Origin: a phage
DNA length: 37,196 nucleotides
Sequence record: PZ445539.1
Direction: 5' to 3' (one strand)
Shown: piece by piece, positions 1 through 37,196 of the stretch
Layout of the letters: each line of letters starts with the position of its first letter
Position numbering within the stretch: the stretch's first letter is position 1
Position numbers and translations under genes: made by a program
The notes under the pieces: model-generated
Told to the model about the DNA's origin: nothing
Databases searched by the model: none
The model's input: only the letters and a program-made list of their open reading frames with translations

Positions 1-1515
1 ATGACGCGAGGTGAGCGTGTAATAGCGTTCATTGAGCGCTTTTGCATCGTGCCGGAAGGCAAGCTTATCGGCCAGCCTATGCGGTTGGACCCCTTTCAGA
101 AAGATTTCATCCTGGCGGTTTACGACAATCCAGCCGGAACGGATATGGCGATCCTCAGCATCGCCCGAAAAAACGGTAAAACAGGCTTAATCGCTGGAAT
201 CCTCCTGGCTCACCTGGTGGGGCCTGAAGCGGTCCAGAACACGCAGATTGTCAGCGGCGCACTTAGCCGGGAACAGGCGGCCATCGTTTTTAACCTCGCG
301 GTGAAGATGGTCAACCTGAACCCTAAGCTGCAGGAGATTGTTCACATTACGCCAAGCGGAAAAAAGCTGATTGGTTTGCCGTGTAACGTCGAATACAAGG
401 CTTTATCCGCAGAAGGTAAGACGACGCACGGCCTTTCCCCCATTCTGGCCATTCTTGATGAAACCGGGCAGGTAAGGGGACCACAGGATGATTTTATCGA
501 TGCAATAACTACCGCGCAGGGGGCGCATGAAAACCCGCTGCTGATTGTTATCAGTACGCAGGCAGCAAACGATGCTGACCTGCTGAGCATCTGGATTGAT
601 GATGCGGTCAAATCGAAAGATCCGCACATCGTGTGCCACGTTTATGAAGCGCCAAAAGACGCTGATATCAGTAAACGCGAGTCCTGGCTGGCTGCGAACC
701 CGGCACTGGGAACATTCAGGTCAGAAAAAGACATGGCGCGCCAGGCTGAGAAAGCTGGCCGAATGCCAAGCTTCGAAAACACCTTCCGAAACCTCAACCT
801 CAATCAGCGCGTGTCTACCGTATCGCCGTTTATCTCCCGCAGCGTGTGGGAGCTTTGCGGAGAGATGCCGATTAACACGCCGAGGAAGTGGTACGCGGGG
901 CTGGATCTGTCAGCCAGGAACGACTTAACGGCGCTGGTTATCGCTGGTGAAGCAGATGATGGTGTTTGGGATGTTTTCCCCTTCTTCTGGACACCGCAAA
1001 AAACCCTTGAAGAGCGAACCAAAACGGACCGCGCACCCTATGACGTTTGGGTGAGAGAGGGGCTGCTGCGCACCACGCCAGGCGCTTCGGTGGATTACTC
1101 ATTCGTCGTTGCGGATATCGCTGAAATTATCGGTGATTTCGACCTTACCTCGATGGCTTTTGACCGCTGGCGCATTGACCAGTTCAGGAAGGATGCCGAT
1201 GCCATTGGGCTGAGCCTCCCGCTGGTCGAGTTCGGCCAAGGCTTTAAGGATATGGGGCCAGCTGTAGATACGCTGGAGTCTCTGATGCTTAACGGGCGCG
1301 TGAGGCATGGCATGCACCCCGTATTAACGATGTGTGCTGTGAATGCGGTGGTGGTGAAAGATGCTGCTGGCAACCGCAAGCTCGATAAGTCCAAAGCAAC
1401 AGGCCGTATTGATGGCATGGTCGCAATGACAATGTCCGTTGGTGCTGCTAATGGGGAAGTTACCGAACAGGGTGGTGACTTCGATGACTTCATTTTCCGA
1501 CCGCTGAGCATGTGA
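1..1515 (+). CDS. terminase large subunit (TerL); ORF begins at the window edge so the 5' end may be truncated
   Basis: 504-aa ORF with deviant Walker A-like motif (SIARKNGKTG) near the N-terminus; stop overlaps the portal start; terS lies at the other end of the window. Confidence 0.88.
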   Translation: MTRGERVIAFIERFCIVPEGKLIGQPMRLDPFQKDFILAVYDNPAGTDMAILSIARKNGKTGLIAGILLAHLVGPEAVQNTQIVSGALSREQAAIVFNLAVKMVNLNPKLQEIVHITPSGKKLIGLPCNVEYKALSAEGKTTHGLSPILAILDETGQVRGPQDDFIDAITTAQGAHENPLLIVISTQAANDADLLSIWIDDAVKSKDPHIVCHVYEAPKDADISKRESWLAANPALGTFRSEKDMARQAEKAGRMPSFENTFRNLNLNQRVSTVSPFISRSVWELCGEMPINTPRKWYAGLDLSARNDLTALVIAGEADDGVWDVFPFFWTPQKTLEERTKTDRAPYDVWVREGLLRTTPGASVDYSFVVADIAEIIGDFDLTSMAFDRWRIDQFRKDADAIGLSLPLVEFGQGFKDMGPAVDTLESLMLNGRVRHGMHPVLTMCAVNAVVVKDAAGNRKLDKSKATGRIDGMVAMTMSVGAANGEVTEQGGDFDDFIFRPLSM

Positions 1516-2789
1516 TGGAAGAACCTAAATACACGATTGACCTGCGAACCAATAACGGCTGGTGGGCAAGGCTGCAGTCCTGGTTTGTAGGCGGGCGTTT
1601 AGTCACCCCAAATCAGGGCTCACAGACGGGGCCTGTTTCGGCCCACGGACACCTGGGCGATTCATCCATTAATGATGAACGGATACTGCAAATTTCGACG
1701 GTTTGGCGCTGCGTGAGCCTGATTTCAACGCTCACGGCATGCTTACCGCTTGATGTCTTCGAAACCGACCAGAATGACAACCGCAAAAAAGTGGGTTTGA
1801 GCAATCCGCTGGCGCGACTGCTGCGCTACTCACCGAATCAGTACATGACCGCCCAGGAATTCAGGGAGGCCATGACGATGCAGCTCTGTTTCTACGGTAA
1901 CGCGTATGCACTGGTGGACCGCAACAGCGCGGGTGACGTGATCAGCCTTCTCCCGCTTCAGTCTGCCAATATGGATGTGAAACTCGTCGGAAAAAAAGTG
2001 GTTTATCGCTATCAGCGCGACAGCGAATACGCCGACTTTTCGCAGAGAGAGATTTTTCACCTTAAAGGCTTCGGATTCACCGGGCTGGTCGGCCTGTCCC
2101 CCATTGCTTTTGCCTGTAAATCGGCAGGTGTGGCAGTTGCGATGGAGGACCAGCAGCGAGATTTCTTTGCCAATGGCGCCAAGTCTCCGCAAATCCTCTC
2201 AACCGGAGAAAAAGTGCTAACTGAACAGCAGCGCTCGCAGGTCGAAGAGAACTTCAAAGAGATCGCCGGCGGTCCGGTTAAAAAACGCCTCTGGATTCTG
2301 GAAGCGGGCTTTTCCACATCGGCAATTGGCGTAACGCCGCAGGATGCCGAAATGATGGCGTCCCGAAAATTTCAGGTTAGTGAACTGGCGCGATTCTTTG
2401 GCGTACCGCCTCACCTTGTCGGCGATGTCGAGAAGTCAACGAGCTGGGGATCGGGTATCGAGCAGCAGAATCTCGGCTTCCTGCAGTACACGCTGCAGCC
2501 CTATATCTCCCGGTGGGAAAACAGCATTCAGCGGTGGCTTATTCCTGCTAAGGATGTTGGACGTATTCATGCTGAGCACAATCTCGACGGCCTGCTGAGG
2601 GGCGATTCGGCATCCCGCGCAGCCTTTATGAAGGCAATGGGAGAGGCAGGATTACGCACCATCAATGAAATGCGCCGAACGGACAACCTCCCGCCATTGC
2701 CGGGTGGCGATGTGGCAATGCGCCAGTCGCAATACGTGCCGATCACCGACTTAGGAACCAACAAAGAGCCCCGTAATAACGGGGCTTAA
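1512..2789 (+). CDS. portal protein (HK97-family-like)
   Basis: 425-aa ORF directly after TerL with overlapping start (GTG 1512 or ATG 1515); size and position typical of a portal gene. Confidence 0.85.
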   Translation: MMEEPKYTIDLRTNNGWWARLQSWFVGGRLVTPNQGSQTGPVSAHGHLGDSSINDERILQISTVWRCVSLISTLTACLPLDVFETDQNDNRKKVGLSNPLARLLRYSPNQYMTAQEFREAMTMQLCFYGNAYALVDRNSAGDVISLLPLQSANMDVKLVGKKVVYRYQRDSEYADFSQREIFHLKGFGFTGLVGLSPIAFACKSAGVAVAMEDQQRDFFANGAKSPQILSTGEKVLTEQQRSQVEENFKEIAGGPVKKRLWILEAGFSTSAIGVTPQDAEMMASRKFQVSELARFFGVPPHLVGDVEKSTSWGSGIEQQNLGFLQYTLQPYISRWENSIQRWLIPAKDVGRIHAEHNLDGLLRGDSASRAAFMKAMGEAGLRTINEMRRTDNLPPLPGGDVAMRQSQYVPITDLGTNKEPRNNGA

Positions 2790-2794
2790 TTTTT

Positions 2795-3484
2795 ATGGGG
2801 GCCGTAATGCCTGAAATCGTAAAAACGCTGTCTTTCGACGAGACAGAAATCAAATTCACCGGTGACGGGAAACAGGGGATTTTTGAAGGCTACGCCTCTG
2901 TTTTTAATAACACCGATTCCGATGGCGACATCATTCTGCCAGGGGCGTTTAAAAATGCACTGGCGAACCAGACCCGCAAAGTGGCGATGTTCTTCAACCA
3001 CAAGACGTGGGAGCTACCGGTTGGTAAATGGGACAGCCTGGCCGAAGACGAGAAAGGTCTGTATGTGCGCGGTCAGCTGACCCCAGGACACAGCGGCGCC
3101 ACCGACCTGAAAGCGGCAATGCAGCACGGTACCGTTGAGGGGATGTCGGTTGGCTTTTCTGTTGCGAAAGACGATTACAGCATCACTACCACCGGCCGCA
3201 TTTTTAAGAATATTCAGGCCCTGCGTGAAATCAGCGTTTGTACCTTCCCGGCCAACGAACAGGCTGGCATTGCAGCCATGAAAAGTGTCGATGGCATTGA
3301 AACGATCCGTGATGTGGAGAACTGGCTGAGGGATTCAGTCGGGCTCACCAAATCACAGGCAGTTGGGCTAATAGCCCGGTTTAAGTCAGCGATTCGGAGC
3401 GAGTCCGAGGGCGACGGAAACGAAGCACAAATCAACGCTCTGCTTCAGAGCATCAAATCTTTCCCTTCTAATTTAGGTAATTAA
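2795..3484 (+). CDS. prohead maturation protease (HK97 gp4-like)
   Basis: 229-aa ORF between portal and major capsid genes; alternative start at 2807 has a better GGGGG ribosome-binding site. Confidence 0.8.
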   Translation: MGAVMPEIVKTLSFDETEIKFTGDGKQGIFEGYASVFNNTDSDGDIILPGAFKNALANQTRKVAMFFNHKTWELPVGKWDSLAEDEKGLYVRGQLTPGHSGATDLKAAMQHGTVEGMSVGFSVAKDDYSITTTGRIFKNIQALREISVCTFPANEQAGIAAMKSVDGIETIRDVENWLRDSVGLTKSQAVGLIARFKSAIRSESEGDGNEAQINALLQSIKSFPSNLGN

Positions 3485-3486
3485 TT

Positions 3487-4644
3487 ATGTCTGAACTCGC
3501 TCTCATTCAAAAAGCTATCGAAGAGTCCCAGCAGAAAATGTCCCAGCTTTTCGATGCACAGAAAGCAGAAATCGAAAGCACGGGTAAGGTATCCAAACAG
3601 CTGCAGTCGGACCTTGCGAAAGTACAGGAAGAACTGACCAAATCCGGCACTCGCCTCTTCGATCTTGAGCAGAAACTGGCCTCCGGTGCCGAAAATCCGG
3701 GTGAGAAGAAATCCTTCTCCGAACGCGCAGCGGAAGAACTGCAGAAGTCCTGGAACGGCAGCAAAGGCAGCTTCGAGGCGAAAACCTTTAACAAGTCGCT
3801 GGGCAGTGATTCTGATTCTGCAGGCAGCCTGATCCAGCCGATGCAGGTTCCAGGCATCATCATGCCGGGCCTGCGCCGTCTGACCATTCGTGATCTGCTG
3901 GCGCAGGGCCGAATTTCCAGTAACTCCCTGGAATACGTCCGTGAAGAGGTGTTTACCAATAACGCCGATGTGGTGGCCGAGAAAGCGCTGAAACCTGAAT
4001 CGGATATTACCTTCAGCAAGCAAACCGCGAACGTGAAGACCATCGCCCACTGGGTGCAGGCGTCACGTCAGGTTATGGACGATGCGCCAATGCTGCAGTC
4101 ATACGTCAACAACCGCCTCATGTACGGTCTGGCGCTGAAGGAAGAAGGCCAGCTGCTGAACGGCGACGGTACCGGGGATAACCTGGAAGGTCTGAACAAA
4201 GTGGCAACCGCCTACGACACCTCGCTGAATGCCACTGGCGACACCCGCGCTGACATTATCGCTCACGCCATTTATCAGGTGACCGAATCTGAGTTTAGCG
4301 CTTCCGGTATCGTCCTGAACCCGCGCGACTGGCACAACATTGCGCTGCTGAAAGACAATGAAGGCCGTTATATTTTCGGCGGCCCTCAGGCGTTTACCAG
4401 CAACATCATGTGGGGGCTGCCGGTAGTTCCGACTAAGGCACAGGCCGCCGGTACCTTTACGGTGGGCGGTTTCGATATGGCCTCTCAGGTGTGGGATCGC
4501 ATGGATGCCACCGTGGAAGTCAGCCGTGAAGACCGCGATAACTTCGTGAAAAACATGCTGACCATCCTGTGCGAAGAGCGCCTGGCGCTGGCGCACTATC
4601 GCCCGACGGCAATCATCAAGGGCAGTTTCTCTTCTGGCTCATGA
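3487..4644 (+). CDS. major capsid protein, HK97 fold, with N-terminal delta (scaffold) domain
   Basis: 385-aa ORF; N-terminus MSELALIQKAIEESQQKM... and overall sequence closely match my recollection of HK97 gp5; coiled-coil N-terminal region. Confidence 0.93.
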   Translation: MSELALIQKAIEESQQKMSQLFDAQKAEIESTGKVSKQLQSDLAKVQEELTKSGTRLFDLEQKLASGAENPGEKKSFSERAAEELQKSWNGSKGSFEAKTFNKSLGSDSDSAGSLIQPMQVPGIIMPGLRRLTIRDLLAQGRISSNSLEYVREEVFTNNADVVAEKALKPESDITFSKQTANVKTIAHWVQASRQVMDDAPMLQSYVNNRLMYGLALKEEGQLLNGDGTGDNLEGLNKVATAYDTSLNATGDTRADIIAHAIYQVTESEFSASGIVLNPRDWHNIALLKDNEGRYIFGGPQAFTSNIMWGLPVVPTKAQAAGTFTVGGFDMASQVWDRMDATVEVSREDRDNFVKNMLTILCEERLALAHYRPTAIIKGSFSSGS

Positions 4645-4650
4645 TGGAGG

Positions 4651-4672
4651 GGGCGGGGTGACCCGCCCTTTT
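4651..4672 (+). terminator. intrinsic terminator-like hairpin after the capsid gene
   Basis: GGGCGGG-gtga-CCCGCCC stem-loop followed by TTTT. Confidence 0.55.
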
Positions 4673-4677
4673 AACGT

Positions 4678-5004
4678 ATGGCGATAGATGTTCTGGATGT
4701 AATTGGCCTCAGCCTGTTTAAGCAGCAGATTGAATTTGAGGAAGACGACAGGGACGAGCTGATCACCCTGTACGCTCAGGCAGCTTTTGACTACTGCATA
4801 AGCTGGTGCGATGAACCAGCTTGGAAAGTTGCAGCTGATATTCCTGCAGCCGTTAAGGGCGCCGTTCTCCTTGTCTTTGCTGACATGTTTGAACACCGCA
4901 CCGCGCAAAGCGAAGTACAGCTATATGAGAACGCTGCAGCAGAACGCATGATGTTCATCCATCGCAACTGGCGCGGTAAATCTGAACCTGAGGAGGGCTC
5001 CTGA
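4678..5004 (+). CDS. head-tail connector protein (gp6-like DNA-packaging/connector)
   Basis: 108-aa acidic ORF immediately after the capsid gene; position-based call. Confidence 0.55.
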   Translation: MAIDVLDVIGLSLFKQQIEFEEDDRDELITLYAQAAFDYCISWCDEPAWKVAADIPAAVKGAVLLVFADMFEHRTAQSEVQLYENAAAERMMFIHRNWRGKSEPEEGS

Positions 5005-5342
5005 TGGAACCTGGACGATTCAGGCACAGGGTAAAAATTCTCACCTTCACGACTTCGCGCGATCCATCTGGTCAGCCGGTTGAATCGTGGAGTGGTGGCA
5101 ACCCGGTCCCGGCTGAGGTGAAGGGGATCAGTGGCAGAGAGCAGATGTCTGGTGGCGCGGAAACGGCGCAGGCAACCATTCGCGTCTGGATGCGCTTCAG
5201 GGCTGAGCTGAACGCCTCTTCTCGTCTGGAAGTGCTTAGCGGCCCGTATAAAGGTCAGGTGCTAAATATCATCGGTCCTCCTGTAGCAAATGCGACCGGC
5301 AGTCGTCTGGAAATTCTTTGCAAAACGGGAGCTGAAAAATGA
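5004..5342 (+). CDS. head closure / head-tail adaptor protein
   Basis: 112-aa ORF with start overlapping the previous stop; position in head-tail joining block. Confidence 0.55.
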   Translation: MEPGRFRHRVKILTFTTSRDPSGQPVESWSGGNPVPAEVKGISGREQMSGGAETAQATIRVWMRFRAELNASSRLEVLSGPYKGQVLNIIGPPVANATGSRLEILCKTGAEK

Positions 5343-5788
5343 TTGAGACGAGCCTCGATTTTTCCGGGTTAAATGACATTGCAAAGGATCTGGAAGCGCT
5401 TAGCCGCGCTGAAAACAACAAGGTTCTGCGTGATGCCACGCGCGCCGGTGCCGAAGTGCTTAAGGAAGAAGTGATCGCCCGCGCTCCGGTGCGTACCGGG
5501 AAACTGAAAAAAAACGTGGTGGTGGTTACCCAAAAAAGCCGACGCCGCGGGGAAATTTCTTCTGGTGTCCACATTCGTGGTGTTAACCCGCGCACCGGGA
5601 ACAGCGATAACACGATGAAGGCGAATAACCCGAGAAATGCCTTTTACTGGCGATTCGTTGAAATTGGAACCGTTAACATGCCACCGCACCCTTTCATTCG
5701 TCCCGCGTTCGATGTTCGCCAGGAGCAGGCGACGGAGGTTGCGATCAGGCGCATGAACCAGGCCATTGACGAGGCATTAAGCAAATGA
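5339..5788 (+). CDS. HK97 gp10-like tail component
   Basis: 149-aa ORF, overlapping start and stop codons with neighbours; position-based call. Confidence 0.5.
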   Translation: MIETSLDFSGLNDIAKDLEALSRAENNKVLRDATRAGAEVLKEEVIARAPVRTGKLKKNVVVVTQKSRRRGEISSGVHIRGVNPRTGNSDNTMKANNPRNAFYWRFVEIGTVNMPPHPFIRPAFDVRQEQATEVAIRRMNQAIDEALSK

Positions 5789-6132
5789 CGGAAGAAGATC
5801 TCTATCCTCTGCTGGCGCCGCTGGCCGGAGGGCAGGTTTATCCCTACGTTGCGCCGCTCGGCAGTGACGGGAAGCCTTCAGTCTCGCCGCCCTGGGTAAT
5901 TTTCTCGATTATTACCGACGTGGCCGCAGACGTTCTTTGCGGTCAGGCTGAATCTGCCGTTTCTGTGCAGGTTGATGTCTATTCCAGCACCATCGCTGAA
6001 GCGCGCACGATCAGGAATATGGCGCTTGATGCTCTGCAGGTGCTGAAGCCGGAAAGCATTGTGAAAACGCCGGGCTATGAGCCTGATTTGCGCTATCACC
6101 GGGCAACGCTCGAATTTCAGGTAACCGTTTAA
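5785..6132 (+). CDS. tail completion / tail terminator protein
   Basis: 115-aa ORF immediately upstream of the major tail gene. Confidence 0.45.
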   Translation: MTEEDLYPLLAPLAGGQVYPYVAPLGSDGKPSVSPPWVIFSIITDVAADVLCGQAESAVSVQVDVYSSTIAEARTIRNMALDALQVLKPESIVKTPGYEPDLRYHRATLEFQVTV

Positions 6133-6148
6133 CCTTACCCACCATAAC

Positions 6149-6173
6149 AGACCGCCCCGGCGGTCTTTTTTTA
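6149..6173 (+). terminator. terminator-like hairpin upstream of major tail gene
   Basis: AGACCGC-cccg-GCGGTCT stem-loop followed by TTTTTTT. Confidence 0.55.
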
Positions 6174-6185
6174 TCTGGAGAAACC

Positions 6186-6656
6186 ATGACCAGTAAGTAT
6201 GAAGTTACAAAGGGGATGACCTTTGCCGTCTCCGACGCACCGGTAACCGCTGAGGATTTTAACGCCTCAGGTTTCCCGGGGGCTGGCATTACCTGGCTGG
6301 AAGCGGCCTGTGCAACAAAGGAGATCACCTTCACCGGCGGGCAGAAAGGGGATATCGACGTAACCACGCTTTGCTCAACTGAACAGGAGCAAACCAACGG
6401 CCTCGCCGCGCCAGCTGAAATGAGCATTACCCGTAACTGGGTTGGCGATGAAGCAGCACAGGAGGCACTGCAGACCGCTTACGAAAATGACGAACTGCGC
6501 GCGCTGCGTGTGGTGTTCCCGTCTGGTAATGGTTTCTACGTGCTGGTGGAGGTACGCCAGAGCTCATGGTCTGCTGCAACATCTTCCGTTGTTGGCGCTA
6601 CCTATTCTCTGCGTGTACGCGGCAAACCTAAACGCATCTACGCGTCTGGTTCCTGA
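6186..6656 (+). CDS. major tail (tube) protein
   Basis: 156-aa ORF with GGAG ribosome-binding site, bracketed by hairpins, directly upstream of the G/GT chaperone pair. Confidence 0.7.
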   Translation: MTSKYEVTKGMTFAVSDAPVTAEDFNASGFPGAGITWLEAACATKEITFTGGQKGDIDVTTLCSTEQEQTNGLAAPAEMSITRNWVGDEAAQEALQTAYENDELRALRVVFPSGNGFYVLVEVRQSSWSAATSSVVGATYSLRVRGKPKRIYASGS

Positions 6657-6677
6657 GCGGCTTCGGCCGCTTTTTTT
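6656..6677 (+). terminator. terminator-like hairpin after major tail gene
   Basis: AGCGGC-ttcg-GCCGCT (UUCG tetraloop) followed by TTTTTTT. Confidence 0.6.
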
Positions 6678-6710
6678 ATCCCTTCGATCATGTAACAAGA
6701 GAAAAATGAA

Positions 6711-7112
6711 ATGCCGCAAAAAACATCACAGAATTCATTACGCAACGTGGCGCTTACAGCATCGAAAGCCTATCGCACCAAAGAAGGTATCACGGTCCCT
6801 GAATGGGATGGCGCAAAGGTAACGCTGCGTGAACCCTCTGGCGATGCCTGGGTGAAATTCCGGGAGATCGTTAATCCCCAGCTCGCCGAGGGCGAAGAGG
6901 CACCGACGCTGACGGAGGCGGAAAAGTTTCTGCGTAACAAAGAGGCTGATGTGGTTCTGTTTATTGACGTTCTGCTGGATGAAAACGGCGAGCGAGTATT
7001 CAGCGATGAGGATCAGGAGCAGGTATCTAAAATCTATGGTCCTGTGCACTCCCGCCTGCTGGCTCAGGCCCTCAACCTCGGAATGAGCCAGGAAGAAGCG
7101 GGAAAGCCGTAA
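6711..7112 (+). CDS. tail assembly chaperone (lambda gpG-like)
   Basis: 133-aa acidic ORF ending GCG GGA AAG CCG TAA; contains slippery heptamer G GGA AAG at 7100-7106. Confidence 0.75.
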   Translation: MPQKTSQNSLRNVALTASKAYRTKEGITVPEWDGAKVTLREPSGDAWVKFREIVNPQLAEGEEAPTLTEAEKFLRNKEADVVLFIDVLLDENGERVFSDEDQEQVSKIYGPVHSRLLAQALNLGMSQEEAGKP

Positions 7113-7399
7113 AGCAGCCGCTGACCTTTTTCCTGATGTCATTGGCGCTACGGATGGGGCGCACTCTTCACGAACTGCGCCAGACCATGACCGCCAGCGA
7201 GCTCAAAATGTGGATCGAGTTCGACCGCATCAGTCCGATTGGTGACTGGCGCGCCGATGCACAGGCGGCGCAGATCTCCGTTGCAATGCTGAACTCTCAG
7301 GGTGGGAAATTCACCATTCCTGACGTGATGCTGAAGTGGGGAGAGCAGGAAGAGGTCGCAGAAGTCTCAGAACTCGAAAATTGGATATCCAGTCTTTGA
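7100..7399 (+). CDS. tail assembly protein T-like extension, expressed as G-T fusion by programmed -1 frameshift
   Basis: The -1 frame is open from 7100 through ORF 7136..7399 with no stop; heptamer identical to lambda G-T slip site; directly upstream of tape measure gene. Confidence 0.65.
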   Translation, partial: GKAVKQPLTFFLMSLALRMGRTLHELRQTMTASELKMWIEFDRISPIGDWRADAQAAQISVAMLNSQGGKFTIPDVMLKWGEQEEVAEVSELENWISSL

Positions 7400-7400
7400 C

Positions 7401-7422
7401 GCCCGCGGCTGCGGGCTTTTTT
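7401..7422 (+). terminator. terminator-like hairpin before tape measure gene
   Basis: GCCCGC-ggct-GCGGGC followed by TTTTTT. Confidence 0.55.
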
Positions 7423-7433
7423 ATGGGTGAAAT

Positions 7434-10400
7434 ATGGCAACGCTGCGCGAGCTAATCATCAAAATTTCGGCGAACTCATCTTCTTTCCAGTCTGAGATCG
7501 CCAGAGCGTCCCGCATGGGAACCGATTACTACCGCACTATGGAACAGGGCGGGAAAAAAGCTGCAGCGGCCACGCGTGAAACTCAGCGCTCTTTGGCTGA
7601 CCTGAACTCTCAGCTTGCAACAGTACGTTCCTCTGCTGCCGGGCTTGCCGGTGCGTGGGCTGGTGCATTTGCCACGCATCAGCTGATTCAGTTTGCCGAC
7701 ACGTGGAACCAGTTGAATGGGCGTCTTCGCCTTGCGTCCTCTTCCAGTGAGGATTACGTGCAATCCCAGCGTGTACTGATGGAGATTAGCCAGCGGACCG
7801 GAACATCCCTTGAGGCAAACAGCAACCTGTACAGCAGAATTGCGCAGTCCCTGCGTGATGCCGGTTACGCTTCTGCTGACGTCGCAAAAGTTACGGAAAC
7901 CGTAGCAACCTCACTGAAGCTGTCTGGCGCCAGTACCGAAGAGGCGAGTTCTGTTATCACCCAGCTTAGCCAGGCACTTGGCTCAGGCGTTTTGCGAGGC
8001 GAAGAATTTAACTCCATCATGGAGAACGGCGGCCGCCTGGCGAAACTGCTGGCTGATGGGCTGGGTACCAGTGTTGGTGGCCTGCGAAATATGGCCAACA
8101 ACGGCGAGCTGACGACCAACAAGATCGTCCCGCTGCTGACCAACGTTGAGATCCTCCGTAAAGAATTCGACACCCTTCCTGCTTCCATCAGCGGATCTGC
8201 ACAGAAAGTGCAAAACGCCTTCCTTGCATGGGTTGGCGGGGCGAACGATGCGGTCGGCGCATCCTCAACGCTTTCCGGCGTGCTGGATGGTCTTGCGAAT
8301 AACATCGATGATTTGGCAAATACAGCCGGTATTCTGGTTGGTGTTGGCCTCGCCCGTTATTTCGGCAACATGGTTGGCAGCGTCGCTCAGTCAACCCGGG
8401 CAGTGCTCGCTAATACGGCCGCCGAGGTCGCACTGGCTCAGGCTCAGGTTCGTGGCGCTCAGGTTAGCGTTGCTGCTGGTCGCCAGGCTGTTTATCGCGC
8501 TCAACAGGCGCGCGCAGCGGCGACGAGTATTGAGGCTCAGATTGTCGCTGAGCGTAATCTTGCTGCTGCTCAGGCATCACTGAATACTGCGCTTGCTGGC
8601 AGGACTTCGGCCGTTAATAACCTCACCAATACAGCCTCGGTGATGTCCCGCCTGGGTAGTGGCGTTCTTGGCATTCTCGGTGGCTGGCCTGGAGTGATTA
8701 TCGGTGCTGGCGCTGCGATGTATGGCCTTTATCAACATACCCAGCAGGTGCACCGTGAGGCGGTAGGTTTTGCCAACAACCTTGACGAGATCAACACCAA
8801 GCTCCAGCAGATGTCGGTGCTTGGCCTGCGTTCGACCGCGGCTGATGCCCGTACATCTTTGCAGGCGCAAAAACAGGACCTGGCCGACCTCGACTCTCAG
8901 ATCGCGAAGGTGAAAGACAGCCTTAAGGCGGTTGACCAAATCCAGCAGGACTATAACCGCCATCCGACGCTGACCCTGATCAATACTTTCATGGACCAGG
9001 CCGACATCACGGCCAAAAATATCGAGCTGACCGATAAGCTGAACCAGCTGGAGTACCAGCGCGAACAGGCAGCCTCAAAAGTCGAGCAAACGCAGAAGCT
9101 GGTAAACCAGGCCAGCGATCTGGCCACGCAAAAGGCTATCGAACAGGCTGGCGCCGTCTCTATCCTGAAAGGTGCGTATGACCTGCTTAACCGCTCAATG
9201 TCAGCGACCGCTGGCGCCAAGCCGCCGCAATATGCCGGGCCCGTCGTTTCACTGGCGAACGCAACGCCTCAACAGCAAACCGCACTGGAGCGCTCACGCC
9301 GAGATAACGAGCTGGCCAGCCTAAGCGGTTTAGAGAAACTTCATCAGCAGCACGTGTATGAAGCAGAAGACCTGAAGCTGACGGGAGCACTTTACACCCA
9401 GTACATTTACAACAAGGATCAGGCAGCCAAAAAAGATGCAGCGGCTGCGGAGGCAAAAAAAACCTCTACCGCCGCCTCGAAAGCACAGAGTAAAGCCGAG
9501 CGTGAAGCGGCCAGCACCGCCGAACAGTATTCCCGGAAAATGGCCGATCTGAGTGTGGCTATCGACGTGCAACGCGTCAGGGCGACGGAAGGTGAAAAAG
9601 CCTCGGAGCTTTACGCTGCATCGCACCAGGCAGGCACTAAATGGACCGACGAGCAGCGCAAGGCGATCCAGGCATCATCAGCAGAGCTGGCAAAATGGAC
9701 GCAAAAAGCCGACGAGAACGTGCGCAAGCAGCGCGAACAAGCTGATGCCCTGAAGGATTTAACTGAAGCGGCCCGAAAGTTCAGGGATGAGGCGACGCTG
9801 ACAACCGAAACCGCAGGCATGAGTGATCGCCAGCGCAGCCGGTTCGACGAGACGCAACAGATCGACCGTGTTTTTGCTAAAGCAGGTGGCGACAAAAGCA
9901 CCCAGGCTGTGATAGCTCGAAGCGAAGCCCTTGATGCTCTGGATAAGAAATACAAGGCTATTGCAGCAGCTGAAGCGGATTGGATGTCCGGTGTATCACG
10001 CGGCTATGCCAACTGGTTTGATGAAATCAGTAACGTATCCGGAACGGTTTCTGACGGGGTGAAAACCACACTCGACAGCGCGTTTGGTAACGTCACCTCA
10101 ATGCTCGAAGGCAATAAAGTTAGCTGGAAATCGTGGGGTATTTCTGTCCTGCAGATCATTGAAAAAGTGGCGCTGCAGATGGCGGTGGTCAGCGCGATGG
10201 GTGGTGCCTCTTCCGGTTCTGGCATTTTTGGCTCACTCATCGGCAGTGTGGGCAGTTTCTTCGGGGGCGGGGCGGGAGCATCAGCCAGCACCGGTACAGC
10301 GGTTTCCAGTTACGGCTCGAGCTTCCAGTTTAATGCCAAAGGCGGCGTTTATGACTCTCCATCCCTGAGCGCTTTCAGTAATGGGATCGTCAGAAACCCA

Positions 10401-10721
10401 ACAATGTTCGCTTTCGCAAAAGGCGGGGCCGGAATCATGGGCGAGGCTGGCCCGGAGGCAATCATGCCGCTGACCCGCGCGCCGGATGGTTCTCTCGGTG
10501 TTCGTGCGGTCGGAGGTGGCGGCGGTCAGCCCGTATCGTCGGCGCCACAGGTTTATATCACTATCGATGGCAACGGCAACACCTCAACGCAAACCTCACC
10601 AGGCCTTGAGCAATTTGGTGCCGAAGTCGGGAAATTTGTCGATCAGCGATATAAGCAGAATGTAATGCGTGATATCCGCCCCGGCGGTGACATCTGGAAC
10701 GCAATGAAAGGAACCCGATAA
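7434..10721 (+). CDS. tail tape measure protein
   Basis: 1095-aa ORF, Ala/Gln-rich coiled-coil character, Gly-rich C-terminal region; follows G/GT pair. Confidence 0.9.
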   Translation: MATLRELIIKISANSSSFQSEIARASRMGTDYYRTMEQGGKKAAAATRETQRSLADLNSQLATVRSSAAGLAGAWAGAFATHQLIQFADTWNQLNGRLRLASSSSEDYVQSQRVLMEISQRTGTSLEANSNLYSRIAQSLRDAGYASADVAKVTETVATSLKLSGASTEEASSVITQLSQALGSGVLRGEEFNSIMENGGRLAKLLADGLGTSVGGLRNMANNGELTTNKIVPLLTNVEILRKEFDTLPASISGSAQKVQNAFLAWVGGANDAVGASSTLSGVLDGLANNIDDLANTAGILVGVGLARYFGNMVGSVAQSTRAVLANTAAEVALAQAQVRGAQVSVAAGRQAVYRAQQARAAATSIEAQIVAERNLAAAQASLNTALAGRTSAVNNLTNTASVMSRLGSGVLGILGGWPGVIIGAGAAMYGLYQHTQQVHREAVGFANNLDEINTKLQQMSVLGLRSTAADARTSLQAQKQDLADLDSQIAKVKDSLKAVDQIQQDYNRHPTLTLINTFMDQADITAKNIELTDKLNQLEYQREQAASKVEQTQKLVNQASDLATQKAIEQAGAVSILKGAYDLLNRSMSATAGAKPPQYAGPVVSLANATPQQQTALERSRRDNELASLSGLEKLHQQHVYEAEDLKLTGALYTQYIYNKDQAAKKDAAAAEAKKTSTAASKAQSKAEREAASTAEQYSRKMADLSVAIDVQRVRATEGEKASELYAASHQAGTKWTDEQRKAIQASSAELAKWTQKADENVRKQREQADALKDLTEAARKFRDEATLTTETAGMSDRQRSRFDETQQIDRVFAKAGGDKSTQAVIARSEALDALDKKYKAIAAAEADWMSGVSRGYANWFDEISNVSGTVSDGVKTTLDSAFGNVTSMLEGNKVSWKSWGISVLQIIEKVALQMAVVSAMGGASSGSGIFGSLIGSVGSFFGGGAGASASTGTAVSSYGSSFQFNAKGGVYDSPSLSAFSNGIVRNPTMFAFAKGGAGIMGEAGPEAIMPLTRAPDGSLGVRAVGGGGGQPVSSAPQVYITIDGNGNTSTQTSPGLEQFGAEVGKFVDQRYKQNVMRDIRPGGDIWNAMKGTR

Positions 10722-10723
10722 CT

Positions 10724-11062
10724 ATGGCCATTGAAACTTTCACCTGGTGCCCACGAATTAACGCGGAGGCTGATACAAATTTCCGCGTCAGGAAAGCACA
10801 GTTTGGTGATGGATATGAGCAGGTTTCAGGGGATGGATTGAACACCAGAACCCAGCAATGGACGCTCAACTTCACTGGCAACGAAACCTACATTTCTGCC
10901 ATTAAATCTTTTCTCGACAGGCATGAAGGAACGAAAGCCTTTCAATGGAAGCCACCGCTCGAACCTTTGGGTTTGTATCGTTGCGAAACGTATAAACCCA
11001 CCGGGCTTGGCGCGGGGAAATTCAACCTTGAAGCAACATTCATCCAGGCATTTAAACCATGA
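10724..11062 (+). CDS. minor tail protein (lambda gpM-like)
   Basis: 112-aa ORF directly after tape measure; size and order as in lambda M. Confidence 0.75.
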   Translation: MAIETFTWCPRINAEADTNFRVRKAQFGDGYEQVSGDGLNTRTQQWTLNFTGNETYISAIKSFLDRHEGTKAFQWKPPLEPLGLYRCETYKPTGLGAGKFNLEATFIQAFKP

Positions 11063-11817
11063 GCTTAAACGCAGATTATCAAAAGCTGGAATCCGGAAAC
11101 GATGTTCGTCTGATTGAGGTGGACGGTTCTTCCTTTGGGCTAACGGACGTTCTCCGCTTTCACAATTACAGCATTCCCCACACAGAAGCGGAAATCATCG
11201 CCGCTGGTGGGGATGAGTCCAAGCTTCCGGCGAAACCAATCTGGTGGCAGGGAAATGAATATGCCGCCTGGCCATATCAACTGGAAGGTCTGGAGAAATC
11301 AACCAGTGGGAGCAATGCAACGCCATCCCTGACGGTTGCGAACATCGAAAGCTCCATTTCAGCCCTGTGTCTTGCGTATGACGATCTGCTGCAGGCGAAA
11401 GTCACTATTCACGACACAAAAGAGAAATATCTCGATGCCAGAAATTTCGCAGACGGCAACCCCACAGCAGACCCGACTCAGGAAAAGCTGCAGGTCTGGT
11501 ATATCGACGGGAAAACGGGCGAGCTTGCCGGCGAAACCGTTGAATTTGTTCTGTCCAGCCCGATGGATCTGCAGGGGCAAATGATCCCGACGCGACAGCT
11601 TCATTCCCTGTGTACCTGGTGCATCCGGAATAAATATCGTACCGGCGACGGCTGCGACTATGCCGGCACCCGCTATTTCGAAAAAAACAACAACCCGGTA
11701 AGCGATCCGTCGCTGGATGAATGCAACGGCACGCTGACGGCCTGCAAACTCCGATTCGGCGAAAATAACGAACTCTCGTTTGGTGGCTTCCCGGGCACGT
11801 CTTTGATCAGGAGTTGA
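11059..11817 (+). CDS. minor tail protein (lambda gpL-like)
   Basis: 252-aa ORF with C-terminal Cys cluster (CTWC...C...C) as in gpL. Confidence 0.75.
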   Translation: MSLNADYQKLESGNDVRLIEVDGSSFGLTDVLRFHNYSIPHTEAEIIAAGGDESKLPAKPIWWQGNEYAAWPYQLEGLEKSTSGSNATPSLTVANIESSISALCLAYDDLLQAKVTIHDTKEKYLDARNFADGNPTADPTQEKLQVWYIDGKTGELAGETVEFVLSSPMDLQGQMIPTRQLHSLCTWCIRNKYRTGDGCDYAGTRYFEKNNNPVSDPSLDECNGTLTACKLRFGENNELSFGGFPGTSLIRS

Positions 11818-11818
11818 T

Positions 11819-12529
11819 ATGCGTCAGAAAACCATCGATGCGATTATGGCGCATGCTGCAGCTGAATATCCTCGCGAGTGTTGCGGCGTGGTAGCGCAGA
11901 AAAGCCGTGTTGAACGTTATTTCCCGTGCCGGAATCTTGCCGCGGCGCCGGAGGACAATTTTGTCCTTTGCCCCGAAGACTATACAACTGCTGAGGACTG
12001 GGGAACGGTGATCGCCATCGTTCACAGTCATCCTGACGCCACGACACAACCGAGCGAATTGGATAAAGCGCAATGCGATGCAACGCTTTTGCCGTGGCAC
12101 ATCGTGAGCTGGCCTGAGGGGGATTTACGCACCATCCAGCCGCGTGGGGAGCTGCCGCTGCTGGAGCGTCCGTTTGTGCTTGGACACTTCGACTGCTGGG
12201 GGCTGGTAATGAGCTATTTCCGGCAAACGCATGGTATCGAGCTCCACGATTACCGGGTGGATTATCCCTGGTGGGAAAACGACTATCCGGACAACTTCTA
12301 TCAGGATTGCTGGTATGAGTGCGGATTCCGTGAATTCGACGGGCCACCGAAACCCGGCGATATGGTGATTATGCAGGTCCAGGCCGATAAGTGGAATCAC
12401 GCGGGAATTCTGCTGGAGGGAAATATGCTGCTGCACCACCTGTACGGACATCTGAGCCAGCGCGTGCCGTATGGTGGCTACTGGCAGGAAAGGACGATGA
12501 AGGTTCTACGATATAAGGACCTGTGCTAA
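11819..12529 (+). CDS. tail tip assembly protein (lambda gpK-like; JAMM/MPN plus NlpC/P60-type domains)
   Basis: 236-aa ORF with JAMM-like motif AIVHSHPD and C-terminal Cys/His region. Confidence 0.75.
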   Translation: MRQKTIDAIMAHAAAEYPRECCGVVAQKSRVERYFPCRNLAAAPEDNFVLCPEDYTTAEDWGTVIAIVHSHPDATTQPSELDKAQCDATLLPWHIVSWPEGDLRTIQPRGELPLLERPFVLGHFDCWGLVMSYFRQTHGIELHDYRVDYPWWENDYPDNFYQDCWYECGFREFDGPPKPGDMVIMQVQADKWNHAGILLEGNMLLHHLYGHLSQRVPYGGYWQERTMKVLRYKDLC

Positions 12530-12560
12530 CCTTTTGTAAAACAAAAAAGGGGTTAGGGAT

Positions 12561-12908
12561 ATGAGGAAATTTCTTTCGATATTGGCGTGTAGCCTGATTA
12601 TTGTTGGTTGCTCACCTTCGGAAAAGGATTTTATTGACATGGGGGAATCCTTAGTTAAAGACACCCTCAAAGATCCTGATAGCGCTAAGTTTGAATCATT
12701 TTTCCGTGATTTCGGAGAAAATACTGGATATGTTTGCGGTTATGTGAATGCTAAAAATTCATACGGCGCATATACGGGTAAAAAACCATATTATGTGCGG
12801 ATTGAGGTCAAAGATGGAAAGGTCAATGATCATGGACCAATCATCATTATTAATGACCAAGACCAAAAGAAAATTGATTCATATGAGTCAATCTGTCAAA
12901 AGGACTGA
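12561..12908 (+). CDS. lipoprotein, unknown function (moron)
   Basis: Signal peptide with lipobox LIIVGC; strong ribosome-binding site; AT-rich codon usage unlike flanking tail genes. Confidence 0.7.
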   Translation: MRKFLSILACSLIIVGCSPSEKDFIDMGESLVKDTLKDPDSAKFESFFRDFGENTGYVCGYVNAKNSYGAYTGKKPYYVRIEVKDGKVNDHGPIIIINDQDQKKIDSYESICQKD

Positions 12909-12914
12909 TGTGCG

Positions 12915-13250
12915 ATGAAAAAGATTATCCTCCCAATTTTTATCTTTCTGCTGATGGGGTGTTCTGTTTCCTCACTGGAAGAACAAAAACCTATTCTATC
13001 AGAGCATTCAACAAAAACTGTTGAGGAAGTTAACCGTTGCCTTGCTCCTAAATGGGTGGAACTACGATCTTCAAGCTCCAGCATACCCACTGAGTCAGGA
13101 TACAAAATCACAGCATCTGACGATATATTCGGTGCTCTTTCAGTAGTGAATATCGATAAATCAGCGACAGGCGGAAGCGATATAAAGGTTTATGCCGTCG
13201 CGAAAGGTTGGAACGACCACTGGGCTACGGCCGCCAGATCATGTCTTTGA
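12915..13250 (+). CDS. lipoprotein, unknown function (moron)
   Basis: Signal peptide with lipobox LLMGC; AT-rich; followed by terminator. Confidence 0.7.
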   Translation: MKKIILPIFIFLLMGCSVSSLEEQKPILSEHSTKTVEEVNRCLAPKWVELRSSSSSIPTESGYKITASDDIFGALSVVNIDKSATGGSDIKVYAVAKGWNDHWATAARSCL

Positions 13251-13269
13251 AAAAACATAAATAATCCAA

Positions 13270-13291
13270 GCCACCTTCGGGTGGCTTTTTT
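13270..13291 (+). terminator. intrinsic terminator after lipoprotein moron
   Basis: GCCACC-ttcg-GGTGGC hairpin followed by TTTTTT. Confidence 0.65.
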
Positions 13292-13306
13292 GTATGGAGA
13301 ATAAAA

Positions 13307-13906
13307 ATGCCAGAGGTCATGACCCGAATTGAACTCGGCGGTGTTTTGGGTAAAACCTACGGAAAGGTTCACCATCGATTAATACGCACAACCGCTGAGG
13401 CCATCAACTCTCTTACGAAAACTATAAACGGGCTGGAGAAATTCCTGATCACCAGCAAAGCAAGGGGCCTGACTTACGCCGTTTTTAAAGATAAAAAAAA
13501 TATCGGAAAGGATGATTTTGGTTTTCCGGTAACCGGTGAGGTTATTCGAATTGTCCCGGTAGTAATCGGAAGTAAAAAAGCCGGTGTATTACAGACAATT
13601 CTTGGCGCCGTGCTCGTCGTTGTTGGGGTAGCCATTGGCTATTTCTCAGGTGGCACTCTATCAGCGGTGGGGTACGGGGCTGCGAAATTCGGTGCAGCCA
13701 TGATGCTGGGAGGTGTTGTCCAAATGCTATCTCCTCAACCTGCAGGTCTGGCCAGCAAACAAAGCGCTGACAACCGTGCATCATACGCATTCGGTGGTGT
13801 AACAAACACCGCGGCGCAAGGCTACCCGGTACCGCTCCTTTATGGCCGTCGGCGAATAGGCGGAGCGATTATTTCTGCCGGAATTTATGTCGAAGATCAG
13901 CAGTAG
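13307..13906 (+). CDS. tail assembly protein (lambda gpI-like)
   Basis: 199-aa ORF with hydrophobic Gly-rich central segment; position between K-like and J-like genes. Confidence 0.75.
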   Translation: MPEVMTRIELGGVLGKTYGKVHHRLIRTTAEAINSLTKTINGLEKFLITSKARGLTYAVFKDKKNIGKDDFGFPVTGEVIRIVPVVIGSKKAGVLQTILGAVLVVVGVAIGYFSGGTLSAVGYGAAKFGAAMMLGGVVQMLSPQPAGLASKQSADNRASYAFGGVTNTAAQGYPVPLLYGRRRIGGAIISAGIYVEDQQ

Positions 13907-13925
13907 ATAACTAACCTTTTTTCTG

Positions 13926-13948
13926 GCCACCTTCGGGTGGCTTTTTTT
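13926..13948 (+). terminator. second copy of the same hairpin, before J-like gene
   Basis: Identical GCCACC-ttcg-GGTGGC stem-loop followed by TTTTTTT. Confidence 0.55.
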
Positions 13949-13959
13949 ATGGGCGCAAT

Positions 13960-16900
13960 ATGGCTACAGATAAAGTGTTAAAGGGCCGCAAGGGCGGCAG
14001 CTCCAGTTCACGAACTCCTACCGAACAGCCTGATGATCTGCAATCTGTAGCGAAGGCAAAAATCCTCGTTGCGCTTGGCGAAGGGGAGTTTGCAGGTCAG
14101 CTAACCGGCAAAGATATCTACCTGGACGGAACAGCCCTGGAGAATGCTGACGGCTCCCAAAACTTCAGCGGCGTAACGTGGGAGTTTCGCGCGGGAACGC
14201 AGGCGCAAAAATATATTCAGGGTATTCCCGGTACCGAAAACGAAATCAGCGTAGGAACTGAGGTATCAAGCGCTACAGCATGGACGCGCACCTTTACCAA
14301 TACGCAGCTTTCAGCAGTTCGCCTACGTCTGAAATGGCCCTCGCTTTTCAAACAGGAGGACGACGGCGATCTGGTGGGTTACTCGGTCAATTATGCGATT
14401 GACCTGCAGACGGACGGCGGCACATGGCAGACGGTACTCAATACCAGCGTGACCGGCAAAACGACGTCTGGTTATGAGCGCAGCCACCGTATTGATTTAC
14501 CGCAGGCTGGCAGCACCTGGACAATACGCCTGCGTAAGATTACCTCTGACGCCAACAGCGCGAAGATCGGCGACACGATGACGCTGCAGAGCTTCACCGA
14601 GGTGATTGACGCCAAACTGCGCTACCCGAACACCGCGCTGCTCTACATCGAATTTGACTCAAGCCAGTTCAACGGCTCTATTCCTCAAATTTCATGCGAA
14701 CCGCGCGGCCGCGTTATCCGCGTTCCAGATACCTACGACCCTGAAACTCGCACTTATAGCGGTACATGGACCGGTGCGTTTAAGTGGGCATGGACGGATA
14801 ACCCTGCGTGGATTTTTTACGACCTGGTTGTTTCTGACCGGTTCGGCCTCGGGCACCGTTTGACCGCTGCAAATATTGATAAATGGACGCTTTATCAGGT
14901 TGCTCAGTATTGTGATCAGATGGTACCAGACGGCAAAGGGGGCAACGGTACCGAACCACGTTATACCTGCAACGTGTACATTCAGGACCGGAACGACGCC
15001 TACACAGTCCTGCGTGATTTTGCCGCTATCTTCCGTGGCATGACCTACTGGGGCGGGGATCAGATTGTGGCCCTGGCTGACATGCCGCGCGATGTTGATT
15101 ACAGCTACACGCGCGCTAACGTTGTTGGCGGTCGCTTCACCTATTCGAGCAGCACCACGAAAAGCCGCTACACCACAGCGCTGGTTTCATGGTCAGACCC
15201 TGGTAACGCTTATGCCGACGCGATGGAGCCGGTTTTTGAGCAGGCACTGGTGGCGCGATACGGCTTCAATCAGCTGGAAATGACAGCCATCGGCTGCACC
15301 AGGCAGTCAGAAGCGAACCGAAAGGGGCGCTGGGGTATTCTCACCAACAACAAGGATCGCGTTGTTTCGTTTGATGTCGGGCTGGACGGCAACATTCCGC
15401 AGCCGGGCTACATCATCGCCGTGGCAGACGAGCTGCTATCCGGAAAGGTTATGGGCGGCCGCATCAGCGCCGTTAACGGTCGCGTTATCAAACTTGACCG
15501 CGTGGCAGATGCAGCAGCGGGTGATCGCCTTATTCTCAACTTACCATCCGGAGTGTCGCAGAGCAGGACCATTCAGGCCGTAAACGGGGAATCAGTCACA
15601 GTAACCACGGCATACAGTGAGACGCCACAGGCCGAAGCTGTTTGGGTGGTTGAATCTGACGAGCTCTATGCGCAGCAGTATCGTGTTATCAGCGTTTCCG
15701 AAAAGGATGATGGCACGTTCTCGATTACTGGCGCATGGCACGACCCGGATAAATATGCCCGTATCGATACCGGAGCCATTATCGACCAGCGGCCGGTGAG
15801 CGTGATCCCGCCTGGTAACCAGTCGCCGCCTGCGAACATCGTGATCAGCTCGTTTTCCGTGGTTCAGCAGAATATCAGCGTCGAAACGATGCGCGTGAGC
15901 TGGGACCAGGCGCAGAACGCTATCGCCTATGAAGCGCAGTGGCGCCGCAACGACGGGAACTGGGTTAACGTGCCGCGCAGCTCCACAACGTCATTCGACG
16001 TCCCCGGAATTTATGCCGGGCGCTACCTGGTGCGCGTGCGCGCAATCAATGCCGCAGAAATTTCATCCGGATGGGGCTATTCAGAAGAGAAAACGCTGAC
16101 GGGTAAAGTGGGCAATCCACCGAAGCCGGTTGGCTTCATCGCTTCTGAAAATGTGGTATTCGGTATCGAACTAAATTGGGGATTCCCGGCGAATACCGAC
16201 GACACGCTGAAGACGGAAATTCAGTACAGCCTGACCGGTACCGAGGACGATGCGATGCTGCTGGCCGATGTGCCTTACCCTCAGCGTAAATATCAGCAGA
16301 TGGGCCTTAAGGCTGGGCAGATTTTCTGGTACCGCGCGCAGCTGGTGGACCGCAGCGGCAACGAATCCGGGTACACGGAATGGGTGCGAGGACAGGCCAG
16401 CATCGATGTTTCCGATATCACAGATGTGATCCTGGAGGAAATTAAAGACTCCGATACGTTCAAAGACCTGATCGAGAACGCGGTGGACAGCAATGAAAAA
16501 ATTGCTGGCATGGCTGACGACATCAAGCAGGCCAACGATGAACTTGAGCTGCAGGCGCAGGAAATCGCAAAAAACGCTCAGGACATCGGGGAGGTTCAGA
16601 CCAGCGTTAATGAGCTTTCGAGCACCGTTGGTGATGTGTCGTCTTCTCTCTCAGAGCTTGAGCAGACCGTTGCGACGGCTGATACCGCGCTGGGCCAGCG
16701 AATCGACAGCATTAGCGTGTCTATGGACGGCATGACAGGCGGGGTGAAGAACTCAGCCATTGCCATTATCCAAAACGGGCTGGCGCAGGTGGCCACGCGT
16801 AAATCGTTGTCGGCTTCGGTCGCCGGTAACAGTGCGCAGCTGGATCGTATTGATGAGGTAATCGTTAACGAGAAGGAGGCAACGGCGCGCTCTCTGCTGA

Positions 16901-17496
16901 GCCTGCAGACGGACGTCAACGGCAACAAGGCATCCATCAACAGCCTGAATCAGACGTTCTCCGACTATCAGCAGGCTACGGCCACGCAGATAAACGGCAT
17001 TACGGCGACCGTTAACGGGCATACCTCAGCCATCACCACTAACGCTCAGGCGATAGCCAACGTTAATGGCGACCTCAGCGCGATGTACAACATCAAGGTT
17101 GGTGTCTCCAGCAACGGGCAGTATTACGCCGCGGGGATGGGTATCGGCGTGGAGAATACGCCATCCGGCATGCAGTCGCAGGTTATCTTCCTGGCTGACC
17201 GCTTCGCCGTCACCACCGCAGCCGGAAATAGCGTGGCTTTGCCGTTTGTGATCCAGAACGGGCAGACATTCATCCGGGCCAGCTTCATCCAGGACGGCAC
17301 CATTGAGAACGCCAAAATCGGAAACTATATCCAGTCGAATAACTATGTGGCTGGTTCTGCAGGCTGGAAGCTTGATAAGGGAGGGACGTTCGAAATTAAC
17401 GGCGTGGCCGGGGGCGGGAGGATGCTGATATCCAGCACTCTCATTCGCATCTACGACAGCAACAACGTGCTGCGCGTCAGAATGGGGTTATGGTAA
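13960..17496 (+). CDS. central tail fibre / host specificity protein (lambda gpJ-like)
   Basis: 1178-aa ORF at the canonical position after I. Confidence 0.9.
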   Translation: MATDKVLKGRKGGSSSSRTPTEQPDDLQSVAKAKILVALGEGEFAGQLTGKDIYLDGTALENADGSQNFSGVTWEFRAGTQAQKYIQGIPGTENEISVGTEVSSATAWTRTFTNTQLSAVRLRLKWPSLFKQEDDGDLVGYSVNYAIDLQTDGGTWQTVLNTSVTGKTTSGYERSHRIDLPQAGSTWTIRLRKITSDANSAKIGDTMTLQSFTEVIDAKLRYPNTALLYIEFDSSQFNGSIPQISCEPRGRVIRVPDTYDPETRTYSGTWTGAFKWAWTDNPAWIFYDLVVSDRFGLGHRLTAANIDKWTLYQVAQYCDQMVPDGKGGNGTEPRYTCNVYIQDRNDAYTVLRDFAAIFRGMTYWGGDQIVALADMPRDVDYSYTRANVVGGRFTYSSSTTKSRYTTALVSWSDPGNAYADAMEPVFEQALVARYGFNQLEMTAIGCTRQSEANRKGRWGILTNNKDRVVSFDVGLDGNIPQPGYIIAVADELLSGKVMGGRISAVNGRVIKLDRVADAAAGDRLILNLPSGVSQSRTIQAVNGESVTVTTAYSETPQAEAVWVVESDELYAQQYRVISVSEKDDGTFSITGAWHDPDKYARIDTGAIIDQRPVSVIPPGNQSPPANIVISSFSVVQQNISVETMRVSWDQAQNAIAYEAQWRRNDGNWVNVPRSSTTSFDVPGIYAGRYLVRVRAINAAEISSGWGYSEEKTLTGKVGNPPKPVGFIASENVVFGIELNWGFPANTDDTLKTEIQYSLTGTEDDAMLLADVPYPQRKYQQMGLKAGQIFWYRAQLVDRSGNESGYTEWVRGQASIDVSDITDVILEEIKDSDTFKDLIENAVDSNEKIAGMADDIKQANDELELQAQEIAKNAQDIGEVQTSVNELSSTVGDVSSSLSELEQTVATADTALGQRIDSISVSMDGMTGGVKNSAIAIIQNGLAQVATRKSLSASVAGNSAQLDRIDEVIVNEKEATARSLLSLQTDVNGNKASINSLNQTFSDYQQATATQINGITATVNGHTSAITTNAQAIANVNGDLSAMYNIKVGVSSNGQYYAAGMGIGVENTPSGMQSQVIFLADRFAVTTAAGNSVALPFVIQNGQTFIRASFIQDGTIENAKIGNYIQSNNYVAGSAGWKLDKGGTFEINGVAGGGRMLISSTLIRIYDSNNVLRVRMGLW

Positions 17497-17792
17497 TGCC
17501 ACAGGGTTTGCAGTGTTGGGATAGTGCAGGGCGGGTAGCAGTGGATTTAAGCGATTACGCGATTCGTTACATGGGCAGCGCAACGGTTTCGCTTGCTTCA
17601 GGAGAGACGTCAAAAAATGTCGCTTTTTCTGGCGCAACGCAGGACGGGACGTTTGTCACAATCGTTTCAACTGGCGTGACTGTAAACGAGTATTTTTGCC
17701 GCGCTTATAACGGCGGCTTTACTCTCTACTATCTCCCCACGGGTGGAAGTGCCGCAATCACTCTCAATGTTGAGGTTTATAACTTTCAATGA
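17490..17792 (+). CDS. hypothetical protein, tail-distal region
   Basis: 100-aa ORF overlapping the J stop; no recognisable motif. Confidence 0.4.
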   Translation: MVMPQGLQCWDSAGRVAVDLSDYAIRYMGSATVSLASGETSKNVAFSGATQDGTFVTIVSTGVTVNEYFCRAYNGGFTLYYLPTGGSAAITLNVEVYNFQ

Positions 17793-18430
17793 GCGGATTC
17801 GAAGTTTACAACAGCGACGGAAAACTGCTGGTGGATTCACAAAACAGATCGACCCTGTTTTATGATAAGCGCACGCTGGGTGCCGTCACCGATAAAGGCG
17901 CCTACCGTGTTAACAGCCCGTTTGGTGATGGCAGTACGCTCGGCTTTACGCAGCAGTCATTCTGGAATGACGGCCGTTTAAGGTGGCTGCAGCTGGGCAC
18001 AAACAAATACGGTTTTCCTGGTGCTGATATGCTTGAAGATAATGCTGGTAGCATGATCCGAACTGCGCGAAATATTGGCTTGCAGAGTGGTTATCTCGAT
18101 GTGTTTGATAGTGCCGGCAGCCTTATCTGGAGCGCTGCATCAGCCTCTAAGATGCCGAGAGTCGTTGGGTTCTTTGACGTACCAGCTAACTATGACCTGC
18201 AGAACAATACCTTTTCAGTCAGTTTAAGCTTTAACCCCTGGATTCTGGTAAACAACTGCCCTGGAAACCTTAGCGATGATGGTACGGTTGTCGGGTATTC
18301 AGGTGTGGTGCTCAAATGGACTGGCTCTCAGCTGCAGGGCAGATACATTTCAAATAACCAGCGCAGCTGGAGCCAGACGTTTCAGGGGCGGGGCCTACGA
18401 ATCCCCATCGCTCAGTTTGTTGGAATTTGA
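17789..18430 (+). CDS. hypothetical protein, possibly tail-associated
   Basis: 213-aa ORF with start overlapping the previous stop; no signal peptide. Confidence 0.45.
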   Translation: MSGFEVYNSDGKLLVDSQNRSTLFYDKRTLGAVTDKGAYRVNSPFGDGSTLGFTQQSFWNDGRLRWLQLGTNKYGFPGADMLEDNAGSMIRTARNIGLQSGYLDVFDSAGSLIWSAASASKMPRVVGFFDVPANYDLQNNTFSVSLSFNPWILVNNCPGNLSDDGTVVGYSGVVLKWTGSQLQGRYISNNQRSWSQTFQGRGLRIPIAQFVGI

Positions 18431-18757
18431 CACGGGAGGAACGCGTGGATAATGAGTCGCGATCATATCTTGTTTCACGCCCTTTGCTGAATTAAAGCGA
18501 TAAACCACATCCAGCTTATCCGTTTTTTTATAGCAAATATTACTTAACCGTTTATTAATATGGCGGCTGAATATTCCGTTGCTACTGTCTGAAATAATAT
18601 CCACCTCTCTGGTGGCGCAGTCGATATTTACGTGAATATCACCACCCAGCGATAAACGAGCGGCATCAACCGGGTAATCCATCTGGAATGCGTTATCTGT
18701 GTGTGTGTTCGTACATCCAGCCACCAGAAAAAGCGCTGCAGCAAATAAAAGTTTCAT
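18395..18757 (-). CDS. lipoprotein, unknown function (antisense moron)
   Basis: Signal peptide with classic lipobox LVAGC; AT-rich; convergent with the upstream tail gene. Confidence 0.6.
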   Translation of the reverse strand: MKLLFAAALFLVAGCTNTHTDNAFQMDYPVDAARLSLGGDIHVNIDCATREVDIISDSSNGIFSRHINKRLSNICYKKTDKLDVVYRFNSAKGVKQDMIATHYPRVPPVSNSNKLSDGDS

Positions 18758-18883
18758 TTCAACATTCCTGTTTATGCGGGAACTTCCATTTTATTTGAGT
18801 TTAAAAAATAGTCAGATTGATATGAGCGATCAATTTTACACGATTGATCGCTTTTAACGATCGTTATTATCGTGAGGTAGTTC

Positions 18884-20269
18884 ATGCTTTATAACACCGG
18901 CACCATCGCTATTAACGGAAATACCGCAACCGGCACCGGCACAAACTGGACGGCACCCGCCAGCCAGGTTCGCGCTGGCCAGACGATTATTGTCATGTCT
19001 AACCCGGTTCAGATGTTCCAGATTTCATCCGTGAACAGCGCCACGTCAATGACGGTAACGCCTGCTGCATCACCGGCGCTGAGCGGCCAGAAGTATGGAA
19101 TTCTTGTGTCGGACAATATTTCGGTCGACGGACTGGCGCAGGCCATGTCTCAGCTCATCAAAGAGTATGACGAGAATATCGGTGCATGGGAGACGTTCGC
19201 TACTACCTCAGCGAACCAGATTATCACTGTAACCATCAACGGTACCTCCGTGAATATTCCGGGTATTGGTGGCCTGGCTCGAAAAGGGGCAAACAGCGAT
19301 ATCACGGAGCTGAAAGGGCTCACTACTGCGCTTTCTATTGCGCAGGGCGGGACCGGGGCAACGAACGCTGCAGACGCTCGCTCAGGTCTAGGATTTACAA
19401 ATGGCGTAGTACCAGTATCTCTTGGCGGCACCGGCGCAACGAATGCTGCCGACGCTCGCTCAAACCTCGTTTTGGGAAGTAGTGCTACCAGGGACGCATA
19501 TAGCTCTTCTGGCAAAATGTTGTCAGAAGGAGATTTTGGGTTAGGCGGGGCGGCGTCAACCAACGGAAATGAGCAGGCATGCGGATTTTACAGAGCAGTT
19601 GCTGGTGCCAGCGGAAACCCATTAAGTAATTCAGGCGTCATACTCAACCACCAGGTCTACGGCGCTAATGCATTCACAAGAATTGCCACTTCCTATGAGC
19701 TACCTGTTCCCAGGATTTTTGTATCAACAAAGGTGAACTCTACCTATTACCCATACTATGAATTTTACACTACAGGTAACACTACTAAGGCCAGCGATGG
19801 GACACTTAAGGCCGCATCACCGGTCGCTCGCATTGTTACATCACAGGAGGAATGTCAGCGCGCGGATATCGACGAACCTGGCTTTATTTGGTGCGGCTGC
19901 GGAACGGCGAACGCCGAGGCCGAAGGAATAACTCTTTCTCGTCTCGAAGCGGGAGTTTACGTGCTGACCGGTTCTGCAGGGCTGGCATCGGAAGGCTGGA
20001 AGTTGCTGCCGCCAATGGACCCAGGTGGAATGGGAGAACTGGGCGTTGTTGAGGCAGAGCAAAACGACAATGGCGAGCTGACAATCCGCCTGTTCAAGAG
20101 CAAATACATGTTGAGCGATGAAGGTGAGATCATCAAAACCAAAGGTGAACTGATGGATGTCCCGGCAAACAGTTGGATCGATGTTCGCCTGGATATGCCA
20201 GAGAGCAGCATTTGGAATCATCGCCAGAAAGAAGCCATGGAACAAGCGGATAATAATTCTGGTTCTTAA
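18884..20269 (+). CDS. side tail fibre protein with tail-fibre repeats
   Basis: 461-aa ORF; tandem GGTGATNAADARS.LG repeats typical of phage tail fibre repeat motif; GAGG ribosome-binding site. Confidence 0.8.
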   Translation: MLYNTGTIAINGNTATGTGTNWTAPASQVRAGQTIIVMSNPVQMFQISSVNSATSMTVTPAASPALSGQKYGILVSDNISVDGLAQAMSQLIKEYDENIGAWETFATTSANQIITVTINGTSVNIPGIGGLARKGANSDITELKGLTTALSIAQGGTGATNAADARSGLGFTNGVVPVSLGGTGATNAADARSNLVLGSSATRDAYSSSGKMLSEGDFGLGGAASTNGNEQACGFYRAVAGASGNPLSNSGVILNHQVYGANAFTRIATSYELPVPRIFVSTKVNSTYYPYYEFYTTGNTTKASDGTLKAASPVARIVTSQEECQRADIDEPGFIWCGCGTANAEAEGITLSRLEAGVYVLTGSAGLASEGWKLLPPMDPGGMGELGVVEAEQNDNGELTIRLFKSKYMLSDEGEIIKTKGELMDVPANSWIDVRLDMPESSIWNHRQKEAMEQADNNSGS

Positions 20270-20278
20270 TTAAACATA

Positions 20279-20308
20279 GGCAGTCACGTAATTAATGACT
20301 GCCTTTTT
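20279..20308 (+). terminator. intrinsic terminator after tail fibre gene
   Basis: GGCAGTCA-cgtaattaa-TGACTGCC hairpin followed by TTTTT. Confidence 0.6.
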
Positions 20309-20309
20309 G

Positions 20310-20576
20310 TCACGCACCAACCTGGCGAACAGTCGGGAACTCAGAAACCAACCACATATCAGATTCTTCAAACATTTCCTCCAGCATACGGTTCAGTTTT
20401 TCCCGATCGCTTTTGCTGGCATCGCTATTCAGGCCGTTTTCCTGCATCGGCTTCACTTTCACCTCGGCATCAGGGAAAATCTGGTGCACTCGCTTCGTCA
20501 GCTCTGCCAGGATAATTTCTCTGGCGCCTGCCAAACCATCAACATTCCGCTTGTCATAAACCAGTTCAACGAACAT
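20310..20576 (-). CDS. DinI-like protein
   Basis: 88-aa acidic protein whose sequence pattern resembles DinI; GGAGG ribosome-binding site; two LexA boxes immediately upstream. Confidence 0.75.
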   Translation of the reverse strand: MFVELVYDKRNVDGLAGAREIILAELTKRVHQIFPDAEVKVKPMQENGLNSDASKSDREKLNRMLEEMFEESDMWLVSEFPTVRQVGA

Positions 20577-20595
20577 ATAAGCCTCCGGAAAACCA

Positions 20596-20635
20596 CTGTG
20601 TTTGTATACAGTATTTTTACTGTAAAAATAAACAG
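20596..20635. promoter_or_regulatory. two tandem LexA (SOS) boxes in the DinI-like promoter
   Basis: CTGT-N8-ACAG at 20596-20611 (aCTGTgtttgtatACAGta) and 20620-20635 (taCTGTaaaaataaACAGta). Confidence 0.7.
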
Positions 20636-20730
20636 TATCAAGGTGAGCGGAGCGCGAAAAGTGGAAGGGTTTTTGTTACCCTTAGTTACAAATAGAAAAA
20701 CCCCGGACCGTAAGATCTGGGGTTCTTTTA

Positions 20731-20757
20731 AAGTGCACGTGCATTTCACGTGCATAT
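20731..20757. promoter_or_regulatory. candidate integrase arm-type binding sites (left arm of attP)
   Basis: Repeated GTGCA(C/T) motif: AAGTGCACGTGCATTTCACGTGCATAT. Confidence 0.35.
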
Positions 20758-20847
20758 TTTTGTCTTTTCTCGGTCTGCGCACTGTCTGGTCAGTGTCCGT
20801 AAGTGGCTGTTTTTATTGCCGCTGTCCGGTTGCAGTCCTATCAAAAG

Positions 20848-20882
20848 TGGTGGAGCTGGCGGGAGTTGAACCCGTGTCCGAA
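20848..20882 (-). mobile_element. ssrA: attP core: 3'-terminal fragment of ssrA (tmRNA) carried by the phage
   Basis: Reverse complement reads GGACACGGGTTCAACTCCCGCCAGCTCCACCA, matching from memory the T-arm/acceptor 3' end of enterobacterial tmRNA; identity stops abruptly upstream; integrase gene adjacent. Confidence 0.7.
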
Positions 20883-20932
20883 TAATGATTAACCTATTGA
20901 ATATTAATGATTTCTGTTTTTTGAAATGCCTC

Positions 20933-20953
20933 AAGTGCATTTTAAGTGCATAT
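20933..20953. promoter_or_regulatory. candidate integrase arm-type binding sites (right arm of attP)
   Basis: AAGTGCATTTTAAGTGCATAT, same motif as at 20731-20757, on the other side of the core. Confidence 0.35.
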
Positions 20954-21006
20954 CGTGGTCCCTCTAACGTCCTGATTCCGTCCAACATTTTGAAATATTC
21001 ACCACG

Positions 21007-22254
21007 CTACTGAACTGCAGAAATGGCGGTTTTTCCGTCGTATTCAGCCAGATATCTACCGTAATTGCGGAACAGCATTTCCGGCCCTTTATGCCCCATC
21101 TGCCCGGCAAGCCAGAAAAGGTTTACGCCTTGGCTAATGTGTCTGGTGGCGAATGTGTGGCGGGTCTGGTACGGGTTACGGTATCGAACGCCAGCTTTTC
21201 TGAGTGTTGGCACCCATGCTTTTTTTCGTATTGCGTCGGCGTTCGCCCAAGGCTCACCCGTTTTAGGATCGCTGAAAATAAACTCACTTTTCATGAACGT
21301 GAATTGTTTCTGCGCCTGCAGCGCGGCCAGCGCCTCGCTGTTTAATTCTACTTTACGGGTACCGGCTTTTGTTTTGGTACCTTTAAGAACGCCAACCACA
21401 CTCGCCGCCTGAACGTGAGCTGTTTTAGCGATATTGTCGAGGTCGGGCCAGCGTAACGCACACAGCTCAGAGCTGCGTAAACCTGTATTGAATGCGAAAC
21501 GGAACAGGTTTTCCCATTCCTGATATCTGCAGCTCTGGTAAATAGCGCTGATTTCCGCTGGTGTGAACGGATCAACTTCGTAATCGTCAATATTCGGGCT
21601 GCTGTCGATCACGTGGTACCGACTCGCGCTGACAAGGGTTACCGGGTTGATTGTCAGCAGGCCGTCAGTCACCGCTTCATCTATGGCGCTGCGCAGAAAC
21701 GAGAGGTTATTCCTGATCGTTTTCAGCTTTGTTTTTCTGCTGGCGATCCAGTTTTTGAGGACCGCAGGGGTCAGTTCCGACACATGCATTTTGTGCAGCG
21801 CAGATAGCGCAGACAGGCACTTTTCATAACCGCCAATAGTGGAGGGCGAAAGGTTGCGGTTCTGGCAGATTTTCAGATACTCGTCCAGGTAGGACTTAAT
21901 ATTTTTGGTTTTCTTCACTACCCCGAACAGCTCCAGTTTTTTGGAGGTGGGGAAGTATTTCGCATAATCGAATGTGCCGCCGGCGATCTGGTTCTGTATC
22001 TCCCCCAGCAGGCGCTCGGCATACTTCACGCCGCGCGCGTTTGCTTCCATTCTGGAAAGGGGCTCCCGGCAGAGAACCCCTTTGTAGGTGAATGTGATCA
22101 CCAGGGTATCGCCAGTTTTATGCTGGCGAATGGTTACTCCTCTTGGGAGAGATAATGATCCTTGTTCTTTCTTGCCCACTTTGAAACCTCCGTTAAGTCT
22201 ATCCAGCGTTCTTTGACGCCATCGACTTTTAATACATGAACACCCTCTTTCCAT
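21007..22254 (-). CDS. int: tyrosine integrase (start codon uncertain, probably downstream of 22254)
   Basis: C-terminal catalytic region with conserved R..H..R..Y pattern (HTFATRHISQG...RNYGRY); adjacent to attP. Confidence 0.9.
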   Translation of the reverse strand: MERGCSCIKSRWRQRTLDRLNGGFKVGKKEQGSLSLPRGVTIRQHKTGDTLVITFTYKGVLCREPLSRMEANARGVKYAERLLGEIQNQIAGGTFDYAKYFPTSKKLELFGVVKKTKNIKSYLDEYLKICQNRNLSPSTIGGYEKCLSALSALHKMHVSELTPAVLKNWIASRKTKLKTIRNNLSFLRSAIDEAVTDGLLTINPVTLVSASRYHVIDSSPNIDDYEVDPFTPAEISAIYQSCRYQEWENLFRFAFNTGLRSSELCALRWPDLDNIAKTAHVQAASVVGVLKGTKTKAGTRKVELNSEALAALQAQKQFTFMKSEFIFSDPKTGEPWANADAIRKKAWVPTLRKAGVRYRNPYQTRHTFATRHISQGVNLFWLAGQMGHKGPEMLFRNYGRYLAEYDGKTAISAVQ

Positions 22255-22340
22255 AACCCCCTTTGTATCCGTTTGTTAACAGCTTCAACCGTTTCTCCGG
22301 CGTCCCGGCAGTAGGTTGAAAGTGGTACGCAATCAAGACT
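22134..22340 (-). CDS. xis: excisionase-like protein
   Basis: About 69 aa from the internal Met (MSLDCVPL...); basic small protein directly upstream of and overlapping int. Confidence 0.55.
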   Translation of the reverse strand, partial: SLDCVPLSTYCRDAGETVEAVNKRIQRGLWKEGVHVLKVDGVKERWIDLTEVSKWARKNKDHYLSQEE

Positions 22341-22644
22341 CATGACCGACCTCCCGCCCAAATGCCTGGGCATTTTCCAGTTCATTTGCCGCATAGATAA
22401 GTGCGTTGTGGTGCGCTCTAAAACCGCCATCAAGTTCGCTGGCCGCTCTCTTGCGCAGAATGTCGATCGCAGCCTGATCGTCGCTCTGGTAATCGGCGGA
22501 CTTTTCCGCCGAACTGGATGATAGTTCACCCAGCACCATCAACATATTCTCCGGATCGATGGGGATGGTGGTGAGCCCCAGCTGCTTGGCCTCCGTTGCT
22601 AGACGGGTCCAACGCTTAATAACTTCTAAAACAGGCTTATTCAT
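22333..22644 (-). CDS. hypothetical protein
   Basis: 103-aa acidic ORF in the leftward early operon. Confidence 0.45.
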   Translation of the reverse strand: MNKPVLEVIKRWTRLATEAKQLGLTTIPIDPENMLMVLGELSSSSAEKSADYQSDDQAAIDILRKRAASELDGGFRAHHNALIYAANELENAQAFGREVGHES

Positions 22645-22655
22645 GGAGCCCCTCG

Positions 22656-22751
22656 CTACCTCACCAAAAATTTATATTCAATCAGCGCGCCGATAACGGT
22701 GGCCGCCAGCAGCAAGGAAACAATGATGCTGAAAATGAAGAGCTTCATCAT
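22656..22751 (-). CDS. small hydrophobic peptide (31 aa), possible membrane peptide
   Basis: MMKLFIFSIIVSLLLAATVIGALIEYKFLVR; ATGA overlap with upstream gene stop; below the ORF-track length cutoff. Confidence 0.3.
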   Translation of the reverse strand: MMKLFIFSIIVSLLLAATVIGALIEYKFLVR

Positions 22752-23161
22752 TTCATCCCGTCAGGTTTGCAGGACTGCAGAGCCTCAACATCTTTCACGT
22801 AGCGGTCGTGCATCGCGTCCCACTTCTCACACCATTTCTCCATTTCTCGCTTGCGCGCCAGGATGCGACGCAGACGGCGAACACAACGCTGGTGGGCGGC
22901 CAGATACTCAGCCTTTGTCTCCCCGTCTCGCCATACCTCCCTGTCATCGCGATCAATACGCACCTGCGGGTGACGCTGCGGAAAACCTGAACGCTCAAAA
23001 GCCTCGGTGGTCATGAAGAAAGCCAGATAGCGGATCGCCGTATCTCGCGTGAAGCATTTTTTGATACGACCGTGACGTACTGCCACGAACAGTGGGCCAA
23101 CTGGCGTATCGTGTTTCTGTAATGCCAGGTCAATCATGCTTACGGTGCGTTTATCGTTCAT
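22748..23161 (-). CDS. hypothetical protein
   Basis: 137-aa ORF, translationally coupled to neighbours. Confidence 0.5.
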   Translation of the reverse strand: MNDKRTVSMIDLALQKHDTPVGPLFVAVRHGRIKKCFTRDTAIRYLAFFMTTEAFERSGFPQRHPQVRIDRDDREVWRDGETKAEYLAAHQRCVRRLRRILARKREMEKWCEKWDAMHDRYVKDVEALQSCKPDGMK

Positions 23162-23379
23162 TTCCGGTCCTTAACTTTGCTGTATCGTTCGTGACTCATT
23201 ACTTCCCAGTTCTTTCCGCCATCGCGGGAAAGTAGCCGCCAGCGGTGATTAACCTTGAGGCTCAAATTACCGGAGCCGTGCATACGGCAGGGGTGAATGC
23301 GCCTTGCTCTGAACTGGCTTAAAACGTGTGCTGCTTTGAGGTGAACCCACTCAGGAATTCGTATCGCTGTCAGTGCCAC
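23158..23379 (-). CDS. hypothetical protein
   Basis: 73-aa basic ORF. Confidence 0.4.
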   Translation of the reverse strand: MALTAIRIPEWVHLKAAHVLSQFRARRIHPCRMHGSGNLSLKVNHRWRLLSRDGGKNWEVMSHERYSKVKDRK

Positions 23380-23605
23380 CAGCTACCTCCTCAAATCTGA
23401 GCTCCATTTCGCGCGCCATTTCGATAAACGTGGCCAGTGAGCAAATATGCTCGTCGTCGAACAGCTGGCGGTCACATATCACCCTCCCGTTCTCGATGTG
23501 CAGGACTACCCGCCCGGTAAAATCAGGGAGGACATGCAGATCCACGTTCAACACGGGGCTGGGGATCAGCACACCCTGATAGAGCATTGTTTGTTGGTTA
23601 GCCAT
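23351..23605 (-). CDS. hypothetical protein
   Basis: Start placed at internal ATG 23605, which has a GGAG ribosome-binding site and gives an 8-nt overlap with the upstream gene. Confidence 0.45.
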   Translation of the reverse strand: MANQQTMLYQGVLIPSPVLNVDLHVLPDFTGRVVLHIENGRVICDRQLFDDEHICSLATFIEMAREMELRFEEVAGGTDSDTNS

Positions 23606-23963
23606 TGCCGATCTCCGCATTAACTGGTTTCTGCTTTTTGATGAACTCAACCAGCTCAGAAATGAGCTCGTCGATTAATTCCTTCCCGCTATCCGTAAGG
23701 AATTCACCGCTGCCATTAACATCAACAGCGCTGCTGTAAATTCCCTTAATAGCTTTTACACCTTCGACATTCCCGTACTCACTGATCGCAAGCCTTTCGA
23801 ATTTTCGTAATAATGCATCGAGAAGAATCTCTGTTAACTCGACCGTGTTAATACCGCCTTTATCGAACTTAATAACAAGGCAGTTACTGCCAGTTTTACG
23901 CTGGTGGCGTAATAACGCTGCCTTTAAAATTCGGCGGCGATATGTCTCGATTAATTTATCCAT
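23598..23963 (-). CDS. hypothetical protein
   Basis: 121-aa ORF. Confidence 0.5.
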   Translation of the reverse strand: MDKLIETYRRRILKAALLRHQRKTGSNCLVIKFDKGGINTVELTEILLDALLRKFERLAISEYGNVEGVKAIKGIYSSAVDVNGSGEFLTDSGKELIDELISELVEFIKKQKPVNAEIGNG

Positions 23964-24249
23964 TGCGCCGTTCCTCCTCCAAACTCATAACTATTTCCTC
24001 TTCTTTTTCGGTCCATCCATGAATCTCTGCGGCGAGGTCATAAACCAGAGCGCATATCGTTTTTAGTTGGAAGTGGTCCAGCTTTTCGTGATATTCAAAT
24101 AATGTTTGCGATAGACCTGCCAGTTGCTCAGCTTTGATATTCACACCCTGAATATCCTGTCTTTTCAATACGCTCATAATTACCGCCCATATGCTTTTTT
24201 CAGGTAAAGGCGAGCGATTACCTCGTAACCACAAGCCGCATAAAGGCAC
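23956..24249 (-). CDS. hypothetical protein (start uncertain)
   Basis: 97-aa ORF; alternative start at 24177. Confidence 0.4.
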   Translation of the reverse strand: MPLCGLWLRGNRSPLPEKSIWAVIMSVLKRQDIQGVNIKAEQLAGLSQTLFEYHEKLDHFQLKTICALVYDLAAEIHGWTEKEEEIVMSLEEERRNG

Positions 24250-24283
24250 GCTGTTCTGTATGCCGTTTTATCAATGATGAAAG

Positions 24284-24676
24284 TCATACGAAGCGCCTCA
24301 CCGCCAAAGAAGCGACTACCCGACCGTGAATTTTGATATCTTTCAATTCATCAGTGTTGAGGGTGAATGTTTCGTAATGATGGTTGTCAGAAATAATTTT
24401 CAACGAACCACAAATTAATGGCTCTATTCTCTTAATGAACAGGCATGGGCGGCCGAAAACCTCCATCGTATAAACGTAAATGCCAGGAGTGAGCGCACGG
24501 CCACCGCAATCAACGAACGCCACAACCTCACATGGTTCGATGGTCGGTTGCATTGAATCACCTTCCATCCGGCAGCTCTGAACGCGGTTACCAAAGTCGT
24601 TAATATTGTCTGAACCGAACAGCATTCGAGGAGTTTTTATTGGCTGATTAATCGCGATAGCATTTTGCATTTTCAT
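24284..24676 (-). CDS. stand-alone S24-family peptidase-like protein (LexA/UmuD C-terminal domain type)
   Basis: GDSMQPTI serine motif and downstream FIKRI lysine in correct order; 130 aa with no HTH; GAGGAA ribosome-binding site. Confidence 0.6.
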   Translation of the reverse strand: MKMQNAIAINQPIKTPRMLFGSDNINDFGNRVQSCRMEGDSMQPTIEPCEVVAFVDCGGRALTPGIYVYTMEVFGRPCLFIKRIEPLICGSLKIISDNHHYETFTLNTDELKDIKIHGRVVASLAVRRFV

Positions 24677-24736
24677 TTCCTCAGGGTGAGTTTGGCCCCA
24701 CCAAGAAAGGTGTTAATTAAACAATGTTAATTAATT

Positions 24737-25168
24737 TTAAATCTTGTCTGCTTGCTTACAGATGGTTTCTTGCAAGTCATCTAATTTTTCATAAACGATA
24801 GTTAGAGTACCGATAGCCGACAATTCAGGAGGCATACAATCCATAGCGTTGGATAAAGCCATTCTGCAATTGCCAATATCCGCAGACCATGAATTAAGTT
24901 GATTGGAAGTTATAATGCTTGTTGGCTCTGTAAATTCACCACACTGCTCGTTTCCTGAAATGAGCCACAGAACATCAGAATGAAGAATGTTAGCCAATTG
25001 GATTAACTGGTCAGCAAACGGAACAGTTTTCTCCGTTTCCCAGTTGTTAATGGTTTCGGTTGTTAAACCAAGATGATCAGCCAAAAAATCCTGAGACAGT
25101 CGAAGCGAAGATCTTTGATTTAATATTCTTTTGCCGATGGTTTTGGCTACGGTGATTTGAGTATTCAT
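24737..25168 (-). CDS. XRE-family helix-turn-helix transcriptional regulator
   Basis: N-terminal HTH pattern (LRLSQDFLADHLGLTTETINNWE); first gene after the OL-like palindrome; GGAG ribosome-binding site. Confidence 0.7.
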   Translation of the reverse strand: MNTQITVAKTIGKRILNQRSSLRLSQDFLADHLGLTTETINNWETEKTVPFADQLIQLANILHSDVLWLISGNEQCGEFTEPTSIITSNQLNSWSADIGNCRMALSNAMDCMPPELSAIGTLTIVYEKLDDLQETICKQADKI

Positions 25169-25210
25169 TTCATTGGCTCCGTTGTTTGCCGATGAATGAA
25201 CTTTAAGTCA

Positions 25211-25227
25211 TGCAATAACTTATTGCA
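25211..25227. promoter_or_regulatory. OL-like operator: perfect 8-1-8 palindrome
   Basis: TGCAATAAcTTATTGCA; half-site TTATTGCA recurs in the cI-cro intergenic region. Confidence 0.5.
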
Positions 25228-25320
25228 ATAACAAAACTTATTTTTCTTTTACGATTTAGTTTAATGCATTGATTTTTTTGATTAAATTTTGTTATTAAAT
25301 AGCATAGCTTACAGCTATAG

Positions 25321-25350
25321 ACAAAGAAAAAGCCGCTTAAAAGCGGCTTC
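25321..25350 (-). terminator. intrinsic terminator downstream of repressor gene
   Basis: GCCGC-ttaaaa-GCGGC hairpin followed on the minus strand by TTTTTCTTTGT. Confidence 0.6.
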
Positions 25351-25370
25351 AAAAGGTGGGGTGTTGAAGG

Positions 25371-26069
25371 TTAGAGCCTATTGTAATTGATTGATTCATG
25401 CATTATGGCTTTACCCATCACGTAAAGGTCATCTTGGTTTTCTTCCGTGATATACCATTTCTCATATGCCGGATTATCCGATAAGACTGCTAGCCTGTTT
25501 CCCTGCATCTGGAGACGTTTTAGGTGAAATGTTTTACCAAAAACAAACACATACACACCATCCGTTAGAAAGTGTCGGACGGAAATGTCTACGAAGACAC
25601 GATCACCGGAATTAAATGTGCTGGCCATGCTGTCGCCATTGACGGTCATTACTTTTACGACATCTTCACTACGATTCCCGAAAAGGGATTTTGCATGTTG
25701 AGTCGTAAACTCAATAGCGTGTAAAACCTCCACATATTCTGAAAGCATGAACGTGCCAGGCCCTGCACTCACTGCAAGGTCAAGAACCTCGACCCTGAAT
25801 ATGCCAGCGTTATCCTTTACCTCCCTTTCGGGCATGGTCTCTATCACATAGCCCTGTCTATGAGGCACATGATTTTTTCCAGTTGATAGCCATTCAGGGC
25901 TCACACCCAGCGCATTAGCAATCTCAACCAACTTACGTGTTGTGTTGGTTTTGCCTGCAACAAGACGCCAGATAGCTGGTTGCGAAACCCCAACTTTCAT
26001 CGCTAATTCTGCCTGCGTAAGGCCTGCGTCAACCATCGCTTTTTGAAGACGATCTGAGAATGTGTTCAT
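25371..26069 (-). CDS. cI: CI-like repressor (HTH plus S24 autopeptidase domain)
   Basis: Start placed at internal Met (MNTFSDRL...) to clear the operator region; N-terminal HTH; C-terminal S24 domain with GDSM serine and later KRLQ lysine; divergent from cro. Confidence 0.85.
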   Translation of the reverse strand: MNTFSDRLQKAMVDAGLTQAELAMKVGVSQPAIWRLVAGKTNTTRKLVEIANALGVSPEWLSTGKNHVPHRQGYVIETMPEREVKDNAGIFRVEVLDLAVSAGPGTFMLSEYVEVLHAIEFTTQHAKSLFGNRSEDVVKVMTVNGDSMASTFNSGDRVFVDISVRHFLTDGVYVFVFGKTFHLKRLQMQGNRLAVLSDNPAYEKWYITEENQDDLYVMGKAIMHESINYNRL

Positions 26070-26083
26070 ACCAATAAGCCTAT

Positions 26084-26170
26084 ACAAAAAGTTATTAAGT
26101 GGCAAATACGATAAGTTATTGCATAAAGTTATTCAAGGCTATACTCTTTCCCTATGTTCAATAACTTTTG
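26084..26170. promoter_or_regulatory. OR-like operator/promoter region between cI and cro
   Basis: Four copies of core AAGTTATT/AATAACTT (26089, 26113, 26126, inverted at 26160), one forming ..AAGTTATTGCA matching the OL palindrome half-site. Confidence 0.5.
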
Positions 26171-26178
26171 GTATTTTT

Positions 26179-26406
26179 ATGATCAATCAACATGTCAAGA
26201 GAGCTATCGATATTCTCGGCGGCCAAGCTGCATTAGCAAGAGCGTGCGGGGTTACTCAACCGGCTGTATTTCGCTGGCTTAATGGTAGCCGGGTTAAGGC
26301 TGATCATGTCATGTCCATTGTTAAAGCTACTGGTGGCGAAGTTAAAGCCTACCAGATCCGCCCAGACCTTCCAGATACATTCCCGCACCCGGGTAATGGG
26401 GTGTGA
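26179..26406 (+). CDS. cro: Cro-like HTH regulator
   Basis: About 75 aa from the internal ATG; HTH pattern (GGQAALARACGVTQPAVFRWLNG); divergent from cI. Confidence 0.7.
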   Translation: MINQHVKRAIDILGGQAALARACGVTQPAVFRWLNGSRVKADHVMSIVKATGGEVKAYQIRPDLPDTFPHPGNGV

Positions 26407-26407
26407 C

Positions 26408-26617
26408 ATGTCACATCCAATCACTACCGAAAACCAAGTTAAGCCCTTGGATATCGATTATCGCGATCCGCGCGGTGTGATTGTGCATGTCACCGGCTGG
26501 AATCGTGATAAGCAGCAGGTGTACTTCACCAGGCAGAATTACCCGCATGAATGCATGCAGCCTGTTTGGAAGTTCCAACAATATTTTACGAAGGTCTCGG
26601 AGGCGCAAAATGCGTGA
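26408..26617 (+). CDS. hypothetical protein (occupies cII-like position)
   Basis: 69 aa from ATG 26408; no recognisable motif. Confidence 0.35.
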   Translation: MSHPITTENQVKPLDIDYRDPRGVIVHVTGWNRDKQQVYFTRQNYPHECMQPVWKFQQYFTKVSEAQNA

Positions 26618-27632
26618 TTACGGAAAGGTGTCTCCTCACTTCTGGATTGGCAGAACAGGAAAAGAGCTGCGTCAGGCCGGGCCAGAGTCTCAGCTTGTGG
26701 CTTTGTACCTGCTTACCAATCCGCACGCCAATATGATCGGTCTTTATTACATGCCCCTTGCGTTCTTGTCTCATGAGACTGGATTAACCATTGAAGGGGC
26801 TAAGAAGGGGCTTAATAGCGCCATTAAAGCCGGGTTTTGCAAGTACGACGAGCATTCCGAGATGGTGTGGGTCATAGAAATGGCAACGCATCAAATCGGC
26901 GACGCCCTGAAACCAGGAGACAAGCGCTGCGTTGGAGTGCAGAACGAATACAACAAAGTATCAGATAACCTCTTTCTTTCAGAGTTTTACGAGAAATATT
27001 CGAAGCAGTTCAATATGACATTTCCCCGTAGCAGTGAACTCCAGATCCCGGATGTAAATGAAGGGGCTTCGAAGGGGCATCCAAGCCAAGAGCAGGAACA
27101 GGAGCAGGAGAAAGAACAAGATAAAAATACTTTGTCCGATTCGAATCGGACCGATGGCGATAAATATGACGAGTCGAAAGGTAAACCTGCACAGGAAAAA
27201 CCAGATTCAGAATCTGATGATGCTGAAGAACCAGATCCAGTCGATGCCGCTTTCGAAAATATTTTTTGGGGCGCAGGCCTGAGGAAGGATGCCAAGGTCA
27301 AGGCCAAGTCAGCGTTCAGAACCAAATATCGCGACTGGAAAAAAGCGAACCGCGGTACGCCTGATAACTTCGCCGTTATGCTGGCAGAAGATATTAGCCT
27401 CCGTGTGAAAGCTCAGCAAATGGGGATCGACAAACTACTGCCAGCGTCATACCTGAACGGTGAGCGTTGGAACGATGAAAAACCACAGGGCGGCCCTCAG
27501 ATTTCCGCATGCACAAACGTTGCTGGTGGTGCAGGAGCTTCCTGGTACGCCAAACCCAATGACGGTTCGGCTGAGGTGTTTATCAGCCAGGCAGCCATTG
27601 ACCGTATGAAGCGCGGAGCTAACCGCCCATGA
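26610..27632 (+). CDS. putative replication initiation protein / replisome organiser
   Basis: 340 aa from ATG 26610 with GGAGG ribosome-binding site; acidic EQ-rich linker (SQEQEQEQEKEQDK); occupies lambda O position; iteron-like repeats inside the gene. Confidence 0.55.
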   Translation: MRDYGKVSPHFWIGRTGKELRQAGPESQLVALYLLTNPHANMIGLYYMPLAFLSHETGLTIEGAKKGLNSAIKAGFCKYDEHSEMVWVIEMATHQIGDALKPGDKRCVGVQNEYNKVSDNLFLSEFYEKYSKQFNMTFPRSSELQIPDVNEGASKGHPSQEQEQEQEKEQDKNTLSDSNRTDGDKYDESKGKPAQEKPDSESDDAEEPDPVDAAFENIFWGAGLRKDAKVKAKSAFRTKYRDWKKANRGTPDNFAVMLAEDISLRVKAQQMGIDKLLPASYLNGERWNDEKPQGGPQISACTNVAGGAGASWYAKPNDGSAEVFISQAAIDRMKRGANRP

Positions 27633-27735
27633 AAACCATCCTCAAACGTCTATTGGTTGCTGGCTATAACCGCGGATTACTGCGTGAGGAGTTCGTGACT
27701 ATGTGCTTTATCAAATTCGATTTACGGAGTGTGTG

Positions 27736-29607
27736 ATGACCCCTGCTGAGTTATCTGAAAAATTGTGGGACAACGCCGAAAGAGTTGCGAAATACTTGCT
27801 TCCACGAGGACACCTTGAGGGCAAGGAGTGGTGCGCAGGTAATACCAATGGTGATGCTGGTAAGAGCCTGAAAATCAATCTCGGGGGTAAGAAGACTTGG
27901 GCGGATTTTGCAAGCGGCGACAGCGGAGACCTGCTGGATCTTTGGGTGTTGGTGCGTAACTGCCAACTGCACGACGCTATGCGAGAAGCGAAAGAGTTCC
28001 TTGGGCTGAAGGACGACGATAACCACTTTGAGGCAAAGAAAAAGACCTTCTCTCGCCCAACCAAAAAAGGCGTTAAAAAGGCGAGTCATTGCTACGACTA
28101 CCTGGCTTCCCGTGGCATCACCCGTGAGACAGCCGATCAATTCCGTGTTTCGGATGCAGTTGTCTGGTACCACGATGAAAACCGCGAAATTCCGGCAGTA
28201 GCGTTTCCGTATCTTCGCAACGGTGAGCTGTTGCAGGTAAAGCGAATCGGCACTGAACGACCAAATGGCAAAAAGTTGATCATGGCTGAGGCGGATTGCG
28301 AACCATGTCTGTTTGGCTGGCAGGCTATGGACGCGAAAGCCCGAGCTGTTGTGCTTTGCGAAGGAGAGATTGACTGTATGACCTACTCGCAATTCGGTAT
28401 CAGTGCTCTATCGGTACCGTTCGGCGGTGGAAAAGGGGCCAAACAGCAATGGATCGAATACGAGTATCACAACCTCGACCGATTCGAAGAAATTTGGTTA
28501 AGCCTCGATAACGATGATGTTGGGCGCGAAGCTGCAAAAGAAATTGCTCGTCGCCTGGGGGAGCATCGTTGCCGCCTGGTAGAGCTGCCGCACAAAGATA
28601 TCAATGAGTGCCTGACCTCCGGGATGAGCGAGGATGAAATCTGGAACTACTTGGGGACCGCTAAATTCTTCGACCCTGATGAACTCTGCTCTGCGGGTGA
28701 TCTCCTTCAGGAAACACTGGATGCATTCGAGCATCGGGATGTTGGGTTATTTTCCAGCCCGTGGGATTCGCTGAACAGTAATTTTAAATTCCGCGCTGGT
28801 GAGCTGACGCTGGTTAACGGAGTGAACGGTCACGGTAAAACGGAGCTGGTGGGGCATATCGCCGTCAATGCCATGAGCCAGGGAGTTCGCGTATGCATTG
28901 CATCGTTGGAACTTAAGCCTGGGAAAATGTTGGCTCGTCTTACCCGGCAAACCATTTGTAGAAAAAACCCAGAACGAACTGAAATTATCATGACTAACGA
29001 GTGGTTTTCTGATCGTCTTTGGGTGTTCAAGCTCACCGGAACAGCCAAGGCCGGTCGTCTGCTGGAAATATTTGCCTATGCCAGACGCCGTTATGGAATC
29101 GATCTTTTCGTTATCGACAACCTGGCAAAATGTGGACTTGATGAAGAGGACTACGGTGGTCAGAAAGAATTTATCGACACCCTCTGCGACTTCAAAAACG
29201 AGCACAACTGCCATGTTCTGCTGGTAACGCATGCCAGAAAAACAAACGAAGCCGCACCAACAGGGAAAATGGATGTTAAAGGCACTGGCGCTTTAACCGA
29301 CATGCCCGACAACGTTATGGCCGTCTGGCGTAACATCCCGCGCGAACTGGCGCAGCGCAAAGCTGAAAGAATGGGGTATGAGAGCCTTGATAAGGACGAG
29401 CAGACTGCTATCCAAATGCCCGCATCAATGATTCGCCTGTTGAAACAACGTGAAGGGGAAGGCTGGATCGGAGACATAGGAGCCAATTTTGATTCGCGCT
29501 CGCACCAGTTTATCGAAGGTGATAAAGGCCCCTTCAATTACTTGGCCGGCAAACAGCAAAGTGAACTCGATATTGAGTGGGAAGCCACCAACGCAACGAG
29601 GTATTAA
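27736..29607 (+). CDS. bifunctional DNA primase / replicative helicase (Toprim plus P-loop NTPase)
   Basis: Toprim-like motif (LCEGEIDCMTY) followed by Walker A (GVNGHGKT) and DnaB-type RecA-like C-terminus; GGAG before ATG 27736 (an upstream GTG at 27703 is also possible). Confidence 0.8.
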   Translation: MTPAELSEKLWDNAERVAKYLLPRGHLEGKEWCAGNTNGDAGKSLKINLGGKKTWADFASGDSGDLLDLWVLVRNCQLHDAMREAKEFLGLKDDDNHFEAKKKTFSRPTKKGVKKASHCYDYLASRGITRETADQFRVSDAVVWYHDENREIPAVAFPYLRNGELLQVKRIGTERPNGKKLIMAEADCEPCLFGWQAMDAKARAVVLCEGEIDCMTYSQFGISALSVPFGGGKGAKQQWIEYEYHNLDRFEEIWLSLDNDDVGREAAKEIARRLGEHRCRLVELPHKDINECLTSGMSEDEIWNYLGTAKFFDPDELCSAGDLLQETLDAFEHRDVGLFSSPWDSLNSNFKFRAGELTLVNGVNGHGKTELVGHIAVNAMSQGVRVCIASLELKPGKMLARLTRQTICRKNPERTEIIMTNEWFSDRLWVFKLTGTAKAGRLLEIFAYARRRYGIDLFVIDNLAKCGLDEEDYGGQKEFIDTLCDFKNEHNCHVLLVTHARKTNEAAPTGKMDVKGTGALTDMPDNVMAVWRNIPRELAQRKAERMGYESLDKDEQTAIQMPASMIRLLKQREGEGWIGDIGANFDSRSHQFIEGDKGPFNYLAGKQQSELDIEWEATNATRY

Positions 29608-29609
29608 AA

Positions 29610-29921
29610 ATGGATCGCCTAATTAGAGAAATGTCGTACCTCTTTACCAAGCAGCATTTTATGGAGCTTCAGGAAACGGCCAAAAACATCGCAATCAGCC
29701 ATAGTGACTTTCCTGAGTGTTTCAGTCTTATTGCTGAGGCCATCGCTGAATTTGTTGAAGACACTCCTGATGATGAGTGGCGAGAGTATGAAAAAATCCT
29801 CATGCACTACGTTGCTATGCGTACTCTGACGCTGTGGGGTAACGGCGATAAAGTTACTGATGTCCAGTGGGCACACCCTGGCTGGTTTGGCACTGCTGAG
29901 AAGGGAGAAACCATTCAATGA
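29610..29921 (+). CDS. hypothetical protein
   Basis: 104 aa; translationally coupled between primase-helicase and Q-like gene. Confidence 0.45.
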   Translation: MDRLIREMSYLFTKQHFMELQETAKNIAISHSDFPECFSLIAEAIAEFVEDTPDDEWREYEKILMHYVAMRTLTLWGNGDKVTDVQWAHPGWFGTAEKGETIQ

Positions 29922-30700
29922 AACTGGAAGCATCACTCAAACATTTTAGTCCTCAGGGAATGCACATCAGCGATGACGTGAAGGGAACTTCTCCGGACCG
30001 CCTTACAGGAACAGATGTAATGGCGGCGATTGGCACCACCAGCAGCCGTGCGCGCTTCGGCCTGGCGGCGTTCTTCGGTAAAGCGGGAATCAGCAAAACG
30101 GATGAACAGCTCGCAGTTCAGGCGCTGGCGCGATATGCGATGGATGTCGCACCGAAGAATGTTCGCAAAGCAGCTGGTGGGCAGTTCGGATGGTGTATGC
30201 AGATGCTGGCACAATTTGCCTTTGCTGATTACTCCCGTTCGGCGGCTACCAGCGTGACATGTCACAGTTGCAGCGGTACCGGGTTTATCTCCGGGAATGA
30301 GGATGTGGTTAAACATCCTGGTATTTTCGACGCCGACGGTGCTGAAGTGGTGGCCCCGAAGATTAAAAATGAGCTGGTGAATAGGGTTTGCGGAACATGC
30401 GGAGGAAAGAAAGTGATCCTTGCCCGGTGCAGGTGTGGCGGTAAAGGCGAAGTGTTGGACCGCAAAGCGACTAAAGACCGCGGCGCACCGGTTTTCAAAA
30501 CGTGTGAACGTTGCTCTGGTAATGGCTTCTCTGCTATCTCCTCGGCGACGGTACACCGTGCCATTTTGAAGCGTCTCCCGGACCTCCATCAATCCTCATG
30601 GTCACGCAACTGGAAACCCTTCTATGAAATGCTGGTGGACACTCTGCGCCAGGGGGAACGTCATGCAGCAGTGGAATTTGAGAAGGCGACAACTTATTAA
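29918..30700 (+). CDS. putative late-gene antiterminator (Q-like), Cys-rich zinc-finger protein
   Basis: Four CxxC pairs, two as CxxCxGxG (CHSCSGTG, CERCSGNG); immediately upstream of a strong promoter-terminator pair and the late/lysis genes. Confidence 0.5.
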   Translation: MKLEASLKHFSPQGMHISDDVKGTSPDRLTGTDVMAAIGTTSSRARFGLAAFFGKAGISKTDEQLAVQALARYAMDVAPKNVRKAAGGQFGWCMQMLAQFAFADYSRSAATSVTCHSCSGTGFISGNEDVVKHPGIFDADGAEVVAPKIKNELVNRVCGTCGGKKVILARCRCGGKGEVLDRKATKDRGAPVFKTCERCSGNGFSAISSATVHRAILKRLPDLHQSSWSRNWKPFYEMLVDTLRQGERHAAVEFEKATTY

Positions 30701-30741
30701 TATGATCGGAGCAAATAGCGACACTTTTTTGCACGTTAGTG

Positions 30742-30772
30742 TTGACTTTGCATAAAACTGTCCTGTATGCTT
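30742..30772 (+). promoter_or_regulatory. candidate late promoter (PR'-like)
   Basis: TTGACT at 30742-30747 with a TATGCT-like -10 element about 18 bp downstream; located between Q-like gene and terminator. Confidence 0.45.
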
Positions 30773-30807
30773 TCCATCGTGGGATATTACGCCTACACGA
30801 CATCAAA

Positions 30808-30830
30808 CCCGCCTCGGCGCGGGTTTTTTT
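30808..30830 (+). terminator. intrinsic terminator (tR'-like) just downstream of late promoter
   Basis: CCCGC-ctcggc-GCGGG hairpin followed by TTTTTTT. Confidence 0.7.
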
Positions 30831-30973
30831 GTGCCTGCAATTCTTCGCGCCACGCTCGGCGCAATTCAACCACAGAGCCTTTCAGGGGTGAGCCATAGGG
30901 AACGGTCGGTGTGACTGTCTCTGTGGGCTGATCATTCCTGAGCGCTGGCTCACCCGCTAAAAGGAAAGTCACT

Positions 30974-31399
30974 ATGTTCGGTATCTTCAAAAAGAAAGCA
31001 CGTAAAGCCGTTACTGAAGTTAAGAAAATGGAAAACCGCGATGCGGTTGAGGCGACTGTATGGGGCGCTTACTCCATTGCGTATGCCGACGGTACCTGCG
31101 ACGCGAAAGAAATCGCCACGCTGGAAAAAACTATTTCGGCACTGCCTGCCTTCGCGCCGTTCGCCGGTGAGATCGCACAGATGAGTAGCAATATTCGTGC
31201 TCGTTACGAAGCTTCACCGCGTTCTGCTAACGCTCAGGCGCTGCGCGAACTGGCTGATGTTGCGGGTACAAATGACGCTGTTGATGTTCTTTGCCTGTGT
31301 CTCGATGTAGCTGACAACGACGGTATCGGTGAAGAAGAAGAGAAACAGCTGAAGAAAATCGCTCAGGCGCTGCAGCTTCCACTGGATCAGTACCTGTGA
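30974..31399 (+). CDS. TerB-like domain protein (first gene of late transcript)
   Basis: 141 aa; two ADG/ADNDG-containing helical repeats (IAYADGTCDAKEIATLEK ... LDVADNDGIGEEEEKQLKKIA) as I recall for the TerB fold; AAGGAAA ribosome-binding site. Confidence 0.55.
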   Translation: MFGIFKKKARKAVTEVKKMENRDAVEATVWGAYSIAYADGTCDAKEIATLEKTISALPAFAPFAGEIAQMSSNIRARYEASPRSANAQALRELADVAGTNDAVDVLCLCLDVADNDGIGEEEEKQLKKIAQALQLPLDQYL

Positions 31400-31551
31400 T
31401 CGGAAAACTGCGCTGGGCAGCCGCCGGGATTTTTTTGTTCCTGGTGGTTGCTATCGACTTCACCAGCAAAATGATGTCCATCCTCGCTGATGGCGTGCTG
31501 GTGGCCGGAGTGATTGCGCTGCTCTGGCCCCTGATTAAATCCAGTAAATAA
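31396..31551 (+). CDS. small membrane protein (51 aa), tentative
   Basis: GTG start overlapping the TerB-like stop; single hydrophobic helix; below ORF-track cutoff. Confidence 0.3.
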   Translation: MIGKLRWAAAGIFLFLVVAIDFTSKMMSILADGVLVAGVIALLWPLIKSSK

Positions 31552-31659
31552 CACTGTGCAAAAGGTCATCACGATGGCCTTTGACAGAGTGACAATAACG
31601 CCGCATAGCGGCCTTCTTTCCCCTCATATTGAGAGGATTCACAGCATTGAGGGGGACTG

Positions 31660-32046
31660 ATGTCCGATCCGATTTCCGGCACTGGCTTAGCCGGTGGTGC
31701 TCTGACGGGTGCCAGCATCTATGGCCTGCTTACAGGTACCGATTATGGTGTGGTGTTTGGCGCATTTGCAGGGGCCGTATTCTACATCGCCACAGCTGCG
31801 GATCTGAGTGCAACCCGCCGGCTGGCATATTTCATAGTGTCCTATATCGCCGGGATCTTATGCTCCGGGCTGGTAGGCTCAAAGTTATCTGCCTGGACCG
31901 GTTACAGTGATAAGCCTCTGGACGCCATCGGTGCCGTAATTATTTCTGCATTAGCCGTCAAAATCCTGACGTTCCTGAACAACCAGGATATCGGCTCGCT
32001 GGTGGCGCTGATAACGCGCCGGGGAGGTTCAGGTGGTACTAAATGA
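31660..32046 (+). CDS. holin-like membrane protein
   Basis: 128 aa with multiple Gly/Ala-rich transmembrane segments and charged C-terminus; immediately upstream of endolysin block; GAGGGGGA ribosome-binding site. Confidence 0.6.
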   Translation: MSDPISGTGLAGGALTGASIYGLLTGTDYGVVFGAFAGAVFYIATAADLSATRRLAYFIVSYIAGILCSGLVGSKLSAWTGYSDKPLDAIGAVIISALAVKILTFLNNQDIGSLVALITRRGGSGGTK

Positions 32047-32314
32047 TCCAACTGCAACATTAAACGCTCTGCTCTGCGCCGGGGTGGTGATTACCCTGAT
32101 GTTTTATCGTCGTGGTGATTCACGCCACCGTCCGTGGGTTTCGCGTTTAGCCTGGCTGATTACGGTCACGTACAGCGCTGTGCCGCTGGCCTATCTGTGC
32201 GGCATTTATCCTCATTCCTCATGGGCCACTATTGCGGCCAATATTATATTCCTTTCCGTGCTGGTGGCCGTCAGAGGCAACGTTGCACGCCTGGTTGATC
32301 ATCTGAGGCACTAA
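32033..32314 (+). CDS. second holin/antiholin-like membrane protein
   Basis: 93 aa with 2-3 hydrophobic helices; overlaps neighbours at both ends. Confidence 0.5.
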   Translation: MVLNDPTATLNALLCAGVVITLMFYRRGDSRHRPWVSRLAWLITVTYSAVPLAYLCGIYPHSSWATIAANIIFLSVLVAVRGNVARLVDHLRH

Positions 32315-32943
32315 TGAACCAATCACAATTTCAAAAGGCGGCTGGCATTAGCGCCGGGCTAGCTTCGCGCTGGTTTTCGCATATCGAGGCTGCAGTGAAG
32401 GAATTCGGCATCACGGCACCGCTCGATCAGGCTATGTTCATCGCACAGATGGGACATGAGTCAGGCGGGTATACCCGGCTGGTGGAAAGCCTGAACTATG
32501 CGGCTGAAAACTTAGTGCCGACGTTCGGCAGCCACCGCATCACTCAGCAGCAGGCCGCTGCACTTGGCAGAACGGCAACGCAACCGGCAAACCAGAAAGC
32601 GATCGCCAATCTGGTATACGGTGGTGAGTGGGGAAAAGAACACCTGGGCAATCAGGTTGCCGGTGATGGATGGAAATATCGCGGTCGCGGGCTGAAACAG
32701 ATTACCGGCCTGAGCAACTATCGCAGTTGTGGCCACGCTCTAAAACTTGACCTTGTTACCCACCCGGAGCTGCTTGAACAGGATGAATACGCCGCGCGCT
32801 CAGCTGCATGGTTCTATTCGTCTCGCGGTTGCCTGCTTCATTCCGGCGACGTGGAGCGCGTGACACTTCTTATCAATGGTGGCCGTAACGGGTTGGATAA
32901 ACGCCGCGCGCTGTTTAACCTGGCGAAATCTGTGCTGGTGTGA
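32314..32943 (+). CDS. endolysin, glycoside hydrolase family 19 (chitinase-like lysozyme)
   Basis: 209 aa; motifs FIAQMGHESGG, GRGLKQITGLSNY, AARSAAWFY characteristic of GH19 phage endolysins (from memory). Confidence 0.85.
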   Translation: MNQSQFQKAAGISAGLASRWFSHIEAAVKEFGITAPLDQAMFIAQMGHESGGYTRLVESLNYAAENLVPTFGSHRITQQQAAALGRTATQPANQKAIANLVYGGEWGKEHLGNQVAGDGWKYRGRGLKQITGLSNYRSCGHALKLDLVTHPELLEQDEYAARSAAWFYSSRGCLLHSGDVERVTLLINGGRNGLDKRRALFNLAKSVLV

Positions 32944-32950
32944 GGTCACT

Positions 32951-33220
32951 ATGGGCTTTGAAACTTTAATTGGTATCGCTGCAGCAGTCATTGCTGCCAT
33001 CGCTGGTGCGTTCGGCCTGGGCCATATTCGCGGCACCAGCAAAGCGGAAGCGAAAGCCGACCAGCAGCGCACCGAAGATAACGCAGCGGCAACTGTCGCA
33101 GCAGCAGAACGCCGGGTAGAGACAACGAAAGAGGCCAGCAATGTACAGCAGACTGTTAACCATATGCCTGGCGATGATGTTGATCGTGAGCTGCGCACAA
33201 ACTGGACCCGTAAAGGTTGA
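32951..33220 (+). CDS. i-spanin (Rz-like)
   Basis: 89 aa from ATG 32951; N-terminal transmembrane helix then charged region; directly after endolysin. Confidence 0.6.
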   Translation: MGFETLIGIAAAVIAAIAGAFGLGHIRGTSKAEAKADQQRTEDNAAATVAAAERRVETTKEASNVQQTVNHMPGDDVDRELRTNWTRKG

Positions 33221-33362
33221 GGTTGTGGATACGGCTTGCGACTGGGTTAAACCCATCTACGGAACGGATCACGACTGGGATGTGCTGGACCGCCAGACGA
33301 AGAAAAACATCTTGGCGCATAACAAAGCGTGGCAGGCTAATTGCCACGCAACAACGGATTAA
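33141..33362 (+). CDS. o-spanin (Rz1-like outer-membrane lipoprotein), overlapping i-spanin in another frame
   Basis: Signal peptide with lipobox LIVSC; begins inside the Rz-like gene in a different frame and extends past it. Confidence 0.6.
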   Translation: MYSRLLTICLAMMLIVSCAQTGPVKVEVVDTACDWVKPIYGTDHDWDVLDRQTKKNILAHNKAWQANCHATTD

Positions 33363-33736
33363 TCTCTCATGTAGGCTGCTTTTCTTGCTGCGCGGTACCC
33401 TTCTTCTTCCTCGCAGCTTTCACATAGCATACTATCTTGTTGATAGCACTGAAGCAGTCTTTCGTTTTCAATCACACTTGGGCAATCGAAGTAAGTACCA
33501 TTCTCTCCATCATATTCGTCAAACCAACCTTGGCAAGGCACGTTTTCTATGAGCGGGAGTAAAGCATTTTCATAGAGATACAATTGCTTTTCTGAAAGGT
33601 TGTCAAGATTGCCTTGGCCTACAATTTTTTGGGAAACACCCCAAACATTGTCTTCATTTAGTTTGTTATCGTTTGCAGACTCTCGAATAAGTTCTTCTTT
33701 GTTTTGGACTAAATATCTAAGCACTTGAATACTCAT
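33359..33736 (-). CDS. hypothetical protein, Cys-rich acidic C-terminus (antisense moron)
   Basis: 125-aa AT-rich ORF on the minus strand between lysis genes and glycosyltransferase gene. Confidence 0.45.
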   Translation of the reverse strand: MSIQVLRYLVQNKEELIRESANDNKLNEDNVWGVSQKIVGQGNLDNLSEKQLYLYENALLPLIENVPCQGWFDEYDGENGTYFDCPSVIENERLLQCYQQDSMLCESCEEEEGYRAARKAAYMRD

Positions 33737-33950
33737 AAAACCTCCATCTTATGTGTTGATACCATTAAGGAAAAACCATCCGAGAATAGCCTTCAAATCA
33801 GCCCGTAATCAAATCTATTAGCTCATTGTTTGATCTACAAGCGCATCGCACGCGCACATCAAAGAAAGACTTTCAGCTGTGAGCCTGGGCAAACCGCTAA
33901 CTTTCGGCGGCTTTGCCGTGCGACAGGCTCACGCCTAAAAGGAAAATCAA

Positions 33951-35408
33951 ATGCAGGTCACTATTAATGGTGTCCAGTATGCACCCGCCTGTGCAATTTC
34001 ATCGCGGATCGGCGTTGCCATTTCGACGCATCAGCGCTCAGACGTTTTAAAACGTGCACTCGAACAGCACATGAAGCATCTTCCCGCTGGCGCGCGAGTG
34101 GTGGTTGTAGATGATGGTTCAAAACCTGCAGCGGTAGTTCCCCACGGCGTGCAGCTGCTTCGCCATGAAACTTCACTCGGCATTGTTGCTTCGAAGAACG
34201 CCAGCCTGTCAGCCCTGATGGATGCCGGGTGCGAGCATCTTTTTCTGTGGGATGATGATGCCTGGCCCATCGCCGACAACTGGCATCTTCCCTACATCGA
34301 ATCACCCGAGCCACACCTGGCTTACCAGTTTCTCGATTTGGCTGGTCGCAATAAGCTGAATGACCTTTCGGTGCTTTACCGTGACGATCAGCATGTGGCG
34401 TACACCGGACAGCGCGGCGTGATGCTGTATTACCACCGTAGCGCCATCGAGAGGGTGGGCGGATTCGATCCGGTTTATGGTCGCGGCATGTACGAGCACA
34501 GCGACCTCGCCTTGCGCATCCATAACGCTGGACTGACTACGTGGGCTTACGCTGATGTCCTCGGTTCAGACAAGCTGATTCATTCCCTCGATGAGCATGA
34601 AGCGGTGGAGCGTTCGGTACCGAGGCCCGACCGCCAGGCGCTGGTGGAACGTAATGTTAAGATCCACAATGAACGACGTGATACCGGCTTTACCGGTTAT
34701 GTTGAATATCGGCGTCAGCGCGACGTGGTTATCACTACGTTACTGACCAGCCAGCCTGACCCTCAACGCGGTACGAAAATGATGGCCTCGCCTGACATGC
34801 TGACCAAGTGGGCGGCCTCGCTTCGGAATTGTGGGCGTATTGCGCTGGTGGATGAATTACTGACGGCCCCGGCAGATGTTGAGCTGTATCTCGTACCTGA
34901 CGTAAAGATGAATGTCTATTTCCGGCGCTGGCTGCACATCTGGCAGCACCTGCGCGATCACCCTGAATATCGTTTCGTCTGGTGTACAGATGGTACCGAT
35001 GTCGAAATGCTCCGCGCACCGTGGGAAGAAATGCAGCCCGGGAATGTTTACGTCGGTTCTGAACCGAAGACATACGCCGACACCTGGGCGAAACAGAATC
35101 ATCCTGAGCGTATCTATCAGGAATTCATTGAAGCGCACCGCGGCGATGTGATGCTTAACGCTGGTCTGCTGGGTGGCACCCGCGCTGATGTAATGGCGTT
35201 CGCTCACGGCATCATCCGTCTTTACTACCGGATCGAGAGTTATCGTTTCTGGAAGAAAGAACAGGTTGGCGCCGCGGTGGGTGACATGCTGGCGTTCGGT
35301 ATTGTCGCGCATTCATTCGCTGACAGGCTGGTCACCGGCCCTCTGGTACATACCGTTTTCAAAACTGATGGTATCGGTAAGGAGGCCGCATGGTGGAAAC
35401 ACAAGTGA
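33951..35408 (+). CDS. putative two-domain glycosyltransferase (N-terminal GT2-like GT-A fold; C-terminal second nucleotide-sugar transferase-like domain)
   Basis: N-terminus has GT2-like pattern: VAISTHQRS...VVVVDDGS...LWDDDAW (DxD)...GGFD; 485 aa; no transmembrane segments seen. Confidence 0.55.
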   Translation: MQVTINGVQYAPACAISSRIGVAISTHQRSDVLKRALEQHMKHLPAGARVVVVDDGSKPAAVVPHGVQLLRHETSLGIVASKNASLSALMDAGCEHLFLWDDDAWPIADNWHLPYIESPEPHLAYQFLDLAGRNKLNDLSVLYRDDQHVAYTGQRGVMLYYHRSAIERVGGFDPVYGRGMYEHSDLALRIHNAGLTTWAYADVLGSDKLIHSLDEHEAVERSVPRPDRQALVERNVKIHNERRDTGFTGYVEYRRQRDVVITTLLTSQPDPQRGTKMMASPDMLTKWAASLRNCGRIALVDELLTAPADVELYLVPDVKMNVYFRRWLHIWQHLRDHPEYRFVWCTDGTDVEMLRAPWEEMQPGNVYVGSEPKTYADTWAKQNHPERIYQEFIEAHRGDVMLNAGLLGGTRADVMAFAHGIIRLYYRIESYRFWKKEQVGAAVGDMLAFGIVAHSFADRLVTGPLVHTVFKTDGIGKEAAWWKHK

Positions 35409-35980
35409 AGTTTGTTGTGGTTGGCCATCACTCTCGCATAGGTCATGCGCAACGACTTGCCGCGCTGCTGGATGCTCATCTGCTTATTGATGACGGTGAC
35501 CACGGCGCGAACTGGAATCATCGCCGCGCGCTGGAGTGGGCTGCATGCCAACCCTGCAGGGTAGTGGTGTTGGAAGACGACGCGCTTCCTGTGCAGGGCT
35601 TCACCGATAAGGTAACTGAATGGCTGGTGCGCTTCCCTGAAGAGATGCTGAGCTTTTACCTCGGTACCGGCCGACCGCCGCAGTATCAGAAAGAGATTGC
35701 CGGAATGCTGGTTGAATCAGACAGAGTAAACGCTGATTACCTTGTTCTTAGCAAACTGATTCACGGCGTATGTTACAGCCCTCCTCAGGGCAGGCTGGCG
35801 CGCATGCTTAACGCATGGAATAAAACGCTGGCAGCTGATTACGCCGTTGGTGAGGCATTCGGTGGCCGGGTTATTTATCCGTGTTACTCGCTGGTGGATC
35901 ACGCTGACCTCCCGACGGTTGAGCGTCACCCTGACAACGAGCCGAGGACGGAACGCCGCCGCGCATGGAGACTGGCATGA
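35390..35980 (+). CDS. hypothetical protein, possibly GT-A-like transferase
   Basis: 196 aa; strong AGGAGG ribosome-binding site; FVVVGH...VVVLEDDA pattern reminiscent of a GT-A DxD core; weak call. Confidence 0.4.
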   Translation: MVETQVKFVVVGHHSRIGHAQRLAALLDAHLLIDDGDHGANWNHRRALEWAACQPCRVVVLEDDALPVQGFTDKVTEWLVRFPEEMLSFYLGTGRPPQYQKEIAGMLVESDRVNADYLVLSKLIHGVCYSPPQGRLARMLNAWNKTLAADYAVGEAFGGRVIYPCYSLVDHADLPTVERHPDNEPRTERRRAWRLA

Positions 35981-36318
35981 ACAAAGAGCCCCGCGTATAT
36001 GGCAGCCGATGGGATAAGGCCCGTCTGCGTTTCCTGCAGCAGCACCCACTATGTGTGATGTGCGAGCAGCAGGGGCGCATTACCCCAGCAACGGTGGTTG
36101 ACCATATTGAGCCCCACAAACTCAAAGATGCGCTTAAGTCAGGTAACGCGCTGGCCATATCGAAAGCACAGCTCCTGTTCTGGAGTAAAGAGAACTGGCA
36201 GCCACTGTGCAAAGCGCATCACGACTCAACGAAACAGAGAATGGAGAAGAGCGGCGCGGTAATAGGCTGTGATGCCAACGGCTACCCGCTCGATCCTGCG
36301 TCTCACTGGAGCACGTAA
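35977..36318 (+). CDS. HNH endonuclease (packaging-associated, HK97 gp74-like position)
   Basis: CxxC...DHIEPH...N...CKAHHD HNH motifs; immediately upstream of terS region. Confidence 0.85.
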   Translation: MNKEPRVYGSRWDKARLRFLQQHPLCVMCEQQGRITPATVVDHIEPHKLKDALKSGNALAISKAQLLFWSKENWQPLCKAHHDSTKQRMEKSGAVIGCDANGYPLDPASHWST

Positions 36319-36554
36319 TGAAAGACCTCATCATTGAATACCGCGACGGTAAGTTTGTTCAGCTGGCGATTGATGGCGTGGAGATGAAGCACGTAACGTC
36401 TATCCAGTTCTCCCACACCGTAGGCGAGAACGTACCGACACTGACCGTCTCAGGGCATGTGTGGTCCGAGTACGGGAAAGGCGATCAGAAACTCGAGCAG
36501 GTTGATAAACAGACGTCCTGGAATGATGAAGTGAAGCGGATAATGAATGAGTGA
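36318..36554 (+). CDS. hypothetical protein
   Basis: 78-aa ORF coupled to the HNH stop. Confidence 0.4.
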   Translation: MKDLIIEYRDGKFVQLAIDGVEMKHVTSIQFSHTVGENVPTLTVSGHVWSEYGKGDQKLEQVDKQTSWNDEVKRIMNE

Positions 36555-36704
36555 AATCATTTCAAATGCAATGAAATCAAATGAGAACGAATCGCATCAG
36601 GGCAGGGGGGGGGATCAAATCTTCAAAACCTTTGCCCCAAATGACCGCCGCCAAAGTTTGATTTTAACGCTAACCCGATTTTTTTAGTTTTAAGGTGTTG
36701 ACAT

Positions 36705-37190
36705 ATGGCAGATAAACGAACCCGTTCCGACAGTTCGGCGGCAGCGGTTCAGGCCATGAAAAATGCAGCAGTGGACACCATCGATCCTCCGTCCCATGCA
36801 GGTTTGGAAAAAAAAGCCGAACCATTCTGGCATGACAATATCAGATCGAAAGCTCTGGACAGCTGGACGCCAGCCGACCTTCTGGCCGCCGTAGAACTGG
36901 CAAATAATCAGCTCTATATCACCGTTTTACGCAGAGATTTGCGTAAAGAAGAACGTGCACGCGGTGAAGCGAGAAATGAGGCGCTGATTAAAAACCTCCG
37001 CAAACAAATTCCTGATTTGCAGAGAACTATCCTGGCTCAGCGCCGCGACCTACAGATCCATTCCCACGCAACCAACGGCGAAAGCCGCGACCAGAAGAAA
37101 CGCAACCAGAATGATCGTGATGCACGAAATACCAAAACCGAGCATCAGGACCAGGACGACAACCTGATCGCCTTTCCCAAGCACGGATAA
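36705..37190 (+). CDS. terminase small subunit
   Basis: 161-aa ORF with basic coiled C-terminal half; preceded by HNH gene; TerL lies at the other window edge. Confidence 0.75.
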   Translation: MADKRTRSDSSAAAVQAMKNAAVDTIDPPSHAGLEKKAEPFWHDNIRSKALDSWTPADLLAAVELANNQLYITVLRRDLRKEERARGEARNEALIKNLRKQIPDLQRTILAQRRDLQIHSHATNGESRDQKKRNQNDRDARNTKTEHQDQDDNLIAFPKHG

Positions 37191-37196
37191 AAGACT

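Follow-up and report, generated by a model that had tools for sequence, protein, structure and literature searches.

A phage sequence that begins exactly on terL is very probably a reoriented complete genome of the HK97-like phage LMessi

Results and discussion

The DNA analyzed here (record PZ445539.1, a stretch of 37,196 bases referred to below in its entirety as the window) is very probably the genome of LMessi, a temperate HK97-like siphovirus, in complete form: a circularized assembly in which rotation and a change of strand have, by convention, put the ATG of terL at base 1. A previous sequence-only reading had interpreted it as a complete, unintegrated genome with joinable ends, and had added that this genome was circularly permuted and was likely a circular or virion genome opened between terS and terL. 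The first half of that interpretation stands, while permutation and a virion opening at terS-terL do not hold as statements about the biology of the phage.

The phage and the finding are ordinary and already known, and knowledge of HK97-like phages is unchanged. The main value of the analysis is in quality control: a window that starts exactly on terL is a reoriented complete genome, and whatever topology such windows suggest, be it ends, 'permutation' or att positions, stems from a database convention, not from packaging biology. The analysis also provides useful LMessi coordinates, those of cos (36646-36655, with a predicted top-strand cut at 36655/36656) and of the attP core (20848-20874), and points to GenBank PP925823.1 as probably being in error at cos.

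Identity and closure of the genome

Over 37,180 of its 37,196 bases, the window is 100% identical to PP925823.1 (Escherichia phage LMessi), as a rotation plus reverse complement. That entry is labeled as the 'complete genome' of an isolated phage, with E. coli as host and rotten tomato as source, and its annotation contains no host genes. This match bears out the view that the window, of about 37.2 kb, is an entire phage genome in its free state, without the host flanks of a prophage. The version of PP925823.1 that was compared is 37,205 bp long; the window copy may be a later version of PP925823 or a corrected assembly. A literature search on LMessi and PP925823 returned nothing relevant.

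The two sequences close each other, as the window crosses the breakpoint of PP925823.1 and PP925823.1 crosses that of the window. PP925823.1 itself begins on the start codon (ATG) of a hypothetical CDS, at window 33359-33736 on the minus strand. None of the relatives spans window positions 33736/33737, in a region found in LMessi only, except for a short conserved element further on, so that closure at this point is provided by the window itself. The features discussed in this report are collected in Table 1.

Table 1. Positions of features in the 37,196-base window
Feature	Position	Strand	Remarks
terL, large terminase	1..1515	+	ATG at base 1; Pfam TerL_ATPase and TerL_nuclease; PHROG 9; PDB 6Z6D match
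Head and tail module	1515..20269	+	Annotation mapped from PP925823.1; Pfam Phage_portal, Phage_capsid
attP core, 27 nt, CGGGTTCAACTCCCGCCAGCTCCACCA	20848..20874	-	Matches the 3' end of E. coli ssrA exactly
Tyrosine integrase (int)	21007..22254	-	Arm-DNA-binding domain and catalytic domain; adjoins attP
Opening point of PP925823.1	33736..33737		Record base 1 is window 33736, opposite strand; window contiguous across
HNH endonuclease, homologue of HK97 gp74	35977..36318	+	Pfam HNH, PHROG 2323; just upstream of cos and terS
Sole stretch differing from PP925823.1	36644..36659	.	Window 16 nt, record 25 nt
Predicted cos cohesive end, 10-nt 3' overhang CGCCGCCAAA	36646..36655	+	Assigned by homology to HK97
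Predicted small-terminase binding site CTAACCCGATTTTTT	36670..36684	+	By identity to HK97, positions +15 to +29
terS, small terminase, 161 aa	36705..37190	+	PHROG 5601, E 1e-80, full length
terS-terL spacer AAGACT, 6 nt	37191..37196	+	Final window bases; same in HK97, UMNK88, SaltyDalty, ECP1, AsXd-1

Conceivably, the window could instead be an excerpt of a chromosome that carries two tandem ssrA prophages, running from terL of the first copy to terS of the second, in which case its 'attP' would be a hybrid junction. Tandem prophage arrays do place an attP-like junction inside a chromosome, the E. coli DX6 chromosome has a contiguous junction of tail-fibre/DinI, core and int, and one unit of such an array is indistinguishable from a circle by sequence alone. 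Yet the same sequence is on record for an isolated phage, with another opening point; it spans exactly one genome unit, starts exactly on the terL ATG and contains zero host genes, which makes a tandem excerpt very improbable.

The breakpoint between terS and terL

As the sequence-only reading had noted, TerL begins at nucleotide 1 and terS ends 6 nt before the end of the window; both open reading frames confirm this, the stop codon TAA of terS occupying 37188-37190. TerL is identical to HK97 gp2 at all 504 of 504 residues, and TerS to HK97 gp1 TerS (PDB 8POP) at 151 of 161 (94%); in PP925823.1, terS is annotated from a later start, which yields a protein of 144 aa. Substantial sequence between terS and terL, named in that reading as what would speak against it, was looked for in PP925823.1, where the gap between the two genes is 6 nt with nothing else in between. 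Joining the end of the window to its start restores the expected contiguous terS-terL operon: 45 nt across the join are identical in HK97 and in four relatives (the UMNK88 prophage, SaltyDalty, ECP1 and AsXd-1), and window bases 37196 and 1 correspond to adjacent bases in the UMNK88 prophage and in AsXd-1.

A break would coincide exactly with the first base of a forward-oriented terL with a chance of about 1 in 74,000 (2 x 37,196); the start point was therefore deliberately chosen. Reorientation of phage genomes to a terL start is a documented option of Pharokka/Dnaapler (PMC13338908), and an automated step of this kind most likely placed the opening at the ATG of terL, the software being one that we infer. 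None of the three natural maps of the phage opens at the breakpoint of the window.

The coincidence of the window ends with the 6-nt spacer is the one argument for the proposal that virion DNA really ends there and that the window is the true linear virion map. This proposal is hardly credible, since the same uninterrupted sequence, spacer and flanks included, is present both in HK97, whose ends are mapped elsewhere, and in a prophage, PP925823.1 (the same phage) runs through the spacer uninterrupted, terminal repeats and an overhang signature are absent, and the start lies exactly on a start codon. Indeed, a comparison of the two window ends found no shared direct repeat of at least 6 nt.

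The cos site and packaging

HK97 is a phage of the cos type: its virion DNA has unique ends, which carry 10-nt 3' overhangs (PMC9410871, PMC11331095). The length of the overhang is given as '10-nt' in a figure legend and once as '12-nt' in the discussion of PMC9410871; we adopted 10 nt, with which the ends of the AsXd-1 record agree. The HK97 cos site is intact in the window at 36641-36670, about 540 bases before the window end; the cos pattern is unique in the window, and the region from -110 to +120 is near-identical to the joined ends of HK97. By homology, nicks are predicted at 36655/36656 on the top strand and at 36645/36646 on the bottom strand. The HK97 record ends with ...ATGACCGCCGCCAAA and starts with GTTTGAATTT, and the first base of the HK97, HK75 and HK022 records corresponds to window position 36656. 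The AsXd-1 record is likewise opened at cos, and exactly the 10-nt overhang is absent between its ends. The ends of all these records map to 36645/36646 and 36655/36656. When the cos region was folded as single-stranded DNA, no significant structure was found.

The other components of the HK97 packaging system lie around this site. The TerS site at +15..+29, which has been defined experimentally in HK97 (PMC11331095), has its predicted counterpart in the window (Table 1). The HNH protein is identical to HK97 gp74 at 99 of 102 residues (97%), and gp74 is a cofactor that stimulates cleavage of HK97 cos (PMC9410871, PMC11331095). Because TerL, TerS and the HNH protein match those of HK97 and cos is intact, LMessi virions should have unique cohesive ends at cos, with the virion map opening at 36655/36656, upstream of terS. 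The term 'circularly permuted' used in the sequence-only reading is not tenable for a genome whose terminase and cos are those of a cos phage with unique ends, and its virion opening between terS and terL has to be moved to the predicted cut at 36655/36656; PP925823.1 itself is opened elsewhere, on the other strand.

By analogy with HK97, a TerS nonamer would bind the +15..+29 site (36670-36684), and TerL, together with the gp74-like HNH protein, would cut cos to give linear virion DNA with the 10-nt 3' overhang at 36646-36655. After injection, the cos ends would anneal and form the circle represented by the window.

Headful (pac) packaging would make virions truly permuted and terminally redundant, so that any linear opening would be equally valid. 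Circular assemblies whose start is arbitrary are obtained for pac phages as well, and the window is without a terminal repeat that would mark fixed ends. Against this stand a TerL that is 100% identical to the HK97 cos terminase, the conservation of TerS, of the gp74-like HNH protein, of the cos cleavage sequence and of the TerS binding site, and the AsXd-1 record, which stops at cos with exactly the 10-nt overhang missing; we consider headful packaging extremely unlikely.

A discrepancy with PP925823.1 at cos

The single stretch in which the window and PP925823.1 differ falls on cos (Table 1): the window carries ATGACCGCCGCCAAAGTTTG at this site, and PP925823.1 a 25-nt version. HK97, Fostie, SaltyDalty, ECP1 and the UMNK88 prophage all have the version of the window. 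The 25-nt stretch contains the overhang in reverse complement together with the left end. PP925823.1 first gives the left end as its bottom strand, with the natural 10-nt 3' overhang included, and then runs on into the complement of that strand. This anomaly looks like a fold-back assembly artefact and a probable error of the record; its position exactly at cos is at most an indirect hint of physical cohesive ends in LMessi virion DNA. It is improbable that the difference between 25 and 16 nt reflects a real subpopulation with a fold-back (hairpin-primed) left cos end. If true, this would suggest that a 3' overhang folded back on itself can be extended, either in vivo or during library preparation. 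The terS-terL junction and the ends of the record were also considered as places of the 9-nt length difference, and were rejected as the difference is located at cos.

Integration at ssrA

The sequence-only reading had correctly placed attP (an ssrA fragment plus int) inside the window, where the core occurs a single time (0.00 occurrences of this 27-mer are expected by chance). The ssrA-like stretch reaches 20882 with one mismatch, and 35 nt match the 3' end of the tmRNA model. Neither ARAGORN nor Rfam at its gathering threshold found a whole tmRNA in the window, as expected because only a fragment of ssrA is present; a permissive Rfam scan does see the 3' fragment, the 5' part of its match being padding. 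A tyrosine integrase next to an attP core that duplicates the 3' end of ssrA has the composition of an ssrA-targeting module.

The integrase gene is 96% identical, at the nucleotide level, to that of an ssrA prophage of E. coli UMNK88. The latter is a related prophage, not LMessi; the same 27 nt are present at both its attL and its attR, the core thus being repeated at its two ends with ssrA restored. Of the arms in the window, the one on the int side matches attR of UMNK88 and the one on the phage side matches attL, and the P arm, the core at 20848-20874 and the P' arm follow one another without interruption inside the window. The UMNK88 prophage has the layout that had been anticipated for an integrated copy: it is bounded by att sites, and its terS lies immediately before terL.

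In the proposed integration step, the integrase, whose activity we infer, would recombine the 27-bp attP core with the identical 3' end of host ssrA. The resulting prophage would read ssrA-attL, tail fibre ... head, terL, terS, cos, HNH, lysis, Q, replication, immunity, int-attR. A circular prophage maintained outside the chromosome like a plasmid, without integrating, would also combine circular topology with an intact attP, but it has almost no probability in view of an integrase with a perfect 27-bp ssrA core, a close relative integrated at ssrA, and the absence of partition and plasmid-replication genes from the annotation of PP925823.1.

Comparison with related phages

The head and tail module encodes a portal, a prohead protease, an HK97-fold major capsid protein, connectors, a tail tube, a tape measure, tip proteins and a tail fibre. 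The genes for portal, prohead protease and HK97-fold capsid directly follow terL, the arrangement of the HK97 type, and the module is 92-94% identical at the nucleotide level to those of HK97, HK542, mEp390 and mEp506. HK97 itself (Byrnievirus HK97, Hendrixvirinae), the archetypal cos phage with 3' overhangs, has in common with LMessi the cos cleavage sequence, the TerS site and the terS-terL junction, along with 92% nucleotide identity over most head and tail genes, whereas the early, immunity, replication and integration modules of the two phages differ. Unlike HK97, LMessi has a pair of glycosyltransferase genes between the lysis genes and the HNH gene and is predicted to integrate at ssrA; its genome is also smaller (37.2 kb versus 39.7 kb).

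The UMNK88 ssrA prophage (NC_017641.1, about 3167942-3204600) is collinear with LMessi and 91-94% identical at the nucleotide level in its structural, packaging, lysis and int regions; it has the same 27-bp ssrA core, and its terS and terL are adjacent. In contrast to the window, it is integrated, flanked by smpB-ssrA on one side and by ypjA on the other, and its replication and immunity genes and some of its tail-fibre genes differ from those of LMessi. The arrangement glycosyltransferase-HNH-cos-terS-terL is also found in the Escherichia phages ECP1 (Wongtaivirus), HK542, mEp390, Fostie and SaltyDalty and in Cronobacter phage ENT39118. The records of these phages begin at various points, whether cos, the ATG of terS or an arbitrary position, which shows that the origin of a record is a matter of convention in this group.

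A separate observation concerns a sharply bounded hairpin leader of about 105 nt at 33841-33953. A Rfam scan of 33300-34100 gave zero matches. The leader is present with 91-96% identity in several lambdoid phages, upstream of unrelated genes, and might conceivably be an undescribed cis-regulatory or module-boundary element.

Identity of the sequence and its opening

Megablast against phage records matched the window to Escherichia phage LMessi (PP925823.1) at 100% identity on the opposite strand; this record is labelled 'complete genome', 37,205 bp, with E. coli as host and rotten tomato, USA, as source. Reverse-complementing the record and rotating it to place base 33736 at position 1 gives the window, apart from one short stretch at cos (see below); in this direct comparison the two agree at each of the first 36,643 and the last 537 bases. 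In the record, terS adjoins terL with the same 6-nt spacer (AAGACT) that follows the terS TAA stop at the end of the window, while the breakpoint of the record (window 33736/33737) is contiguous in the window. Since each sequence spans the opening of the other, both represent the same closed circle, opened at different points.

The relatives support the same junction. Joined end to start, the final 26 nt and the initial 19 nt of the window reproduce, base for base, the terS-terL junction of HK97, the E. coli UMNK88 prophage, SaltyDalty, ECP1 and Aeromonas phage AsXd-1, and in pairwise BLAST positions 37196 and 1 fall on neighbouring bases in the UMNK88 chromosome and the AsXd-1 record. Joining the window end to its start, the check proposed by the sequence-only reading, thus yields a contiguous terS-terL operon; nothing is missing at the junction. 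No direct repeat of at least 6 nt was found between the two window ends. Open reading frames and domains likewise confirmed that terL begins at nucleotide 1 and that terS stops 6 nt before the window end (see table). TerL is identical to HK97 gp2 (504/504 residues) and also matches PDB 6Z6D, while TerS shares 151 of 161 residues with HK97 TerS (PDB 8POP and 6Z6E). In the GenBank record, terS (33743-34177) is annotated from an internal start and has 144 aa; the 161-aa frame from the ATG at 36705 aligns to HK97 gp1 over its full length.

Features of the window
Feature	Position	Strand	Details
terL, large terminase, 504 aa	1..1515	+	ATG at base 1; Pfam TerL_ATPase and TerL_nuclease; PHROGs phrog_9
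Hypothetical CDS, 196 aa	20295-20885	+	after tail fibre gene; stops inside attP core
attP core	20848-20874	-	27-nt exact copy of E. coli ssrA 3' end, downstream of int
Integrase	21007..22254	-	Arm-DNA-binding, SAM-like and catalytic domains
Non-coding element, ~105 nt	33841-33953	+	sharply bounded; reaches into glycosyltransferase ribosome-binding site
Glycosyltransferase pair	33951-35980	+	glycosyltransferase (485 aa, weak GT2 match) and 'glucosyltransferase' (196 aa)
gp74 homologue (HNH)	35977-36318		99/102 aa identical to HK97 gp74
Nine-G run	36605-36613		~40 nt upstream of cos cut
Joined HK97 ends	36632-36685		1 substitution; single occurrence
Predicted bottom-strand nick	36645/36646		placed by homology
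Predicted top-strand nick	36655/36656		placed by homology
Predicted TerS binding site	36670-36684		identical to HK97
terS, small terminase, 161 aa	36705..37190	+	phrog_5601, full length, E 1e-80

Base 1 of the record is the ATG of a hypothetical CDS and base 1 of the window that of terL; since both sequences begin on start codons, gene starts must have been chosen as origins in either case. A Pharokka/Dnaapler option reorients phage contigs to the start of the large terminase gene (PMC13338908). The chance of a start exactly at the terL ATG is about 1 in 74,000. From this exact start and from the locus-tag and product-name style of the record, which we take to be Pharokka's, we infer that this option was used to reorient the window. 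The point of opening reflects a convention for coordinates, applied here to a cos phage.

The cos site and the virion ends

Within this group, HK97 serves as the model cos phage: its DNA has 10-nt 3' overhangs at the genome ends, TerS recognises a 15-bp site at +15 to +29 relative to the cut, and the HNH protein gp74 stimulates cleavage by TerL (PMC9410871, PMC11331095). When the right end of the HK97 record (...CCCCAAATGACCGCCGCCAAA) is joined to the left (GTTTGAATTTAACGCTAACCCGATTTTTTT), the resulting sequence is found in the window, and window position 36656 corresponds exactly to the first base of the HK97, HK75 and HK022 records. The linear record of AsXd-1 (MH178096.1) starts with GTTTGATTTT and ends with ...AAATGAC; it lacks exactly CGCCGCCAAA (window 36646-36655), the 10-nt cohesive end present in all relatives, a gap that may result from blunting with removal of the 3' overhang. 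AsXd-1, which is listed with an Aeromonas host, is 95-97% identical to LMessi at the nucleotide level in the packaging and head genes. The HK97-type cos sequence, the TerS site, the gp74 homologue and the record ends of the relatives together lead to the predicted nick positions; on a virion map the opening would lie upstream of terS, about 540 nt ahead of the window end.

LMessi is not circularly permuted in the packaging sense. The sequence-only reading had proposed a complete, unintegrated genome whose ends join into a terS-terL operon, and this part stands on the LMessi record and the junction; its further suggestions, that the opening is a virion end and that the genome is biologically permuted, are wrong, given the position of cos upstream of terS and the conservation of its HK97-type components. 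The nine-G run, kept in HK97 and relatives with a length of 7 to 9, sits where packaging-termination signals are expected.

The window and the GenBank record differ at a single place, exactly at the cos cut. PP925823.1 (about 34277-34301) has CGCGTTAAAATCAAACTTTGGCGGCG where window 36644-36659 has ACCGCCGCCAAAGTTTG..., that is, 25 nt versus 16 nt, which accounts for the 9-nt difference in length. The record's version contains, as reverse complement, the 10-nt overhang plus the 15 nt that begin the left end; after it the left end resumes at its sixth base, which creates a palindrome whose stem is 10 bp long (GCGTTAAAAT...ATTTTAACGC). The window's version agrees with all relatives (HK97, Fostie, SaltyDalty, ECP1 and the UMNK88 prophage). 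The record's version appears to be a fold-back chimera from the left cos end, taken into the assembly, in which case it would be an indirect sign of a physical end at cos in the sequenced DNA. The window was probably derived from a corrected version of the LMessi sequence.

attP and predicted integration at ssrA

The 27-nt ssrA copy occurs once in the window and is not expected by chance; similarity to ssrA runs on to 20882 with one mismatch. ssrA is a common integration target, for example for E. coli islands. In E. coli UMNK88, a collinear relative is inserted at ssrA in the order smpB, ssrA (attL); tail fibre, tail and head genes; terL, terS and HNH; glycosyltransferases, lysis genes and Q; replication and immunity genes; int (attR) and ypjA. 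The core is repeated at both prophage ends, and the layout that the sequence-only reading predicted for an integrated form, with att sites at the ends and terS directly upstream of terL, is seen there. The window core matches UMNK88 attR on its int side and attL on the other, which identifies an intact attP, as for a free phage genome.

An intact attP alone does not prove a free genome, since attP-like junctions also occur in chromosomes between tandem elements, as in E. coli DX6. An excerpt from a tandem lysogen, with the internal attP as the junction between elements, is nevertheless very unlikely, because the window matches the record of an isolated phage, is exactly one unit long and starts on a gene. 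The DX6 junction (NZ_CP126345.1, about 1202175-1204041) is contiguous and comprises a DinI gene, sequence aligning across the window attP core region, and a related integrase; the upstream tail genes differ in kind (baseplate J type), which points to elements arranged in tandem or as a mosaic at a single site.

The putative CDS that stops within the attP core takes its last codons from the ssrA fragment, read as reverse complement, and integration would alter or lengthen the C-terminus of its product.

Gene content and a non-coding element

The window (51.9% GC) contains every module of an HK97-like temperate phage, once each: packaging, head, tail, tail fibre, integration, early-left genes, repressors, primase/helicase, Q-like antiterminator, holin, endolysin, spanin, a glycosyltransferase pair and HNH. 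With 37.2 kb, LMessi reaches 94% of the genome size of HK97. LMessi, its packaging system and its integration site all belong to well-known types.

The glycosyltransferase pair, flanked by lysis genes on one side and HNH on the other, is common to LMessi, ECP1, mEp390, HK542, Cronobacter phage ENT39118 and the UMNK88 prophage, whereas HK97 lacks it; it is a candidate cargo module. Sequences sharing 91-96% identity with the non-coding element before it stand immediately upstream of unrelated genes in phi80 (ORF x171.28), mEp213, mEp043, FSL SP-016 and Fraca, and also in 47 E. coli chromosomes, where one copy precedes a tail tip fibre gene. Rfam gives no match to the element, and most of these records leave it without annotation. 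Its fold is a long hairpin (-41.9 kcal/mol, z = -3.4).

Follow-up and report, generated by a model that had tools for sequence, protein, structure and literature searches.

Accessory genes carried in tail operons are a main source of prophage exclusion and host-conversion functions, and most of them have no assigned role. Two small lipoprotein genes lying between the tail genes K and I of a temperate Escherichia phage raise the question of how such genes came to be where they are, and what they might do there. A preliminary description of this locus had read them as a horizontally acquired moron, with a possible function in defence or in masking an outer-membrane receptor as Cor and Llp do. 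The window, which is the whole 37,196-nt stretch of DNA that was analysed (PZ445539.1), corresponds, in reverse complement, to Escherichia phage LMessi (PP925823.1, 37,205 bp) at 100% identity. LMessi is an HK97/HK022-like temperate siphophage that was isolated on E. coli.

The tape measure gene H (7434-10721) is followed by the tail genes M (10724-11062) and L (11059-11817), and by the tail-tip assembly gene K (11819-12529, plus strand), whose product matches the Pfam families Prok-JAB (1.8e-20) and NLPC_P60 (7.1e-22) and also phrog_30, a minor tail protein. A 31-nt spacer (12530-12560, plus strand), in which a ribosome-binding site (AAGGGG / AGGGA) can be read from the sequence, separates K from the first lipoprotein gene, here called lipo1 (12561-12908, plus strand). 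The second, lipo2 (12915-13250, plus strand), begins after a gap of 6 nt and is likewise preceded by a ribosome-binding site. The tail assembly gene I (13307-13906, plus strand), with a match to phrog_32 (E = 4.4e-72) and a weak match to Pfam Lambda_tail_I, forms the right border of the slot as K forms the left, and gene J (13960-17496) lies beyond it. The preliminary description was therefore correct in placing two adjacent lipoprotein genes between K-like and I-like flanks, and this junction is an annotated moron slot. When the whole cassette was compared with 5,426 complete E. coli genomes, megablast returned zero matches; sensitive blastn found 20 genomes with one of the genes and none with both.

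Purifying selection acts on both open reading frames (dN/dS 0.03-0.15 between close relatives), indicating that they are real genes, and dozens of homologues were found for each. The lipo1 precursor (115 aa; MRKFLSILACSLIIVGC|SPS) has the lipobox SLIIVGC (then SPS), with the lipid-attachment cysteine at residue 17 (codon 12609-12611). The lipo2 precursor has 111 aa (MKKIILPIFIFLLMGC|SVS), the lipobox being FLLMGC (then SVS) and the lipid-attachment cysteine residue 16 (codon 12960-12962). In both proteins a charged N-terminus and a hydrophobic core precede the lipobox, as expected of lipoproteins exported by Sec and processed by signal peptidase II; both match the PS51257-type pattern, and the lipid-attachment cysteine is invariant in the close relatives of each. 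Under the +2 rule of E. coli, lipoproteins with Ser rather than Asp at position +2 undergo Lol-dependent sorting to the outer membrane. The +2 residue is Ser in lipo1 and in lipo2, and by this rule both would be anchored in the outer membrane and face the periplasm.

Profile matches along the full length place lipo1 in phrog_2320 (E = 1e-34, residues 1-114) and lipo2 in phrog_914 (E = 2.5e-25, residues 1-111), both of which are listed as unknown function in PHROGs. Scans of the two proteins against Pfam and NCBIfam gave no family, Pfam was likewise uninformative for 56 and 28 family members, the PADLOC-DB 2.0 defence profiles gave zero families for either protein at E values up to 0.1, and sequence and profile searches of the PDB returned only noise. 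Functional annotation for PHROG 2320 or PHROG 914 was absent from Pfam, NCBIfam, PHROGs, PADLOC and the literature searched, and the latter had nothing specific to LMessi, phiKO2 gp19 or lipoproteins at these tail-operon junctions. AF2 modelling yielded confident models in which each protein is a small globular alpha/beta domain; the mature domains span about 95-98 residues of helix plus sheet, with predicted folds that are cystatin/NTF2-like and TBP-like. Each protein also has two conserved cysteines, a central one and a C-terminal one, which, judging from their conservation, probably pair in a stabilising disulfide. A Foldseek search of BFVD with the lipo2 model gave a single significant match, to an uncharacterised Pseudomonas phage protein. 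TBP-like folds are also seen in Flpp3, a DUF3568 lipoprotein of Francisella, and in the N-terminal domain of BamC, at 6-7% identity and with no profile or PDB sequence match, and since this fold is generic no function can be transferred from either. These two compact and confidently modelled families, widespread in the tail modules of phages and prophages and essentially confined to them, are well-defined candidates for simple expression and plating tests.

We compared the K-I junction of LMessi with that of related phages. Annotated morons occupy it in HK022, HK106 and phiKO2. In HK022 the K-I gene is annotated in GenBank as 'gp20, moron gene product', and HK106 has the same gene there. This gene resembles the LMessi cassette in its site and in its borders, which are the K stop codon and the terminator before I, but it is an unrelated ORF of 74 codons, and nothing similar to lipo1 or lipo2 turned up in the loci of HK022 and HK106. 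The K-I interval of HK97, of about 320 nt, contains no annotated gene and has an annotated terminator at its end. Across HK97, HK022, HK106 and mEp506 the junction holds other cargo or nothing, and the first three of these phages lack both lipo1 and lipo2. Alignment of the borders showed that loci differing in cargo separate a few bases past the K stop codon and rejoin at the terminator before I. Within the slot, the interval from K to lipo2 was empty in 35 IMG/VR loci, held lipo1 in 27 and held other genes in 16, among them genes for Arc, Bro-N and ORF6N proteins, for secreted proteins and for a membrane protein of 66 residues; the other cargo of the slot is chiefly secreted or membrane protein. 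One related locus (L028) lacks lipo1 although its tail is near-identical to that of LMessi (K 97%, I 99%, J 99-100%). The I-J junction carries annotated morons in HK022 and HK97. What LMessi carries is a cassette of two accessory genes, placed in the K-I slot of a tail operon of the HK97/HK022 type; the slot itself was already known, and the cassette is a further instance, built from two conserved uncharacterised lipoprotein families.

The preliminary description had also recorded that the two genes are AT-rich compared with the flanking tail genes and end in a strong intrinsic terminator, and both observations were confirmed. The GC content of 12561-13250 is 0.407, against a mean of 0.539 (sd 0.034) in the structural region (1-17496), of which this is the lowest 690-nt window; across the whole phage, 2.5% of 690-nt windows reach a GC content this low. 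GC3 is 0.35 and 0.38 in the lipoprotein genes, compared with 0.63 in K and 0.66 in J. However, the GC3 of lipo2 is low (0.26-0.46) in all 58 related loci and at every divergence from LMessi, with K at about 0.62, while that of gene I is about 0.43. Since the low GC of lipo2 is found at all divergences, and since lipo2 diverges together with its neighbours (below), this is a stable trait of the gene with no sign of recent arrival. The low composition is therefore a stable trait of lipo2, and partly of I, and not a mark of recent acquisition, and we caution that a sharp drop in GC beside a terminator does not prove recent horizontal acquisition.

The intrinsic terminator (13268-13292, plus strand) has the form AAGCCACC-UUCG-GGUGGCUU followed by a T-run. 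Its hairpin (13268-13287) has an 8-bp stem with 5 G-C pairs and a UUCG loop, a centroid energy of -13.7 kcal/mol and a z-score of -2.3 against shuffles. Of 48 distinct lipo2-I spacers taken from related contigs, 47 preserve the hairpin, with a conserved stem, variable loops and occasional compensatory changes in the stem. HK106 has the same hairpin despite its unrelated cargo, indicating that the terminator is part of the junction and was not imported by lipo1 and lipo2. A second copy of 22 nt (13926-13947, plus strand), an exact direct repeat of 13270-13291 that was also detected by the terminator scan, stands after gene I in the empty I-J junction of LMessi.

A sigma-70 consensus scan of 11800-14000 gave 0 sites, with 3.1 expected in shuffles, and the best site of a relaxed scan had 8/12 matches, with poor -10 hexamers; a sigma-70 promoter was not found in the K-lipo1 spacer or in the 3' end of K. 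An Rfam scan of 12300-14000 gave no result near threshold. The sole promoter candidate is a weak extended -10-like element, TGcTAACCT, that overlaps the stop codon of K.

A moron is described as an extra gene with deviating base composition, its own terminator, and its own promoter with expression from the prophage (PMC3594210). The LMessi cassette fits this definition, taken strictly, only partly: it adds genes where relatives have none or others, its base composition deviates, and it ends in a terminator, although one whose hairpin is common to loci with unrelated cargo.

The two genes differ in their distribution. Members of PHROG 2320 share a lipobox and the core LKDPDSAKF...GYVCGxVNAKNSYGxYTG, and they have one invariant cysteine and another, near the C-terminus, that is nearly so. 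In 80 IMG/VR loci with lipo1 relatives, the next recognised gene was the tape measure H in 41; a further 12 loci had the relative between K and lipo2, 10 had it between K and I with no lipo2 present, and in 3 it lay between H and M. A named lipo1 homologue is gp20 of ES18 ('possible moron; function unknown'), which has the same lipobox and LKDPDSAKF...VNAKNSYGxYTG core and its own terminator, but lies upstream of the tape measure rather than in the K-I slot and, at 151 aa, is longer. SEN5, a P2-like phage, has a relative between ogr and int. The homologue in Pseudomonas phage AUS531phi, between K and I, is fused to a peptidoglycan-binding SPOR domain, which points to an action at the cell wall. 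Relatives range from phages of Enterobacterales to actinobacterial Gordonia phages, among them gp16 of Zirinka, which is encoded on the reverse strand between the genes for the tail chaperone and the tape measure. Thus, lipo1 is mobile cargo that also occurs at other tail-operon junctions in very distant phages.

For lipo2, 1.8 billion representative proteins were searched exhaustively by profile, which gave only 75 clusters, nearly all of about 110 residues; in the wider family the lipid-attachment cysteine is kept in at least 90% of members, and cysteines 42 and 110 are invariant. Gene I was the next gene after lipo2 in 80 of 80 IMG/VR loci, a survey of relatives closer than the most distant ones (about 25-30% identity). 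Homologues directly upstream of I are also found in Serratia phage OS31 and in prophages of Citrobacter, Atlantibacter, Klebsiella, Kluyvera and Buttiauxella. The gp19 protein of phiKO2, a PHROG 914 member annotated as 'putative moron gene product', is 49% identical to lipo2 over the full length and of the same size, and its gene occupies the K-I junction, where it immediately precedes I and has a terminator behind it. Unlike LMessi, phiKO2 belongs to the N15-like linear-plasmid prophages and comes from Klebsiella; its gp19 stands alone, without a lipo1 partner.

We then compared pairwise identities by Mantel tests across 59 loci in which K, lipo2, I and the whole of J are present. The identity of lipo2 correlated with that of K (r = 0.77), I (r = 0.82) and the N-terminus of J (r = 0.75; Mantel p = 0.001 for each). 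For the C-terminal 250 residues of J no correlation was seen (r = -0.008, Mantel p = 0.50), and in 184 of 376 pairs in which lipo2 was at least 95% identical the C-termini of J were less than 50% identical. These results establish lipo2 as a long-term resident beside I that is inherited together with the tail-tip assembly genes. Lipo1 and lipo2 are separable genes with different histories, and of the two only lipo1 acts as freely mobile cargo. The description of the locus as a horizontally acquired moron can thus be kept in so far as the cassette is accessory cargo and lipo1 is mobile, but not for lipo2, a long-term resident, nor for the two signatures on which it drew, since the GC discontinuity is stable and the terminator belongs to the junction.

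Exported lipoproteins are barred from a tail that is assembled in the cytoplasm, and lipo1 and lipo2 must therefore act on the host envelope. The candidate roles are narrowed by the findings that lipo2 is stable beside I and independent of the receptor, that lipo1 moves between junctions across phyla, and that neither is Cor/Llp-like (see below). A defence or exclusion role of another kind is plausible, and we tentatively favour superinfection exclusion that follows adsorption, takes place in the periplasm and does not depend on the receptor as the most likely role, because of the position of the genes, independence from the receptor-binding domain, and the precedents of gp15 and Ltp. In each protein a domain of about 95 residues would face the periplasm, where the two could hinder an incoming tail tip, or the tape-measure protein as it crosses the cell wall, while the outer-membrane receptor would be left unmasked. 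Transcription would occur at least by read-through from the late tail operon.

Both gp15 and Ltp prevent the entry of phage DNA in a manner that depends on the tail or the tape measure. HK97 gp15 is an inner-membrane exclusion protein whose specificity is set by the tail of the incoming phage, and its gene is located at the chaperone/tape-measure junction (PMC3594210). The same junction is the commonest site of lipo1 relatives; gp15 is, however, an inner-membrane protein and not a lipoprotein, and is likened to lipo1 by position and description. Ltp is a lipoprotein exclusion factor whose target is reported, in an account that cites an earlier study, to be the tape-measure protein (PMC3952083, citing Bebeacua 2013). 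As a membrane-anchored lipoprotein, Ltp of Streptococcus phage TP-J34 may serve as a model for lipo1 and lipo2, but no Pfam family, that of Ltp included, matched either protein. Some considerations temper the proposal of exclusion. Tail junctions may merely tolerate insertions, so that a gene's position is by itself poor evidence of its function; physical linkage alone would make lipo2 diverge together with K and I, and this pattern says nothing positive about a target; and since a promoter was not found, expression in the lysogen, which prophage-mediated exclusion requires, is unsupported.

The promoter result bears equally on lysogenic conversion, a possible but doubtful alternative in which the proteins would be envelope lipoproteins that aid the host, for example in serum or stress resistance as lambda Bor does, in cell-wall remodelling or in colonisation. 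Many tail-region morons have such roles, and Bor is a prophage-encoded outer-membrane lipoprotein (PMC3594210). The SPOR fusion of one lipo1 homologue and the mostly secreted or membrane character of the remaining cargo of the slot are in keeping with this possibility. On the other hand, the near-restriction of both families to phage and prophage tail modules is against it, as is the failure to find a promoter for prophage expression, and the hosts of lipo1 differ widely in lifestyle, from enterics to the soil actinomycete Gordonia, which argues for a phage-centred function and against one tied to the niche of the host.

It is quite unlikely that the two proteins are late lytic helpers, made only together with the tail proteins and acting, for instance, to condition the envelope before lysis or to prevent the loss of new virions on debris by non-receptor means. 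Co-transcription with K would agree with the sigma-70 promoter not being found and with the gaps of 31 nt and 6 nt that contain ribosome-binding sites, and the inheritance of lipo2 is as stable as that of the surrounding tail-tip genes. However, L028 does without lipo1 despite its near-identical tail, and the lack of both genes in HK97, HK022 and HK106 means that neither is required for the lytic cycle. Moreover, the terminator after lipo2 would be best explained as stopping transcripts that are not anti-terminated.

The analogy with Cor and Llp, in which lipo1 and/or lipo2 would bind the periplasmic face of the phage's own receptor, e.g. FhuA, and inactivate it, thereby excluding phages that use the same receptor and protecting progeny from cell debris, is very unlikely to be right. 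The design is similar. Llp and Cor are lipoproteins with one cysteine pair, and the disulfide of Llp is needed for binding to FhuA (bioRxiv 10.64898/2026.03.26.714494). Like Cor of HK022, phi80 and N15 and Llp of T5, lipo1 and lipo2 are phage-encoded, with a predicted location in the inner leaflet of the outer membrane and one conserved cysteine pair. In addition, LMessi has no cor, although its J, over the last 328 residues, shares about 93% identity with J of HK022, which bears cor, and enterobacterial lipo2 proteins and Cor share a tether motif directly after the lipid-attachment cysteine, C-x(2-4)-L-E-x-Q-x-P.

The likeness does not extend to the mature domains, for which no homology was found. 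Aligned by hhalign with a 28-member Cor alignment, lipo2 matches columns 1-31 only, that is, the signal peptide and the 12 tether residues that open the mature protein, and lipo1 aligns with the Cor profile over the signal peptide alone; Cor belongs to phrog_1119, separate from the families of lipo1 and lipo2. Mature Llp has about 60 residues and is beta-rich, with a disulfide from N- to C-terminus, whereas the modelled alpha/beta domains of lipo1 and lipo2 are larger and of a different fold, and neither Cor nor Llp is among the BFVD matches of lipo2.

Genomic context separates them further. The llp gene adjoins the gene of its receptor-binding protein and cor of HK022 is downstream of J, but lipo2 is separated by about 4 kb from the receptor-binding part of J, its variation does not follow that end of J, and a genuine cor is found downstream of J in at least 13 lipo2 loci. 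As for lipo1, the occurrence of the family in Gordonia phages and at the ogr-int site of a P2-like phage counts against receptor masking, and the actinobacterial relatives and the SPOR fusion speak against an outer-membrane receptor role for the family as a whole. The receptor-masking proposal of the preliminary description is thus contradicted by the lack of homology in the mature domains, the predicted folds, the lack of co-variation of lipo2 with the receptor-binding end of J, the co-existence of lipo2 with Cor and the Gordonia relatives of lipo1 alike.

We surveyed 201 sequences for the tether motif and found it in 42 of 50 lipo2-like and 9 of 13 Cor-like ORFs, compared with 0 of 126 others (0 of 45 lipo1-like ORFs and 0 of 81 further lipobox ORFs). 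The motif may be a docking or sorting element common to lipo2 and Cor. A recent chimera of cor and lipo2 was considered and rejected, the 5' ends having no notable identity at the DNA level. Receptor-independent exclusion can be combined with the motif in a more specific form, which we consider unlikely as a whole: lipo1 and lipo2 would be two families of exclusion proteins that act on the incoming tail tip or tape measure, lipo2 being a module-linked 'self-tail' blocker that would reach an outer-membrane partner common with Cor by docking through L-E-x-Q-x-P, and lipo1 a traveller between junctions across phyla.

The interval between tail gene K (11819-12529) and lipo2 (12915-13250), the second of the two lipoprotein genes in the window, is a cargo slot in its own right. 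In other prophages we found Arc/Bro-N/ORF6N genes at this position and a KilA-N/Bro-like protein, as well as genes for secreted proteins (132 and 169 aa in length) and a two-helix membrane protein of 66 residues. These cargo loci lie in the related sequences L011-L013 (1400-3900), L014 (3603-4001), L029 (9792-9992), L030 (2974-3782) and L034 (9460-9969). Relatives of lipo1 (12561-12908) include gene 16 of Gordonia phage Zirinka (L038:2474-2791), with similar matches in some 40 records of Gordonia phages.

Analysis of lipo2 (residues 16-31; window 12960-13010) showed a tether motif, C-x(2-4)-L-E-x-Q-x-P-[IV], immediately following the lipid-bearing cysteine, which is common to lipo2 and to Cor, the outer-membrane lipoprotein that inactivates FhuA. 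HK022 Cor is located at L035:1239-1472. The motif was present in 42 of the 50 lipo2-like ORFs and in 9 of the 13 Cor-like ones; all of the other 126 ORFs with a lipobox lacked it. The two proteins have unrelated mature domains.

The window as a whole contains no homologue of cor. Over its C-terminal 328 residues (16510-17493), the LMessi J protein shares ∼93% identity with its HK022, HK75 and mEpX1 counterparts. Unlike HK022, where cor is present downstream of J, LMessi carries in the corresponding region a third lipoprotein ORF (18395-18757, minus strand; 120 aa, MKLLFAAALFLVAGC), which is assigned to phrog_25729 (function unknown) and is located upstream of the side tail-fibre gene.

Gene I (13307-13906) is flanked by two identical 22-nt copies of a terminator (GCCACCTTCGGGTGGCTTTTTT), an exact match at a spacing of 656 nt, with the first copy 5' of the gene (13270-13291) and the second inside the I-J junction (13926-13947). 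This junction is without cargo in the window; HK022 and HK97 have annotated morons there.

Low third-position GC also reaches into gene I, an essential tail gene, with a GC3 of 0.46 in the window and a mean of 0.43, versus 0.62 for K, over 58 related loci (from L039-L118). The compositional trough is therefore wider than the accessory genes. A further low-GC stretch was seen beyond the structural genes, at ∼23746-25930, where GC was ≤0.42 in 690-nt windows (the size of the lipo1-lipo2 stretch) whose start points fall at 23746-23747 and in the range 24247-25242.

Finally, we observed a 73-codon lipobox ORF (MYSRLLTICLAMMLIVSC) at 33141-33362 that overlaps two larger ORFs, one at 32876-33220 and the other at 33217-33552. 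In its position it is reminiscent of an embedded o-spanin gene of the Rz1 type.

Follow-up and report, generated by a model that had tools for sequence, protein, structure and literature searches.

The hairpins that mark moron boundaries in phages of the HK97 family have been annotated as putative terminators since 2000. Juhala et al. 2000 is reportedly tied both to the annotation of terminators in the HK97 late operon and to the moron concept. Morons carry their own terminators, and the role assigned to these terminators is the halting of unmodified RNA polymerase in the lysogen (PMC3594210). RNA polymerase loaded with the late antiterminator Q processively ignores terminators, and the Q nozzle blocks hairpin formation (PMC9388147). 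Stem-loop units of another kind are the PeSL cassettes of T4-like phages, which combine a terminator with an early promoter and are present in many copies (PMC2839356, PMC4122927).

The DNA analysed here, hereafter the window, is a stretch of 37,196 nt from a phage (sequence record PZ445539.1). The region matches Escherichia phage LMessi (PP925823.1) at 100% identity, and its aligning parts are 78-89% identical to Fraca, HK446, HK106, mEp235, mEp234, HK75, HK022, HK97 and HK633, relatives which are placed in Hendrixvirinae where their records carry a lineage. LMessi is temperate, having integrase and CI-like repressor genes, and its tail genes are syntenic with those of HK97, with a local order of tape-measure gene, M, L, K, two extra ORFs, I and J (Table 1). 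The hairpins of LMessi described below belong to a known kind and occupy positions at which homologous ones were already known; the observation is real, but not new. The HK97 GenBank record (AF069529) has a "putative terminator" at all seven homologous positions, and terminators are likewise annotated at homologous sites in the records of HK75, HK633 and mEp234, each at both the site before I (pre-I) and the site before J (pre-J), and in that of HK446 at the pre-I site. The LMessi record (PP925823.1) has no annotated terminators.

A preliminary description of this DNA had reported a 16-nt stem-loop with a T-run that occurs twice, once on each side of I. This was borne out, as the 16-mer GCCACCTTCGGGTGGC has exactly two copies, both on the + strand, at 13270-13285 and 13926-13941. 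No third copy was found in the window with 2 mismatches tolerated, and 100 shuffles of the sequence gave a mean of 0.01 matches, with none having 2. The two copies are identical over 22 nt, comprising the hairpin and T6, or over 28 nt if one mismatch is allowed (...TTTTTTgTATGG vs ...TTTTTTtTATGG). In each, a UUCG loop caps a stem of 7-8 bp that includes 5 G-C pairs, and T6 (13286-13291) and T7 (13942-13948) directly adjoin the 3′ side of the respective stems. Predicted folding energies were -12.2 and -13.1 kcal/mol for the stem-loops alone, and -15.1 and -15.5 kcal/mol in a 46-nt context (z ~ -3.3). The stability of the two hairpins is thus not marginal, whereas marginal stability is what the preliminary description had named as evidence against its own reading.

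Both hairpins lie on the + strand, which is the strand of all late genes, and each is downstream of a coding region. The pre-I hairpin is 18 nt past the stop codon of lipoB, the second of the two extra ORFs, and 15 nt ahead of the I start codon, with GGAG, the ribosome-binding site of I, directly 3′ of it. The pre-J hairpin is 19 nt past the I stop codon and 11 nt ahead of the J start codon. An out-of-frame ATG in TTTATGGGCGCAATATG was considered as an upstream ORF or as an alternative J start, and was rejected because its frame is unlike that of J and the ORF length is not conserved. A scan of the whole window against Rfam at gathering thresholds gave no match, indicating that the hairpin is not a described RNA family.

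Table 1. Positions of hairpins, terminators and genes in the window, with annotated terminators of HK97 for comparison.
Feature	Position	Strand	Comment
Hairpin + AATTTTT at portal/protease junction, weaker T-tail	2766..2794	+	homologue of HK97 terminator 3309-3335
Strong hairpin (-23 kcal/mol in context) + TTTT after major capsid gene, weaker T-tail	4647..4674	+	homologue of HK97 5192-5213
Terminator (predicted) before major tail gene	6149..6172	+	homologue of HK97 terminator 6692-6719
Terminator (predicted) directly after major tail gene, UUCG loop	6655..6677	+	homologue of HK97 terminator 7443-7462
Terminator (predicted) before tape-measure gene	7401..7422	+	GCCCGC-GGCU-GCGGGC + T6, then ATGGGTGAAATATG
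K, minor tail protein gene	11819..12529	+	PHROG 30
lipoA, first K-I moron gene, 115-aa predicted lipoprotein	12561..12908	+	signal peptide ending IVGC; PHROG 2320, function unknown
lipoB, second K-I moron gene, 111-aa predicted lipoprotein	12915..13250	+	signal peptide ending LMGC; PHROG 914, function unknown
Pre-I intrinsic terminator (predicted)	13268..13291	+	AAGCCACC-UUCG-GGUGGCUU then T6
I, tail assembly gene, identical hairpin on each side	13307..13906	+	PHROG 32
Pre-J intrinsic terminator (predicted)	13925..13948	+	GGCCACC-UUCG-GGUGGCU then T7
J, central tail fibre / host-specificity gene	13960..17496	+	PHROG 31
Q-like antitermination protein gene	29918..30700	+	PHROG 127, E 3e-101
Promoter-like site (30742-30771), then strong terminator (30805-30826 + T-run)	30742..30832	+	pR′/tR′ layout as in lambdoid late operons
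HK97 putative terminators, starts	3309, 5192, 6692, 7443, 8398, 13799 (before I), 15107 (before J)		HK97 coordinates

Under a stringent definition of a terminator (perfect stem of at least 6 bp, ΔG of -9 kcal/mol or lower, T5 or longer), the window contained 8 sites, compared to 0.35 ± 0.54 expected from 100 dinucleotide shuffles (maximum 2). A looser definition showed no enrichment, with 23 sites found and 23.0 expected, and only the strong class stands out. Five of the eight stringent sites are on the sense strand between genes of the tail region, starting at 6149, 6655, 7401, 13268 and 13925. The excess of stringent sites supports the earlier claim that hairpins with T-runs precede the major tail, tape-measure, I and J genes, and the context TTTTTTATGGG..AATATGGC, which had been said to be shared by two of them, was indeed common to the pre-tape-measure (7417-7439) and pre-J (13942-13965) sites. 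The three other stringent sites fall where real terminators are expected, namely at 30805, after the promoter-like site 3′ of the Q-like gene, which is the tR′ position; at 25349 on the minus strand, after the CI-like repressor gene; and at 20733, within the 3′ end of ORF 20295-20885, near the end of the late operon. The site at 7401 is homologous in position to the HK97 terminator 8398-8422, which comes after the gp15 moron, and the corresponding slot in LMessi is empty. The preliminary description had also proposed that such hairpins may be partial terminators or RNA-stability elements setting tail protein stoichiometry. The assignment to the terminator type stood, since the anatomy and stability of these hairpins are those of the operon-end terminators at 30805 and 25349(-), but the setting of stoichiometry by the two copies around I was not supported, for reasons given below. 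Polymerase transcribing the late genes is expected to pass the late-gene terminators of the window, since LMessi has a gene for a Q antiterminator.

The pre-I site was compared across 80 viral contigs with an I homologue, plus the window. In 14 relatives the K stop codon overlaps the I start codon (ATGA) with no insert between the genes, and the hairpin was absent from all of them (14/14). Another 65 relatives have a K-I insert of 321-1016 nt, and 56 of these have a perfect-stem terminator no more than 70 nt from I, with stems that differ between inserts (ACCACC, GCCACC, CCGC, CCCGC, GCAGCAU and AGCCC). The absence of the hairpin from every insert-free relative indicates that it goes with the inserted moron and not with the expression of I. 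The LMessi insert is 777 nt long (12530-13306) and contains the two ORFs lipoA and lipoB, and its GC content is 0.36-0.39 (12500-13000), compared to 0.52-0.58 in the flanks (K and J). The insert thereby has three of the features by which a moron is recognized, namely extra DNA between genes that are adjacent in relatives, deviant GC content and a predicted terminator downstream. Homologues of lipoB (52-100% amino acid identity) invariably adjoin I, and nearly all of them have a hairpin of the GCCAC type on their 3′ side, which indicates that hairpin, U-run and GGAG together constitute the right end of the insert. This right end appears to replace the translational coupling of I to K that was lost.

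Neither lipoA nor lipoB matched any entry in Pfam, NCBIfam or PADLOC, and their PHROG matches were to families of unknown function only. A sigma-70 consensus promoter was not found upstream of the lipoprotein genes (12300-12570), including in a relaxed scan, although promoters of weak or non-consensus types could escape such a scan. As no promoter was found, autonomous expression of the lipoprotein genes in the prophage, from which the pre-I terminator would draw its purpose, is no more than a supposition.

The pre-J hairpin has a much wider distribution. Judged strictly, 76 of 78 relatives have it directly next to J, and the other 2 are accounted for as a one-mismatch stem and an extraction artefact. 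It is present both in 67 loci with an empty I-J gap (46-59 nt) and in 11 loci with an insert (317-879 nt), which always lies between the I stop codon and the hairpin. It was also found in lambda and in prophages of Enterobacter, Kluyvera, Klebsiella, Kosakonia, Erwinia, Yokenella and Trabulsiella. Morganella prophages had no pre-J hairpin, and their I-J gap is ~30 nt. Across 43 distinct sequences, 93% of the cells of the stem alignment were paired while the loops varied freely, and two stem positions showed exchange between G-C and A-U with G.U intermediates. The covariation score was reached by 0/500 shuffles, a control that ignores the relatedness of the sequences. Its retention, with compensatory changes, in many phages that have no moron beside it points to some function other than the ending of moron transcripts. 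The lone pre-J terminator may be the remnant of a lost moron or an ancestral feature of the phage backbone.

The exact 22-mer shared by the two copies was present in at least 120 viral contigs. In at least 89 of them no homologue of K, I, J or the lipoproteins is present; these contigs span GC contents of 35-67%, and the sequences flanking the 22-mer are unrelated. Near-matches to the hairpin sequence were found in 5,426/5,426 complete E. coli genomes, and the exact 16-mer sits after the E. coli core gene ytfP. With its GC stem closed by a C(UUCG)G tetraloop, the hairpin sequence is close to an optimal terminator and is in very wide use. These occurrences tell against the earlier suggestion of a small repeated element, and a small mobile element of the REP/MITE type was also rejected because there are only two copies and similarity ends at 22-28 nt. 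Of 78 related loci, 11 had the exact 16-mer at both sites, 9 had it only at the pre-I site, 27 only at the pre-J site, and 31 lacked it at both. If the sites were independent, 9.8 loci would be expected to have the 16-mer at both, so the 11 observed give no sign of concerted evolution between the sites. Gene conversion or concerted evolution was therefore rejected, as was also indicated by loops that differ between the two sites in many relatives. Judging by these loci, the identity of the copies is a coincidence of the commonest allele at each site and has no special meaning.

The mobility of moron right ends was evident in other phages. The HK97 I-J moron (gp22/gp23) is 89.8% identical over 695 nt to two IMG/VR contigs, L043 and L092, and the alignment starts 10 nt past the I stop codon, takes in the hairpin, T-run and ribosome-binding site, and ends at the J start codon. 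In these contigs the HK97-type moron is located between H (tape-measure) and M of a distant lambda-like tail, with ~43-46% protein identity for M, and in L043 only ~34 nt separate the preceding terminator from the start of the moron, so that a promoter would have scant space. Between M and L of a further contig (L116) there is a related right end, which includes the exact hairpin. The H-M junction of LMessi is tight and has no hairpin. The pre-I and pre-J units of the HK97 type are ~84% identical over 37 nt, a similarity that extends beyond the T-run and through the ribosome-binding site, and throughout the family the two sites have similar consensus stems. Taken together, these similarities make an old common origin of the pre-I and pre-J units plausible. 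Given that the HK97 moron travels with its hairpin, and given the result at the K-I junction, the simplest explanation for the hairpins that stand alone ahead of J and of the tape-measure gene is that they are retained right ends of earlier morons.

While moron right ends coincide with the hairpin, the breakpoint of the I module does not, according to the one mosaic breakpoint tested. In comparisons of LMessi with relatives having near-identical K and J and a divergent I, nucleotide identity rises from 50-75% to 96-100% at ~13700-13760, a step which is inside I, and on this basis the hairpin was rejected as the joint at which an exchangeable I cassette recombines. No promoter-like hexamer pair was found at or after either hairpin, the next start codon being within 11-15 nt, and the LMessi hairpins do not form a composite of terminator stem-loop and promoter of the PeSL type.

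We consider it probable that both copies are Rho-independent terminators within a Q-antiterminated late operon, the pre-I copy ending the K-I moron and the pre-J copy forming the edge of the I-J slot. A horizontally acquired moron with two lipoprotein genes would have split an ancestral, translationally coupled K/I junction, and its right end would have supplied the terminator, the U-run and a new Shine-Dalgarno sequence for I. The pre-J unit of terminator and ribosome-binding site would be the right edge of a slot for I-J morons; in HK97 and HK022 a moron lies just upstream of this unit, while in LMessi the slot is empty and the terminator is alone, most likely as what is left of an earlier moron. 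We infer that termination takes place at both sites and that the hairpins are insulators of the prophage state. In a lysogen, unmodified RNA polymerase coming from moron promoters or stray promoters would halt at the hairpins and the tail genes would stay silent; after induction, Q-loaded polymerase would pass the hairpins, so that tail gene expression would not be limited by them. Once transcribed, the hairpins could secondarily shield upstream mRNA from 3′ exonucleases. Such a function as 3′ stabilisers of processed late mRNA may apply, and is likelier where the hairpins surround the genes for the major capsid and major tail proteins. Transcript or 3′-end maps of HK97-like late operons were not found in the literature searched.

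An alternative is that the hairpins work during lytic growth, as partial terminators or 3′-end mRNA stabilisers that tune the relative amounts of tail proteins, comparable to T-phi of phage T7 behind its major capsid gene. This would suit the placement of hairpins around the genes of the two most abundant virion proteins, namely 3′ of the major capsid gene (~4647) and on both sides of the major tail gene (6149, 6655), as well as the position of every hairpin close beside the next ribosome-binding site and the retention of the pre-J hairpin, with compensatory changes, in phages without a neighbouring moron. We nevertheless regard it as rather unlikely, because late transcription is Q-antiterminated and Q-loaded polymerase blocks the formation of terminator hairpins (PMC9388147). 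The pre-I hairpin is moreover absent where K and I are coupled with no insert, and so is not needed for I levels; relatives in Morganella lack the pre-J hairpin; and I and J both encode low-copy tail-tip proteins with no obvious stoichiometry step between them. For the two copies around I in particular, the proposed setting of stoichiometry is not supported, given the 14 insert-free relatives and the disregard of Q-modified polymerase for terminators (PMC9388147).

Two other explanations were considered. It is improbable that the terminator and ribosome-binding unit is a PeSL-like recombination cassette, serving as a patch of homology for the capture, exchange or loss of morons, with the copies arising by duplication or gene conversion. 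In several slots the hairpin, T-run and ATGG do mark the precise end of morons, one moron with the same hairpin is present in the I-J, H-M and M-L slots, the empty pre-J and pre-tape-measure slots retain the unit, and the similarity of HK97-type pre-I and pre-J units includes sequence downstream of the T-run; however, the mosaic breakpoint of LMessi within I is away from the hairpin, the 16-mer shows no concerted evolution between sites, the 22-mer is generic and commonly recurs by chance, no promoter component was found, and homology of 22-28 nt is marginal for recombination. The lone pre-J hairpin could also be a functionless scar, kept only because the J ribosome-binding site beside it is indispensable, in which case the copies would be identical by pure coincidence. 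The generic nature of the exact sequence, its independent occurrence at the two sites and the Morganella phages that manage without a pre-J hairpin agree with this, but a neutral scar should decay, whereas the stem remains largely paired with two compensatory positions, G.U intermediates and freely varying loops; we consider a scar highly improbable.

Along with the reading of both copies as late-operon terminators, a further interpretation can be put forward only tentatively, namely that hairpin, U-run and Shine-Dalgarno sequence form a portable right-end adaptor of morons, a terminator combined with a replacement ribosome-binding site, which later becomes a landing pad. If this is true, the adaptor lets a foreign gene enter between coupled essential genes without polar damage, and it outlasts its lost cargo as a lone, selected terminator, as before J and the tape-measure gene, where it would be a preferred site for the next moron; the identical copies flanking I would then be two such adaptors. 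The comparison adds detail on how morons are built, in that the terminator and the ribosome-binding site of the downstream gene move along with the moron and empty slots hold a structurally conserved terminator, and it leaves current understanding unchanged. It could possibly be used for annotating accessory-gene slots in lambdoid prophages and for choosing sites for payload insertion in engineered phages.

Among known systems, T-phi of phage T7 is located after the major capsid gene, is leaky for T7 RNA polymerase and lowers downstream expression. The LMessi hairpins resemble it as intrinsic terminators within an operon with the next gene close behind, but Q-modified host polymerase is expected to read through them. 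The PeSLs of T4-like phages are similar in that short stem-loop units border variable genes and coincide with the end points of insertions and deletions, while the LMessi hairpins have no promoter part that we could find, occupy only a few slots and lie away from the tested breakpoint. As in the late system of lambda (Q, pR′ and tR′), the canonical order is found in LMessi, running from a Q-like gene through a promoter-like site to a strong terminator. Lambda also has its own hairpin in the I-J gap, AACCGCC-UGCG-GGCGGUU, which differs in having an interrupted T-run (TTTTGTCATTT) and is unannotated in the RefSeq record. The K-I insert is like other lambdoid morons, e.g. HK97 gene 15 (PMC3594210), in lying between genes that are adjacent in relatives, in its deviant GC content, in its small envelope products, which are predicted in LMessi, and in having a factor-independent terminator at its downstream end, the difference being that no recognisable promoter was found for it.

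The closest correspondence is with HK97, HK022, HK75, HK633, HK446 and mEp234-type phages, where positions match at the portal/protease junction, after the major capsid gene, on both sides of the major tail gene, and before the tape-measure gene, I and J, and where terminators are linked to moron slots as they are in LMessi. The pre-J sequence of HK022, GCCACCTTCGGGTGGCTTTTTTTATGGGCGCAATATGGCT, is near-identical to that of LMessi. In phages of the HK97 type, the pre-I hairpin is ACCACC-UACG-GGUGGU and follows another moron (gp20 type), whereas LMessi has the GCCACC form after a lipoprotein moron, and hence its two copies happen to be identical.

The slot between the lambda-type tail genes K and I, in which LMessi carries its moron (inserted genes lacking between these neighbours in relatives), was occupied by a pair of small lipobox ORFs of low GC content (0.36-0.39), the lipobox ending in IVGC in one and in LMGC in the other. 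Searches of Pfam, NCBIfam and PADLOC with both ORFs gave no matches, and no promoter was found at these genes. Their products are candidate envelope proteins made from the prophage, possibly with a role in superinfection exclusion. An imperfect hairpin with the arms CUAACCUUUU...AAGGGGUUAG takes in both the stop codon of K and the Shine-Dalgarno sequence that serves the first of the two lipoprotein genes; its stability exceeded that of shuffled sequences only weakly (z -1.7).

Features of the LMessi window and their positions
Feature	Position	Description
Hairpin at K stop	12526-12556	Imperfect
Lipoprotein genes	12561-13250	Two neighbouring small ORFs, each with signal peptide and lipobox
Gene I	13307-13906	Mosaic breakpoint near 13700-13760
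Conserved string at J start	13949-13981	Contains out-of-frame ATG
Q region	29918-30832	Q-like antiterminator gene, then promoter-like sites and terminator
Promoter-like sites	30678-30706, 30742-30771	Downstream of Q-like gene
Terminator	30805-30826	Strong, after promoter-like sites
Transferase and HNH region	33951-36318	Two glycosyl/glucosyltransferase-like genes (PHROG 1579, PHROG 854) and HNH endonuclease gene

The gp22/gp23 moron, situated in the I-J region of HK97, matched two compared loci, L043 (11555-12247) and L092 (6165-6858), with 89.8% identity over 695 nt, a match that takes in the terminator and the ribosome-binding site. At both loci it lay in the slot between H and M, in a distant tail module of lambda-like type, and in L043 it stood immediately 3' of another insert with its own terminator, forming a tandem arrangement.

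Gene I itself was mosaic. Compared with relatives, among them L205, L199 and L161, its nucleotide identity was 50-75% over the 5' two-thirds and rose to 96-100% in the 3' third and the 5' end of J; because of this rise, J appears to have been co-inherited with the C-terminal part of I. At the ATG of the conserved string TTTTTTTATGGGCGCAATATGGC a short ORF (MGAIW...) begins that overlaps the J start. Its first five codons were kept in nearly all relatives and its length was variable; the conservation probably represents nothing more than a conserved ribosome-binding region.

The transferase and HNH region had the lysis genes on one side and the small terminase gene on the other. Its transferases may be accessory genes for surface modification; HK97-like packaging typically has an HNH gene adjoining the terminase. 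Position 1 of the window is exactly the large terminase start codon and position 37196 the small terminase stop codon, and the window is therefore a rotated and reverse-complemented copy of the LMessi record (37,205 bp).

In Morganella prophages (L233, L235, L237-L239), the I-J gap was about 30 nt long and had no hairpin, and I was preceded by a terminator and, after it, by TTTTTTAATGGGTGAAATATG or a closely similar string. This string is nearly the same as the ribosome-binding string upstream of the LMessi tape-measure gene, TTTTTTATGGGTGAAATATG. The I-J gap of lambda (NC_001416 15445-15504; L210:6446-6505) contained an unannotated hairpin, AACCGCC-UGCG-GGCGGUU, followed 3' by an interrupted T-run, TTTTGTCATTT. 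This hairpin is the positional homologue of the pre-J terminator in HK97-like phages. Lastly, the order of elements in the LMessi Q region corresponds to the classic pR'/tR' layout of lambdoid phages, from which a constitutive short transcript of at most 60 nt is predicted.

Follow-up and report, generated by a model that had tools for sequence, protein, structure and literature searches.

The genome of Escherichia phage LMessi (sequence record PZ445539.1; 37,196 nucleotides, hereafter the window) carries a small lipoprotein gene, here called sip, that we read as an exclusion gene directed at PqqU (YncD) and placed under a phase-variable switch of the OxyR/Dam type. As a whole, this reading is the best explanation of the locus, with a probability of roughly 0.6. 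Its fullest form, in which a TonB-mimicking lipoprotein plugs the receptor under a Dam/OxyR switch of the agn43/gtr kind and clonal lysogens split heritably, is more tentative and falls somewhat short of even odds. LMessi is a lambdoid phage with HK639 as its nearest relative, and it has genes for a temperate life, encoding an integrase, a CI-like repressor and a Q antiterminator.

The lipoprotein gene and its putative receptor-binding neighbours

The first-pass annotation had reported a lipoprotein gene with the lipobox LVAGC on the opposite strand, between the genes distal to J and the side tail fibre gene, with an upstream region shared divergently with the fibre gene. An ORF with this motif indeed lies there (Table 1). 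It shares its final 36 nt with the 3′ end of the RBP-1 gene, with which it converges, and it diverges from the fibre gene across a 126-nt intergenic region. The protein occurs in six sequenced phages (amino acid identity 80–98%) and in 52 protein clusters, and its homologues are found in phages and prophages of Escherichia, Enterobacter, Kosakonia and Klebsiella. Among 76 distinct relatives, the major-allele frequencies at codon positions 1, 2 and 3 of sip were 0.92, 0.97 and 0.72, respectively, a pattern indicating that the coding sequence is under purifying selection. The protein matched no family significantly in Pfam, NCBIfam or PADLOC and only an uncharacterised one in PHROGs. The terminator candidate is of low confidence, as the region folds no better than shuffled sequences (z 0.13).

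Table 1. Positions of the features of the sip locus in the window
Feature	Position	Strand	Basis or description
RBP-2 homologue (IsaakIselin QXV80561)	17490..17792	+	35% identity, E 4e-16; phrog_7961
RBP-1 homologue (IsaakIselin QXV80560)	17789..18430	+	50% identity over full length, E 5e-72
Weak candidate intrinsic terminator of sip, within the RBP-1 coding region (other strand)	18348..18370	-	Pattern scan only
sip-like gene (120-aa lipoprotein, SIP-1 homologue)	18395..18757	-	ORF, starts MKLLFAAALFLVAGC
TonB-C-terminal-domain-like core, residues 28-90	18488..18676	-	
Lipoprotein signal peptide ending in lipobox L-V-A-G-C	18713..18757	-	Read from sequence
Shine-Dalgarno AGGA of sip	18766..18769	-	Sequence; conserved; 8 nt to ATG
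Candidate promoter P1 of sip	18788..18815	-	Consensus scan; -35 CTGACT (18815..18810), 16-nt spacer, -10 TAAAAT (18793..18788)
Alternative or tandem candidate promoter P2 of sip	18805..18833	-	Read from sequence; -35 TTGATC (18833..18828, includes GATC-I), 17-nt spacer, -10 TATTTT (18810..18805)
OxyR-type half-site HS1, ATTGATATGAGCGAT	18816..18830		8/10 specified positions of ATAGxTxxxAxCTAT
10-bp perfect inverted repeat	18825-18834 / 18843-18852		AGCGATCAAT / ATTGATCGCT, 8-nt spacer
GATC-I	18828-18831		Right end of HS1
GATC-II, GATC-III	18846-18849, 18859-18862		With HS2, 13 nt apart
OxyR-type half-site HS2, ATCGCTTTTAACGAT	18847..18861		8/10 strict; 10/10 with GATC variants ATCG/CGAT
Side tail fibre gene (461 aa)	18884-20269	+	Pfam Phage_tail_C_2, E 2e-29; phrog_1591

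The N-terminus, MK-LLFAAALFL-VAG-C, combines a basic n-region and a hydrophobic h-region with a match to the lipobox pattern [LVI][ASTVI][GAS]C (judged by rule). Cys15, which is retained in at least 90% of the aligned relatives, would be the lipidated first residue of the mature protein. According to the sorting rule of the E. coli Lol system, lipoproteins whose residue +2 is not Asp go to the outer membrane. The residue at +2 is Thr in LMessi and T, S, A, N, G, V or L among the relatives, and by this rule the protein is predicted to reside in the outer membrane.

BLASTP related the protein to SIP-1 of phage IsaakIselin (QXV80559; 33% identity across the core, E 4e-15); sip homologues were matched by tblastn in 37 records of T1-like phages, and a profile search recovered the same small family. 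The core carries a YP..A.R.S..G motif, the conserved cysteines 47 and 75, and the order helix-strand-strand-helix-strand. It has the fold of the TonB C-terminal domain, the closest counterpart being residues ~150–239 of E. coli TonB (PDB 2grx, 1xx3, 1u07). Unlike TonB, it has neither an inner-membrane anchor nor a proline-rich spacer, the lipoprotein signal running directly into the domain, while the disulfide-capable cysteine pair and an additional C-terminal tail are features of the 120-residue lipoprotein; energy transduction by the sip protein is impossible. Database matches of 196–271 aa that looked like full TonB proteins were rejected as such, because in them the same small domain follows an N-terminal extension that is unrelated or mis-called, and they contain no TonB Pfam domains.

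SIP-1 itself has been modelled, with AlphaFold2 only, on the periplasmic face of PqqU and proposed as a superinfection-exclusion factor, and its TonB-C-terminal fold was remarked upon (PMC12124388, Sci Adv 2025). The two proteins share the core motif, the two cysteines, the fold, an N-terminal export signal consistent with a periplasmic location (in sip the signal peptide with its lipobox, by rule) and the linkage to RBP-1 and RBP-2. They differ in that SIP-1 of IsaakIselin (Bas10) has an ordinary signal peptide (…NAMA|L) without a lipobox and is encoded in the same orientation as the RBP genes of a virulent phage, with no regulatory region of its own, whereas the LMessi protein bears a lipobox, is predicted to be lipidated and ends in a 30-residue tail of low confidence that has a conserved Q-P-x-R motif, and its gene runs counter to the late operon and is equipped with a candidate promoter and an OxyR/Dam-type site of its own.

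The neighbouring genes point to the same receptor. In LMessi, as in related prophages, sip adjoins the RBP-1/RBP-2 pair downstream of a J-like gene, and the RBP-1 and sip homologues are found together in T1-like phages. The receptor target of IsaakIselin is YncD, and the published criterion for membership of the YncD RBP family is an identity above 30% (see Table 1 for the values here). The role of the RBP-2 homologue in a PqqU/YncD receptor-binding module downstream of J follows PMC12124388, and the RBP-1 homologue is the main candidate for a putative PqqU/YncD-binding protein.

A conserved site between sip and the fibre gene

A 10-bp perfect inverted repeat had been noted upstream of sip at 18822–18831 and 18845–18854. 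The repeat is real and perfect, but these coordinates were wrong by +3 and −2, respectively. If mismatches are tolerated, the arms lengthen to 20 nt with 80% complementarity. No other perfect 10-bp inverted repeat with a loop of at most 20 nt occurs in the window, and first-order Markov shuffles contain 1.2 on average; thus, the repeat alone is not beyond chance. What exceeds chance is the conservation: among 76 distinct related loci, 57 of the 126 intergenic positions were invariant, as against 6 of the 109 third-codon positions of sip. Within the arms, only the inner 8 bp (CGATCAAT / ATTGATCG) are conserved and the outer 2 bp vary. The repeat is made up of the right end of HS1 plus CAAT, the 8-nt spacer, and ATTG plus the left end of HS2, and the same flanks (ATTGATCG...CGATCAAT) enclose the half-sites of P22 gtr. 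Read in this way, the repeat is formed where the flanks of two OxyR-type half-sites with Dam sites adjoin, and it is no stand-alone palindromic operator. The first-pass annotation had taken too simple a view of the repeat.

HS1 aligns with OxyR(B) of P22 gtr (ATAGATAAAAACTAT) and is laid out as in agn43 (ATAGAATAAAACGAT), with a T at position 3, where A or C is expected; HS2 aligns with OxyR(C) of gtr (ATCGCTTGTATCGAT) and with agn43 (ATCGTTTATATCGAT). With the GATC variants allowed, the pair scores 19/20, is unique in the window and was reached by none of 200 shuffles, and the composite with three GATCs arose in none of 2000; these shuffle statistics are optimistic, since the scoring scheme and the spacing window were set after the sequence had been seen. 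A bare cluster of GATCs was discarded as a signal: by a rough Poisson estimate, about 1.4 triplets within 35 nt are expected in the window, and one triplet within 60 nt or less was seen.

The pattern of conservation follows the OxyR consensus. Positions specified by the consensus had a mean major-allele frequency of 0.986 with 14 of 20 invariant, versus 0.818 with 1 of 10 invariant for the degenerate ones (p = 6e-5, from 76 distinct relatives that are not independent of one another). In HS2, conservation is at least 96% at each of the 10 specified positions, and every one of the five x positions varies; in HS1 as well, the x positions are variable and the specified ones conserved. All three GATCs are present in 75 of the 76 relatives, with the 18/13-nt spacing in 74, and the half-sites lie 31 nt apart, start to start, in 75 and 35 nt apart in one, compared with 32 nt, the distance that reduced OxyR uses, in agn43 and gtr. 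In one prophage, the SIP is only 46% identical and the degenerate positions have been replaced, while both half-sites and their spacing are preserved. Some sip lineages have no such site, namely class-2 prophages, Franconibacter, one metagenomic contig and the virulent T1-like phages; thus, the site is not required for the function of the protein.

Dam/OxyR epigenetic switches are known from agn43, gtr, opvAB and Mu mom, and the first two share much of this architecture. The site of agn43 (flu; E. coli K-12, CP4-44 prophage) is likewise laid out as one OxyR tetramer site with two half-sites and three GATCs, with GATC-I at the right-hand end of the first half-site (A[A/G]CGATCAAT) and with GATC-II and -III forming ATCG-N7-CGAT. 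The GATC spacings are alike, 19/13 nt in agn43 and 18/13 nt in LMessi. In agn43 the site overlaps or abuts the promoter, as it would the candidate promoters in LMessi. The differences are a half-site distance one nt shorter in LMessi, unrelated regulated genes, and the position of the site, which in agn43 is at the -10 and transcription start and downstream of these, and in LMessi either precedes the candidate promoters or covers their -35. In P22 gtr, GATC pairs 13 nt apart lie within half-sites at −110/−97 and −46/−33 (Broadbent et al. 2010, PMC2909390). Like sip as proposed here, gtr is a phage-borne lysogenic-conversion locus, situated between a tail gene and int, with a function that relates to the lysogen's cell surface. 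Between 18816–18862 and the gtr segment OxyR(B)-spacer-OxyR(C), about 38 of 48 positions match, and local alignment to this segment scores 39–44, compared with 16 ± 2.5 for shuffles. However, gtr has three half-sites and four GATCs, so that OxyR both activates (AB) and represses (BC), whereas two half-sites and three GATCs are seen in LMessi, and sip is on the other side of the site than the gene regulated in gtr. Weak BLAST matches of the intergenic block at other E. coli loci were set aside, as they lie in unrelated contexts.

The region had also been taken for a divergent promoter region. On the sip side, a consensus scan gave P1, whose -35 is invariant and whose -10 is nearly invariant in the 76 relatives. 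HS1 abuts the -35 of P1 and overlaps the -35 and spacer of P2. P2 would set the G of GATC-I at about −33, like GATC4 of P22 gtr. Transcription would start near 18781 from P1 and near 18798 from P2. From these geometries, OxyR would repress sip if P2 is used (site at −63 to −18) and activate it if P1 is used (−80 to −35). On the plus strand, neither the consensus promoter scan nor the conservation among relatives revealed a conserved promoter for the fibre gene; the combinations TTGATA-16-CACGAT and TTGATC-17-TATCGT were rejected because their bases are not conserved or their start would lie downstream of the conserved Shine-Dalgarno sequence.

The proposed exclusion function and switch

The homology to SIP-1, the TonB-C-terminal fold, the lipobox, a +2 residue other than Asp, and the conserved promoter-like elements and upstream site of its own all favour the suggestion of the first-pass annotation that this is an independently regulated lysogenic-conversion gene, possibly encoding an exclusion or outer-membrane factor. 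The product would be a periplasmic lipoprotein anchored in the outer membrane, whose core copies the TonB C-terminal domain, and sip would belong to a three-gene receptor module (RBP-2, RBP-1 and SIP) that marks PqqU-using phages. In the lysogen, the most likely binding site of the protein is the periplasmic face of PqqU, where it may engage the TonB box in the manner of TonB, and an occupied PqqU would be unusable as a receptor for other PqqU-dependent phages, resulting in superinfection exclusion. Llp and Cor are comparable small outer-membrane lipoproteins, encoded beside receptor-binding genes, that block the receptor of their own phage at the periplasmic face of a TonB-dependent transporter, as we propose for sip, for which the outer-membrane location is by rule; in sequence family and fold, the sip protein does not belong with them. 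In the temperate lineage, sip would have been inverted relative to the late operon and would have gained its lipid anchor and its own promoter.

The sip gene is probably phase-variable. A site for the host regulator OxyR, comprising two dimer half-sites and three Dam (GATC) sites, would lie directly upstream of the sip promoter or overlap it. Modelled on agn43 and gtr, methylated GATCs would prevent OxyR binding and sip would be transcribed; GATCs left unmethylated after replication would allow OxyR to bind and to block Dam, which would keep sip in its alternative state. As a result, lysogens would divide heritably into ON and OFF cells, with phage exclusion in the former weighed against PqqU function in the latter.

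Competing explanations and consequences

The best-surviving alternative, which we still consider unlikely, leaves the role of the protein unchanged and takes the repeat and the GATC cluster for ordinary promoter elements or for the operator of another symmetric regulator, the likeness to gtr and agn43 being inherited or a matter of AT-richness. The -35-like hexamer TTGATC does occur in both arms, pointing outwards on each strand, TTGAT/ATCAA motifs are present three times, the half-site spacing is 31 and not 32 nt, and the spacer between the half-sites contains an invariant TTTAC that OxyR contacts do not explain; yet the variable positions are exactly those that the OxyR consensus leaves degenerate, the shuffles never reach the composite, and the architecture persists in the much diverged prophage locus. 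The gtr likeness could be inherited sequence without retained function, but the conservation pattern argues against this. Nor does any specific regulator that we considered fit better. The half-site motif GCGATCAAT occurs elsewhere in the window at chance frequency, with one other exact copy, inside a gene, which argues against a phage operator set, and a phage-repressor operator was rejected on these grounds. FNR-type sites have the spacing TTGAT-N4-ATCAA. Here the two motifs are spaced N7 and N10, and FNR/CRP was rejected; this and the following comparisons with consensus sequences were made by eye. Fur matches 13 of 19 positions around GATAATAACGATCGTTAAA and misfits in spacing and variable positions, and for LacI-family palindromes (TAACGATCGTTA), ArcA, CpxR, lambda CII repeats and LexA the spacing is likewise wrong and the variable positions are left unexplained.

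That the lipoprotein is something other than an exclusion factor appears improbable. It might prevent adsorption of progeny to debris, modulate PqqU for DNA entry, block TonB-dependent colicins or serve host fitness through PQQ or iron, and the TonB-like fold predicts general binding of TonB boxes rather than specificity for PqqU; T5 Llp is also credited with protecting progeny. Against such roles stands the strict linkage of sip to the PqqU-type RBP pair in temperate and virulent phages alike, and the receptor-specific accessory genes studied at the equivalent locus are exclusion factors: the lipoproteins Llp (T5) and Cor (phi80/HK022/T1) are directed at FhuA and the Rtp accessory protein at LptD. 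The published complex model places SIP-1 on PqqU (PMC12124388).

Still a little less probable is an RNA hairpin, either in the plus-strand late transcript before the fibre gene (as a weak terminator, processing or translational element) or in the sip leader: although plus-strand RNA 18790–18900 has a folding energy of −29.1 kcal/mol (z −3.7) and its fold includes a long hairpin at 18815–18862 followed by UUUU, terminator-like sites are flagged by a scan and 91.8% of the hairpin cells are still paired in 45 distinct sequences, the pairing is kept mainly by invariance (covariation 0.075 versus 0.068 in shuffles, 42 of 500 of which reach 0.075; double changes in only six cells), the 5′ half of the loop is invariant and the outer stem pairs vary, which is the opposite of what a hairpin predicts, Rfam gives no match, and under either candidate promoter the predicted sip transcript would begin downstream of the repeat.

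If sip is indeed a switched, PqqU-directed exclusion gene, one kind of cell in a lysogenic clone would block PqqU, resist PqqU-dependent phages and lose high-affinity PQQ uptake, while the other would keep PqqU open, a form of bet-hedging in which nutrient uptake is traded off against phage resistance. It would be the first exclusion factor for a protein receptor known to be phase-variable, and a new case of Dam/OxyR phase variation, toggling a phage receptor that is also a cofactor transporter. At the tail-fibre/int junction of lambdoid phages, the OxyR/Dam cassette would then be a regulatory module that moves between lysogenic-conversion genes unrelated to one another. The TonB-mimic exclusion factor, so far modelled for a single virulent phage, would extend to a widespread clade of temperate Enterobacteriaceae phages, in which it has turned into a lipoprotein and an independently expressed lysogenic-conversion gene. 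These points would also be relevant to phage-therapy designs in which PqqU is the proposed target. The same reading predicts that PqqU/YncD is the receptor of LMessi and of HK639-like lambdoid phages. The gene has been overlooked in several sequence records: HK639 has an ORF annotated on the other strand instead, and in E. coli F467 the gene was left unannotated by PGAP.

Antisense lipoprotein gene and its relatives

The DNA analysed here is the reverse complement, at 100% identity, of the record of Escherichia phage LMessi (PP925823.1), a temperate, lambdoid phage whose sip locus recurs at 81-98% DNA identity in HK639, CharmingMan, Eeyore, LLS and Flotzy. The first-pass annotation placed a lipoprotein gene antisense between the J-distal genes and the tail fibre gene, and the gene, sip, is indeed found there: the J-like gene is followed by two small plus-strand genes and then by a minus-strand ORF beginning MKLLFAAALFLVAGC. 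As the phage is temperate and lambdoid with a Q antiterminator, this gene is antisense to the Q-dependent late operon.

Features of the LMessi locus (positions in the window)
Feature	Position	Strand	Remarks
J-like gene			1178 aa
RBP-2 homologue	17490..17792	plus	
RBP-1 homologue	17789..18430	plus	213 aa
sip	18395..18757	minus	lipoprotein gene, 120 codons
HS1 (OxyR-type half-site), ATTGATATGAGCGAT	18816-18830		8/10 consensus positions; carries GATC-I
HS2 (OxyR-type half-site), ATCGCTTTTAACGAT	18847-18861		8/10 consensus positions; carries GATC-II and III
GATC-I, II, III	18828, 18846, 18859		
P1 (candidate sip promoter)		minus	CTGACT-16 nt-TAAAAT; directly after HS1
P2 (second candidate)		minus	-35 TTGATC (includes GATC-I), -10 TATTTT
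Tail fibre gene	18884-20269	plus	461 aa; Pfam Phage_tail_C_2
Integrase	21007-22254		
CI-like repressor	25371-26105		
Q antiterminator	29918-30700		

The ORF was kept in place in 6/6 phages (80-98% amino-acid identity), and a search of 5.8 billion proteins matched 52 clusters, all unnamed, from Enterobacter, Escherichia, Kosakonia, Klebsiella and Franconibacter. We took 90 further loci from genomes and viral contigs and used 76 distinct sequences, which are phylogenetically non-independent, for the conservation counts. The major-allele frequencies at first, second and third codon positions of sip were 0.92, 0.97 and 0.72, respectively, the pattern that purifying selection leaves on a protein. 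Conservation extends to the n-region, the h-region and the lipobox V-A-G-C, with Cys15 retained in at least 90% of the relatives. Asp never occurs at residue +2; under the sorting rule of E. coli, by which lipoproteins lacking Asp there go to the outer membrane, the protein would be destined for that membrane.

Few E. coli carry the gene: it was present in 3 of 5426 complete genomes at a coverage threshold of 80% or more. Where it should be, the HK639 record has a 52-aa ORF on the opposite strand (HK639_26; 5400-5558 of locus L002), and PGAP left the sip of the E. coli F467 prophage (1149-1460 of locus L153) without annotation. The 3′ end of sip overlaps the convergent RBP-1 homologue on the opposite strand by 36 nt (18395-18430); close relatives share this overlap, and the F467 prophage has a 12-nt gap instead.

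A predicted PqqU module

Among 1.84 billion representatives, a profile search returned only 21 relatives of the protein, some of them lipoproteins and others with ordinary signal peptides. By tblastn, the lipoprotein and the upstream gene of 213 aa are found together in virulent T1-like phages, the BASEL phage IsaakIselin among them. The PQQ transporter PqqU is also called YncD. It is the terminal receptor of IsaakIselin (PMC8594841), whose RBP-1 (QXV80560) and RBP-2 (QXV80561) were modelled on its outer face and SIP-1 (QXV80559) on its periplasmic face, the complex being a model only (PMC12124388). Their LMessi counterparts share 50% (RBP-1), 35% (RBP-2) and 33% (SIP-1) identity with them, and a 2026 preprint sets >30% identity as the criterion for the YncD-specific RBP family. 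From these identities, the use of YncD and this criterion, we conclude that LMessi carries a predicted PqqU module, of which the lipoprotein would be the SIP.

The LMessi protein, which falls in the SIP-1 family, differs from its IsaakIselin counterpart in several respects. SIP-1 has a signal-peptidase-I type signal (…NAMA/L) without the lipobox Cys, whereas the LMessi protein is predicted to be lipidated; the SIP-1 gene is co-oriented with the RBP genes, whereas sip is inverted; and the tail of the LMessi protein is longer and bears a conserved motif resembling Q-P-x-R. This tail (residues 91-120; 18395-18487) was modelled at low confidence, but even distant relatives retain its motif [AST]-x-Q-[PST]-x-R, in which R105 hardly varies. 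TonB, of which the protein is a domain homologue without being a TonB, has no such tail, and the tail might contact the PqqU plug. A mode of action similar to that of Llp and Cor may be proposed, although the protein belongs to neither group, because fold and sequence differ. A proven LptD exclusion factor is among the accessory genes at the corresponding locus (2026 preprint). We infer a role in exclusion, as we do every function proposed here for the lipoprotein and the site, and consider some other role for the protein quite improbable.

A putative OxyR-type site in the intergenic region

The OxyR dimer consensus, reportedly given by Toledano et al. in 1994 in the form ATAGxTxxxAxCTAT, was scored in this form. 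Its quotation in PMC2909390 contains a misprint. With the GATC-bearing variants ATCG and CGAT counted as matches, HS1 and HS2 together score 19/20, and no other pair in the window reaches 16 at 31-33 nt spacing. The score of 19 was attained in 0/200 shuffles and the three-GATC composite in 0/2000, for patterns that were framed with the sequence already seen. The GATC sites are spaced by 18 and 13 nt.

The 10-bp inverted repeat reported at first pass (AGCGATCAAT / ATTGATCGCT) exists and is perfect, but it had been misplaced (18822-18831 / 18845-18854); its arms occupy 18825-18834 and 18843-18852, 8 nt apart. It is the single such repeat in the 37-kb window at a loop of 20 nt or less. Since composition-matched shuffles give 1.2 per window, the repeat by itself is unremarkable, as is the bare cluster of three GATC sites. 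Only the inner 8 bp of each arm are fixed. Given the layout of the half-sites, its two arms are the flanks with which HS1, on its right, and HS2, on its left, face each other.

Conservation across the 126 nt between the two genes far exceeds that of the silent sites of either of them (57/126 invariant positions, as against 6/109 third positions in sip and 2/40 in the fibre gene). Among the 76 relatives, the 20 positions specified by the consensus have a mean major-allele frequency of 0.986 (14 invariant) and the 10 degenerate positions one of 0.818 (1 invariant; Mann-Whitney p = 6e-5, the relatives being non-independent). All three GATCs are present in 75/76 relatives and the 18/13 spacing in 74/76. 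In the F467 prophage, whose SIP is just 46% identical, the half-sites (ATTGTTTTAAACGAT and ATCGCCGTGAGCGAT) have other bases at the degenerate positions and have retained nearly all specified ones, position 6 of HS2 being lost; the GATC spacing is still 18/13. This pattern of conservation is the strongest argument for a putative OxyR-type site. That the block is instead the site of another regulator, or plain promoter elements, is unlikely, as this would leave unexplained why variation concentrates on the OxyR degenerate positions. Least probable is an RNA hairpin in the late transcript: the fold is energetically good (z -3.7), but it pairs almost wholly through invariant bases, with covariation of 0.075 as against 0.068 in shuffles, a partly invariant loop and no family in Rfam.

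The OxyR-type arrangement closely resembles known ones. In E. coli K-12, agn43 has a regulatory region (AACGATCAATATCTATTTTATCGATCGTTTATATCGATCGATAAG) with GATC-I in the first half-site and GATC-II and III in the second, exactly as in HS1/HS2, with spacings of 19 and 13 nt. The GATC pairs inside the OxyR half-sites of P22 gtr (-110/-97 and -46/-33) are also 13 nt apart, and these half-sites (ATCGGTAACAACGAT, ATAGATAAAAACTAT and ATCGCTTGTATCGAT) each have ATTG…CAAT-like flanks. Local alignment of 18816-18862 with gtr OxyR(B)-spacer-OxyR(C) scored 39, and that of the family consensus 44, against 16 +/- 2.5 for shuffles. At the level of sequence, the LMessi site has the features of Dam/OxyR switches, save that its spacer is 1 nt shorter.

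Between OxyR(B) and (C), gtr has TTATAC in the same place as the TTTTAC of LMessi (18834-18839), within which TTTAC is invariant or nearly so in the 76 relatives; the OxyR consensus offers no account of this conserved spacer. A perfect 12-bp palindrome, TAACGATCGTTA (18855-18866), is centred on GATC-III. In several relatives (e.g. GTCGATCATT and AACGATCTTT) it is broken and the GATC kept, which suggests that the GATC rather than the palindrome is under selection.

The site appears to be an add-on of one temperate clade, since it is missing from the class-2 prophages (which have a different fibre gene), Franconibacter, one metagenomic contig and the virulent phages. The class-2 prophages (L059, L064 and similar loci) encode a lipoprotein sub-family with the N-terminus MKTRLLLTAITFFMFGC, and their intergenic region has no GATC and, in place of the site, a GC-rich hairpin followed by a T-run.

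Candidate promoters, proposed switch and neighbouring genes

By scan and conservation, the stretch from the site to the start codon of the fibre gene has no room for a conserved promoter on the plus strand; sip is therefore most likely the regulated gene. Both hexamers of P1 are invariant or nearly so in the 76 relatives, and its use, with a start near 18781, would place OxyR at -80 to -35. Use of P2, with a start near 18798, would place OxyR at -63 to -18 and the G of GATC-I at about -33, matching the position of GATC4 in gtr; this may be a repressing geometry like that of agn43 and gtr(BC). If the site works as those of agn43 and gtr do, methylation of the GATCs would keep OxyR off, OxyR once bound would keep Dam away, and this mutual exclusion would give heritable ON and OFF lineages. 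We infer both that sip switches and with what sign it is regulated.

Full-text literature searches found no report of a Dam/OxyR-type switch on an exclusion lipoprotein, nor of a sip gene in temperate phages. A SIP-1-family protein and a Dam/OxyR-type site are known kinds; their apparent pairing, in a temperate phage, would be new.

On the other side of the fibre gene lies a minus-strand DinI-family gene (20310-20576; Pfam DinI, E 2.5e-22) with a terminator-like hairpin just 3′ of it (20304..20278), a second antisense gene of the lysogenic-conversion type adjoining the fibre gene, after sip. DinI is annotated in Flotzy and CharmingMan; the LMessi record has instead an overlapping 196-aa plus-strand 'hypothetical protein' (20295-20885), probably a mis-annotation. 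Adjoining the full-length CI-like repressor, a CI-type HTH (24737-25168) and a Peptidase_S24 domain (24284-24676) are on two separate adjacent minus-strand ORFs (24284-25168), which may represent either a second LexA/CI-like regulator or one that has been split. In phage LLS, the sequence that lies downstream of this sip-fibre junction includes an invertible fibre-tip segment, for which inverted repeats are annotated, and a Fin serine invertase (4077-6643 of locus L004). Two switches, one epigenetic and one by DNA inversion, would adjoin each other there. In one contig (L158, 1986-3363), genes for capsid and prohead protease come after the lipoprotein-fibre pair in place of the RBP genes and J, and this contig may be a rearranged or misassembled prophage.

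Follow-up and report, generated by a model that had tools for sequence, protein, structure and literature searches.

A dinI-family gene with two predicted LexA operators beside the ssrA-type attachment site of a lambdoid siphophage

What does a temperate phage do with a small dinI-like gene that stands beside its attachment site, on the strand opposite its tail genes and behind two LexA-box motifs? We addressed this question in a stretch of phage DNA of 37,196 bp (PZ445539.1; the whole stretch is referred to as the window). A sequence-only reading had described the gene as an SOS-regulated DinI-like moron beside attP, with two consensus-quality LexA boxes 24 bp apart overlapping its promoter. 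It had expected the gene to be expressed during the same SOS response that induces the prophage, and had suggested that the product could modulate RecA activity and thus repressor cleavage.

The dinI gene and its product

The gene occupies 20310..20576 on the minus strand (88 codons and a stop) and lies within a segment, bases 19800-22300, that is 100% identical in reverse orientation to Escherichia phage LMessi (PP925823.1; 37,205 bp; rotten tomato, USA). That record describes a lambdoid siphophage with HK97-type head and tail genes, a Q-like antiterminator, CI and Cro-like regulators and an integrase. It contains no dinI and annotates a 196-aa 'hypothetical protein' on the opposite strand (window 20295..20885). 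Among 71 distinct relatives of equal length, the variable columns were distributed over codon positions 1, 2 and 3 of the dinI frame as 24/16/81, a bias indicating that the dinI frame is truly translated and that the 196-aa open reading frame is spurious; the latter was rejected as an artefact. A Shine-Dalgarno sequence, GGAGG (20582..20586; minus strand), was read directly off the sequence 5 nt 5' of the dinI ATG and is invariant in eight colinear relatives. A literature search on LMessi and other phage names returned nothing relevant, and a preprint on radioresistance in EHEC was set aside because its dinI is the chromosomal gene.

The DinI-like character of the product was borne out by its Pfam, PDB, PHROG and Foldseek matches, the best of which were to DinI. 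The protein aligned to PF06183 over profile positions 2-63 of 63 with 79.4 bits (E=2.5e-22) against a cut-off of 24.2, and matched PHROG 189 'RecA filament binding protein DinI' with E=1.8e-21. Its sole sequence match in the PDB was to the DinI entries 1GHH and 7YWA (E=4e-7), and it has 37% identity to E. coli K-12 DinI over 67 residues. An AlphaFold model displayed a strand-helix-strand-helix order with moderate confidence (pLDDT 64.6; shallow alignment), and the top Foldseek PDB matches of this model were 7YWA_A, which is DinI in the RecA filament, and 1GHH, which is free DinI (TM 0.64-0.71; probability 1.00). Beyond the DinI entries, the Foldseek PDB search with this model returned nothing below E=0.28. 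The protein scored 40.1 bits against NF007893, the NCBIfam equivalog of chromosomal DinI, and thus fell below the cut-off of 111, indicating that it is not an orthologue of chromosomal b1061. By its sequence it is a member of a paralogous MsgA-like clade, for which databases give the names DinI family or 'virulence protein MsgA'.

The cryo-EM paper on E. coli DinI assigns its RecA contacts to a pocket (L13, L21, W71, W77, F78) and an acidic patch (E24, E69, D76). On alignment, E24, E69 and W77 were identical in phage DinI (E25, E67 and W75, respectively), L21, W71 and F78 were conservatively replaced (I22, F69 and L76), D76 corresponded to a Met and L13 was not alignable. I22, E25, F69, W75 and L76 of phage DinI are invariant across 25 members of the clade, and the other aligned contact positions nearly so. 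By analogy with E. coli DinI, proteins of this MsgA-like clade probably bind the RecA filament. A 9-residue C-terminal tail (FPTVRQVGx) is conserved in most clade members, phage DinI included, and has no counterpart in E. coli DinI, phi80 DinL and some other clade members.

Tandem LexA operators and the predicted promoter

Across the 37,196 bp of the window there are just two copies of the motif CTGT-N8-ACAG. One spans 20596-20611 and the other 20620-20635, their starts being 24 bp apart, and they lie 18 and 42 bp upstream of the dinI ATG. By chance ~0.37 copies would be expected in the window, and two or more, counted anywhere in it, turned up in 9 of 100 shuffles. The shuffle count disregards the placement of both motifs less than 60 bp upstream of the dinI start. 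As 20-mers the sites read CACTGTGTTTGTATACAGTA (20594-20613) and TACTGTAAAAATAAACAGTA (20618-20637). All 20-mers of the window were scored with a Lewis-type heterology index (HI) using a matrix from 31 E. coli LexA sites taken from the literature, and nine of them (recA, two at lexA, dinI, umuDC, three at recN, and sulA) were confirmed exactly in MG1655. The proximal operator, TACTGTATACAAACACAGTG on the gene strand (20594..20613), had an HI of 4.75. The distal operator, TACTGTTTATTTTTACAGTA on the gene strand (20618..20637), had an HI of 3.89, which is the best in the window, and both values fall among those of the recA, sulA and host dinI sites. The distal operator is also the sole match in the window to the 20-bp LexA consensus, TACTG(TA)5CAGTA, at three or fewer mismatches. 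Sites with an HI of 8 or less occurred at a mean of 0.02 in 50 shuffled windows. No other LexA site was found in the phage by the whole-window HI scan, the third-best HI being 13.3, inside a tail gene, and matches to CTG-N10-CAG elsewhere in the phage were rejected as LexA sites, being GC-rich coding sequence.

A sigma-70 promoter was predicted by consensus scan on the minus strand, consisting of TTGATA (20641-20636), a 17-bp spacer and AAAAAT (20618-20613). It is the only sigma-70-like promoter predicted in 20150-21050, and its -10 is weak. From the position of this promoter it follows that the distal box fills the -35/-10 spacer, while the proximal box extends from the last base of the -10 over the expected transcription start. 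The earlier claim that the boxes overlap the dinI promoter therefore holds on the predicted promoter, and the placement of the operators over the spacer and the start site is classic repression geometry. Phage dinI is probably under LexA control in vivo, as judged from the operators and their position.

Comparison with relatives pointed in the same direction, and the two consensus-quality boxes of the sequence-only reading were conserved as well as high-scoring. Among 67 IMG/VR dinI relatives with upstream sequence, 61 carried a LexA box (HI of 10 or less) within 150 bp upstream, and two boxes were present in nine. The boxes of the relatives sit in promoters of at least four or five unrelated architectures, indicating that the operator was kept while the surrounding promoter was replaced. 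In eight colinear double-box loci, 34 of 40 operator positions were invariant, compared to 34 of 51 positions that belong neither to the boxes nor to the -35 hexamer or the ribosome-binding site. The operator changes in these eight loci fell in the central AT-rich part or on the outermost bases, and the CTGT/ACAG arms were intact in all ten double-box promoters compared. The -35 of the relatives is the consensus TTGACA. Tandem LexA boxes also occur in K-12, 21 bp apart at lexA and 22 bp apart at recN; K-12 dinI has a single box. The gene is very common, with at least 596 confirmed hits in IMG/VR, 28 cultured-phage records and 1,490 protein clusters.

The attachment site and the transcription unit

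The location of the gene beside attP was confirmed. The attP core is the 3'-terminal ~38 nt of ssrA (tmRNA), recognised as an Rfam tmRNA 3' end at 20848..20885 on the minus strand, 272 bp upstream of dinI. The window and the prophage form in one relative (L052) are near-identical from the dinI start to the core and unrelated beyond it: past the core, the prophage form runs into the host ssrA body and the window runs toward int. In the related prophages L052, L061, L077 and L079, ARAGORN identified a complete tmRNA gene that is co-oriented with dinI and ends 271 bp upstream of it, and the order in CP-1639 is smpB-ssrA-dinI-tail fibre. These arrangements indicate that in the lysogen dinI is the first prophage gene after ssrA. 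The predicted prophage contigs of 13 of 80 IMG/VR relatives, which start exactly at the dinI start, fit this position. The ssrA 3' end lies at -296 in all eight double-box IMG/VR loci and in the window. A 621-bp query from dinI to ssrA found at least a partial match in 1,423 of 5,426 complete E. coli genomes, with the whole dinI-ssrA module present in 21 of the 1,423.

Two copies of a 29-nt direct repeat (repeat family D2; plus strand), a candidate arm-type integrase site, flank the attP core, with 79% identity and 196 bp apart. The left copy, GTGCATTTnAnGTGCA, lies at 20736..20764; the right copy (20932..20960) is on the integrase side of the core. The tyrosine integrase (21007..22254; minus strand) is directed toward attP, matches Pfam Arm-DNA-bind_2 and Phage_integrase and is named 'integrase' in PP925823.1. 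In the interval between the core and the dinI promoter, a hairpin followed by a U-tract was found at 20690..20727 on the minus strand (-16.6 kcal/mol; z -3.7), and its stem is retained despite base changes in L052 and CP-1639. This hairpin is likely a terminator that would insulate the dinI promoter, acting on ssrA transcription in the lysogen and on transcripts from int in the phage form. Weak Rfam matches to BSnc120, ClpQY_promoter and permuted tmRNA were far under the gathering scores and were rejected as reflecting hairpins only.

On its other side, dinI is followed by a bidirectional hairpin terminator (20278..20304) with a 10-bp stem, which starts 5 nt past the dinI stop and is common to dinI and the convergent tail-fibre gene (18884..20269). 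The minus-strand form of this hairpin folds with -17.1 kcal/mol (z -6.2) and the plus-strand form with -14.2 kcal/mol (z -4.2). The combination of a terminator right after the stop and a convergent neighbour indicates that dinI is monocistronic and that no antirepressor ORF can follow it. With its own predicted promoter and terminator, on the strand opposite the tail genes and between the tail-fibre gene and attP, phage dinI fits the usual description of a moron, in agreement with the earlier label. GC content over dinI was ~0.45-0.47 vs 0.51-0.57 in the tail-fibre gene and ~0.49-0.54 in int, which is a modest gap. [quoted passage not shown]

The CI repressor (25371..26069; minus strand) combines an HTH domain with a Peptidase_S24 domain (Pfam HTH_3; Peptidase_S24, E=2.2e-16). 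Its N-terminal domain resembles that of the 434 repressor, and its sequence shows the Ala-Gly site, the GDSM serine and the LKRL lysine. Because of the S24 domain, prophage induction is expected to proceed through RecA*-stimulated CI autocleavage, which should place it under the same RecA* signal as the derepression of dinI. The expectation that the gene is expressed in the SOS response that induces the prophage is supported on this ground.

Known systems and the role of phage DinI

The arrangement of LexA boxes and dinI is already annotated in phi80, phiKO2 and CP-1639, and the window is a further example of a described design. A dinI preceded by a LexA box and opposite to tail-fibre genes is widespread in temperate phages (PMC7556043). 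CP-1639 (AJ304858) displays the same succession of an ssrA 3' end, a hairpin, a TTGATA promoter with two LexA boxes, dinI and a convergent tail-fibre region, with promoter/arm DNA ~85% identical to the window; however, its dinI is an MRIE-type allele with 31% identity to that of the window, and its boxes are spaced 27 bp apart instead of 24. The dinL gene of phi80 (PHI80_27) encodes a protein ~94% identical over residues 1-79 and likewise follows the tail-fibre genes, on the strand opposite to theirs, at the attP side and with a predicted LexA site upstream. It differs in being a 79-aa form without the tail, in having one annotated operator and in not being adjacent to an ssrA-type attP, as pin and pseudogenes intervene. 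Gp22 of Klebsiella phage phiKO2 is DinI-like and convergent with a tail gene, with a common bidirectional terminator and an annotated LexA site and promoter, but is 58% identical, and its gene lies in a linear plasmid prophage, where it shares a single operator with a divergent UmuD-like gene. The gene is regulated by host LexA according to the passage of a later paper that cites the original work (PMC7556043).

The dinI genes of the Salmonella prophages Gifsy-1, -2 and -3, together with MsgA, belong to the same clade (Gifsy-2 is ~84% identical over residues 1-63) and have a LexA box just upstream. In Gifsy, the gene lies near the replication genes and is the first of an operon with an antirepressor and irsA, controlled by the LexA box beside the dinI homologue (PMC3121763), whereas phage dinI is monocistronic, has two operators and stands next to attP, with the tail-fibre gene on its other side. 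Gifsy DinI accumulates after mitomycin C and replacement of the box region abolishes SOS control, and in the only published genetic test found, non-polar dinI deletions in Gifsy-1 and Gifsy-3 left induction unchanged (PMC3121763). These deletions are no test of the idea that phage DinI acts on CI cleavage, because the Gifsy repressors are not cleaved. Nalidixic acid induced the Gifsy dinI genes 4.6- to 23-fold, with HI values of 3.9-5.3, and Salmonella msgA itself was weakly SOS-induced (PMC8072944). E. coli K-12 DinI (b1061; 1GHH, 7YWA) shares with phage DinI the Pfam family, the fold, a size of ~80 aa, the C-terminal acidic/aromatic helix and a LexA-repressed promoter; the phage protein differs in its 37% identity, the replacement of D76 by Met, the 9-aa tail, two operators instead of the single one in K-12, and in being phage-borne. 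Tum of phage 186 is also LexA-controlled and its C-terminal half is DinI-like (PMC3121763), but Tum has 146 aa with an N-terminal antirepressor, whereas the window protein lacks such a part and its phage has a cleavable repressor.

We propose, with a probability of about 0.75, that the gene is a monocistronic LexA-repressed moron of a lambdoid, ssrA-integrating siphophage, and that its DinI-family product tunes CI autocleavage and/or limits SOS mutagenesis. When DNA damage is absent, two LexA dimers would block the promoter, one bound over the -35/-10 spacer and the other over the transcription start, and dinI would be off in the lysogen despite the co-oriented ssrA just upstream, with the hairpin terminator in between. 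On formation of RecA* filaments, LexA would be cleaved and dinI derepressed, yielding the 88-aa DinI of the MsgA-like clade; two strong operators would delay this expression until LexA is well depleted. Steps past derepression are inferred throughout. [quoted passage not shown] It would stabilise the filament and compete with slower groove-binding substrates, namely UmuD and CI-type repressors. The likely result would be a tuned threshold or timing of S24-type CI autocleavage, and/or limited SOS mutagenesis in the lysogen. Several observations weigh against the proposal, namely the NF007893 score below its cut-off, the low identity to E. coli DinI with a Met at D76 and an extra C-terminal tail, the weak -10 of the predicted promoter, the moderate confidence of the AlphaFold model and the unchanged induction of the Gifsy dinI deletions. 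The earlier suggestion of an action on RecA, and through it on repressor cleavage, is a reasonable analogy in view of the biochemistry of E. coli DinI and the structures of RecA-DinI and RecA-lambda CI, and an effect of phage DinI on CI cleavage is plausible on the same analogy.

A more specific version, which is speculative and which we consider rather unlikely in its entirety, would make phage DinI an SOS-timed brake. The two operators would hold expression off until LexA is deeply depleted, after which occupancy of the groove would slow autocleavage of the 434-like S24 CI, so that a brief SOS response would spare the prophage and sustained damage would induce it. The strict linkage of both the double operator and a terminator to the ssrA arm would then be an adaptation for silence beside ssrA.

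Other explanations were weighed against the proposal of a LexA-repressed moron that acts on CI autocleavage or SOS mutagenesis. That the two LexA motifs are chance matches without a regulatory role is scarcely credible: window-sized shuffles did contain two or more copies in 9 of 100 cases, located anywhere, but in the phage both lie less than 60 bp upstream of the dinI start and overlap the sole predicted promoter, both have an HI below 5 when shuffles held a mean of 0.02 sites at 8 or less, and they are conserved in relatives while the flanks vary. A chance origin was therefore refuted on statistical and comparative grounds. It is also highly unlikely that the tandem operators mainly serve the attP/ssrA module, as a roadblock or insulator that stops transcription arriving from ssrA or int, or as a structural element in site-specific recombination, with control of dinI secondary. 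In favour of this reading, the ssrA 3' end accompanies the double-operator promoter without exception, at -296 in 8/8 IMG/VR loci and in the window and at a similar distance in CP-1639; the promoter travels with the ssrA arm in CP-1639 while the dinI allele differs, and single-box promoters are found elsewhere. A simpler cause of this linkage, however, is common descent of one ~300-bp module (85-95% identical), a separate hairpin terminator already stands between ssrA and the promoter, and the operators are ~210-290 bp from the core in their repression geometry.

A LexA-controlled antirepressor switch, of the 186 Tum or Gifsy dinI-gfoA/gftA type, would induce the prophage without repressor cleavage, and this is a very remote prospect here. 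In its favour, 186, PSP3, Fels-2 and the Gifsy prophages have dinI homologues in physical linkage with antirepressors (PMC3121763), and the PHROG 189 profile has 151 positions of which phage DinI matches only 71-150. The ORF, however, is 88 aa long with no N-terminal extension, the terminator 5 nt past the stop and the convergent tail-fibre gene preclude a co-transcribed partner ORF, CI has a complete S24 autocleavage domain, and the sole LexA boxes precede dinI with no second LexA-controlled locus in the phage. With no room for such a partner beside dinI and an S24 domain in CI, an antirepressor partner of the Tum/Gifsy type was rejected as largely refuted by anatomy. A role in lysogenic conversion, in which an SOS-induced extra DinI/MsgA-type protein would aid lysogen survival under DNA damage or in hosts, with no meaningful effect on the induction switch of the phage itself, is a genuine possibility, if a less probable one. 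It draws on the name 'virulence protein MsgA' given to close relatives, on the share of complete E. coli genomes at least partly matched by the dinI-ssrA query (1,423/5,426), on the unaltered induction of the Gifsy dinI deletions (PMC3121763) and on the weak SOS induction of Salmonella msgA (PMC8072944). Inducible phages whose repressors can be cleaved nevertheless carry dinI time and again next to their tail and attP modules, which fits a phage-directed role equally well, and the host-benefit and phage-directed roles are not exclusive.

The practical gain from this locus is small and includes a corrected public annotation, since the LMessi record omits dinI and lists a spurious ORF on the antisense strand. 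Besides this gap in the record, a second point of minor interest is that the promoter with its tandem operators moves together with the ssrA attachment arm. The only LexA sites of the phage are predicted to control an accessory gene, the lytic switch not being among their targets, which calls for caution with tools that label prophages 'SOS-dependent' from LexA boxes alone. Phage-borne dinI is very common, including about a quarter of complete E. coli genomes by at least a partial dinI-ssrA match, and because its dinI is monocistronic, its repressor cleavable and its host culturable, LMessi would be a clean system in which to study phage DinI and the induction threshold.

Relation to the LMessi record and its annotation at dinI

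The window (37,196 bp) is reverse-complemented and circularly permuted relative to the Escherichia phage LMessi record PP925823.1 (37,205 bp), with record positions up to 33736 converted as window position = 33737 minus record position. The dinI gene is absent from the GenBank annotation of PP925823.1. Two hypothetical proteins, CDS0032 (196 aa; window 20295..20885 (+)) and CDS0031 (42 aa; window 20885..21013 (+)), were annotated antisense to dinI, the dinI promoter and the attP core. The 196-aa ORF CDS0032 was rejected as spurious because variability among relatives followed the dinI frame, with 24/16/81 variable columns at codon positions 1/2/3.

Sequence features around the attP core

The ssrA-derived core is flanked by two copies of a 29-nt direct repeat (20736-20764 and 20932-20960), which are 196 bp apart, have 79% identity and both contain GTGCATTTnAnGTGCA. 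They are candidates for the arm-type sites bound by integrase. At its ssrA 3' end (20848-20885 (-)) the phage carries GGACACGGG in place of the GGACGCGGG of K-12 and lysogen forms, which leaves the outer T-stem pair as an A.C mismatch. This points to strand exchange on the 3' side of the mismatched base, so that the host G would be retained in lysogens.

A hairpin with a U-tract (20690-20727 (-); -16.6 kcal/mol) is located between the attP core and the dinI promoter, on the opposite side of attP from int, the equivalent position to that occupied by sib/tI in lambda. In lysogens this hairpin lies immediately 3' of ssrA. The stem is maintained despite base changes in a related prophage form (L052) and in prophage CP-1639.

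A possible second, split CI-type repressor

In addition to the full-length CI (25371..26069 (-)), a pair of genes (24284..24676 (-) and 24737..25168 (-)) comprises a DicA/RstR-like HTH gene (143 aa) and then a gene encoding an S24 peptidase domain alone (130 aa; PHROG 6201, 'CI-like repressor'). Together these look like a CI-type repressor divided over two genes.

Junctions at the dinI promoter in related elements

Prophage CP-1639 (AJ304858) resembles this phage in the ssrA arm and double-operator promoter (2487-2800 compared to window 20577-20885; ~85% identity), but not in the dinI coding sequence, with only 31% identity at the protein level. The mosaic joint is located at the ribosome-binding site. 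Five IMG/VR dinI relatives have a single upstream LexA box, the left half of which was swapped for unrelated sequence, and start ..GGGAAGACCCAT[GA]CATATACAGTAG.., so a recombination or attachment junction would lie within their LexA operator. LexA control should be lost at these dinI copies.

Follow-up and report, generated by a model that had tools for sequence, protein, structure and literature searches.

We analysed a window of 37,196 nucleotides, the whole stretch of phage DNA deposited under record PZ445539.1, with a focus on the region between the late genes and the integrase gene. This region (positions 20600-21010) is 100% identical, in reverse orientation, to Escherichia phage LMessi (PP925823.1, 37,205 bp), for which the isolation host is E. 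coli; we use this name for the phage below. The GenBank record of LMessi carries no attP annotation and misses the DinI gene, and no paper on LMessi was found in the literature. It should be noted that two coding sequences of that record, both labelled "hypothetical protein" (20295..20885 and 20885..21013, plus strand), run over the attP described here and are probably annotation artefacts. The genes and features of the locus are as follows:

18884-20269, plus strand: tail-fibre gene, left of the core
20310-20576, minus strand: DinI-family gene (Pfam DinI, 2.5e-22), left of the core and on the strand opposite to the annotated coding sequence
20693..20730, no assigned strand: G+C-rich hairpin with U-runs on both strands, a candidate terminator in both directions that marks the outer limit of the left arm
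20733..20755, plus strand: left-arm GTGCAY cluster (GTGCAC at 20733, GTGCAT at 20739 and 20750), candidate arm-type sites of the integrase (Int)
20783..20839, plus strand: left-arm GTCY repeats (TGTCTGG at 20783, TGTCCG at 20794, TGTCCGG at 20823, AGTCCT at 20834)
20848..20874, minus strand: common core, identical to the 3'-terminal 27 nt of E. coli ssrA (…CGGGTTCAACTCCCGCCAGCTCCACCA)
20864..20870, minus strand: tmRNA T-loop TTCAACT, the proposed 7-bp overlap region, where the Rfam structure line places the T-arm
20859-20863 and 20871-20875, flanking the T-loop: T-stem inverted repeat GCGGG / CCCGT, proposed core-type Int sites
20875..20882, minus strand: extension of the ssrA similarity beyond the 5' end of the core, with seven matching bases after one mismatch
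20890..20902, minus strand: IHF-consensus-like site ATTCAATAGGTTA, which differs from WATCAANNNNTTR at one position and separates the core from the right-arm repeats
20933..20953, plus strand: right-arm pair AAGTGCATTTT / AAGTGCATAT, 11 bp apart, candidate Int arm-type sites
20958..20983, plus strand: three right-arm GTCC repeats (20958, 20969, 20980) with 11-bp phasing, in the stretch from the GTGCAT pair to the integrase stop codon
21007-22179, minus strand: tyrosine integrase gene (390 aa, GTG start; a 415-aa open reading frame extends back to 22254)
22134-22343, minus strand: excisionase gene (69 aa; phrog_2917, E=2e-40), overlapping the start of the integrase gene

The initial annotation had placed a tyrosine integrase next to an ssrA-like segment, and the open reading frame at 21007-22179 is indeed such a gene. 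It is transcribed toward the attachment site, and its stop codon lies 124 bp from the core. The protein combines an N-terminal Pfam domain Arm-DNA-bind_2 (PF12167; 7e-20, residues 37-105 of the 415-aa open reading frame) with SAM-like core-binding domains and a Phage_integrase domain (3.6e-17), and it matches the integrase family phrog_1 (2e-65). Homologues of the 69-aa open reading frame are annotated as excisionase (Xis) in phiES15, ΦNP and several E. coli prophages. The order of late genes, attP, int and xis is the classical lambdoid order.

The segment 20848-20882 reads TGGTGGAGCTGGCGGGAGTTGAACCCGTGTCCGAA on the plus strand and TTCGGACACGGGTTCAACTCCCGCCAGCTCCACCA as the reverse complement, and the annotated ssrA gene of E. 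coli MS 115-1 (363 nt) ends in TTCGGACGCGGGTTCAACTCCCGCCAGCTCCACCA. With the latter as the reference, the minus strand of the segment agrees with the 3'-terminal 35 nt of E. coli ssrA in 34 of 35 positions. The sole difference is at position 20875, where the phage has T and the host has C on the plus strand; in RNA this is a G to A change in the outermost pair, i.e., the first base pair, of the tmRNA T-stem. The similarity ends at 20882. The initial annotation had described a match of about 35 nt to the 3' end of tmRNA with one difference, and both the match and the difference are there; however, the block of functional identity is shorter, 27 bp in LMessi and 25-26 bp in relatives, and the residual stretch 20875..20882 is not conserved among them. 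The 25-nt core TGGTGGAGCTGGCGGGAGTTGAACC has a single exact match in the window (20848-20872), with 0 expected in shuffled sequences. With the Rfam tmRNA model, the 3' fragment by itself reaches 33.3 bits (E=1.4e-12); it stays under the gathering score of 47, since the rest of tmRNA is absent. ARAGORN reported no tRNA or tmRNA gene in the whole window; therefore, the segment is only part of a gene, and no tRNA gene is a better match to it than host ssrA.

Prophages of this type are found in ssrA itself. E. coli MS 115-1 and UMNK88 each carry a prophage, 97% identical to LMessi in the int-side DNA, that is inserted in ssrA and has the core at both junctions; the core is identical in attP, attL and attR of the two strains. 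The order in MS 115-1 is a CP4-57-type intA, the core, int, the body of the prophage, DinI, the left arm, the core joined to the rest of ssrA, and smpB. The attL of this strain consists of the phage left arm, TGGTGGAGCTGGCGGGAGTTGAACCCG, a host C and the rest of ssrA, and attR consists of the native downstream/terminator region of ssrA, the same 27 nt, a phage T and the right arm. UMNK88 shows the same partition, with the host C at attL and the phage T at attR. This segregation of the mismatch places the exchange inside 20848-20874 and leaves the tmRNA unchanged. Both lysogens have a complete, restored ssrA at the junction next to DinI (annotated with 363 nt in MS 115-1, and also annotated in UMNK88), and the displaced fragment lies at the int side. 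Thus, as seen in relatives with 97% identity, prophages of the LMessi type enter ssrA through strand exchange inside the 27-bp block, and the gene is regenerated. This is what the initial annotation had anticipated, including the presence of one and the same core at both prophage-host junctions; the single base that differs from tmRNA stays on the phage side, at attR, and never enters the host gene.

Unoccupied sites give the complementary picture. The joined host flanks of attR and attL form a sequence of 304 nt that is found end to end, without interruption, in 663 E. coli genomes; K-12 MG1655 is one of them, and its empty ssrA site matches these 304 nt with 99.7% identity. The query with the attachment region matches 1,413 of 5,426 complete E. 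coli genomes, and at least 80% of the stretch between the core and the integrase gene is present in 127 genomes. Among the matches listed, every one that overlaps an annotated ssrA ends exactly at window position 20882. Strain DX6 (NZ_CP126345.1, 1164910-1241031) has two tandem copies of one LMessi-like prophage at ssrA: the integrase WP_284564269.1 and one DinI accession are each present two times, at a spacing of about 38 kb, and ssrA closes the array. A regenerated attP joins one prophage copy to the next. The tandem reflects either double lysogeny in nature or a duplication introduced during assembly.

The host side of attR in UMNK88, next to ypjA, contains about 50 bp (…gttgtccttacaccgtccaatcatgat|TGGTGG) that resemble the left arm of ssrA phages of the LLS type, and an LLS-like stretch is found at the same side in WAT, 06-00048 and 25-07338. 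A tandem LLS-like prophage in UMNK88 was considered and ruled out, since ypjA and chromosomal genes directly follow; the stretch is a short relic, probably of an earlier occupant of ssrA.

We then compared the attachment sites and integrases of related elements. For LMessi, MS 115-1, DX6, phiES15, four other E. coli prophages, ΦNP, Kp4866-6 and LLS, attP or attR was anchored on the core and aligned without gaps, with columns counted from the CCA end. The identity to ssrA always begins at the CCA end and runs for 25 nt in ΦNP, 26 nt in phiES15 and 27 nt in most others. The shortest of these, 25 nt in ΦNP, defines 20848-20872 as the obligatory common block. The core of 25-27 bp is kept in relatives from four genera, whereas the flanks diverge. 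In tblastn searches with the LMessi integrase, identity was 93% for phi467, 91% for phiES15, 91% for the PhiR12 phages, 69% for Kp4866-6, 68% for LLS and 67% for ΦNP, with a coverage of 97-100%; the catalytic motifs are common to the family of ΦNP, phiES15 and LLS. Over three domain segments, the integrase of phiES15 is 88-94% identical to that of LMessi, and those of LLS, ΦNP and Kp4866-6 are 62-74% identical.

The core is flanked on both sides by clusters of GTGCA(C/T) repeats, as the initial annotation had pointed out; these are real, and their positions are conserved in relatives. On the plus strand there are three copies to the left and two to the right (20935 and 20946). The left copies at 20739 and 20750 belong to ACGTGCAT units 11 bp apart, and the cluster lies 112-134 bp from the core centre; the right pair is at +68 and +79 from the core centre, on the integrase side. 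Counting both strands, the 37 kb contain four copies of the extended unit AMGTGCAT, all of them at the attachment region, on one strand and as two pairs exactly 11 bp apart. It should be noted that this count is not above chance (4 versus 2.74 expected), that 12 other 6-mers on the plus strand also occur four times within 230 bp, and that 111 of 200 shuffled sequences show such a cluster. An argument from statistical enrichment of the GTGCA motif was therefore dropped, because both count and clustering match the shuffles, and the case for a function of GTGCAY rests on comparative evidence.

The comparative evidence is as follows. The left cluster is conserved in MS 115-1, DX6, phiES15 and CP-1639, with GTGTAT as the third copy in the last two. 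On the integrase side, two units with 11-bp phasing occupy columns 88-93 and 99-104 in all 11 related sequences, at the same distance from the core. In eight relatives these columns hold GTGCAY or GTACAT, despite the diverged DNA between the core and the repeats. The pairs of units on the integrase side are:

LMessi, MS 115-1, DX6: GTGCAT / GTGCAT
phiES15: GTGCAC / GTGCAT
STECUZB006, A8, 06-00048, WAT: GTGCAT / GTACAT
ΦNP: CGGCTCTTTT / CGGCGCTTTT
Kp4866-6: CGGATCCTTT / CGGCTCCTTT
LLS: GTATCTTT / GTACCCTTT

The left arm of LLS likewise has CGGCTCCTTT / CGTATCCTTTT with 11-bp phasing in place of the cluster of the LMessi group. The arm domain of the integrase (residues 1-80) is at least 89% identical to that of LMessi where the unit is GTGCAY-like and 62-67% identical where the unit differs, with substitutions in the predicted beta-sheet. 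The changes in the excisionase across the same relatives are mostly conservative. Such co-variation of repeat unit and arm domain would be the pattern expected of Int arm-type sites, and the comparison of arm-domain and excisionase divergence, as a means of assigning repeat families to proteins, is suggestive only. Taken with the analogy to lambda discussed below, we consider it probable, with moderate confidence, that the GTGCAY repeats serve as arm-type sites of Int.

Other elements of the two arms recur as well. An IHF-like element of the form YAANNNNTTGAW is found at columns 43-55 in most of the aligned relatives. At these columns TTGA(A/T) is present in six of seven sequences (ATGAT in Kp4866-6) and in three of four added ones (CTGAA in WAT), in differing surroundings. 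The IHF-like consensus is loose, with a background of 0.7 matches per kb, and is weak on its own. The (T)GTCY family has seven copies, all on the plus strand, distributed over both arms. The left copies form two pairs 11 bp apart (20784/20795 and 20824/20835) and are conserved in sequence and position in the LLS group, too; the family is conserved in all integrase subgroups, including those with other main repeats. Among the three right copies, phiES15 keeps two positions and has GTCG at the first, and GTCC or GTCG is present at similar columns in phiNP and LLS. The left-arm GTCY repeats are possible excisionase sites or further Int sites; by position, the copies at -83 and -72 resemble the Xis sites of lambda.

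At the outer edge of the left arm, the hairpin at 20693-20730 has a predicted free energy of -20.1 kcal/mol on the plus strand (z = -3.6) and -18.1 kcal/mol on the minus strand (z = -2.4). The LMessi stem contains a G·U pair on the plus strand, which is an A·C mismatch on the minus strand, and MS 115-1, DX6 and phiES15 have a perfect 9-bp stem at this place. A perfect hairpin of unrelated sequence occupies this position in LLS; judged from these predicted folds, it is the structure that is conserved rather than the sequence. In a lysogen the hairpin lies 118-155 nt downstream of the CCA end of ssrA, and the native ssrA terminator is displaced to attR. Plausibly, the hairpin takes over the termination of ssrA transcription in the lysogen.

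Different assignments of the arm repeats have to be weighed. The attP may be genuine while the GTCY repeats, not GTGCAY, are the arm-type sites; the left GTGCAY copies would then be part of a terminator or hairpin, and the right copies would bind the excisionase or another factor. The left GTGCAY cluster does form a 9-bp hairpin (-13.2 kcal/mol, z = -4.7) that is followed by ATTTTTGTCTTTT, a T-run, and the terminator scan flags it. The presence of GTCY in both arms, on one strand and with 11-bp phasing, its conservation in all integrase subgroups and the chance-level counts of GTGCAT fit such an arrangement equally. However, the right GTGCAT pair is a direct repeat only, with no hairpin, and yet it is the most conserved block of a diverged arm. 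At +68 and +79, past the IHF-like site centred at +29, this pair is also closer to the geometry of the lambda P' arm than the GTCC copies at +91 to +113. In addition, it is the 11-bp unit that changes together with the beta-sheet substitutions in the Int arm domain, whereas the excisionase changes only conservatively. We consider the exchange of roles possible, on the unlikely side, and keep GTGCAY as the candidate arm-type unit of Int.

Two further explanations concern the ssrA segment as a whole. It might be a passive scar of imprecise excision, or an ancestral relic, with the active attachment site elsewhere. A fragment with one mismatch and seven extra, non-functional matching bases could look like this, and the host flank of UMNK88 indicates that relics of earlier occupants do exist at the ssrA locus. 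Nevertheless, the LMessi fragment is exactly between the last gene of the late region and int-xis, which is the canonical position of attP; prophages with the same arms join the chromosome precisely at the core in over a thousand genomes; the 25-27 bp block is conserved across four genera while its flanks diverge; and ΦNP uses this block experimentally. A scar is therefore highly improbable. Expression of the fragment as a functional phage tRNA-like molecule or mini-tmRNA has still less in its favour and can practically be dismissed. A "global" Rfam alignment paired GGCUGA…CGACGG inside int with the 5' end of tmRNA, but the 3' fragment alone scores higher (33.3 versus 27.4 bits), so that the 5' part contributes nothing. 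A complete or two-piece tmRNA at 20848-21049 was rejected for the same reason, the 5' stretch being integrase coding sequence (LAEYDGK). ARAGORN finds no such gene, and no 5' acceptor strand, tag reading frame or promoter was found. With the evidence from lysogens and relatives, we conclude with high confidence that 20690-20985 is the attP of temperate phage LMessi, with an ssrA-derived core and a lambda-style Int.

The following course of events is consistent with this organization. Int would exchange strands between the phage copy of the core and the identical sequence in chromosomal ssrA. Exchange is bounded to 20848-20872/74, and within these bounds the T-loop and T-stem are most likely the place of exchange; the T-loop (20864-20870) falls within the 25-bp block common to all relatives. 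Integrases that target tRNA and tmRNA genes reportedly prefer a symmetric stem with a 7-nt loop, a preference ascribed to work by Williams from 2002 and 2003. Cleavage would occur at the edges of the T-loop, with the halves of the T-stem as putative core-type sites. After integration the prophage would separate the former 3' end of ssrA from the body of the gene, the phage copy would supply the last 25-27 nt of ssrA, and the displaced host 3' end would remain as a dead fragment next to int. The N-terminal domain of Int may sit on the GTGCAY repeats in both arms, with a bend at the IHF-like site (20890-20902) that would return the int-side arm to the core. The excisionase encoded at 22134-22343 would drive the reverse reaction, possibly via the GTCY repeats, and the hairpin at 20693-20730 may stop read-through from ssrA in the lysogen.

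Homologous ssrA sites are already known. ΦNP integrates at the 25-bp sequence TGGTGGAGCTGGCGGGAGTTGAACC of ssrA in C. rodentium and in E. coli K-12, and ssrA is regenerated, as demonstrated by PCR and sequencing (PMC6456863); for the attP and Int of ΦNP, integration into this 25-bp 3' end of ssrA is documented (PMC6456863, PMC3072379). The integrases of ΦNP and LMessi are about 67% identical overall (63% in the arm domain, 65% in the core-binding domain and 72% in the catalytic domain). The two phages share the 25-bp core, the order of xis and int, and an IHF-like site and two repeats with 11-bp phasing at equal distance from the core. They differ in the repeat unit (CGGCKCTTTT in ΦNP versus GTGCAT in LMessi), in the DNA that separates int from the core (cargo of about 2.9 kb with an AAA ATPase gene versus 124 bp) and in the length of ssrA identity (25 versus 27 nt). 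The Cronobacter phage phiES15 (NC_018454.1) has an attP annotated in its record, with a 26-bp core, and shares with LMessi the GTGCAC/GTGCAT repeats at the same positions in both arms; its host genus is different. The record of Escherichia phage LLS (PQ299149.1) annotates both an attP and a "tmRNA pseudogene". Its core is the same as that of LMessi, its integrase is 64-72% identical, and its repeat unit, GTAYCYTTT, differs. Unlike LMessi, phiES15 and LLS have extra genes between int and attP. The LMessi attachment site belongs to this ssrA-integrase family of ΦNP, phiES15 and LLS; the ΦNP site is published, and those of phiES15 and LLS are annotated, whereas the LMessi site itself is unannotated.

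The likeness to lambda is in the architecture. In both phages Int has separate arm-binding and core-binding domains, int is transcribed toward attP with xis upstream of it, and repeats, which in LMessi are candidate sites, lie in the two arms at comparable distances (about -130 to -110 on one side, +55 to +85 on the other). An IHF site or, in LMessi, an IHF-like candidate separates the core from the repeats on the int side. The right pair of LMessi is analogous to lambda P'1/P'2, as candidate sites. On the other hand, the arm-binding domain of LMessi is PF12167 and not of the lambda type, and all protein-DNA contacts at the LMessi site are predictions. The GTGCAT copies of LMessi are all in one orientation, unlike the arm sites of lambda. 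LMessi integrates into the 3' end of an RNA gene, which has to be restored, whereas the target of lambda is intergenic.

A number of other elements use the same target. CP4-57 and P4-type IntA islands, CP-1639 and other Stx prophages integrate in ssrA with regeneration of its 3' end, as LMessi does, and ssrA is a listed insertion site of Stx phages via CP-1639 (PMC8065619). The left arm of LMessi, including the DinI side, is common to CP-1639 (84.6% identity) and the PhiR12 phages (about 89% identity). The intA gene of CP4-57 is directly downstream of ssrA; in MS 115-1 it is a separate gene, located outside the LMessi-type prophage on the chromosomal flank of attR. In contrast, the LMessi int is at the prophage end far from the intact ssrA and encodes an Arm-DNA-bind_2 domain, which is not the P4-type arrangement; LMessi is not an element of the P4/CP4-57 type. 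The Islander description (PMC4383910) presents a textbook module for integration into tRNA and tmRNA genes, and the features given there, namely an adjacent integrase, a copy of the 3' end, a regenerated gene with a displaced fragment, and an empty site, are all found for the LMessi type.

These results mean little beyond correct annotation, and the only mildly new point is that, across the family, the lineages have repeat units of their own at set distances from a core that does not vary. They allow exact prophage borders to be set for a widespread group of elements that integrate into ssrA, and they indicate that lysogeny by the LMessi-type group leaves tmRNA unaltered. The aligned attP family also provides natural variants for mapping the arm-site specificity of PF12167-type integrases. 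One tentative and rather doubtful extension is an "arm code", in which lineage-specific 11-bp repeats (GTGCAY in LMessi, CGGNNCYTTT in ΦNP and Kp4866-6, GTAYCYTTT in LLS) would keep the occupants of ssrA orthogonal, whether these reside there together or one after another. If this were true, each Int would assemble on its own arms only, tandem elements would excise cleanly without scrambling, and the code could be swapped to re-target or insulate integrases.

Several minor observations were made on the related records. In phi467 (LN997803.1), the integrase that is 93% identical to that of LMessi is split into two coding sequences by a frameshift, and no ssrA core was found within 1.5 kb downstream of this frameshifted int. 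In Kp4866-6 (OK490421.1, flagged "UNVERIFIED"), the DNA past the core is host DNA that comprises the terminator region of ssrA and the start of a P4-type integrase open reading frame; evidently, this record was cut from a lysogen chromosome and overshoots attR. Finally, all integrases of the LMessi family, including the experimentally active Int of ΦNP, have YQTRHTFAT at about residues 333-341. Recombinases of the XerD type have HxxRHxFAT at box II; thus, the first box II histidine is replaced by tyrosine in the LMessi family.

Follow-up and report, generated by a model that had tools for sequence, protein, structure and literature searches.

The window, meaning the whole stretch of phage DNA analysed (37,196 nucleotides, PZ445539.1), carries a 31-codon reading frame on its minus strand, within a series of leftward genes (Table 1). 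The minus-strand reading of the frame was GGGATGAAATGATGAAG, running from 22751 to 22656 as ATG ATG AAG ... AGG TAG. The initial annotation had described a hydrophobic 31-codon peptide at this place, and every sequence detail of that description was correct, including the ATGA overlap with the upstream stop: the first ATG (22751-22749) overlapped the TGA (22750-22748) of a 137-aa gene. A second in-frame ATG (22748-22746) had its A in common with the same TGA, giving the junction ATGATGA, and because two in-frame ATGs are present the microprotein could be 31 or 30 aa long. The Shine-Dalgarno-like sequence before the start is weak in the window, and distant members of the family carried a strong GGGAGG 8 nt 5' of the ATG. 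After the TAG stop, the spacer read CGAGGGGCTCC and was followed by the ATG of a 103-aa gene.

Table 1. Positions of the microprotein gene, its internal features and surrounding genes in the window
Feature	Position	Strand	Basis or remark
31-codon gene with TAG stop	22656..22751	-	Encodes MMKLFIFSIIVSLLLAATVIGALIEYKFLVR; CDS0028 / XNS37525.1 of phage LMessi
ATGATG start region, translational-coupling junction	22746..22751	-	Sequence; the 4-nt overlap is common in the family
Weak Shine-Dalgarno-like GGGA	22756..22759	-	4 nt before the first ATG, 7 nt before the second
Predicted transmembrane helix LFIFSIIVSLLLAATVIGALI, codons 4-24	22680..22742	-	Hydropathy and AlphaFold2
Near-invariant motif G-A-L-I-E-Y-K-F, codons 21-28, C-terminal end of the helix	22668..22691	-	47 nucleotide versions
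Shine-Dalgarno GAGGGG of the downstream 103-aa gene	22649..22654	-	Inside the 11-nt spacer from the peptide's TAG to the next ATG
Downstream 103-aa gene, phrog_36586 (function unknown)	22333..22644	-	Commonest downstream neighbour, 40/50 copies
Upstream 137-aa gene, phrog_1886 (function unknown)	22748..23161	-	PHROG match, E 2.9e-67; stop overlapped by the microprotein start
73-aa gene, two genes upstream of the microprotein	23158..23379	-	ParE-like toxin domain in Pfam (PF24732, E 2.3e-20); LMessi record gives only "hypothetical"
Gene before the ParE-like gene, phrog_340	23351..23605		Could be an antitoxin
130-aa protein, "CI-like repressor" in the LMessi record	24284..24676	-	May be a stand-alone S24 domain protein beside an HTH protein
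143-aa protein, "CII-like regulator" in the LMessi record	24737..25168	-	Adjacent to the 130-aa protein
Head of the leftward operon	25170..25350	-	Terminator 25350-25329; operator-like ATAAGTTATTGCAT and AATAAC repeats 25210-25243
cI-like S24 repressor gene	25371..26069		Followed by the terminator
cI/cro divergent region	26074..26176		Repeats built on AAGTTATT / AATAACTT, several times
69-aa excisionase ORF	22134..22343	-	phrog_2917, E 2.1e-40; not annotated in PP925823.1
Integrase as called (415 aa)	21007..22254	-	Start probably called too far upstream
tmRNA fragment, just past int	20848..21049	-	Rfam RF00023, 27.4 bits (gathering score 47), E 2.6e-8; probably the attP core
Second hydrophobic 31-codon ORF, MLGFGISCITIILVAFLLVAAFAVGCVGMDL	37050..37145	-	Antisense inside a 161-aa gene (36705..37190, +)

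The window was identical to Escherichia phage LMessi (PP925823.1) over 12,901 bases: positions 16300-29200 corresponded to the reverse complement of PP925823.1 4537-17437, with 100% identity over 22300-23200. The relatives of LMessi included a member of the Hendrixvirinae, the HK97 subfamily. The initial annotation had called the ORF unannotated, which did not hold for GenBank, where the LMessi record lists it as "hypothetical protein", and did hold for RefSeq/PGAP prophages. The homologue was left uncalled in all five E. coli chromosomes inspected (MS 115-1, UMNK88, A41, 25-07338 and KC-Dl-1), and the other E. coli matches carried no feature over the homologous ORF. The copy in phage phi467 was also annotated (CUW01254.1). 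A literature search on the phage names and on the peptide motif returned nothing relevant.

The leftward early operon proposed in the initial annotation is a reasonable reading, with twelve overlapping or closely spaced same-strand genes from 25168 down through xis to int at 21007. The cI-like S24 repressor gene was followed by a strong intrinsic terminator (9-bp stem and T run), and ATAAGTTATTGCAT at the operon head was a 14/14 inverted match to positions 26111-26124 in the cI/cro divergent region. The repeats in that region and after the cI terminator suggest OR- and OL-type operator sets. From this arrangement we infer a pL-like promoter under repressor control at the operon head, and early expression of the microprotein under the same control. 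A simple consensus-match promoter scan did not call the pL-like promoter, and it found no promoter-like site on either strand within about 1 kb of the microprotein ORF.

Several further observations were made in and next to this operon. The homologue of the excisionase ORF is annotated in RefSeq relatives as WP_000050710.1; the integrase call overlaps this ORF by 121 nt, and its start was therefore probably placed too far upstream. The tmRNA fragment past int, which scored below the Rfam gathering score, probably represents the attP core used to integrate into ssrA, and related prophages adjoin intA or ypjA at the CP4-57 site. The LMessi record names a CI-like repressor and an adjacent CII-like regulator besides the full-length cI; in a related prophage the counterpart of the former is named an S24 family peptidase by RefSeq.

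The encoded peptide and its conservation

The microprotein is a hydrophobic single-helix peptide. The best 19-residue Kyte-Doolittle mean was 2.72 for the LMessi peptide and 2.19-2.94 for the intact versions of the family, copy L108 being unscored, and a helix of transmembrane-grade hydrophobicity was present in every copy except L108. AlphaFold2 returned a single continuous helix over residues 2-30 (pLDDT 93.9), uniformly apolar rather than amphipathic, in which small residues recurred at S8, S/G12, A17 and G21, as in helix-packing motifs. The N-terminus always contained Lys, and the tail had a net charge of 0 to +1 before the C-terminal carboxylate was counted. By the positive-inside rule this charge bias, which is small, weakly favours an N-in/C-out orientation, in which E-Y-K-F would sit at the periplasmic interface.

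Judged within the window, the ORF alone was no better than chance. There were 118 ATG ORFs of 25-45 codons in the window, and 81 ORFs of at least 20 aa were counted in 4.5 kb. Only two of the 118 reached a 19-residue Kyte-Doolittle mean of at least 2.4, the microprotein ORF and the minus-strand ORF near the end of the window. The latter is a chance shadow ORF and served as a negative control. It was comparative conservation that raised the microprotein ORF above chance.

Conservation in relatives, which the initial annotation had proposed as a check, was clear. Among all loci fetched there were 116 copies with 47 distinct 81-nt versions, from Enterobacteriaceae prophages and two isolated phages. 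The IMG/VR scan with the peptide alignment gave 40 loci, and a search of one genome per species gave four carriers: an Enterobacter MAG, Pseudocitrobacter faecalis, Enterobacter intestinihominis and Citrobacter sp. Intact copies in E. coli prophages included MMKPFTFSIIVSLLLAATVIGALIEYKFLVR, MKSFLLSMLFGLLLASVVFGALIEYKFLMNY and MKYFLLSVLFGLLLVAVVFGALIEYKFLIGS, and a DNA search with a distant copy recovered a 31-aa copy, MKSFLLSMLFSLLLASVVFGTLIEYKFLMNY, from the Stx2f phage phi467. By exact-sequence look-up, each of the variants occurred on hundreds of contigs, from Enterobacter, Citrobacter, Klebsiella aerogenes and E. coli, and went by "hypothetical" or "uncharacterised" where it was named at all. 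The carriers thus spanned Escherichia, Enterobacter, Citrobacter, Klebsiella aerogenes and Pseudocitrobacter. A tblastn search of the peptide against the phage collection found LMessi only, the short, low-complexity query probably having been filtered, and a plasmid search found no copy. In phmmer against 1.84 billion representatives, two family members and one spurious 3604-aa repeat protein were recovered, and no fusion to a larger protein.

Copies were 28-34 codons long throughout, and in nearly all of them the start fell on the stop of the preceding gene. In every version both remaining sense frames were closed, by 1-4 stops each. The N-terminal two-thirds diverged by 40-50% in amino acids yet stayed hydrophobic, and the median pairwise dN/dS was 0.32 at dS of about 0.6, only moderately below the 0.47 of the out-of-frame control. 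One IMG/VR copy, L108 (IMGVR_UViG_2751185945_000008, at about 2405..2491), read MKIQHQDYGAVAAVVFGALIEYKFLIGF; its hydrophobic N-terminal half was replaced and its motif kept, and it is probably decayed or recombined.

The C-terminal motif G-A-L-I-E-Y-K-F was the most constant part of the peptide. In the 47 versions L, I, E, K and F were present in all, G and Y in 46 each, and A in 44. Synonymous codons were in use across it (GAA 14 and GAG 33, TAT 35 and TAC 11, four Leu codons and four Gly codons), and variation touched the third position in six of the eight codons, the first in one and the second in one. The 3-8 residues between motif and stop varied freely, for example LVR, LMGF, LMNY, LIGS, MTNFGG and W. 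The invariance of the motif is partly circular, because the search patterns used for IMG/VR and for the species representatives, as well as the regular expression behind the 47-version count, contained the motif; loci were therefore also anchored on the neighbouring 103-aa gene instead of on the peptide. In this search, which was not seeded on the peptide, the microprotein was found within 2.5 kb in 66 of 74 loci, with the motif as GALIEYKF in 61, GSLIEYKF in four and GALIESKF in one. The remaining eight loci had no small hydrophobic ORF.

Neighbouring genes and gene order

The junctions of the microprotein gene were kept while its neighbours changed. Where an upstream ORF was called, the start overlapped its stop by 4 nt in 44 of 50 copies, behind five unrelated upstream families, and the ATGA overlap was also found at 10 of 10 further loci. 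Between the stop and the next start lay 2-11 nt in 49 of 50 copies. The upstream genes fell into at least five unrelated families (phrog_1886, the 74-aa, 193-aa and 156-aa families, and a ParE-like toxin-domain protein) and the downstream genes into at least eight (phrog_36586; 123-aa, 77-aa, 81-aa, 140-aa and 70-aa proteins; at one locus a 33-aa ORF; or xis directly). With unrelated families on both sides, the gene travels as an independent mosaic module with gene-boundary junctions.

The close relatives CharmingMan and AsXd-1 had the 137-aa gene and lacked the microprotein; from this absence, and from that at the eight anchored loci, it follows that the neighbouring genes do not need the microprotein gene. 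The gene order thus marks it as accessory rather than essential and as no obligate partner of either neighbour. That it must be paired with the 103-aa gene was considered and discarded, given that other genes intervene or replace it and that eight loci have a 103-aa relative without the peptide; six of these eight match only the C-terminal half of the 103-aa gene. Relatives of the 103-aa protein were all "hypothetical" and without Pfam domains, and its AlphaFold2 model showed only four helices (pLDDT 62.6), too weak for a fold search.

Two variants of the gene order were also noted. The microprotein gene directly followed a ParE-like gene, with an ATGA overlap, in many relatives, among them L044, L092, L108, L114, L117-L119 and L123. 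In the IMG/VR prophages L076, L092, L104, L106 and L111, a gene for a 140-144-aa protein with a Cys-rich, zinc-ribbon-like C-terminus (CACG...CCDYC) lay between the microprotein and 103-aa genes (about 2055..2489 each).

Known small proteins and alternative readings

Searches of the peptide against Pfam-A, NCBIfam, PADLOC and PHROG matched no family. With seven diverse members, Pfam at E up to 10 gave only sub-threshold generic single-helix noise such as PsbX and DUF3042, and eight members compared with Pfam-A, NCBIfam and PADLOC matched no described toxin family, even at E up to 10. The family is a small single-pass membrane protein of an ordinary kind among phage accessory genes, described in none of the libraries searched (Pfam, PHROG, NCBIfam, PADLOC) and skipped by RefSeq pipelines.

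The initial annotation had suggested a likeness to host-killing and division-inhibiting factors. The peptide might kill the host or arrest its growth, by depolarising or permeabilising the inner membrane or by blocking division, like the small hydrophobic toxins. In favour of this, the peptide is highly hydrophobic, has about 30 aa and comes from an operon which the lysogen probably keeps silent; a ParE-like toxin-domain gene lies in the same operon, and many peptides of similar size (TisB, Hok, Ibs, Ldr, ShoB) are toxic when over-produced. TimP is another such peptide (PMC7667032). In size and hydrophobicity the microprotein (31 aa, with the mean of 2.72 and the single-helix model given above) resembles TimP and the type I toxins (Hok/Gef, TisB, Ibs, Ldr, ShoB, Zor), hydrophobic peptides of fewer than 60 aa with one helix, some of which are prophage-borne. 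The type I toxins, however, are stand-alone, with their own promoter, a structured leader and an RNA antitoxin, whereas the microprotein is translationally coupled in an operon. No own promoter, antisense promoter or structured leader was found (promoter scan over about 1 kb, fold z-score -0.27, no Rfam match); the same fold score and Rfam result led us to reject a structured RNA or cis element at this place. The suggested likeness had no sequence support in Pfam-A, NCBIfam, PADLOC or PHROG, in which neither a toxin family nor Kil or DicB was matched. The uniformly apolar, non-amphipathic helix also speaks against a toxin, and generic membrane damage would need no strictly conserved eight-residue motif. 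We consider a host-killing or growth-arresting role unlikely.

Lambda Kil, Rac KilR and Qin DicB likewise come from small genes, dispensable to their temperate coliphages, in the leftward operon that the repressor controls, and the microprotein gene has the same kind of location, with repressor control inferred. They are soluble proteins acting on FtsZ, ZipA or MinC and not membrane peptides, whereas the microprotein is a predicted transmembrane helix. Pfam holds models of the Kil, KilR and DicB families, and neither Pfam nor PHROG matched the peptide to any of them.

The exo-xis ORFs of lambda and Stx phages (orf60a, orf61, orf63, orf73, ea22, ea8.5) influence lysogenisation and induction (PMC3824215, PMC6213356). 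As conserved, dispensable small genes just upstream of xis and int, they match the microprotein gene in genomic position and mosaic behaviour, without homology to it. To our knowledge, none of them is a membrane peptide. The superinfection-exclusion proteins T4 Imm, HK97 gp15 and P22 SieA are also small phage proteins acting at the inner membrane, and they are larger than the microprotein. In temperate phages, superinfection-exclusion proteins are moron products, made in the prophage state from promoters of their own. For the microprotein gene, the lack of a nearby promoter-like site and the operator-like repeats at the operon head argue against such expression, as far as a simple consensus-match scan can show.

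A second alternative is that only translation of the ORF matters, either as a relay that hands ribosomes over or as a leader in which the motif stalls them to tune the downstream gene, the released peptide having no function. The ATGA overlap at the start, the short distance from the stop to the next start with the downstream Shine-Dalgarno sequence inside the spacer, and the position of the conserved motif close to the C-terminus would all suit such an ORF. At loci where the ORF is absent, however, the neighbours are coupled directly by ATGA overlaps of their own, and no relay is therefore needed; a leader ORF would have no common regulated target, because the downstream genes fall into at least eight unrelated families. 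Arrest and leader peptides have one regulated downstream gene and critical residues at or beside the stalling codon, neither of which was found. The residues between motif and stop vary freely in identity and number, which is unusual for termination-stalling peptides, and the hydrophobic helix was maintained through the amino-acid divergence of 40-50%. A purely translational role is thus very unlikely.

It is scarcely credible that the frame arose by chance, or merely shadows another frame, in a short spacer between genes, or that the real gene lies on the opposite strand: short ORFs of this kind are abundant, the other hydrophobic 31-codon ORF of the window is clearly a shadow, and in every version one antisense frame stays open through the 81-nt core, but the microprotein frame, its start on the upstream stop and its length were kept in all 47 nucleotide versions, with conservation at the amino-acid level and synonymous change. 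Third-position variation by itself does not pick the strand, since the antisense frame has the same wobble position as the sense frame and stays open throughout the core. Three features decide for the sense strand: the conservation of its start, stop and length, its place as the coding strand in an operon that runs one way only, and the absence of conserved limits to the antisense open stretch (46-170 codons). An antisense gene would run through unrelated neighbours at different loci, against the direction of the operon, and was rejected. The ORF is very probably a real gene for a membrane microprotein.

Two further candidates were set aside. Conservation of the stop position and the C-terminal motif in the 47 versions led us to reject a leftover signal peptide from a truncated gene. 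E. coli K-12 YpdK (23 aa) is a membrane protein with a single helix and starts with (M)KYFF like some family members; its similarity to the LMessi peptide was not significant (shuffle P about 0.31), it has no EYKF motif, and its sole good score came with one hand-picked variant at a variable position.

Proposed mode of action

The best functional analogy is with MgrB, AcrZ, MgtS, KdpF and CydX, bacterial small inner-membrane regulator proteins which, like the microprotein, have fewer than 50 residues, one transmembrane helix and no enzymatic domain. By sequence analysis the microprotein belongs with this class in its length, its single predicted helix, and its start, stop and length conserved as those of an independent gene. 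In the microprotein as in these regulators, the conserved residues cluster in one short segment through which a partner could be contacted. The microprotein has no sequence similarity to them and differs in being phage-borne and inside an early operon. A review describes binding to larger membrane proteins as a common way for small membrane proteins of bacteria to act (PMC12648545). The near-invariant, sequence-specific motif argues for a specific interaction over generic membrane damage, and suggests that the microprotein may bind and modulate a larger membrane protein.

We propose that a microprotein of about 30 residues with one membrane-spanning helix is made on the leftward early transcript together with xis and int. 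Ribosomes ending the upstream gene would restart on the overlapping ATG(ATG)A, and those ending the microprotein would be passed on to the next gene, 11 nt downstream. The product would insert in the host inner membrane, likely with its N-terminus in the cytoplasm and a short C-terminal tail at the periplasmic face, and the G-A-L-I-E-Y-K-F stretch at the outer end of the helix would probably make a sequence-specific contact. During lytic growth or induction, the microprotein would thereby change the activity of a larger protein in the inner membrane, encoded by the host or possibly by the phage, and it would be dispensable accessory cargo rather than a core function. Taken as a whole, the account of a translationally coupled, N-in/C-out inner-membrane microprotein of a repressor-controlled early operon, acting by specific contact, is the one towards which we lean slightly; for the specific-contact mechanism taken by itself we see the case as evenly poised.

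A more far-reaching form of this proposal is speculative, and we think it improbable. The E-Y-K-F end would dock on a specific inner-membrane machine of the host, either a DNA-entry channel or PTS component or FtsH/HflKC, which sets CII levels; the microprotein would thereby exclude superinfecting phages or bias the choice between lysis and lysogeny in the first minutes of infection or induction, and would be the founding member of a previously undescribed family of early phage microproteins.

Small membrane proteins are routinely missed, and the NCBI pipeline skips the microprotein gene in every RefSeq E. coli prophage inspected. The family is compact and easily synthesised, its eight-residue motif is sharply defined and its carrier phage LMessi is culturable, which makes it a convenient test case for phage microproteins at the host membrane. 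If the microprotein only modestly tunes infection, it would be one more accessory gene; if it does block DNA entry or a membrane protease, it would be a new and very small tool among phage-host interactions.
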